Shown: positions 1 to 64,000 of the stretch, piece after piece
Position numbering within the stretch: the first letter of the stretch is position 1
How the letters are laid out: the number at the start of each line of letters is the position of its first letter
From: Malacoraja senta
Lineage: Eukaryota
NCBI GenBank assembly: GCA_038087875.1
Contig: CM075992.1
Location: forward strand, 12,464,001-12,528,000
DNA: 64,000 nucleotides
Reading direction: 5' to 3'
Notes under the pieces: generated by a model
What the model was told of the DNA's origin: nothing
Databases searched by the model: none
What the model saw: the letters and a program-made list of their open reading frames with translations, nothing else
Position numbers and translations under genes: made by a program

Positions 1-510
1 TGGGCCTCCTCCACTGTCAGAGTGAAGCCCAACACAAAATTGGAGAAACAGCACCTCATATTTCGATAGGGCAGCTTACAACCCAGTGGTTTGATAATAG
101 ATTTCTCTAACTTCTAATAACCCTTGCTTTTCCTCTCTCCGTCCCACCCCACCCTCGTTCTCTGACTCGTGTCACTGTCCTCCCTGATTAATTTTACTGA
201 TATTATGCCTTGTCATCATCTCCCACCCCCCCCTCCCCCAGCTACAATGAACCATTCAACATTTACTAGACCATTTCTTCTCTCCAGAGATGCTGCCGGT
301 CCCGCTGAGTTACTCCAGCACTTTGTGTCTAACTGCTTGTCATAGTCTGCTTTGATCTGTTGTTTTCACACCTTAGCCTTCCATATCTCCAGTCTCCCTC
401 TTCCCTAACTCTCAGATTGAAGAAGGGTCTCGACCCAAATCGTCACCCATTCCTTCTCTCCAGAGATGCTGCCGGTCTCACTGAGTTACTCCTGCTGTTT
501 ATGTCCGTCT
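1..510 (+). mobile_element. Penelope-like retroelement 3' fragment (GIY-YIG C-terminus plus pseudo-LTR pieces), degenerate
   Basis: 1-120 reads, across a 1-nt indel, GLLHCQSEAQHK/LEKQHLIFR*GSLQPSGLIIDFSNF, the typical end of a Penelope GIY-YIG domain. Repeated ccagagatgctgccggtc..gctgagttactcc motifs and a degenerate TGAAGAAGGGTCTCGACCCAAATCGTCA core (~418-445) follow. Confidence 0.7.
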
Positions 511-574
511 CCAGAGAAAACAATCCCGGGTAGTCCAATGTCTCCTTAAAGCTAATGCCCTCTAATCCATGCAG

Positions 575-780
575 CATTCTGGTAAAATGTTGCAGTTACG
601 TAGGACTTTGGTTGGGCTGCATGTAGAGTATTGTTATAGCCGTTCAGGTTGCCCCATTGCAGGAGTGATGTGGAGGCTTTGACAAGGAGCAGAAGGAGTT
701 TACAAGAATGCTGCCTGGATTAGAGGGCATTAGCTTTAAGGAGGCATTGGACTACCCTGGATAGTTTTCTCTGGAGATGG
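575..780 (+). mobile_element. CR1 LINE ORF2 3' fragment, degenerate
   Basis: Decayed L.RTLV..H.EYC..F..P...DV.AL....R.FTRMLPGL..ISFKE.L..PG.FSLE motif, homologous to the CR1 at 59316-59977. Confidence 0.55.
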
Positions 781-1287
781 ACATAAAAAAGCTGGAGTAA
801 CTCAGTGAGAACAGACCCACAGATGTTACCTGACCCGCTAGGTTACTCCAGCACTATATATCTTTGGTATCAACAAGCATCTGCAGTCTTTGTTCCTACA
901 TTTTTCAGAGCAGATAGTTGAGGCAGGTCTAATAACATTTACAAGCCATTTTGACATGTACATGGACAGGAAAGGTTTCGAGGAATTTGGGCCAATTTGT
1001 GGGCAAATGGAACTAGCTGAGATGTGGCGGCATGGATGAGTTGGGCTGAAGGGCCTGTTTCCGTGCTCTATAATCTGTGACTGTGGCCAGTCCCTGAAAT
1101 TCACCCCGACTCGGTCTGAGGGGAGTGACGTGGAGTGACAGACATTTCAGAAGGAGAGTGGGTGAAAGGAGACTGGATGATGCTGCTCTCTCCACAGAGC
1201 CAGTCCTCCAATTCCCAAACTCCACTGACTGTCTGATGACCTGTTGTAGTGTTGCCACACTCCCGTGTCTCTGTTCCTTTATTCCAG

Positions 1288-1383
1288 ATCCCCAGATGTC
1301 CACAGTGGAACAGACCCAGGGATCGTTGACTGGAGAATCCATCCAGGATTCGGCTTCTGTCCCAGTGGGAGATACATCCTCAG
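1288..1383 (+). CDS. Ser/Thr/Pro-rich stalk exon type S3 (96 nt, phase 1-1) of the D8C-mucin array
   Basis: ttcctttattccAG|ATCCC...TCCTCAG|GTacc; encodes DPQMSTVEQTQGSLTGESIQDSASVPVGDTSS; paralogous to 35036-35131 and 39398-39493. Confidence 0.7.
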
Positions 1384-1553
1384 GTACCAAACCCTCTCAC
1401 ACATTTCCACTTGTCCTCATTAACCCTGTCATGGGTCATAGAGTGTTACAGTGTGGAAACAACTCGCCCACTGGCCAACATATTCCAGCCACACTAGCCC
1501 CACCTGCCAGCATTTGGTCCATATCCATCCAAACCTGTCCTATCCATGTACCT

Positions 1554-1703
1554 AGGTACACAAAAATGCTGGAGAAACTCAGCGGGTGCAACAGCATCTA
1601 TGGAGCGAAGGAAATAGGCAACGTTTCGGGCCGAAACCCTTCTTCAGACTGATAGGGGGTGGGGGGGGTGGGGGCGGGGAGAAGAAAGGAAAAAGGAGGA
1701 GGA
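1554..1703 (-). mobile_element. Penelope pseudo-LTR insertion running into the gap, with a minimal hammerhead-like motif
   Basis: Absent from the paralogous sites at ~35295 and ~39660. The minus strand of 1617-1652 reads CTGAAGAAGGGTTTCGGCCCGAAACGTT. Confidence 0.65.
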
Positions 1704-1903
1704 NNNNNNNNNNNNNNNNNNNNNNNNNNNNNNNNNNNNNNNNNNNNNNNNNNNNNNNNNNNNNNNNNNNNNNNNNNNNNNNNNNNNNNNNNNNNNNNNN
1801 NNNNNNNNNNNNNNNNNNNNNNNNNNNNNNNNNNNNNNNNNNNNNNNNNNNNNNNNNNNNNNNNNNNNNNNNNNNNNNNNNNNNNNNNNNNNNNNNNNNN
1901 NNN
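1704..1903. other. Assembly gap (200 N)
   Basis: Run of N. Confidence 1.
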
Positions 1904-2703
1904 AGTAATGTCTAGATTGTCGCCGGTGCCACGTGTTAGTGAGGGTAGGAACAGGAAGATAGATCAGATGAATGCGTGGCTGAGGAGTTGTTGCAGGGGG
2001 CCAGGGAAGATAGAGGTGGTGGTGGTGGTAAGTTGGAAGGAACTTCCAACCCCTCAACCCCCTCCCCACACACCCCCCTCCCGCACAACAGTGTCAAAGG
2101 ACGAAGGGCCTGTGTTCCAGTGCTAGACCTGCCCTTCAATTCCACTATACTCACATTTCTACTTGCCCTCCTCCCCTCTCCACACTGTCCCACATCCACC
2201 CTCCCCTGTGGTCCGCTCCCACCAATGGATTCCTGTCCCATCTCCCCAGACTCCCTCCTGCCACCTCCACCCTAATTCCAGACCTCCTCTCCCCCTCTCC
2301 CCTCCCAGCATCAACCTTCCAGACCTCCCCTCCCCACGCCCACCTGCCCCTCACTCCAGATATCCTCCTCGCCTTTTTCCAGCCTCCCTCCATCCCCCAA
2401 TTTCAAGCTTCCTCCCACAAACGCCTACTCCCCTTCTGATCCCTCTCCCCCACTACACATCCCCTTCCCCCCACTACACACCCCCTCCCGTCCATTTCAT
2501 ACCCCTTCCCCCAAATCCAGATGCCCTCCGCCCACTCACCCCAGATACCCTCCTCCCTCTCTCCCTCTCCAGATTTCCTCACCCCACACCCCATCCTCTC
2601 TCCTACTTCTCCTCGATGCCAATATTCCTCAAGTCACCGTGCCCTGCCCTTTCCCCACCAGCACCGACGTTTGGGATCAGAAAAATCATCTCTCCATCAA
2701 TAC

Positions 2704-5700
2704 CTGAGTTTGTATCTGGTTCTGGGACGGTGGACAGATCCTCCCGGGGTTCAGCTGTTGTTTCCTGGGGTTTGGGTGTTTCCTGGGGTTCGGCTGTTTC
2801 CTGGGCTTCCTCAGTTGGTACGGAGGCTGGATCTGTAATAAAATGTGGACAAACAGTGGGTGTAGTGTGGAAATAATCCAGCAGCTCTGCGGGATGGGAG
2901 CAGAGGGAAGTGCACGGCCGACACCAGTATCTGGTGACACCAACGGTCCAGCCCTCTCCTGCACCATGTATCCTCACCCCCCCAGTACATCCCACTCCAC
3001 AGTGGAGTGACCGTTACTGCCTCCCAGCTCCTCCACCCCACACACCTCACACATTGGGACCCGTCCCTGCGTCACTCCGCTCTGCTCCCCACTCCCTCTG
3101 CTCCTCACCCCCATCATTCCCGTCTTCATTCAATACTCCCCGTCCGTCTCTCTGCTCTCATTCCCCTCCGCTCGCCCCTCCCTGCCCTCTCACCTCCTCC
3201 TCGACCCTGCCTCTCCCTCACCCACCCTTTCCCTCTCTCTCACCCACGCACGTTCTCCCACCCGCTCTGTCCCTCTCCACCCTCTCCCTGCTTCCCCCTC
3301 ACCCGCCGGCTCACTCGGTCTCGTGGGAGGGGAGGGGATGGGTCATTCGTGGGACGTCAATACGTATAGCGCATAGCGCTCGTCCGATCAGTTTCGAACT
3401 GCTCTGCCAAGGTAAGGCAATTTTCACCGGGCCACTCTATAGCGTGCCCAGAGTAGCTCTGGAGGCGGCCGGGGGTTTGGGCCACCGCGGCAGCTCCATT
3501 GGAGCTAGAGTAAGAAGAATCTTTTGTGTCGCAGTTCGAACTCTCCACGGGAGCAGGCGGCTGATATTGTAGACCGCCGTGGGCTCCATAGGAGCTAGGA
3601 TTACGGCTGTTACCGGTTATGGCTCTGCACGGCAGCAGGCGGACAAAATTGGAGACCGCCGTAGGGAGGGGAGGAAGGGAATGGCCTGGACCTGGGGAGG
3701 AGAGATCCCTGGAGGAGGGGATAGGGAACGGCTAAGGTTGGTGTTCCAGGGGTGGGCTTGGTCCCGGGGGGGGGGGAGGAGAAGACTCGATCATTGGGGG
3801 GGGGGGTTACGGTGATATCTCGGTCCCAGGGAGGGGGTCCCAGGCTCGGTTCCACGGAGGGGGTCCCAGGCTCGGTCCTAGGGGACACAATGAGGGACAC
3901 TGCTGGTCAGTGGGAGTTATCACGGTGTATCTCAGTCCACAGATGATCGTCCCAGCCAAGTCATTGATACAGACTGTGACTCACCGGGGCCCAAGCACTG
4001 AGCCCTCTTGTACCCACACGGTCACTGCTGCCAACCTGAGAATGATCTGCTTATTCCCACCTGTGCCTCTGTCGAAAAGCCAATTCTCAATCCATGTCAG
4101 TGTGTGAACAATTCCATGTGCTCTGACCTTGTTGACCAGCCTCTTGTGCAGGAACGTACTAAATGCTTTCTGAAAACCCCCCAGCCCAGCCACTGGTTCC
4201 CTCATCTGTTCTACTGGACGTGTCCTCAATGTGCTCCAGGGACTGTGAAACCTGAAATTCCTTCCACAGCCCATATTGTCTCTGCTCAGTCCTAACAGTG
4301 ACACCGACTCCCTTCACTCGTAGTTCCCCATCACACAGGAGAACCACTGTGAACCCGGCAAGTTGATGGGAAAGTCCCAACGGAGCATGGGAGAGAGAAG
4401 GGAAGTTCCGATGCTGGAGCGAGGGGGGAGGGGAGATAGGTCCATGAGTGAGGGTCTTGCAGAGTGAGGGGGGGCGTGGAGGGGGCTGTGCGGTCAGGGA
4501 GTGAGGACTAAGCCAGGGTGAGGGTGGAAGTGCAGCGGTCTGAGCCAGGAGCGAGGTGGGTGGGGGGACGGGGTGGAGGAGCTGTGCTGAAGCAAAGATG
4601 GGAGGGGACGAAGCTGGGACCAGGGTGCGAGGGGAAGGGACAGGTCTAGGGGCAGGGGAAGAGGGGGGGGCAGTTAACCTGAACACTCAGTGTGTTGGTG
4701 ACGCGGGACGTCACAGAATATCTCCACAACACCAACTGCCTGTGTGACTGGGGAACGGGGACCTACCTGTACAATACACAGCGTCGGTGTAGGGTAACGG
4801 CCACAGCTGATACACAAAGTAACCGGTGCAGTTCTTCACCCTGATCTCCAGGTCCCTGTAGCAGATGTCACTGCCCACAGTGAAACAGACTAGCCTGGTC
4901 ACCTCCCCGTCTCCCACGCTGGGATGGCGACCTGGAATGAGGATTATAAACATTGTAAAATGTACCCGGTGCCACAGTGCGGTGGGGAATGTGAATGTGG
5001 AGCCAGTGTAAGGCAGTGATCACAAGCCACGGTCGGGTTTGACCTGCCTCAGTCAGCGGTGAGCTGCTGCCCTCACCCTCCCCACCCACACTCACCACAG
5101 CAGCCCCTGCTCCTGGTGCTGACGCCCTAGGGTGCCGGGGTCTGGACTGGAAACACCCCAATGGGTGCTGACAGCTGGTGATGAGCGGACATGAAAGGTT
5201 TAGAGGAACACTGGCCGAATTAGCTCAGATGGGACATCATGGTCGGCATGGGCCGAAGGGCCCATTTCTGTGCCCTGTGACATGACTAATTACAGTATAT
5301 AATGTATAGTTCAGCCTCATCGGAAATATCACTAGATTGCAATAATTTTAACCACAACACATCACGAACACTTCAATCACACATCATATGCACATTGTTG
5401 CTAAATGTTGTTTGTATTTAATTTCTCCGCCTCGTTACTGAACTGTGGGTGTCCTGAGACGGGCCCAGCTCCCTGGGAGCTGCTCCTCCACTGAAACTGC
5501 TCCGGCTCTGATCTGGAGCAGGGGCAACGAGCGGATGGGATCCGCAGCCCCACTATCGGGAAACTCCAGGAAGCTGGAGCTTCCCCACCGCACTCCGTGA
5601 GGATCCAGGGCCGGTGCGCGGTCTAAGTGACTATGGGGGAACATCTCAGGGAGTTTGTGTTCCGTGTCTGTGCGAGGGGCCCTCTGGAGAGATCTGGGTG

Positions 5701-6304
5701 GTCAGTCTGACCCTCCCGGACAATGACTGAGAGCATCTGTAGTAAACTCTGACCCTACCGTTTAACCAGACTGGGTACTCCCCGGAGCAGTGATTCACTT
5801 GAATGCCAGTCTCCGGAATCTTCCATCCACCGGAACTGAAACAACAATCAGAGAGTCAGCCCCTCAACTGAGGGAGTAGGTTCACCCAGGGAAAGACCCG
5901 GAATCAGGGCTATTCTGACCGCACCCCGTCCCGTTCAACATTCCCCGGAATCCAATGTTGTTTTCCCTCCGCTTCCGTCTTCCCCGGTCTCTCACTCCAC
6001 AATGTGGGATCTCCCCATTCTCAGTATTGATGCCCCGTCCCATTTTAGCAACTGATGATCACCATCTCCCTACATCTTCCCTTCACACGCCCCTCATTAT
6101 CCCGTTTACATTCTCCATCAGTGTCCAATTTCTCAGCAATGATCGCCTCACGTTACCTCTTAAATCTGTACCATCTCACTGTAAGGTTCCAATCACCCAT
6201 CGTTGTCCCACCGCTGCACTCAGTGTGGGAACAATCCGTGCTCCTCCAGGGCTGATCCAGGACGGTGTGGGTCACACACGGGTCACCGAGTGCGGAGTCT
6301 GTGG
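2704..6304 (-). CDS. Module A: uromodulin/GP2/OIT3-like D8C (D10C) domain plus mucin-like stalk; exons 6304-6157, 5835-5759, 4931-4767, 2832-2704 (173 aa, open)
   Basis: All introns are GT-AG with compatible phases. Spliced product: TDSALGDPCVTHTVLDQPWRSTDCSHTECSGGTTMGDWNLTVRWYRFKSSGGWKIPETGIQVNHCSGEYPVWLNGRHPSVGDGEVTRLVCFTVGSDICYRDLEIRVKNCTGYFVYQLWPLPYTDAVYCT-DPASVPTEEAQETAEPQETPKP... It matches the D8C motifs DPC..L..WRS, WYRF..GG, WLNG.HP, VK.C.G.YVY.L and YCT. Confidence 0.85.
3960..4225 (-). mobile_element. CR1 reverse transcriptase fragment (intronic; copies at ~19797-20070, 29890-30170, 36690-36975, 41735-42015)
   Basis: FQKAFSTFLHKRLVNKVRAHGI..LTWIENWL...GSVLGP. Confidence 0.75.
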
Positions 6305-6854
6305 CTGAGGGACAGAATGATGTTCGGTGTTAATGTCAAGTTCAGCTCATGTCCCCAGCCTGATGTTCCCCACCTCCCTCATCTGCATCTCCACCCTCAC
6401 CAACCCCGAGCACCAATAATCTCCCGTTCGTTCCCTGACCAATGACACCATCTCCCGGATAAATGCAGGCACCAATCCCACGTCTCTAAACCCAGCTTCA
6501 TCGATCTCCCGCCATGAGCTGATTGCCACAAGAACGACCACTCGGCCCATCAGCTTCATGCCAGTGTCCAAGGGACCGATCTCATCAGTCCCATCTCGAG
6601 GTTGCTTGGATATCCACATTGTAAGCTAAAGGAAGGCCCCTTTCCATAACGTAAGGCAGGACCCAGCCAAAGTAGATTGGAAGCAGTTACATGGATAAAA
6701 CAACACGCAACATGTGGGAATCCTTTAAACGGGAAATGGTGAGACTTCAGGGTAAATGTGTTTCCATTCTCGATTGTCACTGGGAGATATCACGGTGTAT
6801 CTCAGTCCCCAGGGACACTGACTGTGGACAGTGAGGGACACTGGGGGTCAGTGT

Positions 6855-7572
6855 CTACATCTCTACTTCCTCAGAAGTAAGGAAGTTCGACAAGTCCCCA
6901 AGTCTTGCCAACTTCAACAAAAGCACCACAGAAAACATTTTATAAAGATCCATGTGTTTAAGAAGGAACTGCAGGTGCTGTAAAATCGAAGGTAGACAAA
7001 AGTGCTGGAGAAACTCAGCGGCTGCAGCAGCATCTATGGAGCGAAGGAAATAGGCAACGTTTCGGGCTGAAACCCTTATCCAGATCCATCACAGCTTTGC
7101 AGAGAATTGTGCAGGCACCCAGACCATCATGCAAACCAACCTCCCTTCCATTGATTCCATCTACACTTCATACTGCTTGGCAAGGCCACCAGCATAATCA
7201 AGGACCCAGTCTCACTCCCGGACACTACCCTTTCTCCCCTCTCCGTTCAGGCAAGATGTATCGAAGTGTGAAAACGCATACCTCCAGATTCAGAGACAGT
7301 TTCTTCCCAGCTGTTATCAGGCAACTGAATCATCCTATCACCAATTAGAGATTGGTAATGACCTCCCATTTATCTCCATGGAGACCCTCCTACGATCTAT
7401 AATTAGACTTTGCTGGACATTATGATGCCGTAAACATTATTCCCTTTATCCTGTGTTTGTACACTGTGGGCGGCTTGATTGAAATCATGTATAAGCTTTC
7501 CGCTAACTGGATAGCACACAACACAATGCTTTTCACTGCACCTTGGTACATGTGACAATAAACTAAACTAAA
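6855..7572 (+). mobile_element. Rex1/Babar-type LINE 3' fragment interrupted by a Penelope pseudo-LTR piece (~6955-7077)
   Basis: HLYFLR..., LQRIV.A..., PGHYPFSPLRSGKMYRSVKTHTSRFRDSFFPAVIRQLN; 3' tail tgtgacAATAAActaaactaaa. Confidence 0.7.
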
Positions 7573-8019
7573 TTCACTGTGGACAGTGAGGGACCGAGGG
7601 GTCAATGGGAGATATCACGTTGTATCTCAGTCCCCAGGGAACACTGACTAGCTGTAGAAGAGAGGGACTTTTAAAAAATGCCAGCTGATTACAAGAGGCC
7701 CCACAGTTAATGAGATGAGGTGAGTTTCAGTTCGAGAAGCTAAAAACACATCGCATCCCGAGTGATTGCTCCTTAGTGGGTGTATAAAGGGAAGGTAGAT
7801 ACATGTGGAGGAGCCTGTATGGAGCGGCCGTGCTTATGTACATGTGCCGTGCGCAGGGTAAGTGCGAGGCTTTTGCTTGAGAGGCTTCGGCGTACAGGGT
7901 GACAGCGGGATAGAAACATAGAAAATAGGTGCAGGAATAGGCCATTCGGCCCTTCGAGCCTGCACTGGTCTGGTTTGTGGTAATTTTTCTAATATACACT
8001 CTCCGTGGTCTAGTGCAGT

Positions 8020-10050
8020 AATGATGGCAGGTAGGGCAGTTAGTGCTCCTCCTGCAGGATGTGGGAAGTCAGGGAATCCTTCAGTGTTGCTGAGGACTCT
8101 GCCTGTGGGAGGTGTGTCCATCTGCAGCTCCTTACAGATGGCGTTAGGGAACTGGAGGAGTAGATGGATGACCTCAGCATCATCTGGGACACTGAGGATG
8201 TCACAGATAGGAGTCACTGTGTGCGGACGTTGCGCCGACGGACGAGAGGCCGAAGCAGAGAAGTCGATGCCAAAGAACGGAATGGAAACGAGGCCAAAAC
8301 GACAATAAACCGAAAGAGTGCGAAGACGAAACGCCTACTAACCGAAAGGATGGGCGGCTAAATGCAAACTAACCGAAAGGGCGGGACGCCTAAAACCCAA
8401 GGAACCGAAAAGCTGCTTCGCCTAAAAGCAAACTTACCAAATGGCCGCTCTGTCGATACGCCACCTACCCGAAAGGCGGCGTCTCCTACACACCTATGGC
8501 ATGTGTTGGAAAATGAACCCCACGCTCCCGTCTCCGCCTTCTCTCTCCCCTCTTCTCTTTCCCCCTCTCTCTCTCTCCCTTCTCTCCGCTCTTCACTCTC
8601 TCCCTTCTCTCCCCTCTTCTCTCTCCCACTCTCTCACCACTCTCGTCCCCTCCTCTCTCCCCCCCCTCTCTCTCCCTTCTCTCTCTCTCTCTTCCCCTCT
8701 CTCTCCCCCCTCTCCCTCTCTCCTCTCTCTCTCCCTTCTCTCTCCGTCCTTTCTCTCCCTCCTTCTCTCTCAACCCCCTCTCGCCTCTCCTCTCTCCCCT
8801 CTCCCCCTCTCCCCTCTCCCCTCTCCTCTCCCCTCTCCTCTCTTCTCTCTTCTCTCTCTCTCCCCTCTTCTCTCTCTCTCCCCTCTTCTCTCTCTCTCCC
8901 CTCTTCTCTCTCTTCTCCTCTCTCTCCTCCTTCTCTCTCCCCCTCTCACTTCTCTCTCTCCCCTTCTCTCTCTCTCTCCTCCGTAGCCACCCGCGGGAGC
9001 GACCCACAGTCAATGACCGCGATGCACCGCCATCGGACCCCAACCTCCTCACCAGGGTGATCCCCGCCCCCCCCCCCCCCGACCGCGGTCAGTGACTGGG
9101 AAGCTCCCGCGGGTGGAGGCGGAGGAGAGAGAGAAGGGAGAGAGAGAAGGGAGAGAAAGGGGAGAGAGAGGAGAAGAGAGTGAAGTGTTGAGAGAGAGGA
9201 GGAGGGAGAGAAGAGGGGAGAGAGAAGGTGGAAGAGAAGGGAGAGAGAGGGGGGGTTGAGGGGGAGAAATAGAAGAGGGGAGGGGGGAGAGAAGGGGAGA
9301 GAGAGAAGGGGGGGGAGAGGGTGAGGAGGGGAAGAGAGAGGAGGGGACGAGAGTGGTGAGAGAGTGGGAGAGAGAAGAGGGGAGAGAAGGGAGAGAGAGA
9401 AGAGGGGAGAGAAGGGAGAGAGAGAGAGGGGGGAAGAGAAGAGGGGAGAGAGAAGGCGGAGACGGTACCGGAGTCACAGTGAGGTGGTCACGCCTCGGGT
9501 AGGGGCAGAAAGTAGACGGGTGATCACCAGGAAAGGGAGTAGTGAGAAAGTGCAGGAATCTCCTGTGGCCATTCCCCTCGACAACAGGTTGGTCCCTTTG
9601 GATACTGTTGGGGGGACGAGCGGCCAGGGGAGGGCAGCAGCAGTCAGGTCTGTGGCAACAAACCCAGCTCTGAGGCACAGTGGGGAAGGGCACAGTCAGG
9701 CAGAGTGATAGTGATTGGAGAATCGTTAGTTAGGGAACCAGACAGGAGATTCTGGGGCAGCAAATGAGACTCCAGGATGGTGTGCTGCCTCCCTGGTGCC
9801 AGGGTCCAGGATGTCTCCAAGCCGCTGCAGAACATTCTCAAGTGGGAGGGGGAGCAGCCAGAAGTCGTTGTGAACGTCAGCACAAATGACAGAGGCAGGA
9901 AAAGGGATGAGGTCCTGTGGACTGAAGATAGGGAATTAGGCTAAAGGTTAATGCAGGACCTCCAGGGTAGTAATGTCTAGATTGTCGCCGGTGCCACATG
10001 TTACTGAGGGTAGGAACAGGAAGATAGATCAGATGAATGCGTGGCTGAGG
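8020..10050 (+). mobile_element. CR1 ORF1 remnant (N-terminal Cys motif plus SGNH/GDSL esterase), split by the 8218-9469 insertion
   Basis: CSSCRMWEVRE..C.RC..LQLL...VRELE on the left. DRSHSEVVTPRV is restored across the insertion. VIVIGESLVR, RMVCCLPGARVQDVS and GEQPEVVVNVSTND on the right. Confidence 0.75.
8218..9469. mobile_element. Unclassified 1.25-kb insertion with 8-bp TSD and a ~0.9-kb internal palindrome
   Basis: GGAGTCAC at 8210-8217 and 9470-9477. CT-rich arm ~8529-9021 is the imperfect reverse complement of GA-rich arm ~9084-9463. Confidence 0.75.
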
Positions 10051-10764
10051 AGTTGTTGCAGGGGGCAGGGAAGATAGAGGTGGTGGTGGTGGTAAGTTGG
10101 AAGGAACTTCCAACCCCTCAACCCCGTCCCCCACACCGCCCCTCCGCACATCAGTGTCAAAGGACGAAGGGCCTGTTCCAGTGCTAGACCTGCCCTTCAA
10201 TTCCACTATACTCACATTTCTACTTGCGCTCCTCCCCTCTCCACACTGTCCCACATCCACCCTCCCCTGGGGTCCGCTCCCATCAATGGATTCCTGTCCC
10301 ATATCCCCAGACTCCCTCCTGCCACCTCCACCCTAATTCCAGACCTCCCTCTCCCCCCCCCCTCCCAGCATCAACCTTCCAGACCTCCACCTCTCCACGC
10401 CCACCTCCCCTCACTCCAGACATCCTCCTCGCCTTTTTCCAGCCTCCCTCCATCCCCCAATTCCAACCTTCCTCCCACAAACCCCTACTCCCCTTCTGAT
10501 CCCTCTCCCCCACTCTACATCCCCTTCCCCCCACTCTACACCCCCTCCCGTCCATTCCATACCCCTTCCCCCAACTCCAGACGCCCTCCGCCCACTCACC
10601 CCAGATACCCTCCTCCCCTCTCTCCCTCTCCAGATTTCCTCGCCCCACACCCCAGCCTCTCTCCTACTTCTCCTGGATGCCAATATTCCTCAAATCACCG
10701 TCCCCTGCCCTTTCCCCACCAGCACCGACGTACGGGATCAGAAAAATCATCTCTCCATCAATAC

Positions 10765-13446
10765 CTGAGTTTGTATCTGGTTCTGGGACGGTGGACAGAT
10801 CCTCCCGGGGTTCAGCTGTTGTTTCCTGGGATTTGGGTGTTTCCTGGGGTTCGGCTGTTTCCTGGGCTTCCTCAGTTGGTACGGAGGCTGGATCTGTAAT
10901 AAAGTGTGGACAGACAGTGGGTGTAGTGTGGAAATAATCCAGCAGCTCTGCGGGATGGGAGCAGAGGGAAGTGCACGGCCGACAAGAGTCTCTGGTGACA
11001 CCAACGGTCCAGCCTTCTCCTGCACCGTGTATCCTGACACCCCCAGTACATCCCACTCCACAGTGGAGTGACCGTTACTGCCTCCCAGCTCCTCCACCCC
11101 ACACACCTCACACATTGGGACCCGTCCCTGCATCACTCCGCTCTGCTCCCCACTCCCTCTGCTCCTCACCCCCATCATTCCCGTCTTCATTCAATACTCT
11201 CCGTCCGTCTCTCTGCTCTCATTCCCCTCCGCTCGCCCCTCCCTGCCCTCTAACCTCCTCCTCGACCCTGCCTCTCCCTCACCCACCCTTTCCCTCTCTC
11301 TCACCCACGCACCTCTCCCACCCCCTCTGTCCCTCTCCACCCTCTCCCTGCTCCCCCTCACCCGCCGGCTCACTCGGTCTCGTGGGAGGGGAGGGGATGG
11401 GTCATTCGTGGGACGTCAATACGTCTAGCGCATAGCGCTCGTCCGATCAGTTTCGAACTGCTCTGCCAAGGTAAGGCAATTTTCACCGGGCCACTCTATA
11501 GCGTGCCCAGAGTAGCTCTGGAGGCGGCCGTGGGTTTGGGCCACCGTGGCAGCTCCATAGGAGCTAGAGTAAGAAGAATCTTTTGTGTCGCAGTTCGAGC
11601 TCTCCACGGGAGCAGGCGGCTGATATTGTAGACCGCCGTGGGCTCCATAGGAGCTAGGATTACGGCTGTTACCGTTATATCTCTGCACGGCAGCAGGCGG
11701 ACAAAATTGGAGACCGCCGTAGGGAGGGGAGGAAGGGAATGGCCTGCACCTGGGGAGGAGAGATCCCTGGAGGAGGGGATAGGTCTAGGGGCAGGGGAAG
11801 AGGGGGGGGGGGCAGTTAACCTGAACACTCAGTGTGTTGGTGACGCGGGACGTCACAGAATATCTCCACAACACCAACTACCTGTGTGACTGGGGAACGG
11901 ACACCTACCTGTACAATACACAGCGTCGGTGTAGGGTAACGGCCACAGCTGATACACAAAGTAACCGGTGCAGTTCTTCACCCTGATCTCCAGGTCCCTG
12001 TAGCAGATGTCACTGCCTACAGTGAAACAGACTAGCCTGGTCACCTCCCCGTCTCCCACGCTGGGATGGCGACCTGGAATGAGGATTATAAACATTGTAA
12101 AATGTACCCGGAGCCACAGTGCGGTGGGGAATGTGAATGTGGAGCCAATGTAAGGCAGTGATCACAAGCCACGGTCGGGTTTGACCTGCCTCAGTCAGCG
12201 GTGAGCTGCTGCCCTCACCCTCCTCACCCACACTCCCCACAGCAGCCCCTGCTCCTGGTGCTGACGCCCTAGGGTGCCGGGGTCAGGACTGGAAACACCC
12301 CGATGGGTGCTGACAGCTGGTGATGAGCGGACATGAAAGGTTTAGAGGAACACTGGCCGAATTAGCTCAGATGGGACATCATGGTCGGCATGGGCCGAAG
12401 GGCCCATTTCTGTGCCGTGTGACATGACTAATTACAGTATATAATGTATAGTTCAGCCTCATCGGAAATATCACTAGATTGCAATACTTTTAACCACAAC
12501 ACATCACGAACACTTCAATCACACATCATAAGCACATTGTTGCTGAATGTTGTGTGTATTTAATTTCTCCGCCTCGTTGCTGAACAGTGGGTGTCCTGAG
12601 ACGGGCCCAGCTCCCTGGGAGCTGCTCCTCCACTGAAACTGCTCCGGCTCCGATCTGGAGCAGGGGCAACGAGCGGATGGGATCCGTAGCCCCACTATCG
12701 GGAAACTCCAGGAAGCTGGAGCTTCCGCACCGCACTCCGTGAGGATCCAGGGCCGGTGCACGGTCTAAGTGACTATGGGGGAACCTCTCAGGGAGTTTGT
12801 GTTCCGTGTCCGTGCGAGGGGCCCTCTGGAGGGATCTGGGTGGTCAGTCTGACCCTCCCGGACAATAACTGAGAGCATCTGTAATAAACTCTGACCCTAC
12901 CGTTTAACCAGACTGGGTACTCCCCGGAGCAGTGATTCACTTGAATGCCAGTCTCCGGAATCTTCCATCCACCGGAACTGAAACAACAATCAGAGAGTCA
13001 GCCCCTCAACTGAGGGAGTACGTTCACCCAGGGAAAGACCTGGAATCAGGGCTATTCTGACCGCACCCCGTCCCGTTCAACATTCCCCGGAATCCAATGT
13101 TGTTTTCCCTCCGCTTCCGTCTTCCCCGGTCTCTCACTCCACATTGTGGGAACTCCCCATTCTCAGTATTGATGCCCCGTCCCATTGTAGCAACTGATGA
13201 TCACCATCTCCCTACATCTTCCCTTCACACGCCCCTCATTATCCCGTTTACATTTTCCATCAGTGTCCAATTTCTCAGCAATGATCGCCTCACGTTACCT
13301 CTTAAATCTGTACCATCCCACTGTAAGGTTCCAATCACCCATTGTTGTCCCACCGCTGCACTCAGTGTGGGAACAATCCGTGCTCCTCCAGGGCTGATCC
13401 AGGACGGTGTGGGTCACACACGCGTCACCGAGTGCGGAGTCTGTGG
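10765..13446 (-). CDS. Module B: D8C-like domain plus stalk; exons 13446-13299, 12977-12901, 12073-11909, 10893-10765 (173 aa, open)
   Basis: Same exon sizes (148/77/165/129), GT-AG sites, no stops. DAC replaces DPC; GWYRF is intact. Confidence 0.85.
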
Positions 13447-13920
13447 CTGAGGGACAGAATGATGTTCGGTGTTAATGTCAAGTTCAGCTCATGTCCCCAG
13501 CCTGATGTTCCCCACCTCCCTCATCTGCATCTCCACCCTCACCAACCCCGAGCACCAATAATCTCCCGTTCGTTCCCTGACCAATGACACCATCTCCCGG
13601 ATAAATGCAGGCACAAACCCACGTCTCTAAACCCAGCTTCATCGATCTCCCGCCATGAGCTGATTGCCACAAGAACGACCACTCGGCCCATCAGCTTCAT
13701 GCCAGTGTCCAGGGGACCGATCTCATCAGTCCCATCTCGAGGTTGCTTGGATATCCACATTGTAAGCTAAAGGAAGGCCCCTTTCCATAACGTAAGGCAG
13801 GACCCAGCCAAAGTAGATTGGAAGCAGTTACATGGATAAAACGACACGCAACATGTGGGAATCCTTTAAACGGGAAATGGTGAGACTTCAGGGTAAATGT
13901 GTTTCCATTCTCGATTGTCA

Positions 13921-14112
13921 CTGGGAGATATGACGGTGTATCTCAGTCCCCAGGGACACTGACTGTGGACAGTGAGGGACACTGGGGGTCAGTGGGAGAT
14001 ATGACGGTGTATCTCAGTCCCCAGGGACACTGACTGTGGACAGTGAGGGACACTGGGTGTCAGTGGGAGATATCACGGTGTATCTCAGTCTGCAGGGAAC
14101 ACTGATTGTGGA
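13921..14112. repeat. ~70-bp intronic minisatellite (tgggagatatcacggtgtatctcagtccccagggacactgactgtggacagtgagggacactgggggtcag)
   Basis: About 2.5 copies here; also at 6781-6852, 7575-7648, 22621-22812, 27220-27342. Confidence 0.75.
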
Positions 14113-14139
14113 CTGCAGCTGTCTACATATGGACGACCT

Positions 14140-15255
14140 CTGGTTCCCTTCTTTACTCCTTGTACAAACACGACAGTTGAGGCAAATACAAATCCAACTC
14201 AATTTGCAAAATTCGGAGACGGCACCACCATTGTGGGCCAGATATAAATTAATAATGAGACGGAGTACAGGAAGGAGATTGAGAACCTCATAACCTATGG
14301 GGAGAATGCAGGAGAATGGGGTTGAGAGGGAAAGTTAGATCAACCATGATTGAGTGGCGGAGTAGACCCGATTGGCCGAAGAGCCGTATTCGACACTTAG
14401 AACCAATAAACTTGTTAAACAATGCGGTACACATACATTGAGGGAACTGAAGTAGAGATGGTTCAAATTCCATGGAGTAAATATCACCAGCAACTTGTCC
14501 TGGACCACCCATATCAATGCAATGGCCAGGAAAGCACACAAACATCTCTACTTCCTCAGAAGTAAGGAAGTTCGACAAGTCCCCAAGTCTTGCCAACTTC
14601 AATAAAAGCACCACAGAAAGCATTTTATAAAGATCCATGTGTTTAAGAAGGAACTGCAGGTGCTGTAAAATCGAAGGTAGACAAAAGTGCTGGAGAAACT
14701 CAGCGGGTGCAGCAGCATCTATGGAGCGAAGGAAATAGGCAACGTTTCGGGCTGAAACCCTTATCCAGATCCATCACAGCTTTGCAGAGAATTGTGGAGG
14801 CACCCAGACCATCATGCAAACAAACCTCCCTTCCATTGATTCCATCTACACTTCATACTGCTTGGCAAGGCCACCAGCATAATCAAGGACCCAGTCTCAC
14901 TCCCGGACACTACCCTTTCTCCCCTCTCCCTTCAGGCAAGATGTATCGAAGTGTGAAAACGCATACCTCCAGATTCAGAGACAGTTTCTTCCCAGCGGTT
15001 ATCAGGCAACTGAATCATCCTATCACCAATTAGAGAGTGGTAATGACCTCTCATTTATTTCCATGGAGCCTCGTACGATCTATAATTGGACTTTGCTGGA
15101 CATTATGATGCAGTAAACATTATTCCCTTTATCCTGTGTTTGTACACTGTGGACGGCTTGATTGAAATCATGTATAAGCTTTCCGCTAATTGGATAGCAC
15201 ACAACACAATGCTTTTCACTGCACCTTGGTACATGTCACAATAAACTAAACTAAA
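14140..15255 (+). mobile_element. Rex1/Babar-type LINE 3' remnant with nested CR1-tail and Penelope pieces (copies at ~22840-23781 + and ~26335-27190 -)
   Basis: Decayed ICKF.D.TTIVG.I.NNET, FKFHGVNITSNLSWTTHINAMARKAHKHLYFLR, LPSGKMYRS..TSRFRDSFFP. Confidence 0.7.
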
Positions 15256-15699
15256 TTCACTGTGGACAGTGAGGGACTGAGGGGTCAATGGGGGATATCA
15301 CGTTGTATCTCAGTCCCCAGGGAACACTGACTAGCTGTAGAAGAGAGGGACTTTTAAAAAAGGCCAGCTGATTACAGAGGCCCCACAGTTAATGAGATGA
15401 GGTGAGTTTCAGTTGGAGAAGCTAAAAACACATCGCATCCCGAGTGATTGCTCCTTAGTGGGTGTATAAAGGGAAGGTAGATACAAGTGGAAGAGCCTGT
15501 ATGGAGCGACCGTGTTTACGTACAAGTGCCGTGTGGAGGGTAAGTGCGAGGCTTTGGCTTGAGAGGCTTCGGCGTACAGGGTGACAGCGGGATAGAAACA
15601 TAGAAAATAGGTGCAGGAGTAGGCCATTCGGCCCTTCGAGCCTGCGCTGGTCTGGTTTGTGGTTATTTTTCTAATATACACTCTCCGTGGTCTAGTGCA

Positions 15700-17830
15700 G
15701 TAATGATGGCAGGTAGGGCAGTTAGTGCTCCTCCTGCAGGATGTGGGAAGTCAGGGAATCCTTCAGTGTTGCTGAGGACTATGCCTGTGGGAGGTGTGTC
15801 CATCTGCAGCTCCTTACAGATGGCGTTAGGGAACTGGAGCAATAGCTGGATGACATCAGCATCATCTGGGACACTGAGGATGTCACAGATAGGAGTCACT
15901 GTGTGCGGACGTTGCGCCGACGGACGAGAGGCCGAAGCAAAGAATTCGATGCCAAAGAACGGAATGGAAACGAGGCCGAAACGACAATAAACCGAAAGAG
16001 TCCGAAGACGAAACGCCTACTAACCGAAAGGATGGGCGGCTAAATGCAAACTACCCGAAAGGGCGGGACGCCTAAAACCCAAGGAACCGAAAAGCTGCTT
16101 CGCCTAAAAGCAAACTTACCAAATGGCCGCTCTGTCGATACGCCACCTACCCGAAAGGCGGCGTCTCCTACACACCTATGGCATGTGTTGGAAAATGAAC
16201 CCCACGCTCCCATCTCCGCCTTCTCTCTCCCCTCTTCTCTTTCCCCCTCTCTCTCCCTTCTCTCCGCTCTTCACTCTCTCCCTTCTCTCCCCTCTTCTCT
16301 CTCCCACTCTCTCACCACTCTCGTCCCCTCCTCTCTCCCCCCCCTCTCTCTCCCTTCTCTCTCTCTCTCTTCCCCTCTCTCTCCCCCCCTCTCCCTCTCT
16401 CTCTCCCCCCCTTCTCCTCTCTCCCCTCTTCTCTCTCTCTCCCCCTCTCTCCATTCTCTCCCTCTCTCCCTTCTCTCTCTCTCCCTTCTCTCTCCGTCCT
16501 TTCTCTCTCTCCCTTCTCTCTCTCTCCCTTCTCTCTCTCTCTCCCTTCTCTCTCCGTCCTTTCTCTCCCTCCCTTCTCCCTCCCTTCTCTCTCAACCCCC
16601 TCTCCCCTCTCCCCTCTCCTCTCTTCTCTCTTCTCTCTCTCTCCCCTCTTCTCTCTCTCTCCCCTCTTCTCTCTCTCCCCTCTTCTCCTCTCTCTCCTCC
16701 TTCTCTCTCCCACTCTCACTTCTCTCTCTCCCCTTCTCTCTCTCTCTCCTCCGTAGCCACCCGCGGGAGCGTCCCACAGTCAATGACCGCGATGCACCGC
16801 CATCGGACCTCAACCTCCTCACCAGGGTGATCCCCCCCCCCCCCCCCCCCCCCCCCGACCGCGGTCAGTGACTGGGACGCTCCCGCGGGTGGAGGCGGAG
16901 GAGAGAGAGAAGGGAGAGAGAGAAGGGAGAGAAAGGGGAGAGAGAGGAGATGAGAGTGAAGTGTTGAGAGAGAGGAGGAGGGAGAGAAGAGGGGAGAGAG
17001 AAGGTGGGAGAGAAGGGAGAGAGAGGGGGGTTTGAGAGGGGGAGAGATAGAAGAGGGGAGGGGGGAGAGAAGGAGAGAGAGAGAGGGGGGGGAGAGGGGG
17101 GAGGAGGGGAAGAGAGAGGAGGGGACGAGAGTGGTGAGAGAGTGGGAGAGAGAAGAGGGAGAGAATGGAGAGAGAGAAGAGGGGAGAGAAGGGAGAGAGA
17201 GAGGGGGGAAGAGAAGAGGGGAGAGAGAAGGCGGAGACGGTACCGGAGTCATAGTGAGGTGGTCACGCCTCGGGTAGGGGCAGAAAGTAGACGGGTGATC
17301 ACCAGGAAAGGGAGTAGTGAGAAAGTGCAGGAATCTCCTGTGGCCATTCCCCTCGACAACAGGTTGGTCCCTTTGGATACTGTTGGGGGGACGAGCGGCC
17401 AGGGGAGGGCAGCAGCAGTCAGGTCTGTGGTAACAAACCCGGCTCTGAGGCACAGTGGGAAGGGCACAGTCAGGCAGAGTGATAGTGATTGGAGAATCGT
17501 TAGTTCGGGAACCAGACAGGAGATTCTGGGGCAGCAAATGAGACTCCAGGATGGTGTGCTGCCTCCCTGGTGCCAGGGTCCAGGATGTCTCCCAGCCGCT
17601 GCAGAACATTCTCAAGGGGGAGGGGGAGCAGCCAGAAGTCGTTGTGAACGTCAGCACAAATGACAGAGGCAGGAAAAGGGATGAGGTCCTGTGGACTGAA
17701 GATAGGGAATTAGGCTAAAGGTTAATGCAGGACCTCCAGGGTAGTAATGTCTAGATTGTCGCCGGTGCCACGTGTTAGTGAGGGTAGGAACAGGAAGATA
17801 GATCAGATGAATGCGTGGCTGAGGAGTTGT
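15700..17830 (+). mobile_element. Second copy of the CR1 ORF1 remnant containing the palindromic 8-bp-TSD insertion (15900-17244)
   Basis: TSD GGAGTCAC 15892-15899 and GGAGTCAT 17245-17252; same esterase motifs as 8020-10050. Confidence 0.75.
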
Positions 17831-18539
17831 TGCAGGGGGGCAGGGAAGATAGAGGTGGTGGTGGTGGTAAGTTGGAAGGAACTTCCAACCCCTCAACCCA
17901 CTCCCCCACACACCCCCCTCCCGCACAACAGTGTCAAAGGACGAAGGGCCTGTTCCAGTGCTAGACCTGCCCTTCAATTCCACTATACTCACATTTCTAC
18001 TTGCCCTCCTCCCCTCTCCACACTGTCCCACATCCACCCTCCCCTGTGGTCCGCTCCCACCAATGGATTCCTGTCCCATCTCCCCAGACTCCCTCCTGCC
18101 ACCTCCACCCTAATTCCAGACCTCCCTCTCCCCCCTCCCCCTCCCAGCATCAACCTTCCAGACCTCCCCCTCCCCACGCCCACCTCCCTCACTCCAGATA
18201 TCCTCCTCGCCCTTTTCCAGCCTCCCTCCATCCCCAATTCCAAGCTTCCTCCCACAAACCCCTACTCCCCTTCTGATCCCTCTCCCCACTACACATCCCC
18301 CTCCCCCCACTACACACCCCCTCCCGTCCATTTCATCCCCTTCCCCCAACTCCAGACGCCCTCCGCCCACTCACCCCAGATACCCTCCTCCCCTCTCTCC
18401 CTCTCCAGATTTCCTCACACCACACCCCAGCCTCTCTCCTACTTCTCCTCGATGCCAATATTCCTCAAGTCACCGTCCCCTGCCCTTTCCCCACCAGCAC
18501 CGACGTTTGGGATCAGAAAAATCATCTCTCCATCAATAC

Positions 18540-21500
18540 CTGAGTTTGTATCTGGTTCTGGGACGGTGGACAGATCCTCCCGGGGTTCAGCTGTTGTTTC
18601 CCGGGGTTTGGGTGTTTCCTGGGGTTCGGCTGTTTCCTGTTCTTCCTCAGTTGGTACGGAGGCTGGATCTGTAATAAAGTGTGGACAGACAGTGGGTGTA
18701 GTGTGGAAATAATCCAGCAGCCCTGCGGGATGGGAGCAGAGGGAAGTGCACGGCCGACACCAGTCTCTGGTGACACAACGGTCCAGCCCTCTCCTGCACC
18801 GTGTATCCTGACACCCCCAGTACATCCCACTCCACAGTGGAGTGACCGTTACTGCCTCCCAGCTCCTCCACCCCACACACCTCACACATTGGGACCCGTC
18901 CCTGCGTCACTCCGCTCTGCTCCCCACTCCCTCTGCTCCTCACCCCCATCATTCCCCTCTTCATTCAATACTCTCCGTCCGTCTCTCTGCTCTCATTCCC
19001 CTCCGCTCGCCCCTCCCTGCCCTCTCACCTCCTCCTCGACCCTGCCTCTCCCTCACCCACCCTTTCCCTCTCTCTCACCCACGCACCTCTCCCACCCCCT
19101 CTGTCCCTCTCCACCCTCTCCCTGCTTCCCCCTCACCCGCCGGCTCACTCGGTCTCGTGGGAGGGGAGGGGATGGGTCATTCGTGGGACGTCAATACGTC
19201 TAGCGCATGGCGCTCGTCCGATCAGTTTCGAACTGCTCTGCCAAGGTAAGTCAATTTTCACCGGGCCACTCTATAGCGTGCCCAGGGTAGCTCTGGAGGC
19301 GGCCGGGGGTTTGGGCCACCGTGGCAGCTCAATAGGAGCTAGAGTAAGAAGAATCTTTTGTGTCGCAGTTCGAGCTCTCCACGGGAGCAGGCGGCTGATA
19401 TTGTAAACCGCCGTGGGCTCCATAGGACCTAGGATTACGGCTGTTACCGTTATAGCTCTGCACGGCAGCAGGCGGACAAAATTGGAGACCGCCGTAGGGA
19501 GGGAAGGAAGGGAATGGCCTGGACCTGGGGAGGAGAGATCCCTGGAGGAGGGGATAGGGAACGGCTAAGGTTGGGGTTCCAGGGGTGGGCTTGGTCCCAG
19601 GGGGGGGGGGGAGGAGAAGACTCGATCATTGGGGGGGGGGGGGTTACGGTGATATGTCGGTCCCAGGGAGGGGGTCCCAGGCTCGTTCCCGCGGAGGGGG
19701 TCCCAGGCTCGGTCCCAGGGGGCACAGTGAGGGACACTGCTGGTCAGGGGGAGATATCACGGTGTATCTCAGTCCACAGATGATCGTCCCAGCCAAGTTA
19801 TTGATACAGATTGTGATTCACCGGGGCCCAAGCACTGAGCCCTCTTGTACCCACACGTCACTGCTGCCAAACTGAGAATGATCTGCTTATTTCCACCTGT
19901 TGCTCTTTGTCCAAAAGCCAATTCTCAATCCATGTCAGTGTGTGAACAATTCCATGTGCTCTGACCTTGTTGACCAGCCTCTTGTGCAGGAACGTACTAA
20001 ATGCTTTCTGAAAACCCCCCACAGCCCAGCCACTGGTTCCCTCATCTGTTCTACTGGACGTGTCCTCAATGTGCTCCAGGGACTGTGAAACCTGAAATTC
20101 CTTCCACAGCCCATATTGTCTCTGCTCAGTCCTAACAGTGACACCGACTCCCTTCACTCGCACTTCCCCATCACACAGGAGAATCACTGTGAACCCGGCA
20201 AGTTGATGGGAAAGTCCCAACGGAGCATGGGAGAGAGAAGGGAAGTTCCGATGCTGGAGCGAGGGGGGGAGGGGAGATAGGTCCATGAGTGAGGGTCTTG
20301 CAGAGTCAGGGGGGGCGTGGAGGGGGCTGTGCGGTCAGGGAGTGAGGACTAAGCCAGGGTGAGGGTGGAAGTGCAGCGGTCTGAGCCAGGAGCGAGGTGG
20401 GTGGGGGGACGGGGTGGAGGAGCTGTGCTGAAGCAAAGATGGGAGGGGACGAAGCTGGGACCAGGGTGGGAGGGGAGGGGACAGGTCTAGGGGCAGGGGA
20501 AGAGGGGGGGGCAGTTAACCTGAACACTCAGTGTGTTGGTGACGCGGGACGTCACAGAATATCTCCACAACACCAACTACCTGTGTGACTGGGGAACGGG
20601 GACCTACCTGTACAATACACAGCGTCGGTGTAGGGTAACGGCCACAGCTGATACACAAAGTAACCGGTGCAGTTCTTCACCCTGATCTCCAGGTCCCTGT
20701 AGCAGATGTCACTGCCCACAGTGAAACAGACTAGCCTGGTCACCTCCCCGTCTCCCACGCTGGGATGGTGACCTGGAATGAGGATTATAAACATTGTAAA
20801 ATGTACCCGGTGCCACAGTGCGGTGGGGAATGTGAATGTGGAGCCAGTGTAAGGCAGTGATCACAAGCCACGGTCGGGTTTGACCTGCCTCAGTCAGCGG
20901 TGAGCTGCTGCCCTCACCCTCCCCACCCACACTCCCCACAGCAGCCCCTGCTCCTGGTGCTGACGCCCTAGGGTGCCGGGGTCTGGACTGGAAACACCCC
21001 GATGGGTGCTGACAGCTGGTGATGAGCGGCCATGAAAGGTTTAGAGGAACACTGGCCGAATTAGCTCAGATGGGACATCATGGTCGGCATGGGCCGAAGG
21101 GCCCATTTCTGTGCCGTGTGACATGACTAATTAAAGTATATAATGTATAGTTCAGCCTCATCGGAAATATCACTAGATTGCAATACTTTTAACCACAACA
21201 CATCACGAACACTTCAATCACACATCATAAGCACATTGTTGCTAAATGTTGTTTGTATTTAATTTCTCCGCCTCGTTGCTGAACAGTGGGTGTCCTGAGA
21301 CGGGCCCAGCTCCCTGGGAGCTGCTCCTCCACTGAAACTGCTCCGGCTCTGATCTGGAGCAGGGGCAACGAGCGGATGGGATCCGTAGCCCCACTATCGG
21401 GAAACTCCAGGAAGCTGGAGCTTCCCCACCGCACTCCGTGAGGATCCAGGGCCGGTGCGCGGTCTAAGTGACTATGGGGGAACATCTCAGGGAGTTTGTG

Positions 21501-22145
21501 TTCCGTGTCCGTGCGAGGGGCCCTCTGGAGAGATCTGGGTGGTCAGTCTGACCCTCCCGGACAATAACTGAGAGCATCTGTAGTAAACTCTGACCCTACC
21601 GTTTAACCAGACTGGGTACTCCCCGGAGCAGTGATTCACTTGAATGCCAGTCTCCGGAATCTTCCATCCACCGGAACTGAAACAACAATCAGAGAGTCAG
21701 CCCCTCAACTGAGGGAGTACGTTCACCCAGGGAAAGACCCGGAATCAGGGCTATTCTGACCGCACCCCGTCCCGTTCAACATTCCCCGGAATCCAATGTT
21801 GTTTTCCCTCCGCTTCCGTCTTCCCCGGTCTCTCACTCCACAATGTGGGAACTCCCCATTCTCAGTATTGATGCCCCGTCCCATTGTAGCAACTGATGAT
21901 CACCATCTCCCTACATCTTCCCTTCACACGCCCCTCATTATCCCGTTTACATTCTCCATCAGTGTCCAATTTCTCAGCAATGATCGCCTCACGTTACCTC
22001 TTAAATCTGTACCATCCCACTGTAAGGTTCCAATCACCCATCGTTGTCCCACCGCTGCACTCAGTGTGGGAACAATCCGTGCTCCTCCAGGGCTGATCCA
22101 GGACGGTGTGGGTCACACACGCGTCACCGAGTGCGGAGTCTGTGA
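18540..22145 (-). CDS. Module C: D8C-like domain plus stalk; exons 22145-21998, 21676-21600, 20772-20608, 18668-18540 (173 aa, open)
   Basis: Same exon sizes, GT-AG sites, no stops; GHHPSVGDG variant. Confidence 0.85.
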
Positions 22146-23781
22146 CTGAGGGACAGAATGATGTTCGGTGTTAATGTCAAGTTCAGCTCATGTCCCCAGC
22201 CTCATGTTCCCCACCTCCCTCATCTGCATCTCCACCCTCACCAACCCCGAGCACCAATAATCTCCCGTTCGTTCCCTGACCAATGACACCATCTCCCGGA
22301 TAAATGCAGACACCAATCCCACGTCTCAAAACCCAGCCTCATCGATCTCCCGCCATGAGCTGATTGCCACAAGAACGACCACTCGGCCCATCAGCTTCAT
22401 GCCAGTGTCCAGGGGACCGATCTCATCAGTCCCATCTCGAGGTTGCTGGGATATCCACATTGTAAGCTAAAGGAAGGCCCCTTTCCATAACGTAAGGCAG
22501 GACCCAGCCAAAGTAGATTGGAAGCAGTTACATGGATAAAACAACACGCAACATGTGGGAATCCTTTAAACGGGAAATGGTGAGACTTCAGGGTAAATGT
22601 GTTGCCATTCTCGATTGTCACTGGGAGATATCACGGTGTATCTCAGTCCCCAGGGACACTGACTGTGGACAGTGAGGGACACTGGGGGTCAGTGGGAGAT
22701 ATGACGGTGTATCTCAGTCCCCAGGGACACTGACTGTTGACAATGAGGGACACTGGGGGTCAGTGGGAGATATCACGGTGTCTCTCAGTCTGCAGGGAAC
22801 ACTGATTGTGGACTGCAGCTGTCTGCATATGGACGACCTCTGGTTCCCTTCTTGTACAAACACGACTGTTGAGGCAAATACAAATCCATCTCAATTTGCA
22901 AAAATTCAGAGACGGCACCACCATTGTGGGCCAGATATAAATTAATAATGAGACGGAGTACAGGAAGGAGATTGAGAACCTCATAACCTATGGGGAGAAT
23001 GCAGGAGAATGGGGTTGAGAGGGAAAGTTAGATCAACCATGATTGAGTGGCGGAGTAGACCCGATTGACCGAAGAGCCGTATTCGACACTTAGAACCAAT
23101 AAACTTGTTAAACAATGCGGTACACATACATTGAGGAACTGAAGTAGAGATGGTTCAAATTCCATGGAGTAAATATCACCAGCAACTTGTCCTGGACCAC
23201 CCATATCAATGCAATGGCCAGGAAAGCACACAAACATCTCTACTTCCTCAGAAGTAAGGAAGTTCGACAAGTCCCTAAGTCTTGCCAACGTCAACGGATG
23301 CCCCACAGAAAGCATTTTATAAAGATCCATGTGTTTAAGAAGGAACTGCAGATGCTGGAAAATAGAAGGTAGACAAAAGTGCTGGAGAACTCAGCGGGTG
23401 CAGTAGCATCTATGGAGCGAAGGAAATAGGCAACGTTTCGGGCTGAAACCCTTATCCAGATCCATCACAGCTTTGCAGAGAATTGTGGAGGCACCCAGAC
23501 CATCATGCAAACCAACCTCCCTTCCATTGATTCCATCTACACTTCATACTGCTTGGCAACGCCACCAGCATAATCAAGGACCCAGTCTCACTCCAGGACA
23601 CTACCCTTTCTCCCCTCTCCCTTCAGGCAAGATGTATCGAAGTGTGAAAACGCATACCTCCAGATTCAGAGACAGTTTCTTCCCAGCTGTTATCAGGCAA
23701 CTGAATCATCCTATCACCAAATAGAGAGTGGTAATGACCTCCCATTTATCTCCATGGAGACCCTCGGGGGGTACGATCTAT

Positions 23782-23981
23782 NNNNNNNNNNNNNNNNNNN
23801 NNNNNNNNNNNNNNNNNNNNNNNNNNNNNNNNNNNNNNNNNNNNNNNNNNNNNNNNNNNNNNNNNNNNNNNNNNNNNNNNNNNNNNNNNNNNNNNNNNNN
23901 NNNNNNNNNNNNNNNNNNNNNNNNNNNNNNNNNNNNNNNNNNNNNNNNNNNNNNNNNNNNNNNNNNNNNNNNNNNNNNNNN
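23782..23981. other. Assembly gap (200 N); array orientation flips across it
   Basis: Run of N. Confidence 1.
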
Positions 23982-24142
23982 GATGTAACTGGGGGTGTCA
24001 GGATACCACGGTGCAGGAGAGGGCTGGACCGTTGGTGTCACCAGAGACTGGTGTCGGCCGTGCACTTCCCTCTGCTCCCATCCCGCAGAGCTGCTGGATT
24101 ATTTCCACACTACACCCACTGTCTGTCCACACTTTATTACAG

Positions 24143-24271
24143 ATCCAGCCTCCGTACCAACTGAGGAAGCCCAGGAAACAGCCGAACCCCAGGAAACACC
24201 CAAGCCCCAGGAAACAACAGCTGAACCCCGGGAGGATCTGTCCACCGTCCCAGAACCAGATACAAACTCAG
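24143..24271 (+). CDS. Stalk exon type S1 (129 nt, phase 1-1); its D8C exons are not in this contig
   Basis: actttattacAG|ATCCAG...AACTCAG|GTattg; encodes DPASVPTEEAQETAEPQETPKPQETTAEPREDLSTVPEPDTNS. Confidence 0.8.
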
Positions 24272-24974
24272 GTATTGATGGAGAGATGATATTTCTGATC
24301 CCATACGTCGGTGCTGGTGGGGAAAGGGCAGGGGACGGTGATTTGAGGAATATTGGCATCGAGGAGAAGTAGGAGAGAGGCTGGGGTGTGGGGTAAGGAA
24401 ATCTGGAGAGGGAGAGAGGGGAGGAGGGTATCTGGGGTGAGTGGGCGGAGGGCGTCTGGAGATGGGGGAAGGGGTATGAAATGGACGGTAGGGGGTGTAG
24501 AGTGGGGGGAGGGGATGTAGAGTGGCGGGAGAGGGATCAGAAGGGGAGTAGGGGGTTGTGGGAGGAAGCTTGGAATTGGGGGATGGAGGGAGGCTGGAAA
24601 AAGGCGAGGAGGATGTCTGGAGTGAGGGGAGGTGGGCGTGGGGAGGGGGAGGTCTGGAAGGTTGATGCTGGGAGGGGGAGGGGGGAGAGGGAGGTCTGGA
24701 ATTAGGGTGGAGGTGGCAGGAGGAGTCTGGGGAGGTGGGACAGGAATCCATTGGTGGGAGCGGACTCCAGGGGAGGGTGGATGTGGGACAGTGTGGAGAG
24801 GGGAGGAGGGCAAGTAGAAATGTGAGTATAGTGGAATTGAAGGGCAGGTCTAGCACTGGAACAGGCCCTTCGTCCTTTGACACTGATGTGCGGGGGTGGG
24901 GGGGTGTGGGGGAGGGGGGTTGAGGGGTTGGAAGTTCCTTCCAACTTACCACCACCACCACCTATATCTTCCCT

Positions 24975-26032
24975 GCCCCCTGCAACAACTCCTCAGCGAC
25001 ATCTAGACATTACTACCCTGGAGGTCCTGCATTAACCTTTAGCCTAATTCCCTATCTTCAGTCCATAGGACCTCATCCCTTTTCCTGCCTCTGTCATTTG
25101 TGCTGACGTTCACAACGACTTCTGGCTGCTCCCCCTCCCCTTGAGAATGTTCTGCAGCGGCTGGGAGACATCCTGGACCCTGGCACCAGGGAGGCAGCAC
25201 ACCATCCTGGAGTCTCATTTGCTGCCCCAGAATCTCTGTCTGGTTCCCTAACTAACGATTCTCCAATCACTATCACTCTGCCTGACTGTGCCCCTTCCCC
25301 ACTCTGCCTCAGAGCCGGGTTTGTTGCCACAGACCTGACTGCTGCTGCCCTCCCTGGCCGCTCATACCACCAACAGTATCCAAAGGGACCAACCTGTTGT
25401 CGAGGGGAATGGCCACAGGAGATTCCTGCACTTTCTCACTACTCCCTTTCCTGGTGATCACCCGTCTACTTTCTGCCCCTACCCGAGGCGTGACACCTCA
25501 CTGTGATCCGGTACCGTCTCCGCCTTCTCTCTCCCCCTCTTCTCTTCCCCCCTCTCTCTCTCTCCCTTCTCTCCCACTTTCTCTCTCTCCTTCTCTCCCC
25601 TCTTCTCTCTCCACTCTCTCACCACTCTCGTCCCCTCCTCTCTCTTCCCCTCCTCCCCCCCTCTCCCTCCTTCTCTCTCTCCCCTTCTCTCCCCCCTCCC
25701 CTCTTCTATTTCTCCCCCTCTCAAACCCCCCTCTCTCTCCCCTTCTCTCCCACCTTCTCTCTCCCCTGTTCTCTCCCTCCTCCTCTCTCTCAACAATTCA
25801 CTCTCTTCTCCTCTCTCTCCCTTTCTCACCCTTCTCTCTCTCCCTTCTCTCTCTCCTCCGCCTCCACCCGCGGGAGCGTCCCAGTCACTGACCGCGGTCG
25901 GGGAGGGGGGATCACCCTGGTGAGGAGGTTGAGGTCCGATGGGGGTGCATCGCGGTCATTGACGGTGGGACGCTCCCGCGGGTGGCTACGGAGGAGAGAG
26001 AGAGAGAAGGGGAGGGAGAGAAGTGAGAGGGG
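24975..26032 (-). mobile_element. Third copy of the CR1 ORF1 esterase remnant and palindromic insertion, with most of one arm deleted
   Basis: Reverse complement of ~8940-10050; jumps at ~26032 to the equivalent of ~7877. Confidence 0.7.
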
Positions 26033-27816
26033 CAAAAGCCTCGCACTTACCCTCCACACGACACTTGTACATAAGCACGGTCGCTCCATACAGGCTCCTC
26101 CACTTGTATCTACCTTCGCTTTATACACCCACTAAGGAGCAATCACTCGGGATGCGATGTGTTTTTAGCTTTTCCAACTGAAACTCACCTCATCTCATTA
26201 ACTGTGGGGCCTCTGTAATCAGCTGGCCTTTTTTAAAGTCCCTCTCTTCTACAGCTAGTCAGTGTTCCCTGGGGACTGAGATACAACGTGATATCTCCCA
26301 TTGATCCCTCGGTCCCTCACTGTCCACAGTGAATTTTGTTTAGTTTATTGTCACATGTACCAAGGTGCATTGTGTTGTGTGCTATCCAGTTAGCGGAAAG
26401 CTTATACATGATTTCAATCAAGCCGTCCACAGTGTACAAACACAGGATAAAGGGAATAATGTTTACTGCATCATAATGTCCAGCAAAGTCCAATTATAGA
26501 TCGTACGAGGGGCTCCAATGAGATAGATGGGAGGTCATTACCACTCTCTAATTGGTGATAGGATGATTCAGTTGCCTGATAACAGCTGGGAAGAAACTGT
26601 CTCTGAATCTGGAGGTATGCGTTTTCACACTTCTATACATCTTGCCTGAAGGGAGAGGGGAGAAAAGGTAGTGTCCGGGAGTGAGACTGGGTCCTTGATT
26701 ATGCTGGTGGCCTTGCCAAGCAGTATGAAGTGTAGATGGAATCAATGGAAGGGAGGTTGGTTTGCATGATGGTCTGGGTGCCTCCACAATTCTCTGCAAA
26801 GCTGTGATGGATCTGGATAAGTGTTTCAGCCCGAAACGTTGCCTATTTCCTTCGCTCCATAGATGCTGCTGCACCTGCTGAGTTTCTCAAGCACTTTTGT
26901 CTACCTTTTGTGTACCGCATTGTTTAATAAGTTTATTGGTTCTAAGCGGCTATTCGGCCAATCGGGTCTACTCCGCCACTCAATCATGGTTGATCTAACT
27001 TTCCCTCTCAACCCCATTCTCCTGCATTCTCCCCATAGATTATGAGGTTCTCAATCTCCTTCCTGTACTCCGTCTCATTATTAATTTATATCTGGCCCAC
27101 AATGGTGGTGCCGTCTCCGAATTTTGCAAATTGAGATGGATTTGTATTTGCCTCAACAGTCGTGTTTGTACAAGGAGTAAAGAAGGGAACCAGAGGTCGC
27201 CCATATGTAGACAGCTGCAGTCCACAATCAGTGTTCCCTGCAGACTGAGATACACCGTGATATCTCCCACTGACCCCCAGTGTCCCTCACTGTCCACAGT
27301 CAGTGTCCCTGGGGACTGAGATACACCGTGATATCTCCCAGTGACAATCGAGAATGGAAACACATTTACCCTAAAGTCTCACCATTTCCCATTTAAAGGA
27401 TTCCCACATGTTGCGTGTTGTTTTATCCATGTAACTGCTTCCAATCTACTTTGGCTTGGTCCTGCCTTACGTTATGGAAAGGGGCCTTCCTTTAGCTTAC
27501 AATGTGGATATCCAAGCAACCTCGAGATGGGACTGATGAGATCGGTCCCCTGGACACTGGCATGAAGCTGATGGGCCGAGTGGTCGTTCTTGTGGCAATC
27601 AGCTCATGGCGGGAGATCGATGAAGCTGGGTTTAGAGACGTGGGATTGGTGCCTGCATTTATCCGGGAGATGGTGTCATTGGTCAGGGAACGAACGGGAG
27701 ATTATTGGTGCTCGGGGTTGGTGAGGGTGGAGATGCAGATGAGGGAGGTGGGGAACATGAGGCTGGGGACATGAGCTGAACTTGACATTAACACCGAACA
27801 TCATTCTGTCCCTCAG

Positions 27817-30800
27817 CCACAGACTCCGCACTCGATGACCCGTGTGTGACCCACACCGTCCTGGATCAGCCCTGGAGGAGCACGGATTGTTCCCACACTG
27901 AGTGCAGCGGTGGGACAACGATGGGTGATTGGAACCTTACTGTGGGATGGTACAGATTTAAGAGGTAACGTGAGGCGATCATTGCTGAGAAATTGGACAC
28001 GGATGAGAATGTAAACGGGATAATGAGGGGCGTGTGAAGGGGAGATGTAGGGAGATTGGTGATCATCAGTTGCTGCAATGGGACGGGGCATCAATACTGA
28101 GAATGGGGAGTTCCCACATTGTGGAGTGAGAGACCGGGGAAGACGGAAGCGGAGGGAAAACAACATTGGATTCCGGGGAATGTTGAACGGGACGGGGTGC
28201 GGTCAGAATAGCCCTGATTCCGGGTCTTTCCCTGGTTGAACGTACTCCCTCAGTTGAGGGGCTGACTCTCTGATTGTTGTTTCAGTTCCGGTGGATGGAA
28301 GATTCCGGAGACTGGCATTCAAGTGAATCACTGCTCCGGGGAGTACCCAGTCTGGTTAAACGGTAGGGTCAGAGTTTACTACAGATGCTCTCAGTTATTG
28401 TCCGGGAGGGTCAGACTGACCACCCAGATCTCTCCAGAGGGCCCCTCGCACGGACACGGAACACAAACTCCCTGAGATGTTCCCCCATAGTCACTTAGAC
28501 CGCGCACCGGCCCTGGATCCTCACGGAGTGCGGTGGGGAAGCTCCAGCTTCCTGGAGTTTCCCGATAGTGGGGCTACGGATCCCATCCGCCCGTTGCCCC
28601 TGCTCCAGATCAGAGCCGGAGCAGTTTCAGTGGAGGGGCAGCTCCAGGAGCTGGGCCCGTCTCAGGACACCCACTGTTCAGCAACGAGGCGGAGAAATTA
28701 AATACAAAACAACATTTAGCAACTATGTGCTTATGATGTGTGATTGAAGTGTTCGTGATGTGTTGTGGTTAAAAGTATTGCAATCTAGTGATATTTCCGA
28801 TGAGGCTGAACTATACATTATATACTGTAATTAGTCATGTCACACGGCACAGAAATGGGCCCTTCGGCCCATGCCGACCATGATGTCCCATCTGAGCTAA
28901 TTCGGCCAGTGTTCCTCTAAACCTTTCATGGCCACTCATCACCAGCTGTCAGCACCCATCGGGGTGTTTCCAGTCCAGACCCCGGCACCCTAGGGCGTCA
29001 GCACCAGGAGCAGGGGCTGCTGTGGGGAGTGTGGGTGGGGAGGGTGAGGGCAGCAGCTCACCGCTGACTGAGGCAGGTCAAACCCGACCGTGGCTTGTGA
29101 TCACTGCCTTACACTGGCTCCACATTCACATTCCCACCGCACTGTGGCACCGGGTACATTTTACAATGTTTATAATCCTCATTCCAGGTCGCCATCCCAG
29201 CGTGGAAACGGGGAGGTGACCAGGCTAGTCTGTTTCACTGTGGGCAGTGACATCTGCTACAGAGACCTGGAGATCAGGGTGAAGAACTGCACCGGTTACT
29301 TTGTGTATCAGCTGTGGCCGTTACCCTACACCGACGCTGTGTATTGTACAGGTAGGTCTCCGTTCCCCAGTCACACAGGCAGTTGGTGTTGTGGAGATAT
29401 TCTGTGACGTCCCGCGTCACCAACACACTGAGTATTCAGGTTTACTGCCCCCCCTCTTCCCGTGCCCCTAGACCTGTCCCCTCCCCTCCCACCCTGGTCC
29501 CAGCTTCGTCCCCTCCCATCTTTGCTTCAGCACAGCTCCTCCACCCCGTCCCCCCACCCACCTCGCTCTGGCTCAGACCGCTGCACTTCCACCCTCACCC
29601 TGGCTTAGTCCCTCACTCCCTGACCGCACAGCCCCCTCCACGGCCCCCCTCACTCTGCAAGACCCTCACTCATGGACCTATCTCCCCTCCCCCCTCGCTC
29701 CAGCATCGGAACTTCCCTTCTCTCTCCCATGCTCCGTTGGGACTTTCCCATCAACTTGCCGGATTCACAGTGGTTCTCCTGGTGTGATGGGGAAGTACGA
29801 GTGAAGGGAGTCCGGTGTCACTGTCAGGACTGAGCAGAGACAATATGGGCTGTGGAAGGAATTTCAGGTTTCACAGTCCCTGGAGCACATTGAGGACACG
29901 TCCAGTAGAACAGATGAGGGAACCAGTGGCTGGGCTGTGGGGGGTTTTCAGAAAGCATTTAGTACGTTCCTGCACGAGAGGCTGGTCAACAAGGTCAGAG
30001 CACATGGAATTGTTCACACACTGACATGGATTGAGAATTGGCTTTTGGACAGAGAGCAACAGGTGGGAATAAGCAGATCATTCTCAGGTTGGCAGCAGTG
30101 ACGTGTGGGTACAAGAGGGCTCAGTGCTTGGGCCCCGGTGAATCACAATCTGTATCAATAACTTGGCTGGGACGATCATCTGTGCACTGAGATACACCGT
30201 GATATCTCCCACTGACCAGCAGTGTCCCTCACTGTGCCCCCTCGGACCGAGCCTGGGACCCCCTCCGTGCGACCGAGCCTGGGACCCCTCCCTGGGACCG
30301 ACATAGCACCGTAACCCCCCCCCCAATGATCGAGTCTTCTCCTCCCTCCCCCCCTGGACCAAGCCCACCCCTGGAACCCCAACCTTAGCCGTACCCTATC
30401 CCCTCCTCCAGGGATCTCTCCTCCCCAGGTCCAGGCCATTCCCTTCCTCCCCTCCCTACGGCGGTCTCCAATTTTGTCCGCCTGCTGCCGTGCAGAGCTA
30501 TAACGGTAACAGCCGTAATCCTAGCTCCTATGGAGCCCACGGCGGTCTTACAATATCAGCCGCCTGCTCCCGTGGAGAGCTCGAACTGCGACACAAACGA
30601 TTCTTCTTACTCTAGCTCCTATGGAGCTGCCACGGTGGCCCAAACCCCCGGCCGCCTCCAGAGCTACTCTGGGCACGCTATAGAGTGGCCCGCTGAAAAT
30701 TGCCTTACCTTGGCAGAGCAGTTCGAAACTGATCGGACGAGCGCTATGCGCTAGACGTATTGACGTCCCACGAATGACCCATCCCCTTCCCTCCCACGAG

Positions 30801-31449
30801 ACCGAGTGAGCCGGCGGGTGAGGGGAAGCAGGGAGAGGGTGGAGAGGGACAGAGGGGGTGGGAGAGGTACGTGGGTGAGAGAGAGTGAAAGGGAGGGGTG
30901 AGGAGAGGCAGGGTCGAGGAGGAGGTGAGAGGGCAGGGAGGGGCGAGCGGAGGGGAATGAGAGCAGAGAGACGGACGGAGAGTATTGAATGAAGACGGGA
31001 ATGATGGGGGTGAGGAGCAGAGGGAGTGGGGAGCAGAGCGGAGTGACGCAGGGACGGGTCCCAATGTGTGAGGTGTGAGGGTGGAGGAGCTGGGAGGCAG
31101 TAACGGTCACTCCACTGTGGAGTGGGATGTACTGGGGGTGTCAGGATACATGGTGCAGGAGAGGGCTGGACCGTTGGTGTCACCAGAGACTGGTGTCGGC
31201 CGTGCACTTCCCGCTGCTCCCATCCCGCAGAGCTGCTGGATTATTTCCACACTACACCCACTGTCTGTCCACACTTTATTACAGATCCAGCCTCCGTACC
31301 AACTGAGGAAGCCCAGGAAACAGCCGAACCTCAGGAAACAGCTGAACCCCAAGAAACAGCCGAACACCAGGAAACAGCCGAACCCCAGCAAACAACAGCT
31401 GAACCCAGGGAGGATGTGTTCACCATCCCAGAACCAGATACAAGCTCAG
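27817..31449 (+). pseudogene. Module D: D8C-like domain plus stalk; exons 27817-27964, 28286-28362, 29188-29351 (1-nt deletion), 31285-31449; frameshifted as assembled
   Basis: Splice sites are intact. Exon 3 is 164 nt rather than 165 (GTGGAAACGGGG versus GTGGGAGACGGGG), giving GRHPSVETGR*. This could be a consensus error. Confidence 0.7.
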
Positions 31450-32014
31450 GTATTGATGGGGAGATGATTTTTCTGACCCCAAACGTCCGTGCTGGCGGGG
31501 AAAGGGCAGGGGAGGGTGATTTGAGGAATATTGGCATCGAGGAGATGGAGGCGAGAGGCTGGGGTGTGGGGTGAGGAAATCTAGAGAGAGAGAGAGAGAG
31601 GGAGGAGGGGGTCTGGGGTGAGTGGGCGGAGGGTGTCTGGAGTTGTGGGAGGGTGTGTAGTGGGAGGAAGGGGATGTGGAGTATGGGAGAGGGATCAGAA
31701 GGGGAGTAGGGGTTTGTGGGAGGAGGCTGGGGGATTGGGGGATGGAGGGAGGCTGGGAAAAGGTGAGGCGGATGTCTGGAGTGAGGGGAGGTGGGAGTGG
31801 GGAGGGTGAGATCTGGAAGGTTGGTGCTGGGGAGGGGGGAGAGGGAGGTCTGGTATTGGGGTGGAGGTGGCAGGAGGGAGTCTGGGAGATGGGCCAGGAA
31901 TCCATTGGTGGGAGCGGACCCCAGGGGAGGGTGGATGTGGGACAGTGTGGAGAGGGGAGGAGTGCAAGTAGAAATGTGAGGATGGTGGAAGAGAAGGGCA
32001 GGTCTAGCACGGGA

Positions 32015-32240
32015 ACAGGCCCTTCGTGCTTCGACCCTGATTCCGCGCTGACCAGTGATCCCCGTACACTTGCACTATCCTGTACACTGGGGACATTAAC
32101 AATTTATACCAAAGCCAATTAACCTACAAACATGTACGTCTTTGGAGTGTGAGAAGACACTGGAGCACCTGGGGAAAACCCACGTGGTCACATGGAGAAC
32201 GTGCAAACTCCACACAGACAGCAGCCATAGTCTGGATCTA
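32015..32240 (-). mobile_element. HE1-like V-SINE (3' part; its 5' part resumes at ~33216-33265 after the Rex1 insertion)
   Basis: Reverse complement of the V-domain gttctcc..gtgggtttt..ctccaaagacgtac; intact paralog at ~38525-38800. Confidence 0.7.
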
Positions 32241-32277
32241 CAGACATAGTCTATACATAGATCTAACATAGTCAGGA

Positions 32278-33212
32278 TCCACAGACACCTCTGTCAAGCT
32301 TCTCAAGTTTGCGGACGACACAACCCTGATTGGACTGATCCAGGTTGGGGAGGAATCTGCCTACAGACAGGAAGTGTCACAGCTGGTGTCCTGGTGCCGT
32401 CGCAACAACCTAGAGCTCAATGCTCTTAAGAGAGTGAAATTGATTGTAGACTTTAGGAGATCTCCCCCTCCCCTCACCCCACTCACCATCAACAACACCA
32501 CAGTCACATCTGTGGAGTCTTTTAAGTTCCTGGGAACCATGATCTCCAAGGACCTTAAGTGGGGGGCTACCATCGACTCCACAGTCAAATAGGCACACAG
32601 AGGATGTACTTCCTACGGCAGCTGAGGAAGCACAATCTACCACAGGCAATGATGGTTCAATTCTACACGGCCATCGTAGAGTCTGTTCTCACCTTCTCCA
32701 TCATTGTCTGGTTTGGCTCAGCCACCAAACACGACATCCGGAGGCTGCAGCGAATCGTCCGATCAGCAGAGAAGATTATTGGCTGCAACCTTCCCTCCAT
32801 TGATGAACTGTACACTGCAAGGGCCAGGAAGCGAGCGGGCAAGATCATCTCTGACCCCTCTCACCCTGCCCACAAACTCTTTGAATAACTTCCCGCTGGA
32901 AAGCGACTCCGGATTGACAAAGCTGCCACAGCCAGACCTAAAAACTGTTTTTATCCAGGAGTAGTTGCTCCACTCAACAGCCAAAAATGTGTAGCCTCCC
33001 TTTGATCTGGTATTTAGTTGGTTCACATGCTTGATCAATGGTGTTTTATCATTAATGTTTTATTATTGTTAATGATTAGTGTTTTCTGAAACATTCGTAA
33101 CTGTCACTGTATGATCATGTTACTTGTGGGTGGAGCACCAAGGCAAATTCCTTGTATGTGAATATTTGGCTAATAAACTTACTTATTTACTTACTTACTT
33201 ACTTACTTACCT
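32278..33212 (+). mobile_element. 5'-truncated Rex1/Babar-type LINE (RT C-terminus, 3' UTR, (TTAC)n tail)
   Basis: SVKLLKFADDTTLIGLI..EESAYRQEV..LVSWCRRNNLELN, QRMYFLRQLRK, FYTAIVESVLT, DPSHPAHKLF; AATAAA followed by (ttac)n at 33172-33212. Confidence 0.85.
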
Positions 33213-33694
33213 ACCCTCGGGTCTCTGGTGCCGGGGGCAGCAACTCTACCGCTGCCCCTTGTGCTGCCCTAAGGAGTGAATGGATGACTGGAGATTGCGG
33301 GAGAAGGGGGAAAGTCAGTGGAGAGCTCGTGGAGAATGTATTTTGGTGGCTGACTGACAATCGGGGGCAGGGGCTGAATGGTGAAGCAAGTGAGCGTGTG
33401 TGCGGATTGGACGAGGGGTGTGAGTGAGTTGGGAAAGGATGGATTTAGTCAGGATCCAGGGATAGAGCTCTGTAGGGGAGTCGAGGAGGAACAAGGAAGG
33501 TGGCGTGGAGCGTGTTGGAGGAGTGTGTAATGTTCCATGTGAGATGTGGGACCTGTGAGATTTGGTGTGTGTTGGTGTGTGTTAGCACGGACTGGTGACT
33601 CTTGGTCTCTGCAGCCGACTTCCCTCCTGATCAGCTGTTCAATGTGTTTTTACTCTTTTACCCTCCCTGTCCCTCCTCCTCTCTCTTCTTCCAG

Positions 33695-33790
33695 ATCCAC
33701 CGTTGGACACAACTCTGGAACCCCAGGGAGCAGGGACTGGAGACTCTAGTCCGGGTTTAACTCGTGACCCAGCAGGGTCTGCAAGCTCAG
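33695..33790 (+). CDS. Stalk exon type S2 (96 nt, phase 1-1)
   Basis: Long pyrimidine tract ..ttcttccAG|ATCC...AGCTCAG|GTatca; encodes DPPLDTTLEPQGAGTGDSSPGLTRDPAGSASS. Confidence 0.7.
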
Positions 33791-33822
33791 GTATCAGTGG
33801 TGGGGAGCATGGAACAGAAAAA

Positions 33823-34137
33823 GGCAGCATGGTGGCGCAGCGGTAGAGTTGCTGGCTTACAGCGCCAGAGACCCCGGTTTGATCCTGACTATGGGTGCTG
33901 TCTGTACGGTTTTTGTACGTTCTCCCCGTGACCTGCGTGGGTTTTCTCTGGGTGCTTCTGTTTCCTCCCACATCCCAAAGACGTACAGGTTTGTAAGTTA
34001 ATTGGTTTGGTATGATTGTAAATTGTCCCTGGTGTGTAGTATAGTGTGTAGGTTAGTGTGCGGGGATCGCTGGTCAGTGCGGACTGGGTGGGCGGAAGGG
34101 CCTTGTTTCCACGTTGTATCTGCAAACTAATCTAAAC
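33823..34137 (+). mobile_element. Full-length tRNA-derived V-SINE (HE1-like)
   Basis: A box TGGCGCAGCGG, B box GGTTTGATCC, V-domain gttctccccgtg..gtgggtttt..tttcctcccacatcccaaagac, CR1-like 3' end gaagggcc.tgtttcc, tail (ctaaa). Confidence 0.8.
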
Positions 34138-35035
34138 AGGACATCACAGGAACAGGCCCATCACCCCACAAAGTCCGTGCCGAACATGATGGCAATTTAA
34201 ACCTCTGCCAGCACGTGATCCCTATCCCTACATTTCCTGCATACCAACATTCCTCACCAAACAACGTAATATCCACCATCGTATCAGCCTCCATCACCAC
34301 TTCTGGCAGCACATTCCAGGCCCCCACCACTCTGCGTAAAAGACTTGTCCCCCACATCTGTTCAACTTTGCACCTTGCATCTTAAAGCTGTGCCTTCTAA
34401 TCTTTGACATTTCCACCCTGGGGGAAACGTTCTAAATGGCTACCCCATCATTGCTGCATAATTTTATATACTTCTGTCTGATCCATACTTAGCCTCGACA
34501 ACCCAGAGAAAACACCTCCTGAACACCTCCGCAGTCCGCCAAGGCCAATGAGATCTCCCGGTTGCTAAATACTTTAACTCCTCCTCCCATTCCTATACTG
34601 ACCTTCCCATTCCTACATTGACCAGCATCTGCAGTCTTTGTTTCTACATTTTTCAGAGCAGATGGTTGAGGCAGGTCTAATAACATTTACAAGCCATTTT
34701 GACATGTACATGGACAGGAAAGGTTTCGAGGAATTTGGGCCAAAATGTGGGCAAATGGAACTAGCTGAGATGTGGTGGCATGGACGAGTTGGGCTGAAGG
34801 GCCTGTTTCCGTGCTCTATAATCTGTGACTGTGGCCAGTCCCTGAAATTCACCCCGACTCGGACTGTGGAGAGTGACGTGGAGTGACAGACATTTCAGAA
34901 GGAGAGTGGGTGAAAGGAGATTGGATGATGCTGCTCTCTCCACAGAGCCAGTCCTCCAATTCCCAAACCCCGCTGACTGTCTGATGACCTGTTGTAGTGT
35001 TGCCACACTCCCGTGTCTCTGTTCCTTTATTCCAG

Positions 35036-35131
35036 ATCCTCAGATGTCCACAGTGGAACAGACCCAGGGATCATCGACTGGAGAATCTGTCCAGGAACCG
35101 GCTTCTGTCCCAGTGGGAGACACATCCTCAG
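35036..35131 (+). CDS. Stalk exon type S3 (96 nt, phase 1-1)
   Basis: ttcctttattccAG|ATCC...TCCTCAG|GTacc; encodes DPQMSTVEQTQGSSTGESVQEPASVPVGDTSS. Confidence 0.7.
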
Positions 35132-35189
35132 GTACCAAACCCTCTTGCACATTTTCACTTGTCCTCATTAACCCTGTCATGGGTCATAC

Positions 35190-36500
35190 TGTGTGGAAAC
35201 AACTCGCCCACACCAGCCAACGTGTTCCAGCCACACTAGCCCCACCTGCCAGCATTTGGTCCATATCCCTCCAAACCTGTCCTATCCATATACCTATCTA
35301 ACTGTTTCTTAAATGTTGGGATGGTCCCTGCCATAATTTCCTCCTCTGGTAGCATGTTGCAGACATCCAACACCCATTGTGAGAAAAGGTTACCCCTCAG
35401 ATTCCTATTAAATCTTTTCTCCTTCACTTTAAACCTATGTCCTCTGGTCCTCAATTGACCTACTTTGGGCAAGAGACTGCATCTACCCGATCAATTCCTC
35501 TCATGATCTCATACACCTTTAGAAGATCACCCCTCATCCTCCTTGCTCCAAAGAATAGTTCCAGCCTACACAACCTCTGCCAAGAGCTCAGACTCTCTAG
35601 CCCTGGCAACATCCTTGTAAATCCAGCTTGACAACATATTTCCTATAACACGGTGTTCAGAACTGAACACAATACTCTAATTGTGGCCTCGCCAATGTCG
35701 TAAACAACTGCTACATGATCTCCCGACTTATATACTCGATACTCTGGCTGATAAAGGCCAATGTGCCAAAAGCCTTTTTGACCACCCGATGTACCTGTAA
35801 CTCCACCTTCAGGGAACTATGCACCTACACTCCTAGATCCCACTGCTCCACAACACTCCCTAGAGCATTACCATTCACTGTGTAGGTCCTGCTCATGTTA
35901 GACTTCCCTAAATTCAACATCTCACATTTGTGTATTAAATTCCATCCACCTCAGCCCACCTGCCAATCGATCAAGATCCTGCTGCAATTTTTCACATCTT
36001 CACATCTTAGGTAAAACCACCTACTTTTGTATCATCTGCAAACTTGCTAATCTTGCCATGTATGTTCTCATACAAATCATTGATAGAGATGACAAACAGT
36101 AACGGGCCCAGCACCGAACACTGAGGAATACCACTAGTCACAGGCCTCCAGTCCGAGAAGCAACCTTCCACCATCACCCTCTGCTTCCTTCCATGAAGCC
36201 AATTTTCAATCCATTCAGCTATCTCTCCTTGGATCCCATTCCATCTAACCTTCTAGAGCAGCCTACCATGAGGATACTTGTCGAATGCTTTACTGAATTC
36301 CATTCCTACAACATCTATAGCTCTGCCCTCATCGACCTTTTTAGTCACAACATTTGCCACCATCCAGTCTTCCGGCACCTTTCCTGTATTTAAAGACTAA
36401 TCATAAATATTAATCAGGGCTGACACAATTTCCTCTCTGAGGGGTCCCACTCTCTCTAATTACCCTTTTCTCCATTATCTATTTATAACATCTCTTGGGG
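35190..36500 (-). mobile_element. CR1 LINE ORF2 3' half, degenerate
   Basis: RTRGHRFKVK..RFNRNLRGNLFSQ, VTSGIPQCSVLGPLLFVI, ISKFADDTK. Confidence 0.85.
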
Positions 36501-37760
36501 TTGTCCTGAAACAGTGGAAATGGATGATTCCGTTGTGTGATGTGTAAGAGTGTTAAAGGAATACGGTCCGAGACTCTTGAAAGGCCGGCACCACCATTGT
36601 ACCGAGCGTGCTGGATCAGTTGGGTATTACTGGAGTAACAGACATGTGGTGAAATAATCTGAGGGTTGAGCAGAGACACTGTTGTCCCTGGAGCACATTG
36701 AGGACACGTCCAGTAGAACAGATGAGGGAACCAGTGGCTGGGCTGTGGGGGATTTTCAGAAAGCATTTAGTACGTTCCTGCACAAGAGGCTGGTCAACAA
36801 GGTCAGAGCACATGGAATTGTTCACACACTGACATGGATTGAAATTGGCTTTTGGACAGAGAGCAACAGGTGGGAACAAGCAGATCATTCTCAGGTTGGC
36901 AGCAGTGACGTGTAGGTACAAGAGGGCTCAGTGCTTGGGGTCCGGTGAATCACAATCTGTATCAATACCTTGGCTGGGACGATAATCTGTGGACTGAGAT
37001 ACACCCTGATATCTCACACTGACCTGCAGTGTCCCTCACTGTGCCCCCTGGGACCGAGCCTGGGATCCCCTCTCTGGGACCGAGATATCACCGCAAACCC
37101 CCCCCCCCCCCAATGAACGAGTCTTGTCCGCCCTAACCCCCTGGGACCAAGACCACCCCTGGAACCCCAAACTAAGCCGTTCCCTATCCCCTTCTCCAGG
37201 GAGCTCTCCTCCCCAGGTCCAGGCCGTGCCCTCCCTCCCCTCACTCGCCCTAGGACCGACCCGACCCCTCCCCTCCCACGAGACCGATTGAGCCGGCGGG
37301 TGAGGGTAAAGCAGGGAGAGGGTGGAGAGGGACAGAGGGGGTGGGAGAGGTGCGTGGGTGAGAGAGGGAAAGGGTGGGAGAGGCAGGGTCGAGGAGGAGG
37401 TGAGAGGGCAGGGAGGGGCGGGTGGAGGGGAATGAGGGCAGAGAGACGGACGAAGAGTAATGAGTGACGACAGGAATGATGGGGGTGAAGAGCAGAGGGA
37501 GTGGGGAGCAGAGCGGAGTGACGCAGGGACGGGTCCCAATGTGTGAGGTGTGAGGGGTGGAGGAGCTGGGAGGCAGTAACGGTCACTCCACTGTGGAGTG
37601 GGATGTACTGGGGGTGTCAGGATACACGGTGCAGGAGAGGGCTGGACCGTTGGTGTCACCAGAGACTGGTGTCGGCCGTGCACTTCCCTCTGCCCCCATC
37701 CCGCAGAGCTGTTGGATTATTTCCACACTACACCCACTGTCTGTCCACACTTTATTACAG

Positions 37761-37961
37761 ATCCAGCCTCCGTACCAACTGAGGAAGCCCAGGACACAGC
37801 CGAACCCCAGGAAACAGCCGAACCCCAGGAAACAGCCGAAACCCAGGACACAGCCGAACCCCAGGAAACAGCCGAACCCCAGGAAACAGCCGAACCCCAG
37901 GAAACAACAACTGAACCCCGGAAGGATGTATCCACCGTCCCAGAACCAGATACAAACTCAG
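37761..37961 (+). CDS. Stalk exon type S1, expanded (201 nt, 67 aa)
   Basis: AG|ATCCAG...AACTCAG|GT; 7 QETAEP-type repeats. Confidence 0.75.
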
Positions 37962-38524
37962 GTATTGTTGGGGAGATGATTTTTCTGACCCCAAATATCC
38001 GTGCTGGTGGGGAAAGGGCAGGGGAGGGTGACGAGGAATATTGGCATCGAGGAGTAGTAGGAGAGAGGCTGGGGTGTGGGGTGAGGAAATCTGGAGAGAG
38101 AGAGGGGAGGAGCGGGTCTGGACTGGGGGGGGGGGGTGTGGGGGAGGGGGTCTGTAATGGACAGGCGGGGTGTGGAATGGGGGGGAGGGAGAAGAGAGAT
38201 CAGAAGGGGAGTAGGGGTTTGTGGGAGGAGGCTTGGAATTGGCGGATGGAGGGAGGCTGGGAAAAGGCGAGGCGGAGGTCTGGAGTGAGGGGAGGTGGGA
38301 GTGGGGGTGGGGGAGTGGGAGTTCTGGAAGGTTGGTGCTGGGGAGGGGGGAGAGGGAGGTCTGATATTGGGGTGGAGGTTGCAGGAGGGAGTCTGGGGAG
38401 ATGGGCCAGGAATCCATTGGTGGGAGCGGACCCCAGGGGAGGGTGGATGTGGGACAGTGTCGAGAGGGGAGGAGGGCAAGTAGAACTGTGAGTATAGTGG
38501 AAGAGAAGGGTAGGTATAGCACGG

Positions 38525-38800
38525 GAACAGGCCCTTCGACCGTCGACCCTAATTCCGCGCTGACCTGTGATCCCCGTACACTTGCACTATCCTGTACACT
38601 GGGGACAATTACAATTTATACCAAAGACAATTAAACTACAAACCTGTACGTCTCTGGAGTGTGAGAGGACACCGAAGCACCTGGATAAAACCCACGCGGT
38701 CACATGGAGAACGTGCAATCTCCGCACAAACAGCAGCCGTAGTCAGGATCTAACTCGGGTCTCTGGTGCAGTGAGGCAGCAACTCTACCGCTACCCCTTG
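38525..38800 (-). mobile_element. HE1-like V-SINE (empty-site paralog of the Rex1 insertion)
   Basis: Continuous across agtcaggatctaactcgggt. Confidence 0.7.
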
Positions 38801-39173
38801 TGCTGCCCTAAGGAGTGAATGGGTGACTGGAGATTGCGGGAGTAGGGGGAAAGTCAGTGGAGAGCTTGTGGAGAATGTATTTTGGTGCGGATTGGGCGAG
38901 GGGTGTGAGTGTGTTGTGAAAAGGATGGATTGAGTCAGGATCCAGGGATAGAGCTCTGTAGGAGAGTCGAGGAGGAAGAAGGAAGGTGGCGTGGAGCGTG
39001 TTGGAGGAGTGTGTAATGTTCCAGGTGAGATGTGGGACCTGTGAGATTTGGTGTGTGTTGCTGTCAGCATGGACTGGTGACTCTTGGTCTCTGCAGCCGA
39101 CTTCCCTCCTGATCAGCTGTTCAATGTGTTTTTACTCTTTTACCCTCCCTGTCCCTCCTCTCTCTTCTTCCAG

Positions 39174-39250
39174 ATCCACCGTTGGACACAACTCTGGAAC
39201 CCCAGGGAGCAGGGACTGGAGACTCTGGTCCGGGTTTAACTCGTGACCCA
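39174..39250 (+). pseudogene. Truncated S2 exon lacking its 3' end and splice donor
   Basis: Acceptor intact; reads DPPLDTTLEPQGAGTGDSGPGLTRDPH*; the donor was removed by a ~1.1-kb deletion. Confidence 0.65.
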
Positions 39251-39397
39251 CACTAACCCACACTATACTACACACAAGGAGACTGGATGATGCTGCTCTC
39301 TCCACAGAGCCAGTCCTCCAATTCCCAAACTCCGCTGACTGTCTGATGACCTGTTGTAGTGTTGCCACACTCCCGTGTCTCTGTTCCTTTATTCCAG

Positions 39398-39493
39398 ATC
39401 CCCAGATGTCCACAGTGGAACAGACCCAGGGATCATCGACTGGAGAATCCATCCAGGGACCGGCTTCTGTCCCAGTGGGAGACACATCCTCAG
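39398..39493 (+). CDS. Stalk exon type S3 (96 nt)
   Basis: DPQMSTVEQTQGSSTGESIQGPASVPVGDTSS, bounded by AG and GT. Confidence 0.7.
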
Positions 39494-39554
39494 GTACCAA
39501 ACCGTCTCACACATTTTCACTTGTCCTCATTAACCCTGTCATGGGGGTCATAGA

Positions 39555-41450
39555 GTGTGGAAACAACTCACCCACACCGGCCAACATGTTCCAGCCACAC
39601 TAGCCCCACCTGCCAGCATTTGGTCCATATCCCTCCAAACCTCTCCTATCCATATACCTATCTAACTGTTTCTTAAATGTTGGGATGGTCCCTGCCACAA
39701 TTTCCTCCTCTGGCAGCTTGTTGCATACATCCACCACCCATTGTGAGAAAAAGTTACCCCTCAGATTACTATTAAATCTTTTCCCCTTCGCTTTAAACCT
39801 ATGTCCTCTGGTCCTCAATTCACCTACTCTGGGCAAGAGACTGCATCTACCCGATCAATTCCTCTCATGATCTCATACACCTCTAGAAGATCACCCCTCA
39901 TCCTCCCGTGCTCCAAAGAATAGAGTTCCAGCCTACTCAACCTCTGCCAAGAGCTCAGATTCTCTAGCCCTGGCAACATCCTTGTAAATCTATTCTCTCC
40001 TTTTCCCAGCTTGGCAACATCTTTCCTATAACACGGTGTCCAGAACGGAACACAATACTCTAATTGTGGCCTCACCAATGTCGTAAACAACTGCAACATG
40101 ACCTCCCAGCATATATACTCGATACTCTGGCTGATAAAGGCCAATGTGCTAAAAGCCTTTTTGACCACCCGATTTACCTGTAACTCCACCTTCAGGGAAC
40201 TATGCACCTACACTCCTAGATCCCACTGATCCACAACACTCCCTAGAGCATTACCATTCACTGTGTAGGTCCTGCTCATGTTAGACTTCCCAAAATTCAA
40301 CATCTCACATTTCTGTATTAAATTCCATCCACCTCAACCCACCTGCCAATCCATCAAGATCCTGCTGCAATTTTTCACAACCATCTTTACTATCGGTAAA
40401 ACCATGCACTTTTGTATCATCTGCAAACTTGCTAATCTGGCCTTGTATGTTCTCATCCAAACCATTGATATAGATGACAAACAGTAACGGGCCCGGCACC
40501 GAACCCTGAGGCACACCACTAGTTACAGGCTTCCAGTCCGAGAAGCAACCTTCCACCATCAACCTCTGCTTCCTTCCATGAAGTCAATTTTATATCCATT
40601 CAGCTATCTCTCCTTGGATCCCATTCCATCTAACCTTCCAGAGCAGCCTACCATGAGGATACTTGTCGAATGCTTAACTGAAATCCATTCATACAACATC
40701 TATAGCTCTGCCCTCATCGACCTTTTTAGTCACAACATTTGCCACCATCCCGTCTTCCGTCATCTCTCCTGTATTTAAAGAGTACTCGTAAATATTAACC
40801 AGGGCTGACGCAATTTCCTCTCTGATTTCCCACAATTTCCTCGGATATATCTGATCAGGCCCAGGAGATTTGTCTATCTTCATCCATGATATACCTTCAG
40901 CATCATTCGGACCATTAACGCCCTGTCCCACAGTACGAGTTCATTCCAAGAGCTCACCCTAGTTTAAAAAAATCAAACTCATGGTAAGCACGGTGAATGA
41001 ATGTAGCGGTTATGTCGGAGCTCGGGGACGTCACTTAGTGGCTCATAACGCTAACAGCAGGTACTCAGGAAGACTCACTAATGGCAGGTAAGCACGGGAA
41101 GATTTTTCAACATGTTGAAAAATGTCCACGATAGCCCCGAGTACCGACGAGTGGCCATTACCGTAAATCTCCGAATACGAATCAGGACAAACTCGGGAGA
41201 ACTCTTGGAATGAACTCGTACCGTGGGACAGGGCTATAACCAACACTGACTGGTCTCAAGACACTTCCATTGACTGCTCCAAGTTCCTCTGTCCCCCTGA
41301 CTTTCTCCTCGGTAAGTACAGAGGAGAAATACTCGTTGACGACCTTGCCCATCTCCTGTGGCTCTACACAGAGTTGACTGCTTTGATTCCTGAGGGGTCC
41401 CACTCTCTCTCTAATTACCCTTTTCCCCATTATCTATTTATAACATCTCT
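39555..41450 (-). mobile_element. CR1 LINE ORF2 fragments (paralog of 35190-36500), containing a MITE
   Basis: KSPGPDQIYPR, FSDWKPVTSGVPQGSVPGPLLFVIYINGLD, ISKFADDTK, LVRPQLEYCVPFW. Confidence 0.85.
40920..41234. mobile_element. MITE / non-autonomous DNA transposon with ~40-bp TIRs (possibly PIF/Harbinger-like)
   Basis: Left end GCCCTGTCCCACAGTACGAGTTCATTCCAAGAG; right end reverse-complemented GCCCTGTCCCACGGTACGAGTTCATTCCAAGAG; TAA-like flanks. Confidence 0.8.
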
Positions 41451-42801
41451 TGGGGTTGTCCTGAAACGTCACCTATCTATGTTCCCCAGAACTACTGCCT
41501 GACCCACTGAGTTACTCCAGCACTTTGTGTCCTTCACATTAAACTAGTCGGGTTTAGTGGAAATGGATGATTCCGTTGTGTGATGTGTAAGAGTGTTAAA
41601 GGAATACGGTCCGAGACTCTTGAAAGGCCGGCACCACCATTGTACCGAGCGTGCTGGATCAGTGGGGTATTACTGGAGTAACATACATGTGGTGAAATAA
41701 TCTGAGGATTCAGCAGAGACACTGTTGTCCCTGGAGCACATTGAGGACACGTCCAGCAGAACAGATGAGGGAACTAGTGGCTGGGCTATGGGGGATTTTC
41801 AGAAGGCATTTAGTACGTTCCTGCAAAAGAGGCTGGTCAACAAGGTCAGAGCACATGGAATTGTTCACACACTGACATGGATTGAGAATTGGCTTTTGGA
41901 CAAAGAGCAACAGGTGGCAATAAGCAGGTCATTCTCATGTTGGCAGCAGTGACGTGTGGCGACAAGAGGGCTCAGTTTTTGGGCCCCGGTGAATCACAAT
42001 CTGTATCAATAACTTGGCTGGGACGATCATCTGTGGACTGAGATACACCGTCATATCTCCCACTGACCAGCAGTGTCCCTTACGGTGCCCCCTGGTACCG
42101 AGCCTGGGACCCCCTCCCTGGGACCGAGCCTGGGACCCCCTCCCTGGGACCGAGATATCACCGTAACCCCCCCAACCCTCAAGGGACACAAACTGACCCA
42201 CAACCCCTCCCCAATGACCGAGTCTACTGCTCCCCTCCCCCCCTGGGACCAAGACCACCCCTCGAACCCCAACCTGAGCTGTCCCCTATACCCTCCCCCA
42301 GCGATCTCCCCTCCTCCGAGACCGAGCAAGCCAGTGAGGGGGAAGCAGGGAGAGTGTGGAGTGGGACAGTGGGGGTGGGAGAGTTGCGTGGGTGAGAGAG
42401 AGGGAAAGGGTGGGTGAGGGAGAGGCAGGGTCGAGGAGGAGGTGAGAGGGCAGGGAGGGGCGGGTGGAGGGGAATGAGGGCAGAGAGATGGATGAAGAGT
42501 ATTGAGTGATGACGGGAATGATGGGGTGAGGAGCAGAGGGAGTGGGGAGCAGAGCGGAGTGATGCAGGGACGGGTCCCAATCTGTGAGGTGTGTGGGGTG
42601 GAGGAGCTGGGAGGCAGTAACGATCACTCCACTGTGGAGTGGGATGTACTAGGGGTGTCAGGATACACGGTGCAGGAGAGGGCTGGACCGTTGGTGTCAC
42701 CAGAGACTGGTTTCGGCCGTGCACTTCCCTCTGCTCCCATCCCGCAGAGCTGCTGGATTATTTCCACACTACACCCGCTGTCTGTCCACACTTTATTACA
42801 G

Positions 42802-43017
42802 ATTCAGCCTCCGTACCAACTGAGGAACCCCAGGAAACAGCCGAACCCCAGGAAACAGGAGAACCCCAGGAAACAGGAGAACCCCAGGAAACAGCCGAAC
42901 CCCAGGAAACAGCCGAACCCCTGGAAACAGCCGAACCCCAGGAAACAGCCAAACCCCAGGAAATAGCCGAACCCCTGGAGGATGTGTCAACCGTCCGAGA
43001 ACCAGATACAAGCTCAG
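42802..43017 (+). CDS. Stalk exon type S1, expanded (216 nt, 72 aa)
   Basis: actttattacAG|ATTCAG...AGCTCAG|GTgtcg (weaker donor); 8 QETAEP-type repeats. Confidence 0.7.
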
Positions 43018-44658
43018 GTGTCGATGTGGGGATTGTTGGAACAGGTTCTTCCCCCAAACCTCCAAGGGGGAGGGAGTGGGGGGAGGAGGCGGTTGGGAGT
43101 GGCGGGAAGGGGGTGTCGAGTGGTGGAGGGAGGGGAGGGAGGGGTCGATAGTGGGGGGGCGGGGGAGGGAGGAGGTTGAGAGAGTGGGGGGAGGGAGATG
43201 GCGTTTGGGAGTGGGGGGAAGGATGGGGGTGGGGAGGGAGAGGGGAAGATGGTGGTCGGGAATGGTGGGTTCGTGAGGGGGGAGAGAGTGTGCGGAGGGA
43301 GTGGGGGAGGTAGTGGGGGAGGGTGTTAGGAGTGGGGGTGAGGAGGGGGTGGGGAGGTCGGGAGTGTGGGGTTGTGGGGGTGGTGTGGAGTGAGGCGAAG
43401 TAGCAGAAGGGATCTGGGGAGTGGGTGTGGGAGCTGTTGGAGGGAGCGGAGCTCAGGGAGAATGGAGTTTGGGCTTCACGGCGAGGGGAGGAGTGGGGAT
43501 ATGGGCGGGGGTCGTGGATAGAGGGGCGGAGGGTTGTGGGGAGGGGGCGGAGGGTTGTGGGGAGGGGGGGCGGAGGGTTGTGGGGAGGGGGGAAGGGTTG
43601 TGGGGCGGAGGGTTGTGGGGAGGGGGCGGAAGGTTGTGGGCAGGGGGGCGGAAGGTTGTGGGGAGGGGGGCGGAGGGTTGTGGGGAGGGAGGCGGAGGGT
43701 TGTGGGGAGGGGGGAGGGTTGTGGGGCGGAGGGTTGTGGGGAGGGGGGGCGGAGGGTTGTGGGGAGGGGGAGGGTTGTGGGGAGGGGGGAGGGTTGTGGG
43801 GAGGGGGGAGGGTAGTGGGGGGGAGGGGTGTGGGGAGAGGGGTGGAGGGTCGGGGAGTGGGGCGGAGGGTTGTGGGGAGGGGGGGAGGGTTGTGGGGGGG
43901 AGGGGTGTGAGGAGGGGTAGAGGGTTGTGGGGAGGGGTAGAGGGTTGTGGGGAGGGGGAATAGGGATGTGGGCAGTAGGAATGTACGGGGTGAGCGGGGC
44001 CGTGGTGTGATGAGTGAGGGCTGCACCAAGTCTGTGAGATCGAAGATTGAAGAGTTTCAGACAGTCGGCCCTCCCCGACCCTCAGGATCAGTGATCCCAC
44101 AGCGTGGAGTGAGATCCTGACTCACCCCGAGGCAACAGAGACACAGTATCACTGCCCTGTGTAGCTGCCCAGTCAACACACACTGCTGGCCACAGCAGGA
44201 CTGCAGCAGAGAGTAAGGCCAATGGTCACTCTGGTGTCTCTGTTGCCAGTAGACATGGGCACAGTGGGCGAGGGTAATGACAGTCCTGACTCAAACACAG
44301 AAATGTGCATCCTAAAGAACACCAGGCTGCTGGTGCAGGAGCAACATGTGGCTCGGGAGTTTCCACTGAGTATCTCTGGTCTGGACATTTCCGGGCTGAC
44401 CCCTGGTGCAAGTGTGCTGAGGGGGACGGGAGGGGAGGTGGTACATATCTGCCCGCTCCACCTTCCCATAGAATCTCAGGGAACTGGGACCATCATCGTT
44501 TCAGGAGACGATTTGGCTCAGGACCTTCCTTCAGTCCCAACAAGAGACGTCACCTACCATGTCCTCCAGAGATGCTGCCTGACTCATTGATTTACTCCAG
44601 CAGTTGTGCCTTCCTTCGGTAAACCAGCTGTTCCTTGCGTCCCCTGTTTTTTTTTCAG

Positions 44659-44742
44659 ATCGAGCGTCTGGAAATGCCGCAGGAACCGCTGACTCAGCAT
44701 CCAACTACAAGAAACCTTCTAACGATCAGACTCATGATGAAG
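44659..44742 (+). CDS. Putative stalk exon type S4 (84 nt, phase 1-1)
   Basis: ttttttttttcAG|ATCGAG...GATGAAG|GTgaga; encodes DRASGNAAGTADSASNYKKPSNDQTHDE. Confidence 0.6.
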
Positions 44743-44964
44743 GTGAGAACTTTCCCTCTGTCCATAGAGGTTAAACGGCTCCCTCAGCCATGGTCCGTAA
44801 CACAAGCCTGTCGTTGTGGGACCCCCACGGCTCTGTACAGGGACACCTGGTAGCCAACACTGACTGACTCATCAGTGCTGAGGGTGGGTGAAAGAGTGGG
44901 GAGACACACAAATACACCTTCTCATCACACCTGCAACATACCATTGCATTTCTCTTTCCACCAA

Positions 44965-45625
44965 GGTTTCAAGGTCAGTTTCTTGTCACATGGACCAATT
45001 AAGGTGCAGTGAAATCCGAATTACCATCCAGCCATACTAAACAAAAAGCAACAAGACACACAAGGACATAAAAGTCAACATAAACATCTACCACTGCATT
45101 CTTCATGTTCCTCACGGTGATGGAAGGCTATAATGTCCAATCTTCCTCTGTATTCTCCTGCGTTAGGGGCTGTCGAACCATCCGCAGTCAGGGCGATCGA
45201 AGCTCCCGCAGTTGGCGGTCGAAGTCCCTGCGTCGGGACGATCGAAGCTGCCGTGTCGAGGCGGTCGTAGCTCCTGCTGCTTGGAGCTCCCGAAGTCGGT
45301 CCCTAAACAGAGACTGCGAGCTCCATGATGTTAAATTACACAGGCTCCTGTGGTTCAACCCCAAAGACAACCGCGACTGGGATCGCAAGCTCCGCGATGT
45401 TAAGTCCACAGGCTCCCGCGGTGGAGCTCTTGAAGTCGGTCTCCAGCAAAGGCCGCCAACACCTCGATGTTAGGTCGCAATGCGGACGCAGATACGGTAC
45501 GGAAAGAAATCGCATCTCCGTCGAGATAAGAGACTAGAAAAAGTTTCCCCCCCACATTAAACATGCTAAAGAACACTAAAAGCACACATTTAACACATAC
45601 AAACATACCACAAAGAAGGAAGGTA
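44965..45625 (-). mobile_element. Unclassified non-autonomous retroposon-like repeat (second copy ~47318-47975)
   Basis: The minus-strand end ttcactgcacctta..catgtgacaagaaactgaccttg resembles the Rex1-type tail at 7530-7570; CpG-rich core with gatcgaagctc repeats. Confidence 0.4.
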
Positions 45626-47012
45626 CAGACAGACTGCTGTTGTTTGACCAGCTGGGTATTTCCAGCATTTATGGGTTATATCACAGTATCTCGTCCACAT
45701 CCTCTGGGATGTTGTCCAGCTTTCTGTCAATCTGCATTCATTCTATTCACATGTGTTACAGTCCAGTGCCTGACAATCTCCACCACTGTGGGGCGGAGGG
45801 TTGTGGGGAGGGGGGCGGAGGGTTGTGGGGAGGGGGGCGGAGGTTTGTGGGGAGGGGGGAGGGTTGTGGGGCGGAGGGTTGTGGGGAGGGGGGCGGAGGG
45901 TTGTGGGGAGGGTTGTGGGGAGGGGGGCGGAAGGTTGTGGGGAGGGGGGCGGAGGGTTGTGGGGAGGGGGGCGGAGGGTTGTGGGGAGGGGGGAGGGTTG
46001 TGGGGCGGAGGGTTGTGGGGAGGGGGGCGGAGGGTTGTGGGGAGGGGGGGGTTGTGGGAGGGGGGGAGGGTAGTGGGGGGGAGGGTGTGGGGAGGGGGGT
46101 GGAGGGTCAGGGAGTGGGGCTGAGGGTTGTGGGGAGGGGGGGAGGGTTGTGGGGGGAGGGGTGTGAGGAGAGGGGTGGAGGGGTCGTGGGAGGGGTAGAA
46201 GGTTGTGGGGAGGGCAGAGAGTTGTGGGGAGGGGGGGAGGGGTTTGTGGGGGGGAGGGGTGTGTGCGGAGGGGGTAGAGGGTTGTGGGGAGGGGGGAGGG
46301 TTGTGGGGAGGGGAATAGGGATGTGGGCAGTAGGAATGTACGGGGTGAGCGGGGCCATGGTGTGATGAGTGAGGGGGTGCACCAAGTCTGTGAGATGGAA
46401 GGATTGAAAAGTTTCAGACAGTCGGCCCTCCCCGACCCTCAGGATCAGTGATCCCACAGCGTGGAGTGAGATCCTGACTCACCCTGAGGCAACAGAGACA
46501 CAGTATCACTGCCCTGTGTAGTTGCCCAGTCAACACACACTGCTGGCCACAGCAGGACTGCAGCAGAGAGTAAGGCCAATGGTCACTCTGGTGTCTCTGT
46601 TGCCAGTAGACATGGGCACAGTGGGCGAGGGTAATGACAGTCCTGACTCAAACACAGAAATGTGCATCCTAAAGAACACCAGGCTGCTGGTGCAGGAGCA
46701 ACATGTGGCTCGGGAGTTTCCACTGAGTATCTCTGGTCTGGACATTTCCGGCTGACCCCTGGTGCCAAGTGTGCTGAGGGGGACGGGAGGGAGGTGGTAC
46801 ATATCTGCCCGCTCCATCTTCCCATAGAATCTCAGGGAACTGGGACCATCATCGTTTCAGGAGACGATTTGGCTCAGGACCTTCCTTCAGTCCCAACAAG
46901 AGACGTCACCTACCATGTCCTCCAGAGATGCTGCCTGACTCATTGATTTACTCCAGCAGTTGTGCCTTCCTTCGGTAAACCAGCTGTTTCCTTGCGTCCC
47001 TGTTTTTTTCAG

Positions 47013-47096
47013 ATCGAGCGTCTGGAAATGCCGCAGGAACCGCTGACTCAGCATCCAACTACAAGAAACCTTCTAACGATCAGACTCATGATGAAG
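47013..47096 (+). CDS. Putative stalk exon type S4, duplicate
   Basis: Identical 84-nt exon bounded by AG and GT. Confidence 0.6.
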
Positions 47097-48454
47097 GTGA
47101 GAACTTTCCCTCTGTCCATAGAGGTTAAACGGCTCCCTCAGCCATGGTCCGTAACACAAGCCTGTCGTTGTGGACCCCCACGGCTCTGTACAGGGACACC
47201 TGGTAGCCAACACTGACTGACTCATCAGTGCTGAGGGTGGGTGAAAGAGTGGGGAGACACACAAATACACCTTCTCATCACACCTGCAACATACCATTGC
47301 ATTTCTCTTCCCACCAAGGTTTCAAGGTCAGTTTCTTGTCACATGGACCCAATTAAGGTGCAGTGAAATCCGAATTACCATCCAGCCATACTAAACAAAA
47401 AGCAACAAGACACACAAGGACATAAAAGTCAACATAAACATCTACCACTGCATTCTTCATGTTCCTCACGGTGATGGAAGGCTATAATGTCCAATCTTCC
47501 TCTGTATTCTCCTGCGTTGGGGGCTGTCGAACCATCCGCAGTCAGGGCGATCGAAGCTCCCGCAGTTGGCGGTCGAAGTCCCTGCGTCGGGACGATCGAA
47601 GCTGCCGTGTCGAGGCGGTCGTAGCTCCTGCTGCTTGGAGCTCCCGAAGTCGGTCCCTAAACAGAGACTGCGAGCTCCATGATGTTAAATTACACAGGCT
47701 CCTGTGTTCAACCCAAAGACAACCCCGACTGGGATCGCAAGCTCCGCGATGTTAAGTCCACAGCTCCCGCTGGTGAGCTCTTGAAGTCGATCTCCAGCAA
47801 AGGCCGCCAACACCTCGATGTTAGGTCGCAATGCGGACGCAGATACGGTACGGAAGAAATCGCATCTCCGTCGAGATAAGAGACTAGAAAAAGTTTCCCC
47901 CCCACATTAAACATGCTAAAGAACACTAAAAGCACACATTTAACACATACAAACATACCACAAAGAAGGAAGGTACAGACAGACTGCTGTTGTTTGATCA
48001 GCTGGGTATTTCCAGCTTTATGGGTTATATCACAGTATCTCGTCCACATCCTCTGGGATGTTGTCCAGCTTTCTGTCAATCCTGCATTCATTCTATTCAC
48101 ATGTGTTACAGTCCAGTGCCTGACAATCTCCACCACTGTGGGGCGGAGGGTTGTGGGGAGGGGGGGCGGGAGGTTTGTGGGGAGGGGGGCGGAGGTTTGT
48201 GGGGAGGGGGGAGGGTTGTGGGGCGGAGGGTTGTGGGAGGGGGGCGGAGGGTTGTGGGGAGGGTTGTGGGGAGGGGGGCGGAAGGGGTTGTGGGGAGGGG
48301 GGCGGAGGGTTGTGGGGAGGGGGGCGGAGGGTTGTGGGAGGGGGGAGGGTTGTGGGGCGGAGGGTTTGTGGGAGGGGGGGCGGAGGGTTGTGGGGAGGGG
48401 GGGGTTGTGGGGAGGGGGGGAGGGTAGTGGGGGGGAGGGTGTGGGGAGGGGGGA

Positions 48455-48654
48455 NNNNNNNNNNNNNNNNNNNNNNNNNNNNNNNNNNNNNNNNNNNNNN
48501 NNNNNNNNNNNNNNNNNNNNNNNNNNNNNNNNNNNNNNNNNNNNNNNNNNNNNNNNNNNNNNNNNNNNNNNNNNNNNNNNNNNNNNNNNNNNNNNNNNNN
48601 NNNNNNNNNNNNNNNNNNNNNNNNNNNNNNNNNNNNNNNNNNNNNNNNNNNNNN
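48455..48654. other. Assembly gap (200 N)
   Basis: Run of N. Confidence 1.
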
Positions 48655-51600
48655 GGCAGGGAGAGATGGCGACCGATGGGGACAGACGAACCGGAAAAGG
48701 GGGAACCGGGAGGAAAGAGAGGAGACCGCGTCACCAGAACCGGAGGTGATGCGGGATCAGGAGCGGGCAGAGCGCGGGCAGGCGAGTGAGGACTAGCCGG
48801 AGTAGGGTGGGATGGAAGGAGTTGAGGTGGTGTAGACCGTTGCGTGTTAGGAAGGACGGGCAGAGCATCGCCCGGACGCGGAAACTGCAGTGGGGGAGCA
48901 AAGGGATCCGCGGCAGGCGGCCGAGGCTCGTTGACGAAGCGAAGGTGCTGGCGGGACCGTCGGTAAATGGTTCCCGCATGGTCGACGAGATAAGACCTGG
49001 GCGACCCCGCAGAGCCGATGACGGTAGCGAGCTTGGAGTGACGGGAAGGGGTCTGCATGCGGACAACTTGACCGGGGAAGAGGCGCGGCAGCGGGTGGCA
49101 GGACCTGTCATGGGAACGTTTCTGAACCGCAGCAGGCGTGAGGACAGACGGTATGAGGGAGCGCTGGGCCACAGGGAGCGGGAGTCTGGTAGCGCGAGAC
49201 ATGAGCCGCTGAGCAGGGGAACCCATGGCAGAGTCGCGGGAGATGTTGCGGAGGTTGAGGAGGGCCAGATAGAAATCGGAGTTGGATAAACGACATTGTT
49301 CCAGCAAGTTCTTTCCACTGCGGACGGCGCGCTCGGCCAGACCGTTGCTTTGCGGGTACTCCGGGCTGCTGGTGAAATGGTGGAAGTTCCATCTGGAAGC
49401 GAAAGCTTTAAACTCGGAGCTCGTAAACTGGCTGCCATTGTCCGACTGCAGGCTTGCCGGGGGGCCAAAAGTGCCAAAATGATGGCCTAACCTGTCGATG
49501 ACGGCCGAAGAGGTTAGGGAGTGCAGCCGGTCGACCTCGAACCAGCTGGAGTAGGAGTCAACGAGAACCAGGAAGTGTTTGCCCCGCCACTCGAAAATGT
49601 CGACGGCAACCGCCATCCATGGCAGTTCGGGGGCAGGCTACTGCAGACGCGGCTGTCGCTGCTGGTGGGGGGCAAGACTGTTGCAGGTGGAGCACGAGGA
49701 GACCCTCTCCCGGATGTATTGGGCCATACCAGGCCAATAGAACTGGCTCTGGGCGCGAGACACGGTGGCTTCGGCCCCAGGATGTCCGCGGTGAGCGACC
49801 TGAAAATAGTGGTCGTGCAGCGCAGCAGGCACGACCACCTTGTGACCCTTCACCACCACGCCGTCGTGTACTACGAGCTCGTCACGGACCAGGAAGTAGG
49901 GCACGGCGCCAGCCGGCAACGCGGAACGAAGGTCGGGCCAGCCCCGCTGGATGACGGCAGAAAGCTGTTGCAGGGCAGGGTCATTGGCAGTGTGTTCAAC
50001 CAGGGACTTCATCTGCTGTGAAGGGACGATGTTCACTTGGAGCACCATCAGATCAGACATCTCATAGGGGTGGCGAACGGTGGACGTTAGCGGGGCGCGA
50101 GACAACGTGTCAGCCACGAACATGTCCTTGCCCTTACGATAAACCACATTGAAAGTGAATACGCTGCAGGCGGGATGAGGCAACATGGATCGACTTGTTG
50201 AGAATGGTGACAAGCGGCTGGTGGTCAGTTTCAATGGTTAAAGTGTTGCCCAGGACGTAGTCTTTGAGTTTGGAGCAGGCAAACACCACGGCCAGTAGCT
50301 CCTTCTCGATCTGCGCGTAGTGCTGCTCGGTGGCGGTCATGGTGCGGGATGCGAAGGAGACAGGCAGCTGTAGGCCGTCATGGACATGGAGACAGGCGGC
50401 GCCGAGTCCGAATTGAGAGGCGTCCCAGGTGAGGACAATGGGACGCTGCAGGTCAAAAAACTGGAGTGTGGGGGTACTGATTAGCTTGGATTTAAGGATG
50501 TCGAAGGCTTTCTGGTGGTGGGGGAACCAAACCCAGGACATGTCCTTTTTCATCAAATCCCTCAGGGCAGCGCTGAGCTCGCTGAGGTCGGGGATGAACT
50601 TCCCCAGGTAGTTCACCATGCCCAGGAAGCGTTGTAGGCCTGCCACATCAGTAGGAGAAGGCATCCCGGAAATGGCAGCCGTTTTTTGCGGGTCCGGTTT
50701 CAGCCCCTCGGCGGTAAATACATGTCCAACATAGGTGACCTCCGGGACGCGAAATCGGCACTTCTTGTGGTTCAGTTTCAAGTTGATTTCCCGGGCCCGG
50801 TCTAGGACCTGGCGGAGGTTGAAGTCGTGTTCGGCGACATCCTTACCGTAAATGAGGATGTCGTCAACGATGATGGCGCACGGTAGATCGGAAAAAAGCT
50901 GTTCCATTGACCGATGGAATACTCGCTGGCAGAGTTGATTCCGAATGGCATTCGGAGAAACCGAAAACTGCCGAAGGGGTTGGCGAAAGTTGTCAAGATG
51001 GAGGACTGCTCGTAAAGTGGTATTTGCCAGAAGGAGCTTTTGGCATCGAGGACAGAAAAGACCGTTGCCGGACCAACCTGTGCAGCGACTTCCTCTACCG
51101 TTCTCATAGGGTAGTGTGGGCGTCTAATGGCCAGGTTGAGGTCTTTGGGATTGATGCAAATGCGTATCTCGCTTTTGTCCTTTTTCGCGGCAACAACCAT
51201 GGTGGAGACCCACCTGGTGGGCTCGATGACCGCCTTTAGGATGCCCATTTTTACCATGCTGTGTAGCGTCGACTCCACTCTGGCCTTCATGGCGAAGGAG
51301 ACACGGTGAGGTGCATTGACCACTGGTTCGATCTTGTACTACAATCTTGTAGTTGCAGGGCAGTTTTCCCAGCTCATCATCAAAGCGGTCGGGGTATTCG
51401 CCCAACGGGTCCATGAGGGCCTGCACCTGGTGAATGTCACGGTGGAAGGATACCAGGCCCATTTCCTGGCATGCTTGGATACCCAACAGAGTAATGCATT
51501 TTTGATCGAGGAGATAGAAGGTGAGGGGCCGAGAGGACTCCAGTATCTTGCAGCTTAGCGTAGCCTTTCCCACAGGTGTCAGGACCCCTCCCACGTAAGC

Positions 51601-52693
51601 ATGCAAAGTTGAGCTGTCAGAAAAACCTGCTCAATAGTTCTTATCTTTTTGAAGAGTGTTGTTGACATAACGTTCGCAAACGCCCCGGTATCAATCTTAG
51701 CAGTGAAGGTCGAGTTGTTCACAGTTACTCGCACTGAAGGGTCTGTTATCATAGCAGGTGCGTCCAATACAGTAAACAGGCTGTTCTCCCACTGAGAGGA
51801 GTCGGATTCAGATACAGACCGTCCGTCGAAATAGCACGGGGAGCTGAGCTCACTTTCAGCTTGTACCAAGTTGTTTAAAATGCACCTCGGAGCAGCGAAA
51901 GGCTTCCCACGGGAACGACAGGCCGCAGCGAAATGGTTCAATTTCTTGCAGACATTACACGTTTTACCCAAGGCAAGGCATACATTGTATTGATGAGTCG
52001 TGAAGTTACAATTAGGGCACCTTTGCCGGGCACGTCCCCCGGGAGCAGTTCCGAAACTCGGGGCATGTCCCCATTGAGCAGTGAGCGACCCCGGGGGTCG
52101 CGACCGGGGCGTGTTCATCAGACGGCTGGAAGTGCTGGCAAGGTTAATATCATGGTCAGCCGGTGACACCGCCGAGGTGACAGCCTCAGCCAAGCGGGTG
52201 GCGTGCATTGCATCGTTAAAAGTCAGACCGGGCCTCCGCAAAAGTTCGGCCCTGAGCTTATCGTCGCGTAGACCGTAAACCAGAAGATCCCTAATAATCT
52301 CCTCGGGGGTCAGCGTGTTGAGGCGGCACCGCCTGGCCAGGTGCCGCAGCGCAGCGGCATTGTTCTCTGCAGATTCCCCAGGGAGCTGACGCCGCGCGAA
52401 CAGTTTCAAACGTTCTAAGATGCAGTTTGTTGGAATGTCACAAATAGCACTAAACTTAGCCACCAGACATACCGGGTCACGAGCAGACTCTCTCTCAGTG
52501 TAGACGAAGAAGTCTGAGCGAGCCAGGGCCTCGGGACCAGCCAAGTTGAGGAGCAGAGAGGCTGTGAGCTCTGGGGTGGCGGCAGGATGAGCGATCGTGA
52601 CATAGTGGTCAAAGTCACGTCTGAAGACATCCCATCGATGGGCATATCAGTATCGAAAAGGAGCACATCAGGCTTACGGGCAGAAGTGGCCAT
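48655..52693 (-). pseudogene. gag-pol of the Gypsy element, broken by several frameshifts
   Basis: Consecutive ORF pieces 52415-52723, 51579-52544, 51124-51606, 50802-51323, 50134-50907, 49638-50234, 48655-49616. Confidence 0.9.
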
Positions 52694-52789
52694 AACGAGG
52701 AAATGAGAGGGTTGGGGAAACAAAAAACTGGGATAAAATTAATTGATAAACCGGTAGACAGGAGGCGCAAGGTAAGAGGTATGACACCT

Positions 52790-52993
52790 TGTAAAGACGT
52801 TCTAATGACATATCGTTACTTTACTATCTTTATTCATACTGGAGCATTACATATTGCACTAGCTGTACGTGGTCTGTCACAGGAACTAGAGAGCGATCAG
52901 TGGGTGGGGAGGTTGTAGTTATACTTGTGATATGGGGAGTGGTTAGTAGTGATGAGGTCACTATGTTAAAGGCACATGCATATATCATCTACA
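52790..52993 (-). repeat. 5' LTR (204 bp)
   Basis: Minus strand TGTA...TACA termini, internal AATAAA (plus-strand tttatt ~52829-52834), followed by the PBS-like AGGTGTCA (52789-52782). Confidence 0.75.
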
Positions 52994-54681
52994 GAGGCCC
53001 AGGGCAGTTTACTGTTCTGGATGTCAGATGCATTGTATCCAGGGTAAGGGGGGAGTATGTGGGCCAGGGAATTTTACTGTTCTGGATGTCAGATGTATTG
53101 TATCCACGGTAAGGGGGGAATATGAGGGCAAGGGCAGTTTACTGTTCTGGATGTCAGATGTATTATATACAGGGTAAGGGGGGAGTATGAGGCCCAGGGC
53201 TGTTTACTGTTCTGGATGTCAGATGTATTGTATCCAGAGTAAGGGGGAGTATGAGGGCCAGTGCAGTTTACTGTTCTGGATGTCAGATGTATTGTATCCA
53301 GGGTAAGGGGGGAGTATGAGGGCCAGGGCAGTTTACTGTTCTGGATGTCAGATGTATTGTATCAAGGGTATGGGGGGAGTATGAGGGCCAGGGCAGTTTA
53401 CTGTTCTGGATGTCAGATGTATTGTATCCAGGGTAAGGGGGGATTATGAGGGCCAGGGCAGGTTACTGTTCTGGATGTCAGATGCATTGTATCCTGGGTA
53501 AGGGGGGAGTATGAGGCCCAGGGCAGTTTACTGTTCCGGATGTCATATATATTATATCCAGGGTAAGGGGGAGTATGAGGGCCAGGGCAGTTTACTGTAC
53601 TGGATGTCAGATGTATTGTATCCAGGGTAAGGGGGGAGTAAAAGGGCCAGGGCAGTTTACTGTTCTGGATGCCAGAGGTATTGTATCCAGGGTAAGGGGG
53701 GAATATGAGGCCCAGGGCAGTTTATTGTTCTGGATGTCAGATTATTGTATCCAGGGTAAGGGGGGAGTATGAGGGAGAATGATGGCAGTTATTGTTCTGG
53801 ATGTCAGATGTATTGTATCCAGAGTAAGAGTGGAGTATAAGGGCCAGGGCAGTATACTGTTCTGGACGTCAGATGTATTGTATCCAGGGTAAGGGGGAGC
53901 ACGAGGCCCAGGTCAGTTTACTGTTCTGGATGTCAGATGTATTGTAACTAGGGTAAGGGGTGAGTATGAGGCCCAGGGCAGTATACTGTTCTGGATGTCA
54001 GATGTATTGTATCCAGAGTAAGGGGGAGTATGAGGGCCAGTGCAGTTTACTGTTCTGGATGTAGATGTATTGTACCCAGGGTAAGGGGGGAGTATGAGGG
54101 CCAGGGCAGTTTACTGTTCTGGATGTCATATGTATAGTATCCAGGGTAAGGGGGGAGTATGAGGGCCAGGGCAGTTTACTCTTCTGGATGTCAGATGTAT
54201 TGTATCCAGGGTAAGGGGGGAGTATGAGGGCCAGAGCAGGTTACTGTTCTGGATGTCAGATGCATTGTATCCTGGGTAAGGGGGGAGTATGAGTCCCAGG
54301 GCAGTTTACTGTTCCGGATGTCATATATATTATATCCAGGGTAAGGGGGGAGTATGAGGGCCAGGGCAGTTTACTGTTCTGGATGTCAGATGTATTGTAT
54401 CCAGGGTAAGGGGAGAGTAAAAGGGCCAGGGCAGTTTACTGTTCTGGATGTCAGATGTATCGTATCCAGTGTAAAGGGGGGAGTATGAGGGCCAGGGCAG
54501 TTTACTGTTCTAGATGTCAGATGTATTGTATCCAGTGTAAGTGGTGAGTGTGAGGGCCAGGGCAGTTTAATGTTCTGGATGTCACATGTATTGTATCCAG
54601 GGTAAGGGGGGTGTATGAGGCCCAGGGCAGTTTACTGTTCTGTATGTCAGATGTATTGTATCCATGGTAAGGGGGGAGTAT

Positions 54682-57600
54682 TCGGGAAATGGCGGCAGTG
54701 GAGCGGAGTCGGAATGACGGCTCCCGTTAGCGAGTTAGCCGATTGCGGTAAACTCGCGGTAAAATCGGACCTCGGACCTCGGACGAAGTCACGACTCACC
54801 ACTCGGCGAGGGACCACTGTAGTCTCCGGCGTTTGGCCGTCTTCAACCGTTGAATCGGCTAAGCCTGCGGCCTACACCGCTAGCCGCTCGATCCCTGCAC
54901 GCTGCCCGGAGAGGACGCTGGCGTTGACTGTTCGCCGCTTCTCCGCCCGACATCCCCCCCCCTCTTGTAACCTCTTACGTGTCTGTGCACCGTCGACGCT
55001 GGACGCGTCCCTGGACACCTCCCTGCACCAGCAACGCTGCACGCCCAACCTTGGGCAGCCTCTCTGCACCTGCGCCGCTGGACGGCCCCTGCACGTGCGC
55101 CGCTGGACGGCCGCTGCACCTGCGCCGCTGGACGGCCCCTGCTCCCGCACTGCTGGACGGCCTCTTTGTTCCCTCACTGCTGGACTCCTCGCTGCACCAG
55201 CTCTGGACGGCCTCTCTGCCCACCCACCACTGGCTTCTCTCTCCACCTGCACCGCTGGACGGCCTCTGAGCACCTGCACCGCTCGTCGTCTCGCTGCACC
55301 TGCACTACTGGACGGCCTCTTTGCTCCCTCACTGCTGGACACCTCGCTGCACCCGCTCTACCGGACGCCCTCTCTGCTCACCCACCGCTGGCCTCTCTCC
55401 ACCTGCACCGCTGGATGCCTCTCTGCACCTGCACCGCTGGAGGACCTCTCTGCGCCCTCGCTACCGGATACCCATCGCTGCTGGACACCTCTCTTCGACT
55501 TCTCTGCTGGACACCTCTCTGCGCCCTCACCGCTGGACAACCTCTCTGCCGCTTCATCATGATCAAATACTCGGCTCTGCGGCTGATTGGTCTCTCCAAC
55601 AATCACACCCATCCTGCATCCCAATCATTAAACAATTTGGACTTCTACGTCGACCCCGTTACATCCATAGAGGCTCTCGATGCAAGCTTGTCTGCTCCGG
55701 CCATGGACATCCCATTCCATCCATCTGCTCACTATCACGCTCTGCCCCCCACCTCAACCGTGTCACCCCCCATCCCAGCTGACCATATGCACTGTCAACT
55801 GGGACAACCTCAGATCTCTCCAGCATGCCCCCATCCCTCCACCCTCTCACAATGCCAACTTTGCCCTCCTCAACACCCGGTCGCTCAACAACAAAGCCCT
55901 TGCCCTCCATGAACTAATCCTTGACAACACTCTTGACTTCCTTCTGCTCACTGAAACCTGGCAACAACCCAATGTCTTCTTCTCCCTCAACCAAGCATCC
56001 CCATCTGGGTTTAATTATATTTCCAAACCCCGCCCCTCCCGCCATGGAGGTGGCCTCGCTGTTATTTTCAACCAGAACTTTCCGATCGCTGAACTCCCCC
56101 TCCCCCCAGTAGCATCATTTGAATTCCTTGCCATCAAAGCCCTTTCCTCCATGACAGTCATCCTCATTTACCGGCCACCTAAACCAAACCCCTCCTTCCT
56201 ATCTGATTTCACTGAATTCCTCACACTTGTCTCATCTCTCACCACACGTCTGCTGCTACTTGGTGACTTAAACATTCATATGGACTCCCCCACCTGCAAG
56301 TTCGCATCTGAATTCGCTTTTCTACTTGACAACTTCTCTCTCACTCAGCATGTCACCTTTCCCACTCATGACAAAGGTCACATCCTTGACCTGGTCTGCT
56401 CCACAAATCAACCGGTACTCGACCTCCATCCATGCCTCTTCCCCCTCTCGGATCATAAGCTCATACGGTTCACCATCCCTTTTCCGACACCTCACCCCCG
56501 CTTCCTCCGAGCAATCACCTTCCGTAATCTAAAATCTATCGATCCTCACCATCTCTCTGACCTGCTCTCCACCACTCTCCCCCTGGACTCAACCCACATC
56601 TCACCTGATGATCTCACAAACCATCTCAATTCCACCTTGTCTACCTCCCTTAACACTCTGCCCCCCCTCAAAACAAGAACCGCACTTTTAATAAATCTTC
56701 ACCCTGGTACACACCTGCACTTCGTAAACTGAAACAGATTGGTCGCCGACTTGAACGACATAAAGAAATCACCTCTCACATTCCACCATGAATCTTGCAC
56801 ACTCCACCTCACTGCCTACAAAGACGCCCTCATTGCTGCTAAATCTGCATACCTCTCCTCCATATTCACTGACCCCTGCCTAAACCACAGAACCCTCTTC
56901 TCCACAGTCTGCAACCTCCTCAAGCCTCGAGCCATCACTCTCCCTACCTCCACTCCGGATCTCTGCAACTCATTCCTCCACTTTTTTGCTGATAAAATTA
57001 GCACCATCTATCAATCCCTGTCCCCTGTACCCGACTCCCCAGCATCTACTCCACCACCTACCATGGCCCCTCCTTTCAACATATCCGCTGATCTCCATAC
57101 CCCTCCCCCTCACTGCTTCCTCTCCCAGTTTGACCCGGTCACCCCTACTGAAATATCCAAACTCCTCAGCGCTTCCAAAACCCACTACCTGCTCCCTTGA
57201 CTCTTTCCCCACTCCCTGCTGAAGTCCTGCCTCCCAGCTCTCTGCCCCTACCTCACTAATCTTTTCAACTCCTCACTGTCCCAAGGAATTGTCCCCTCTG
57301 CTTTCAAAACTGCTGCTGTCACACCAATCTTAAAGAAACCTGGTCTTGATCCCTCCTCTCTCATTAACTACCGCCCCATCTCAAACCTCCCCTTTCTTTC
57401 AAAAACACTGGAGCGCATCGTCGCGTCACAACTTCATTCCCACCTCCTCGCGTATAACCTATTCGAACCCCTCGAATCTGGCTTTCGCCCCCTCCATAGC
57501 AGAGAAACTGCTCTCCTCAAAGTTCTCAATGACCTCCTCACCTCTGCTGACTCTGGCTCCCTCAATATACTCATCCTCCTCGACCTGAGTGCAGCCTTCG

Positions 57601-58818
57601 ATACCGTCAACCACACCATCCTGCTCACCAAACTTAGGGACCTTGGCATTGAAGGTTCTGCACTCAGCTGGTTCCGTTCTTACCTTTCCAACCGATCCCA
57701 CTTCATCTCTCTCCATAACCACACCTCTGCCACAGCCACTGTCACTCAAGGCGTTCCCCAAGGCTCCGTTCTTGGTCCCCTCCTCTTCATCATCTACATC
57801 CTCCCCCTTGGTCATATACTCCGTCACTTCAACCTGGACTTCCACTGCTATGCTGATGACACCCAGAACTATCTCAGCACCAAAGTCCCCCCACCAACCC
57901 CCTCTCTCCCATATCAACTCCTGCCTATCAGCCATCAAATCTTGGATGCAACTCAACTTCCTTAAATTAAACAGTAGCAAAACAGAATTTCTCCTCATTG
58001 GCTCCAAATCAACTAACTAAAATTAACAACCCCACTCTCACTATCCAAGGCGCACCACTGTCTCCCCATCTCCTCAGGCACGCAACCTTGGCGTGATCCT
58101 TGACTCAACCCCCTCCCTTGAGCCTCACATCCGCCATGTTGTCAAAACATCACTTTTCACCTCCGCAACATTGCAAAAATCAGATCGTCTCTCACACCCC
58201 CCGCTGCTGAAAGACTCATCCATGCCTTCATCTCCTCCCGACTGGACTACTGTAACTCTCTTCTTTTCGGAATCAATTCCAGCAGCATCAAACGACTCCA
58301 ACTGGTCCAAAATGCAGCCGCTCGACTCATTACCCACACCAAATCCTGGCATCACATCACCCCAGTTCTCAAAGAACTTCACTGGCTACCCATTTCCCAC
58401 CGGATCACCTACAAAATCTTGGTCCTCACCTAAAAAGCCCTCAACAACCTGCCCCCCCCTTATCTCATTGACCTCCTCTCCCCCTACCAACCCTCACGGT
58501 CCCTCAGATCCACATCAGCTGGTCTCCTCTCCACTCCGAAATCAAACCTCTGCACTTTTGGAGGCAGAGCCTTCTCCAGGGCAGCTCCCAGGCTCTGGAA
58601 TTCCCTCCCACAACCGGTCCGAAATTATGAGTCCCTCACCATCTTCCAGTCCCGCCTCAAGACCCATCTCTTCACCTCTGCATACCTTTAGTCCCATGTT
58701 CCCCTCCCCTCTGTCTTACTGCTCTATTTTGTTTTGTTTATTCCTGACTCTCAATTGTAAACCGACTTTGAGTCCTGAAAAGCGCTATATAAATAAAATC
58801 TATTATTATTATTATTAT
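54682..58818 (+). mobile_element. Near full-length L2-clade LINE inserted in the satellite
   Basis: GC-rich 5' region with internal repeats, APE and RT coding remnants, 3' tgtaaaccgactttgagtcctgaaaagcgctatataAATAAA and a (TAT)n tail; the satellite resumes in register. Confidence 0.93.
55680..58690 (+). pseudogene. L2 ORF2 (APE endonuclease plus reverse transcriptase), frameshifted
   Basis: LLNTRSLNNK, LTETW, GGGLA, IYRPP, LGDLNIH, HILDLV, SDH; then NYRPISNLPFLSK, LLDLSAAFDTVNH, GVPQGSVLGPLLF, CYADDTQ, SRLDYCNSL. Confidence 0.92.
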
Positions 58819-59315
58819 GAGGGCCAGGGCAGTTTACTGTACTGGATGTCAAATGTATTGTATCCAGGGTAAGCGGGGAGTATGAGGCCCAGGGCAGTTT
58901 TCTGTTCTGGATGTCAGATGTATTGTATCCAGGGTAAGGGGGGAGTATGAGGGCCAGTGCAGTTTACTGTTCTGGATGTCAGTTGTATTGTATCCAGGGT
59001 AAGGGGGGACTATGAGGCCCAGGGCAGTTTACTGTTCTGGACGTCAGATGTATTGTATCCAGGGTAAGGGGGGAGTATGAGGGCCAGGGCAGTTTAGTGT
59101 TCTTGATGTCAGATGTATTGTTTCCAGGGTAATGGGAATATGAGGGAGAATGAGGGCAGTTTACTGTTCTGCATGTCAGATGTATTGTATCCAGGGTAAG
59201 GGGGGAGTATGACGGCCAGGGTAGTTTACTGTTCTGGATGTCAGATGTATTGTATCCAGGGTGAGGGGGAGTATGAGGCCCAGGGCAGTTTACTGTTCTG
59301 GATGTCAGAGGTATT

Positions 59316-59887
59316 TATAAATCAGAGCATTGAATATAGAAGTTGGGATGTAATGTTAAAATTGTACAAGGCATTGGTGAGGCCAATTCTGGAGTATGGA
59401 GTACAATTTTGGTCGCCTAATTATAGGAAGGATGTCAACAAAATAGAGAGAGTACAGAGGAGATTTATTAGAATGTTGCCTGGGTTTCAGCAACTAAGTT
59501 ACAGAGAAAGGTTGAACAAGTTAGGTCTTTATTCTTTGGAGCGCAGAAGGTTAAGAGGGGACTTGATAGAGGTCTTTAAAATTATGAGCGGGTTAGACAG
59601 AGTGGACGTGGATAAGCTTTTCCCATTGAGAGTAGGGAAGATTCAAACAAGGGGACATGACTTGAGAATTAAGGGACAGAAGTTTAGGGGGAACATTAGG
59701 GGAACTTCTTTACTCAGAGAGTGGTAGCTGTGTGAAATGAGCTTCCAGTGGAAGTGGTGGAGGCAGGTTCGATGTTATCCTTTAAAAATAGATTGGATGG
59801 GTATATGGACGGGAAAGGAATGGAGGGTTATGGTCTGAGTGCAGGTAGATGGGAGTAGGGGGAAGTATTTTATTTTTAATTTAAATA

Positions 59888-59918
<31 letters not shown>

Positions 59919-59977
59919 ATGTTCGGCACGGATTTGAAGGGCCGAGATGGCCTGTTTCCGTGCTGTTATGGTTATAT
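59316..59977 (+). mobile_element. 5'-truncated CR1 LINE with 6-bp TSD GGTATT
   Basis: FINQSIEYRSWDVMLKLYKALVRPILEYGVQFWSP..ERVQRRF..LYSLERRRLRGDLI; TSD at 59310-59315 and 59978-59983. Confidence 0.9.
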
Positions 59978-62900
59978 GGTATTGTAGCCAGGGTAACGGG
60001 GGAGTATGAGGCCCAGTGCACTTTACTGTTCTGGATGTCAGATGTATTGTATCCAGGGTAAGGGGGGAGTATGAGGCCCAGGGCAGTTTACTGTTCTGGA
60101 TGTCAGGTGTATTGTATCCAGGGTAAGTGGGGAGTAAGAGGGCCAGGGCAGTTTACTGTTCTGGATGTCAGGTGTATTGTATCCAGGGTAAGTGGGGAGT
60201 ATGAGGCCCAGGGCAGTTTACTGTTCTGGATGTCAGATGTATTGCATCCAGGGTAAGGGGGGAGTAAGAGGTCCAGGGCAGTTTACTGTTCTGGATGTCA
60301 GATGTATTATATCCAGGGTAAGGGGGGAGTATGAGGGCCAGGGCAGTTTACTGTTCTTGATGTCAAATGTATTGTTTCCAGGGTAAGGGGGAATATGAGG
60401 GAGAATGAGGGCAGTTTACTGTTCTGCATGTCAGATGTATTGTATCCAGGGTAAGGGGGGAGTATGAGGGCCAGGGCAGTTTATTGTTCTGGATGTCAGA
60501 TGTATTGTATCCAGCGTAAGGGGGGAGTATGAGGGCCAGGGCAATTTACTGTTCTGGATGTCAGATGTATTGTATCCAGTGTAACGGGGGAGTATGAGGC
60601 CCAGGGCAGTTTACTGTTCTGGATGTCAGATGTATTGTATCCAGGGTAAGGGGGGAGTATGAGGCCCAGGGCAGTTTACTGTTCTGGATGTCAGATGTAT
60701 TTAATCCAGTGTAAGGGGGGAGTATGAGGCCCAGGGCAGTTTACTGTTCTGGATGTCAGATGTATTGTATCCAGGGTAAGGGGGGATTATGAGGGCCAGG
60801 GCAGTTTACTGTTCTGGATGTCAGATGTATTATATCCAGGGTAAGAGGCGAGTATGAGGGCCAGGGCAGTTTACTCTTCTGGATTTCAGTGGTATTGTAT
60901 CCAGGGCAAGGGGGGAGTATGAGGGAGAATGAGGGCAGTTTACTGTTCTGGGTGTCAGATGTATTGTATCCAGGGTAAGGGGGGAGTATGAGGGCCAGGG
61001 CAGTTTACTGTACTGGATGTCAAATGTATTGTATCCAGGGTAAGGGGGGAGTATGAGGCCCAGGGCAGTTTACTGTTCTGGATGTCAGATGTATTGTATC
61101 CAGGGTAAGGGGGGGAGTATGAGGGCCAGGCAGTTTACTGTTCTGGATGTCAGGTGTATTGTATCCAGGGTAAGGGGGGAGTATGAGACCCAGGGCAGTT
61201 TACTGTCCTGGATGTCAGATGTATTGTATCCAGGGTAAGGGGGGAGTAAGAGGTCCAGGGCAGTTTACTGTTCTGGATGTCAGATGTATTATATCCAGGG
61301 TAAGGGGGGGGGGGCCAGGGCAGTTTACTGTTCTTGATGTCAGATGTATTGTTTCCAGGGTAAGGGGGAATATGAGGGAGAATGAGGGCAGTTTACTGTT
61401 CTGCATGTCAGATGTATTGTATCCAGGGTAAAGGGGGAGTATGAGGGTCAGGGCAGTTTACTGTTCTGGATATCAGGTGTATTGTATCCAGGGTAAGGGG
61501 GGAGTATGAGGCCCAGGGCAGTTTACTGTTCTGGATGTCAGATGTATTGTATCCAGGGTAAGGGGGGAGTAAGAGGTCCAGGGCAGTTTACTGTTCTGGA
61601 TGTCAGATGTATTATATCCAGTGTAAGGGGGAAGTATGAGGGTGCAGGGCAGTTTACTGTTCTTGATGTCAGATGTATTGTTTCCAGGGTAAGGGGGAAT
61701 ATGAGGGAGAATGAGGGCAGTTTACTGTTCTGCATGTCAGATGTATTGTATCCAGGGTAACGGGGGAGTATGAGGCCCAGGGCACTTTACTGTTCTGGAT
61801 GTCAGATGTATTGTATCCAGGGTAAGGGGGGAGTATGAGGCCCAGGGCAGTTTACTGTTCTGGATGTCAGATGTATTGTATCCAGGGTAAGGGGGGAGTA
61901 TGAGGCCCAGGGCAATTTACTGTTCTCGATGTCAGATATATTTAATCCAGTGTAAGGGGGGAGTATGAGGCCCAGGGCAGTTTACTGTTCTGTATGACAG
62001 ATGTATTGTATCCAGGGTAAGGGGGGATTAGGAGGGCCAGGGCAGTTTACTCTTCTGGATGTCAGATGTATTATATCCAGGGTAAGAGGGGAGTATGAGG
62101 GCCAGGGCAGTTTACTGTTCTGGATGTCAGATGTATTGTATCCAGGGTAAGGGGGGAGTATGAGGGAGAATGAGGGCAGTTTACTGTTCTGGGTGTCAGA
62201 TGTATTGTATCCAGGGTAAGGGGGGAGTAAGTGGCCCAGGGCAGTTTACTGTTCTGGATGTCAGATATATTGTATCCAGGGTAAGGGGGGAGTATGTGGG
62301 CCAGGGCAGTTTACTGTTCTGGATGTCAGATGTATTGTATCCAGGGTAAGGGTGTAGTATGAGGCCCAGGGCAGTTTACTGTTCTGGATGTCAGATGTAT
62401 TGTATCCAGGGTAAGGGGGGAGTATGAGGGCCAGGGCAGTTTACTGTTCTGGATGTCAGATGTATTGTATCCAGGGTAAGGGGGTAGTATGAGGGCCAGG
62501 GCAGTTTACTGTTCTGGATGTCAGATGTATTATATCCAGGATAAGGGTGGAGCATGAGGCCCAGGGCAGTTTACTGTTCTGGATGTCAGATGTATTGTAT
62601 CCAGGGTAAGGGGGGAGTATGAGGACTAGGGCAGTTTACTGTTCTGGATGTCAGATGTATTGAATCCAGGGTAAGGGGGGATTATGAGGGCCAGGGCAGT
62701 TTAATGTTCTGGATGTCAGATGTATTGTATCCAGGGTAAGAGGGGAGTATGAGGGCTAGGGCAGTTTACTGTTCTGGATGTCAGATGTATTGTATCCAGG
62801 GTAAGGGGGGAGTTTGAGGGCCAGGGCAGTTTACTGTACTGGATGTCAGATGTATTATATCCAGGGTAAGAGGGGAGTATGAGGCCCAGGGCAGTTTACT

Positions 62901-64000
62901 GTTCTGAATGTCAGATGTACTGTATCCAGGGTAAGGGGGGAGTATGAGACCCAGGGCGGTTTACTGTTCTGGATGTCAGATGTATTGTATCCAGTGTAAG
63001 GGGGGAGTATGAGGCCCAGGGCAGTTTACTGTTCTGGATCTCAGATGTATTGTATCCAGGGTAAGGGGGGATTATGAGGGCCAGGGCAGTTTACTGTTCT
63101 GGATGTCAGATGTATTATATCCAGGGTAAGGGGGGAGTTTGAGGGCCAGGGCAGTTTACTGTTCTGGATGTCAGATGTATTGTATCCAGGGTAAGGGAGG
63201 AGTATGAGGGAGAATGGGGGCAGTTTACTTTTCTGGATGTAAGATGTATTGTATCCAGGGTAAGGGGGGAGTATGAGGCCCAGGGCAGTTTACTGTTCTG
63301 GATGTCAGATGTATTGTATCCAGGGTAAGGGGGGAGTATGTGGGCCAGGGCAGTTTACTGTTCTGGAAGATCAGACGTATTGTAACCAGGGTAAGGGGGG
63401 AGTATGAGGGCCAGGGCAGTTAACAGTTCTGGATGTCAGATGTATTGTATCCAGGGTAAGGGGGTAGTATGAGGGCCAGGGCAGTTTACTGTTCTGGATG
63501 TCAGATGTATTATATCCAGGGTAAGGGGGGGAGCATGAGGCCCAGGGCAGTTTACTGTTCTGGATGTCAGATGTATTGTATCCAGGGTAAGGAGGGAGTA
63601 TGAGGACCAGGGCAGTTTACTGTTCTGCATGTCAGATGTATTGTATCCAGGGTAAGGGGGAATTATGAGGGCCAGGGCAGTTTAATGTTCTGGATGTCAG
63701 ATGTATTGTATCCAGGGTAAGAGGGGAGTATGAGGGCTAGGGCAGTTTACTGTTCTGGATGTCAGATGTATTGTATCCAGGGTAACGGGGGAGTATGAGG
63801 CCCAGGGCAGTTTACTGTTCTGAATGTCAGATGTATTGTATCCAGGGTAACGGGGGAGTATGAGACCCAGGGCAGTTTATTGTTCTGCATGTCAGATGTA
63901 TTGTATCCAGTGTAAGTGGGGAGTATGAGGCCCAGGGCAGTTTACTGTTCTGGATGTCAGGTGTATTGTATCCAGTGTAAGGGGGGGTATGAGGGCCAAG

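Follow-up and report, generated by a model that had tools for sequence, protein, structure and literature searches.

A tandem array of D10C-like heads in the skate Malacoraja senta, likely the rear part of one gene for a secreted eight-head glycoprotein

Exons in the window and extent of the gene

The window, a stretch of 64,000 nucleotides from Malacoraja senta, contains four D8C/D10C-like modules (A, B, C, and D) along with a succession of acidic stalk exons. Each module consists of three exons that together encode a head of 130 aa. The first-pass annotation had described four three-exon copies, each with a stalk exon, and all were present where it had placed them (e.g. at 13446, 6304, 18540, and 10765). 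AG/GT ends were found on all head exons (148 + 77 + 165 nt) and stalk exons (129-165 nt) of the four copies, and unit A spliced in frame yielded 173 aa. The modules begin and end in phase 1 as proposed, but not every module starts with Ala, since module C opens with Val. No leader or terminal exon was found between the modules, in agreement with the same annotation, and ZP or membrane exons were likewise absent there.

Modules A, B, and C lie on the minus strand (1904-23781). Exons 1, 2, and 3 of module C occupy 21998..22145 (148 nt), 21600..21676 (77 nt), and 20608..20772 (165 nt), followed by a stalk exon of 129 nt at 18540..18668. Module B follows with exons at 13299..13446, 12901..12977, and 11909..12073 and a 129 nt stalk exon at 10765..10893, and module A with exons at 6157..6304, 5759..5835, and 4767..4931, the last of which matched Pfam D8C_UMOD (E 2e-4), and a 129 nt stalk exon at 2704..2832. 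The plus strand carries module D together with the stalk exon at 1288 and every stalk-only exon. The exon at 1288..1383 (type s3, 96 nt, phase 1-1) is the last stalk of an upstream block, and the stalk exon at 24143..24271 belongs to another repeat unit, the head of which is missing from the assembly. Module D has exons at 27817..27964, 28286..28362, and 29188..29351, the third being 164 nt long, one base short, and thus frameshifted in the assembly. It is followed by a stalk exon of 165 nt with an 18-nt internal repeat (31285..31449), and then by stalk exons of type s2 (33695..33790, 96 nt) and type s3 (35036..35131, 96 nt), a 201 nt exon (37761..37961), a truncated s2-type exon that has no donor site and is likely skipped (39174..39250), a second s3 exon (39398..39493), a 216 nt exon (42802..43017), and the last stalk exon, of type s4 (44659..44742, 84 nt). 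In a paralogue, the first exon of the C-terminal domain lies 4.5 kb beyond this last stalk exon. A second s4 copy (47013..47096, plus strand) sits at the end of the contig, within a duplication of 2.3 kb, and is likely an assembly duplicate. An ORF of 141 aa at 44165-44590 was considered as the terminal exon and rejected; it has no Pfam match, and a different exon comes next in the paralogues.

The strand switches coincide exactly with two 200-N scaffold gaps, at 1704..1903 and, where the strand switches back, at 23782..23981. These gaps bound the 21.9-kb contig that carries modules A-C. With modules on opposite strands, the four modules as assembled cannot splice into one protein, and the single-protein reading requires reversal of the middle contig. 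We conclude that this contig was probably scaffolded backwards. Strand switches between family exons fell at gaps in six of six cases for which the intervening sequence was examined. Stalk-then-head order was observed on one strand in a gapless contig of the same genome (C3461); database models from basking shark, white shark, and manta rays show this order as well.

Beyond the window the array continues with four more modules (U1-U4), a single leader exon that lies 97 kb upstream, and a single terminal exon that lies 24 kb downstream; the leader and terminal exons are both on the plus strand. U1-U4, which with the leader make up the upstream block, are four dissimilar heads in direct tandem, followed by stalk exons; heads C, B, A, and D then come with one stalk exon after each, and further stalk leads to the terminal exon, an acidic exon that closes with a stop codon. 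Within 264 kb there is one leader exon and one terminal exon, and this arrangement around the array suggests a single gene that spans about 185 kb and encodes eight heads. The window is thus likely the rear part of one plus-strand gene for a secreted eight-head glycoprotein, with a predicted product of about 1,900 aa when exon lengths are summed. The proposal of one multi-domain gene in place of separate genes is supported accordingly, while its direct splicing in the assembled order is not. The suggested search of the flanks recovered the leader, and exons for ZP, membrane, or GPI attachment were absent.

Elasmobranch relatives, stalks, and C-terminal domain

The locus is a member of an elasmobranch-wide, ZP-less family whose proteins have a signal peptide, 1-11 heads, a stalk, and a small C-terminal domain. 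Sharks or rays accounted for 54 of 61 matches. Head number is 8 at the locus, 1-5 among elasmobranch relatives, and 11 in a catshark model. In a fast tree, from a set that did not include the zebrafish omcins, elasmobranch heads grouped separately from the heads of teleosts and reptiles, except that one outsider was nested among them. RefSeq shark and ray models (e.g. XP_032879434.1, XP_055514970.1) share the leader, the head, the stalk-exon types, and the C-terminal domain, and their exon 3 identity is 79-91%. These models are automatic, have no described function, and are named uncharacterized, mucin-5AC-like, uromodulin-like, or GP2-like; the databases thus mislabel the family as mucin or leave it unnamed. 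RefSeq skate models have contiguous heads, whereas the locus in the window amplified a head-plus-stalk unit. We found no description of this elasmobranch family in the literature searched, with most subscription journals outside the search.

Sense-strand poly-A RNA from relatives was spliced at the predicted sites and showed 15 of 27 joints. The stalk-to-head joint was absent among these 15, which come from RNA of relatives only, at low depth and with the s2 and s3 exons uncovered. At most 24% of words were matched in any sequencing run, and none of the runs appears to come from the skate species itself.

The stalks consist of 26% Ser+Thr, 15% Pro, and 23% Asp+Glu. PF00100 (ZP) was found in none of the 54 elasmobranch relatives; the genome has at least 12 ZP matches, the nearest among the matches listed being 7.7 Mb away on the same scaffold. 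A hydrophobic tail segment was present in only two of 64 elasmobranch proteins. The gel-forming mucin domains VWD, C8, TIL, and cystine-knot were all absent from the family protein P0002, where Pfam matched only D8C. The C-terminal domain gave no Pfam match, no PDB match at E <0.01, and no Atlas match at 0.9. It was recovered in 39 proteins, all elasmobranch, by a word-limited search that is weak evidence for restriction to this group. Two types of the domain aligned unconvincingly (hhalign probability 13%), and in a monomer model (pLDDT 83) a single helix is flanked by extended segments that are unpaired. The domain may serve to oligomerise the protein.

In PMC11415648, zebrafish omc1-15 are described as having several tandem D10C domains in highly variable number and a lineage-specific gene expansion, short omcins of 200-600 aa are listed, and omcins are termed teleost-specific. 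The paper describes omc5 as induced by bacteria and protective against them and as carrying ZP and EGF domains together with a predicted GPI anchor, and the passages available report no selection test on omcins. Tandem heads in variable number, which the skate locus shares, were therefore already known from these teleost proteins. Unlike omc5 as described there, the skate locus has no EGF, ZP, or GPI features and instead carries acidic stalks, also between heads, and the small C-terminal domain.

Head domain, positive selection, and candidate function

Pfam D8C on exon 3 alone scored 21.8 bits (E 2e-4), below the cut-off of 27, and five of five spliced relatives exceeded the cut-off for Pfam D8C (PF23283) with 36-107 bits. 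The head matched GP2 at E 7.5e-23. A fold model (head pLDDT about 80-94) of P0003, a Leucoraja relative that stands in for the module of the window itself, resembled the GP2 decoy fold (Foldseek 7p6r, TM 0.87, rmsd 1.8 Å, about 42% identity). Together these results bear out the D8C/D10C identity assigned in the first pass. In the heads of the locus C2, C3, C6, and C9 are missing, leaving them short of the ten cysteines and five disulfides of the domain. Disulfides C1-C8, C4-C10, and C5-C7 are kept, as in the GP2/UMOD decoy module, C2-C9 and C3-C6 are lost, and a new cysteine pair is gained. C3 and C6 were absent in all 104 elasmobranch modules, and 28 of 32 shark modules retained both C2 and C9.

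To our knowledge, holding a glycan for FimH is the sole established job of a D10C domain. The mammalian UMOD/GP2 decoy module has one head, a beta-hairpin, a high-mannose glycan for FimH, a ZP filament, and GPI attachment (PMC8930769; PDB 7p6r). The skate locus differs in its eight heads, its lack of ZP, and the loss of this glycan apparatus, and the parallel to a FimH glycan decoy drawn in the first pass is not supported. The disulfide-bonded beta-hairpin before the D10C domain is absent, each head being preceded by a 7-aa cysteine-free linker, and all 8 heads have Thr and Gln at the GP2 N65 and UMOD N275 glycan sites. We regard as unlikely a glycan decoy or mucus scaffold like uromodulin/GP2, in which bacterial lectins bind sugars on heads or stalks and the head sequence is secondary. 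The shared fold, the Ser+Thr and Pro content of the stalks, the presence of other N-glycan sequons on the heads, and the retention of the GP2 N65 sequon in 40 of 104 elasmobranch modules, all from other species, speak for such a role. Against it stand the missing hairpin that protects the high-mannose glycan (PMC8930769), the absence of the N275 sequon from all 104 elasmobranch modules, and selection that targets amino acids in loops.

For head exons 1, 2, and 3, model M2a was favored over M1a with LRT values of 16.7, 19.7, and 59.3, and omega was 5-6 at 18-31% of sites; in neutral simulations (n = 30) the maximum LRT was 11.7. Divergence exceeded that of flanking introns in 108 of 136 pairs for exon 2 and in 115 of 136 pairs for exon 3. 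For exon 1 this held in just 38 of 105 pairs, and pN/pS was only 1.00. In stingrays and sharks, too, these same 20 positions are the variable ones. The selected positions are somewhat variable outside elasmobranchs too (1.87 vs. 1.26 bits), so part of the signal reflects loop tolerance. Judged by these sequence comparisons, strong positive selection acts on the loops that surround the lost cysteines. Their spatial clustering is deduced from the disulfide connectivity of GP2 and not from coordinates. Across sharks and rays, a D10C domain without the FimH glycan apparatus shows an arms-race signature on its protein surface.

With moderate confidence, we propose that a single gene encodes a secreted eight-head protein whose heads would bind foreign, probably microbial, targets through the selected loops. 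Three ancestral disulfides and one new cysteine pair would maintain the GP2 fold of the heads, and loss of C2-C9 and C3-C6 would free four loops at the formerly disulfide-rich end of the domain to form a variable binding face. U1-U4 would supply breadth and the four near-identical heads avidity for one target, spaced apart by acidic, likely O-glycosylated stalks. Without forming ZP filaments, such a protein could agglutinate or block microbes in body fluid or mucus. We favour a secreted, multivalent binder whose protein loops vary, likely active in mucosal defence, over a FimH glycan decoy. The protection against bacteria described for omc5 (PMC11415648) was counted for the defence reading, as omc5 is the nearest studied multi-head relative. 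More tentatively, elasmobranchs might have converted the UMOD/GP2 sugar bait into a germ-line variable binding domain, an undescribed innate recognition system of some twenty genes per genome.

Many gamete-recognition proteins are secreted, multi-copy, and positively selected. The head family shares these properties, and its rapid evolution would also suit a reproductive role (egg jelly, oviducal gland, seminal fluid, or sperm storage) with diversification by sexual selection or conflict. We consider this doubtful, as the studied D10C proteins UMOD, GP2, and omc5 act in epithelial defence (PMC8930769, PMC11415648), and diversification of paralogues inside one genome suggests many ligands. If the variable-binding reading is true, the family is a new natural binding scaffold in which secreted acidic stalks carry mixed or repeated heads. 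It is a direct test case for D10C as a protein-binding recognition domain and a candidate for the defence proteins in elasmobranch mucus, a poorly known group.

Repeat copies and assembly of the locus

Copies A-D differ by 1.9-3.4% substitutions, about half of them transitions, and carry private deletions of 240-920 bp. They were rejected as assembly duplicates on these grounds, in comparison with the 99.74% identity of a 13-kb duplicate that straddles a gap upstream. The exons of heads C, B, A, and D are 99% alike, and among A-C exons differ by 1.0% as against 1.9-2.4% over whole units. This low divergence supports the recent amplification that had been suggested.

Four exons at the locus are frameshifted in the assembly (U2 exon 1, D exon 3, and two upstream stalk exons), and these single-base losses are presumably consensus errors. 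The penultimate exon was searched for at the locus and not found; it likely lies in the 200-N gap at 48455..48654 or in a gap 21 kb past the window. That the locus is not one working gene, being either two genes with gap-hidden ends or a decaying copy whose inversion and frameshifts are real, would fit the opposite strands, the frameshifted, truncated, and missing exons, and the broken family copies elsewhere in the genome (C1242), but it is improbable given that both breakpoints are scaffold gaps with the same pattern at other family loci, that none of the 24 head exons has a premature stop by substitution, that A-C differ less in exons than over whole units, and that false duplicates are demonstrable at gaps in this assembly.

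An inversion via the SINE at 1554 was rejected, as the match stops where the SINE stops. The stalk exon at 24143 was considered as an overlap of unit A and discarded (3.3% substitutions); it differs by 2.7-3.3% from A, B, and C and so represents no overlap. Another contig, C2596, was dismissed as the other haplotype, its identity being only 88-95%. Gaps at the locus could hide a second leader and a second terminal exon. Arrays of this elasmobranch family are mis-scaffolded in current assemblies, and the locus serves as a warning.

Gene structure and assembly of the locus

The window (C16:12464001-12528000 of a 1.94-Gb genome) contains four three-exon modules (148, 77, and 165 nt), each encoding a D8C/D10C domain (hereafter head; A to D), as well as acidic stalk exons, all at the positions reported in the first-pass annotation and with AG/GT ends present. 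The best protein matches of these exons were from little skate and thorny skate, at 87-91% on exon 3, and the frame of unit A was open across its spliced exons (173 aa). A head together with the first stalk exon makes up the repeat unit, with the junction running from the post-stalk intron into the pre-head intron. The module copies are real: they carry 1.9-3.4% substitutions and private deletions, in contrast to the two sides of an upstream gap, where a 13-kb duplicate shows 99.74% identity. Exons of A, B, and C differ by only 1%. The 13-kb duplicate, which flanks a gap in intron 1 (L004-L006, some 94-67 kb before the window start), is an unmerged overlap.

The proposal that the modules splice into one protein held in part. 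The exons exist, but as assembled they do not share a strand: a 21.9-kb contig bounded by two 200-N gaps carries modules A, B, and C on its minus strand, whereas D and all remaining stalk exons lie on the plus strand. Exon 3 of D is one base short, and this base is present in contigs from relatives (three runs covering the place).

The whole gene was sought in 264 kb, comprising the window with 130 kb of upstream and 70 kb of downstream sequence. A single plus-strand leader exon lies at -96.8 kb relative to the window start, and a single terminal exon, likewise on the plus strand, at +88.5 kb. Four further plus-strand modules (U1-U4; 83-90% identity to A on exon 3) lie from -54 to -8 kb without stalk between them, and stalk exons run from after these modules up to position 1383. 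Strand changes among the family exons fell at gaps in all six cases where the intervening sequence was fetched (two at this locus, two in contig C3770, one in C3994, and one in C16 at 11.33 Mb; a seventh, in C1242, is outside this count), and we therefore infer that the middle contig is reversed. Read in this orientation, the locus is quite probably one gene of ~185 kb with eight heads and ~1,900 aa (summed exon lengths). In paralogues on contig C5 the gene ends with stalk exon type s4, a penultimate exon, and the terminal exon. The penultimate exon was not found at this locus, where two gaps sit at its expected place. The gapless contig C3461 of the same genome carries stalk exons and then a head. 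A 2.3-kb duplication at a contig end (window 43523-48453; 0.9% substitutions, 39 gap openings) doubles the s4 exon and is likely an assembly artefact.

Expression data came from runs of relatives. A poly-A run from a different species, read to about 6%, gave depths of 2-10 in exon bins, all on a single strand. Two of its reads spliced exon 1 to exon 2, three spanned the joint between exon 3 and stalk (GT..AG), and three connected stalk exons to each other. Stalk-to-head and head-to-head joints were absent among the 15 of 27 joints listed for relatives' RNA. The remaining three runs contain intron contigs and may be DNA.

Head fold and family

The heads are alignable to GP2 and UMOD, and a structure model of the Leucoraja relative P0003 matched the GP2 decoy structure with a TM of 0.87. 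With cysteines numbered as for GP2 in PMC8930769, the heads retain the pairs C1-C8, C4-C10, and C5-C7, lack C3-C6 and C2-C9, and have an extra pair in the loop preceding C2. C3-C6 is absent in 104/104 elasmobranch modules; both cysteines of C2-C9 are present in 28 of 32 shark modules and in none of the 72 from rays and skates. A fast tree places the skate heads of this type in a single clade (support 99.9).

Genome matches numbered at least 41 for exon 3 and at least 18 for the leader exon, although duplicates may have raised these counts. Searching with two heads matched 61 proteins of 347-1106 aa; 54 are shark or ray proteins, all lacking a ZP domain. Nor does any ZP match lie near the locus. 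The shark and ray proteins, all automatic gene models, share a plan of signal peptide, 1-5 heads, acidic stalk, and one of two small C-terminal domain types. Spacers of 39-184 aa separate heads in 7/64 family proteins (stalks in all four inspected), and two of the 64 have a hydrophobic tail segment. The family member P0059 (a Hypanus sabinus model) has a likely membrane helix followed by a short tail at its end, so the family may include membrane-bound forms. The Scyliorhinus torazame model P0092 has 11 near-identical, strongly basic heads in tandem, nearly without stalk. Coral and teleost models (P0050, P0055, P0057; some partial) have five D10C-like domains without a ZP match; ZP-less head arrays may thus have arisen outside elasmobranchs too. 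Contig C1242 (L036-L040) holds two broken, mirror-image head copies with stop codons and lost cysteines.

Teleost omcins, as described in PMC11415648, have tandem D10C domains in variable number and an antibacterial function; they keep EGF, ZP, and GPI, whereas the elasmobranch family is ZP-less. A bioRxiv preprint (10.1101/2025.05.09.653020) attributes UMOD avidity to ZP filaments and sheets. Among the papers listed by our literature searches, none described an elasmobranch family of this kind, lacking ZP and having altered disulfides and loops under selection.

Selection on the heads and possible function

Selection was analyzed in 15/27 copies of exon 1, 17/27 of exon 2, and 17/28 of exon 3. 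Excluded were four loci that are distant or broken, any exon containing indels or stops, and all but one of the four near-identical copies A-D. The pN/pS values were 1.00, 1.52, and 1.24 for exons 1, 2, and 3. Divergence exceeded that of intron flanks in 108/136 pairs for exon 2 and 115/136 for exon 3, and in only 38/105 for exon 1. Self-written codon models on fixed trees gave an overall omega of 1.4-1.9 and favored M2a over M1a (LRT 16.7, 19.7, and 59.3 for exons 1, 2, and 3). Thirty neutral simulations, of exon 3 only and half of them with heavy recombination, reached a maximum LRT of 11.7 and an omega of 0.72.

Twenty sites had a posterior over 0.95, in four segments near former C2, C3-C4, C5-C7, and C9, the former C3 and C9 positions included. 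These are also the variable positions in stingrays and mantas (51 modules; 2.30 vs 0.76 bits) and in sharks (32 modules; 2.09 vs 0.79 bits), with a weaker contrast in 13 outside modules (1.87 vs 1.26 bits). Because disulfides tie these segments together in GP2 and one of them bears the UMOD epitope binding antibody light chains (PMC8930769), the four segments probably form one variable face.

We see even chances that the product is a secreted multivalent binder whose heads recognize changing foreign targets via protein loops, with mucosal defence as its most likely role. A glycan decoy is unlikely: the parallel drawn earlier with the FimH decoy is not supported at this locus, where no head has the hairpin or either of the FimH glycan sites, although the N65 sequon is retained in 40/104 modules from other species. 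A reproductive protein carrying such heads has a somewhat smaller probability. Equally improbable is a split or decaying locus; the frameshifts in four of its exons, and in 7/82 head exons examined genome-wide, are mostly single bases and compatible with consensus errors, a pattern that is not proof in itself.

Repeats near the locus

A Gypsy-type LTR retroelement occupies window 48700-52700 on the minus strand, with protease, reverse transcriptase, RNase H, and integrase matches across several frames. A plus-strand LINE (55671-58870) has its endonuclease and reverse transcriptase in different frames, and an additional LINE fragment lies around 32300-33000. A 65-bp satellite (52994-54681, 58816-59315, and 59979-64000, continuing to about +84550) extends over ~25 kb and makes up most of the contig that separates the last stalk exon from the terminal exon; this contig may be misplaced.

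What the first reader, a model, noticed from the sequence alone, without database searches (positions are those of the whole stretch)
4767..6304. D8C variant has lost two complete disulfide pairs and gained a CxxxxC insert
Aligned by eye to UMOD/GP2, the domain keeps C1 (DPC), C4 (NHC), C5 (LVC), C7 (DIC), C8 (KNC) and C10 (YCT). It replaces C2 (MGD), C3 (ETG), C6 (DI-C instead of CC) and C9 (PLPYTD). The GP2 D10C connectivity, as I recall it, is C1-C8, C2-C9, C3-C6, C4-C10, C5-C7, so the losses are exactly paired. An extra DCSHTEC loop adds two new cysteines. Paired loss shared by all four copies points to a folded, selected structural subtype rather than decay.
Basis: partly seen in the sequence, partly recalled or inferred. 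Interest (0 to 1): 0.72.

Follow-up and report, generated by a model that had tools for sequence, protein, structure and literature searches.

The report
Skate/ray variant of uromodulin decoy domain
This is a skate-type version of the uromodulin/GP2 decoy domain that has dropped two of its five disulfide bonds and gained a new cysteine pair; the pattern is real but is the ordinary form in skates and rays, reached in two steps through a shark-type intermediate, and sits in mucin-like proteins.

Summary
Observation confirmed. Three phase-compatible exons (6304-6157, 5835-5759, 4931-4767) encode a D10C/D8C domain that keeps C1, C4, C5, C7, C8 and C10, lacks C2, C3, C6 and C9, and adds CxxxxC. The recalled connectivity is right (PMC8930769), so the losses are two whole disulfides.

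Better evidence supports a folded form. The exact pattern occurs in 48 of 68 named skate/ray domains from 8 species. Sharks carry the insert and lack C3/C6 but keep C2 and C9 (26 of 32), so the insert cysteines are not displaced canonical ones. C2 and C9 co-change on a tree, a skate model superposes on GP2 (Z 22), and a relative's contig is spliced as predicted.

The pattern is therefore common in annotated batoid proteins, and the same six-cysteine core also occurs in oysters and a hemichordate. The host proteins are ZP-less D10C-mucins; this copy lacks the FimH-decoy glycan sites. Insert pairing and function are inferred, not shown. Verdict: a lineage-wide variant of a known domain, not found in my literature searches; modest interest.

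The parts
6157..6304 (-). Exon A of the D10C variant, copy 1: C1 (6278-6276), the two new cysteines (6233-6231, 6218-6216) and the lost C2 position (Gly, 6197-6195)
   Evidence: AG/GT ends and frame; alignment; covered by a spliced contig of a relative
6216..6233 (-). CxxxxC motif in the loop between 3-10 helix B and the C2 position
   Evidence: spacing of 4 in 61 of 61 batoid and 27 of 27 shark domains that carry both Cys; loop described as flexible in GP2 crystals (PMC8930769)
5759..5835 (-). Exon B: lost C3 position (Gly, 5807-5805) and C4 (5789-5787)
4767..4931 (-). Exon C: C5 (4887), lost C6 (Ile, 4866), C7 (4863), C8 (4830), lost C9 (Thr, 4788) and C10 (4773)
   Evidence: Pfam PF23283 E 2e-4 for this exon alone; human GP2/UMOD alignment
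2704..2832 (-). Mucin-like Glu/Pro/Thr-rich exon D following the domain, phase 1 at both ends
   Evidence: tblastn to P0004-P0006; splice ends; loose end of a contig at 4767 reads as the start of this exon type
11909..13446 (-). Copy 2 of exons A-B-C, intact, 8 Cys; its exon D at about 10765-10893
20608..22145 (-). Copy 3 of exons A-B-C, intact, 8 Cys; its exon D at about 18540-18668
27817..29351 (+). Copy 4 of exons A-B-C, with a 1-nt deletion early in exon C (near 29207): pseudogenised module or assembly error
24143..24271 (+). Further mucin-like exon D
31285..43017 (+). Run of mucin-like exons D, E, F, D, truncated E, F, D (E 33695-33790, F 35036-35131, F 39398-39493)
   Evidence: tblastn to P0005; phase-1 splice ends, no donor at the expected place for the second E
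1288..1383 (+). Isolated mucin-like exon F before the first assembly gap

Best explanation
The three exons encode a folded D10C (Pfam D8C_UMOD) domain of the skate/ray subtype. It has three canonical disulfides (C1-C8, C4-C10, C5-C7) plus a new short-range disulfide that staples the flexible loop before the old C2 position. It arose in two steps. Sampled elasmobranch domains lost C3-C6 and gained CxxxxC (shark form, still 10 Cys); the skate/ray ancestor then lost C2-C9, the bond that anchored that loop (8 Cys). The domain is a phase-1 exon module repeated in tandem with mucin-like exons, in a secreted glycoprotein without a ZP module. It most likely works as a glycan-bearing globular head on a mucin stalk at a mucosal or skin surface, binding or decoying microbes, by analogy with GP2, UMOD and zebrafish omcins, but not through the GP2/UMOD FimH glycan site in this copy. 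Shown: cysteine pattern, pairing of the losses, taxonomic distribution, exon structure, architecture of homologues. Inferred: fold (prediction on homologues), the new disulfide, secretion of this gene's product, function.
For: Published connectivity. C1, C4, C8 and C10 are present in 394, 393, 395 and 394 of 395 unique domains. Presence/absence correlation is highest for C3-C6 (phi 0.96), insert pair (0.93), C5-C7 (0.80) and C2-C9 (0.80); the next pair is 0.39. On a tree built without the Cys columns and the loop, C9 follows C2 in 7.5 of 9 independent pairs and opposes it in 0 (median p 0.008), against at most 1.4 of 9 for four control partners; 20 of 21 C2 changes and 12 of 13 C3 changes are shared with the partner. 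Named batoids: C2, C3 and C6 each 0 of 68, exact pattern 48 of 68; named sharks: C2+C9 26 of 32, C3 and C6 0 of 32. Fresh set: 12 of 12 shark domains (one a duplicate) have the shark pattern and 4 of 4 batoid domains lack C2/C3/C6/C9. Batoid domains form one clade (79 tips, support 94) inside an elasmobranch clade (122 tips, support 99) that holds all 107 insert-bearing domains. AlphaFold2 model of a skate domain with the same 8 Cys: block pLDDT 94-98 over residues 71-190, rmsd 1.1-1.8 A to GP2, Z 22. A 420-nt contig of a relative covers A, B and C and skips both introns. No ZP family is listed for any elasmobranch hit.
Against: No coordinates were available, so the insert S-S distance was not measured. 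Tree-controlled support for the insert pair is weak (1.5 of 4 independent pairs; 3 of 7 changes shared), and 11 of 395 domains carry only one of the two. The C3-C6 independent-pair test is underpowered (3 pairs). With a batoid-only alignment the model was much less confident (domain blocks 29-88; residues 68-80 and 197-212 under 50; Z 13-14, rmsd 2.3-3.0 A to GP2). Models are of homologues (P0008, P0005), not of the window's own spliced protein. No signal-peptide or C-terminal exon was found in the window, copy 4 is frameshifted, and expression was shown only for relatives about 90% identical in runs whose RNA status is a guess. C2-C9 loss occurs without any insert in oysters, a hemichordate and teleost repeats, so the insert is not required for it. 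There is no functional evidence for any elasmobranch member.
Confidence: 0.72

Rival explanations
1. The subtype is real, but the copies in this window are non-functional or partly artefactual segmental duplicates (orphan modules, haplotype duplicates or a mis-scaffolded array) and not parts of an expressed gene.
For: No signal-peptide or C-terminal exon found in 64 kb. Copies are 98-99% identical, with exons barely more conserved than introns; copy 4 is frameshifted. Strand flips coincide with 200-N gaps, and the contig after the second gap starts with about 1 kb that is 95-96% identical to sequence inside the previous contig. The copies differ from batoid consensus at normally conserved sites (for example K for N after WYRF).
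Against: Three of four copies keep open frames, all 8 Cys and canonical splice sites. Homologous genes are built from tandem phase-1 modules, with isoforms differing by one 130-aa domain or one 32-aa exon, so a signal exon outside the window is plausible.
Confidence: 0.2
2. The insert cysteines do not pair with each other. They form interchain bonds or rewire with other cysteines, giving a ZP-independent way to oligomerise a mucin-like protein.
For: The proteins have no ZP module. The two Cys lie in a loop that is flexible in GP2. Single losses occur in 11 domains. All 13 C2-less, insert-bearing domains that keep C9 have an extra adjacent Cys, showing that rewiring near this loop happens.
Against: Fixed spacing of 4 in all 88 named elasmobranch domains with both Cys. 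Strong co-occurrence (phi 0.93). Even totals dominate: 8 or 10 Cys in 57 of 68 batoid domains. The loop is confidently modelled in a monomer.
Confidence: 0.12
3. Decay: the cysteines were lost in a degenerating domain and the pairing is chance.
For: Chance of two whole pairs is not tiny (0.048); one copy is frameshifted.
Against: The same losses are fixed across 8 batoid species, with the core Cys and the motifs intact. Losses follow the disulfide partners on a tree. Spliced transcript-like contigs exist in relatives.
Confidence: 0.03

Closest known systems
D10C domain of human GP2 and uromodulin (PDB 7P6R/7P6S/7P6T, 7PFP; Pfam PF23283 D8C_UMOD)
   Same: Homologous sequence (E 6e-21 for a skate homologue), same predicted fold (Z 22), C1-C8, C4-C10 and C5-C7 cysteines kept.
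   Different: C2-C9 and C3-C6 absent; new CxxxxC; no preceding beta-hairpin cysteine pair inside the module; no sequon at the GP2 N65, UMOD N275 or UMOD N232 equivalents in this copy; no ZP module in the host proteins.
Annotated skate and ray 'GP2-like / uromodulin-like / OIT3-like / mucin-5AC-like' RefSeq proteins (for example XP_032879435.1, Amblyraja radiata)
   Same: Same 8-Cys pattern, same module boundaries, same mucin-like exons; nearest domains 79-83% identical. The window domain falls in this group.
   Different: One D10C per repeat unit alternating with exon D in the window; signal and C-terminal exons not found; names are automatic and carry no functional data.
Shark D10C-mucin proteins (Mustelus, Heterodontus, Scyliorhinus, Cetorhinus, Rhincodon, Pristiophorus)
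   Same: CxxxxC insert, loss of C3-C6, ZP-less architecture.
   Different: Keep C2-C9 in 26 of 32 named domains, so 10 Cys in total.
Zebrafish omcin family (PMC11415648)
   Same: Clustered, recently duplicated genes with a variable number of tandem D10C domains; antibacterial role shown for omc5.
   Different: Omc5 has EGF IV, a ZP module and a predicted GPI anchor. Teleost repeats sampled here lose other pairs (C2-C9 with C5-C7) and lack the insert.
Six-cysteine D10C domains of oysters (Magallana, Crassostrea), Ptychodera flava and a Nannocystaceae bacterium
   Same: Same double loss of C2-C9 and C3-C6 (12 domains in 6 proteins).
   Different: Only 30-36% identical and no CxxxxC; outside the elasmobranch clade, so the double loss is convergent (inferred).

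Membership tests
D8C_UMOD / D10C domain family (PF23283) | Sequence match to the family profile | tested here: met
   Exon C alone E 2e-4, 21.8 bits, below the 27-bit cut-off because it covers only 54 of 88 positions; the homologue P0005, 83% identical over the domain, passes at 62 bits
D8C_UMOD / D10C domain family (PF23283) | D10C fold | tested here: met
   AlphaFold2 model of homologue P0008 against GP2: Z 22, rmsd 1.7 A over 129 residues; batoid-only model Z 13-14. Prediction on homologues, not experiment.
D8C_UMOD / D10C domain family (PF23283) | Near-invariant C1, C4, C8, C10 | tested here: met
   Present in the window and in 393-395 of 395 domains
Canonical ten-cysteine D10C (GP2/UMOD/OIT3/VWDE type) | Ten cysteines forming five disulfides | tested here: not met
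   C2, C3, C6 and C9 absent
GP2/UMOD FimH decoy module | Disulfide-linked beta-hairpin preceding D10C | tested here: not met
   No Cys before C1 in exon A; in homologues the domain follows the signal peptide, another domain or a mucin exon
GP2/UMOD FimH decoy module | N-glycan site at GP2 N65 or UMOD N275 | tested here: not met
   Window has Thr11 and Gln116; its sequons are at residues 39 and 108. The N65-equivalent sequon survives in 30 of 69 batoid and 14 of 33 shark domains.
GP2/UMOD FimH decoy module | Binding of a bacterial adhesin | not testable with these tools
   needs a binding assay
UMOD/GP2/omcin ZP-module proteins | C-terminal ZP module | tested here: not met
   No PF00100 in 10 of 10 elasmobranch proteins scanned or in the precomputed domains of elasmobranch hits. 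The window itself was not searched with a ZP profile.
Batoid 8-Cys D10C subtype (defined here) | C1, CxxxxC, C4, C5, C7, C8, C10 present; C2, C3, C6, C9 absent | tested here: met
   Same pattern as 57 other unique domains in 37 proteins
Batoid 8-Cys D10C subtype (defined here) | Insert cysteines bonded to each other | tested here: inconclusive
   phi 0.93 and fixed spacing, but weak tree-controlled support and no coordinates

The most novel reading that the evidence does not exclude
Sharks and rays have an undescribed, expanded family of ZP-less D10C-mucins in which the CxxxxC pair is a new cross-linking or redox-switchable site that replaces ZP polymerisation. Skates and rays freed that loop further by dropping C2-C9, giving a mucus barrier polymer built on a principle different from UMOD/GP2 filaments and from gel-forming mucins.
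Probability: 0.1. Interest if true: 0.62.

Novelty: new variant of a known kind. Interest (0 to 1): 0.3.

Why it matters
The finding sorts the five D10C disulfides into a near-invariant core (C1-C8, C4-C10) and three that evolution drops in pairs (C2-C9, C3-C6, C5-C7). That gives a natural control for human UMOD cysteine mutations, where loss of one partner (for example C195, the C2 position; PMC8930769) is pathogenic, and it offers a shark-to-ray series for testing whether a new loop disulfide made an old one dispensable. It also points to an expanded ZP-less D10C-mucin family in elasmobranchs that my literature searches did not find described. A specialist would find paired disulfide loss in a lineage unsurprising, and this window's copies are ordinary members, so interest is modest.

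Tried and rejected
No whole genome is held for this window, so flanking exons could not be sought outside it.

The signal-peptide exon search by short tblastn and by a profile of 11 homologous N-termini found nothing convincing (best 5.4 of 65 possible). A C-terminal exon search hit only mucin and D10C exons.

No RNA holder on record was listed; 4 of 14 runs were laid, all contigs, RNA status guessed.

The Atlas search of the C-terminal domain of P0005 gave only an unnamed 0.79 hit, and fold matches for that part were Z 3 or less. The Atlas search of the domain returned D8C_UMOD clusters.

A shark-first alignment was built but not folded.

Independent-pair tests for C3-C6, C5-C7 and the insert pair had too few pairs to reach significance.

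No chimaera protein was named among the hits; this does not show absence.

Rejected: insert cysteines as displaced C2 or C9 (they coexist with both in 22 of 32 named shark domains); four copies as independent evidence; the insert as a prerequisite for C2-C9 loss.

Literature searches showed no paper on elasmobranch D8C/D10C proteins; subscription journals are not covered. Earlier scan notes returned nothing.

Full report
Observation. The minus strand carries three exons, A 6304-6157, B 5835-5759 and C 4931-4767, with AG/GT ends. Joined by coordinates they give 129 residues, no stop and eight cysteines. Exon C matches Pfam D8C_UMOD and human GP2 and uromodulin. In a 410-row alignment the window keeps C1, C4, C5, C7, C8 and C10; G36, G59, I97 and T123 occupy the C2, C3, C6 and C9 columns; residues 24 and 29 are extra cysteines. 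The GP2 crystal paper gives C1-C8, C2-C9, C3-C6, C4-C10, C5-C7 (PMC8930769; abstract and main text read; passages). The losses are two whole bonds, which chance would give with probability 0.048.

The four copies are not independent. They differ by 1.0-1.8% in exons and 0.8-2.4% in introns, and copy 4 has a 1-nt deletion in exon C. Each of copies 1-3 is followed by a mucin-like exon; more mucin-like exons lie at 1288, 24143 and 31285-43017. The module and the intact mucin exons are phase 1 at both ends. Strand changes coincide with 200-N gaps, so a single co-oriented array with one inverted contig is possible (inference). No signal-peptide or C-terminal exon was found in the window.

Relatives. 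The nearest domains are skate RefSeq proteins at 79-83% identity, so the source is probably a skate (inference). Searches returned 5, 62 and 32 named-database proteins and the best 150 of 2577 representatives. From 197 proteins, 548 domain hits gave 409 full-length domains; 139 partial hits were dropped, and 395 unique rows including the window's remained. The sample is ranked by likeness to skate queries and is not a census. The window's exact pattern occurs in 48 of 68 named batoid domains from 8 species, and none of the 68 has C2, C3 or C6. Among 32 named shark domains none has C3 or C6, 26 keep both C2 and C9, and 22 have these together with both insert cysteines. A later search gave 16 more full domains out of 23 hits: 12 of 12 shark domains (one a duplicate) had the shark pattern and 4 of 4 batoid domains lacked all four cysteines. 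The insert cysteines are therefore not displaced canonical ones.

Are the losses coupled? C1, C4, C8 and C10 are present in 393-395 of 395 domains. The four strongest presence/absence correlations are C3-C6, the insert pair, C5-C7 and C2-C9 (phi 0.96-0.80; next 0.39). On a FastTree tree built without the cysteine columns and the loop, C9 followed C2 in 7.5 of 9 independent pairs and never opposed it (median p 0.008), while four control partners followed in at most 1.4. By joint parsimony 20 of 21 C2 changes and 12 of 13 C3 changes were shared with the partner. The tests for C3-C6, C5-C7 and the insert pair had too few pairs; the insert pair shared only 3 of 7 changes. Rooted on a lizard uromodulin, named elasmobranch domains fall in one clade (122 tips, support 99) that holds all 107 insert-bearing domains, and batoid domains in one subclade (79 tips, support 94). 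The simplest order is loss of C3-C6 and gain of CxxxxC in elasmobranchs, then loss of C2-C9 in batoids. FastTree support on 103 columns is modest evidence.

The double loss is not unique. Twelve domains in six distant proteins have the same six-cysteine core without the insert; named ones come from two oysters, Ptychodera flava and a Nannocystaceae bacterium. Teleost repeats lose C2-C9 together with C5-C7. The insert is therefore not needed for C2-C9 loss, although it lies in the loop that C2-C9 anchors, which is flexible in GP2 crystals.

Fold. An AlphaFold2 model of skate P0008 (same eight cysteines; 45-row alignment including sharks and four lizard uromodulins) had block pLDDT 94-98 over residues 71-190 and matched GP2 at rmsd 1.1-1.8 A, Z 22. 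With a batoid-only 27-row alignment the two-domain protein P0005 was modelled with much lower confidence, worst just before the old C3 position, but still matched GP2 (Z 13-14, rmsd 2.3-3.0 A).

Expression. Of 14 listed runs none is on record as RNA. Four were laid. In X5 one 420-nt contig covers A, B and C at about 90% identity and skips both introns; X1 and X4 also join A to B; a loose end in X1 reads into a D-type exon; X5 and X8 join the end of one domain to the start of the next. This supports the exon model in relatives, not expression of these copies.

How it likely works. Homologues consist of a signal peptide (signal-like start in 18 of 53 models), one or more tandem domains, mucin-like repeats and a short C-terminal domain; 3 of 53 have a membrane-like stretch. 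None scanned has a ZP module. Amblyraja isoforms differ by one domain or one mucin exon. The closest functional precedents are GP2/UMOD decoys and zebrafish omcins (PMC11415648; abstract, introduction and first results read; a term search found no mention of sharks or cysteines). This copy lacks the beta-hairpin and the glycan sites that bind FimH, although 30 of 69 batoid domains keep the N65-equivalent sequon. I infer a secreted barrier glycoprotein with globular D10C heads on a mucin stalk; the ligand is unknown, and I put this functional step at about even odds.

Novelty. Eight literature searches (listings only, except the papers named) and passages of PMC12212870 showed no description of it. 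Supplements were not examined, and the 129-sequence alignment behind PMC8930769 Extended Data Fig. 1 may include such sequences. The taxonomic grouping into sharks and batoids is from my own knowledge. Verdict: a real, folded, lineage-wide variant of a known domain; interest 0.3.

Noticed in passing
P0018 282-410, P0047 18-145 and 11 other domains: All 13 C2-less, insert-bearing domains that keep C9 have a second cysteine next to it (CC), restoring an even count of 10; a possible vicinal or rewired disulfide.
   Followed up: partly
P0023 147-286, P0025 150-284, P0039 30-169 and relatives: A ray paralogue group lacks the CxxxxC pair but has one Cys two residues before the old C2 position and CC or CCC at C4, another apparent rewiring.
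   Followed up: no
window 1704-1903, 23782-23981, 48455-48654: Three 200-N gaps; exon strand flips at the first two, suggesting that the contig 1904-23781 is inverted by scaffolding.
   Followed up: partly
window 29188-29351: 1-nt deletion in exon C of copy 4; real lesion or assembly error not resolved.
   Followed up: partly
window 6347-6625 (-): An intron-side open frame resembles the N-terminal 60 residues of RefSeq model P0008, so that N-terminus is probably a gene-model artefact.
   Followed up: no
window about 49600-52650 (-): Broken frames resembling gag, reverse transcriptase and RNase H of an LTR retrotransposon (family resemblance recalled, not searched).
   Followed up: no
window 52870-64000: Large 65-bp tandem array, with a LINE-like fragment near 59200.
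   Followed up: no
C-termini of P0005, P0009, P0046 and of P0006, P0010, P0036: Two alternative short C-terminal domain types in these proteins (11 and 13 of 53 by rough patterns), without a Pfam match.
   Followed up: partly
P0067, P0112: D10C-like domains in Nannocystis-type bacteria, lacking C3-C6 and in one case also C2-C9.
   Followed up: no
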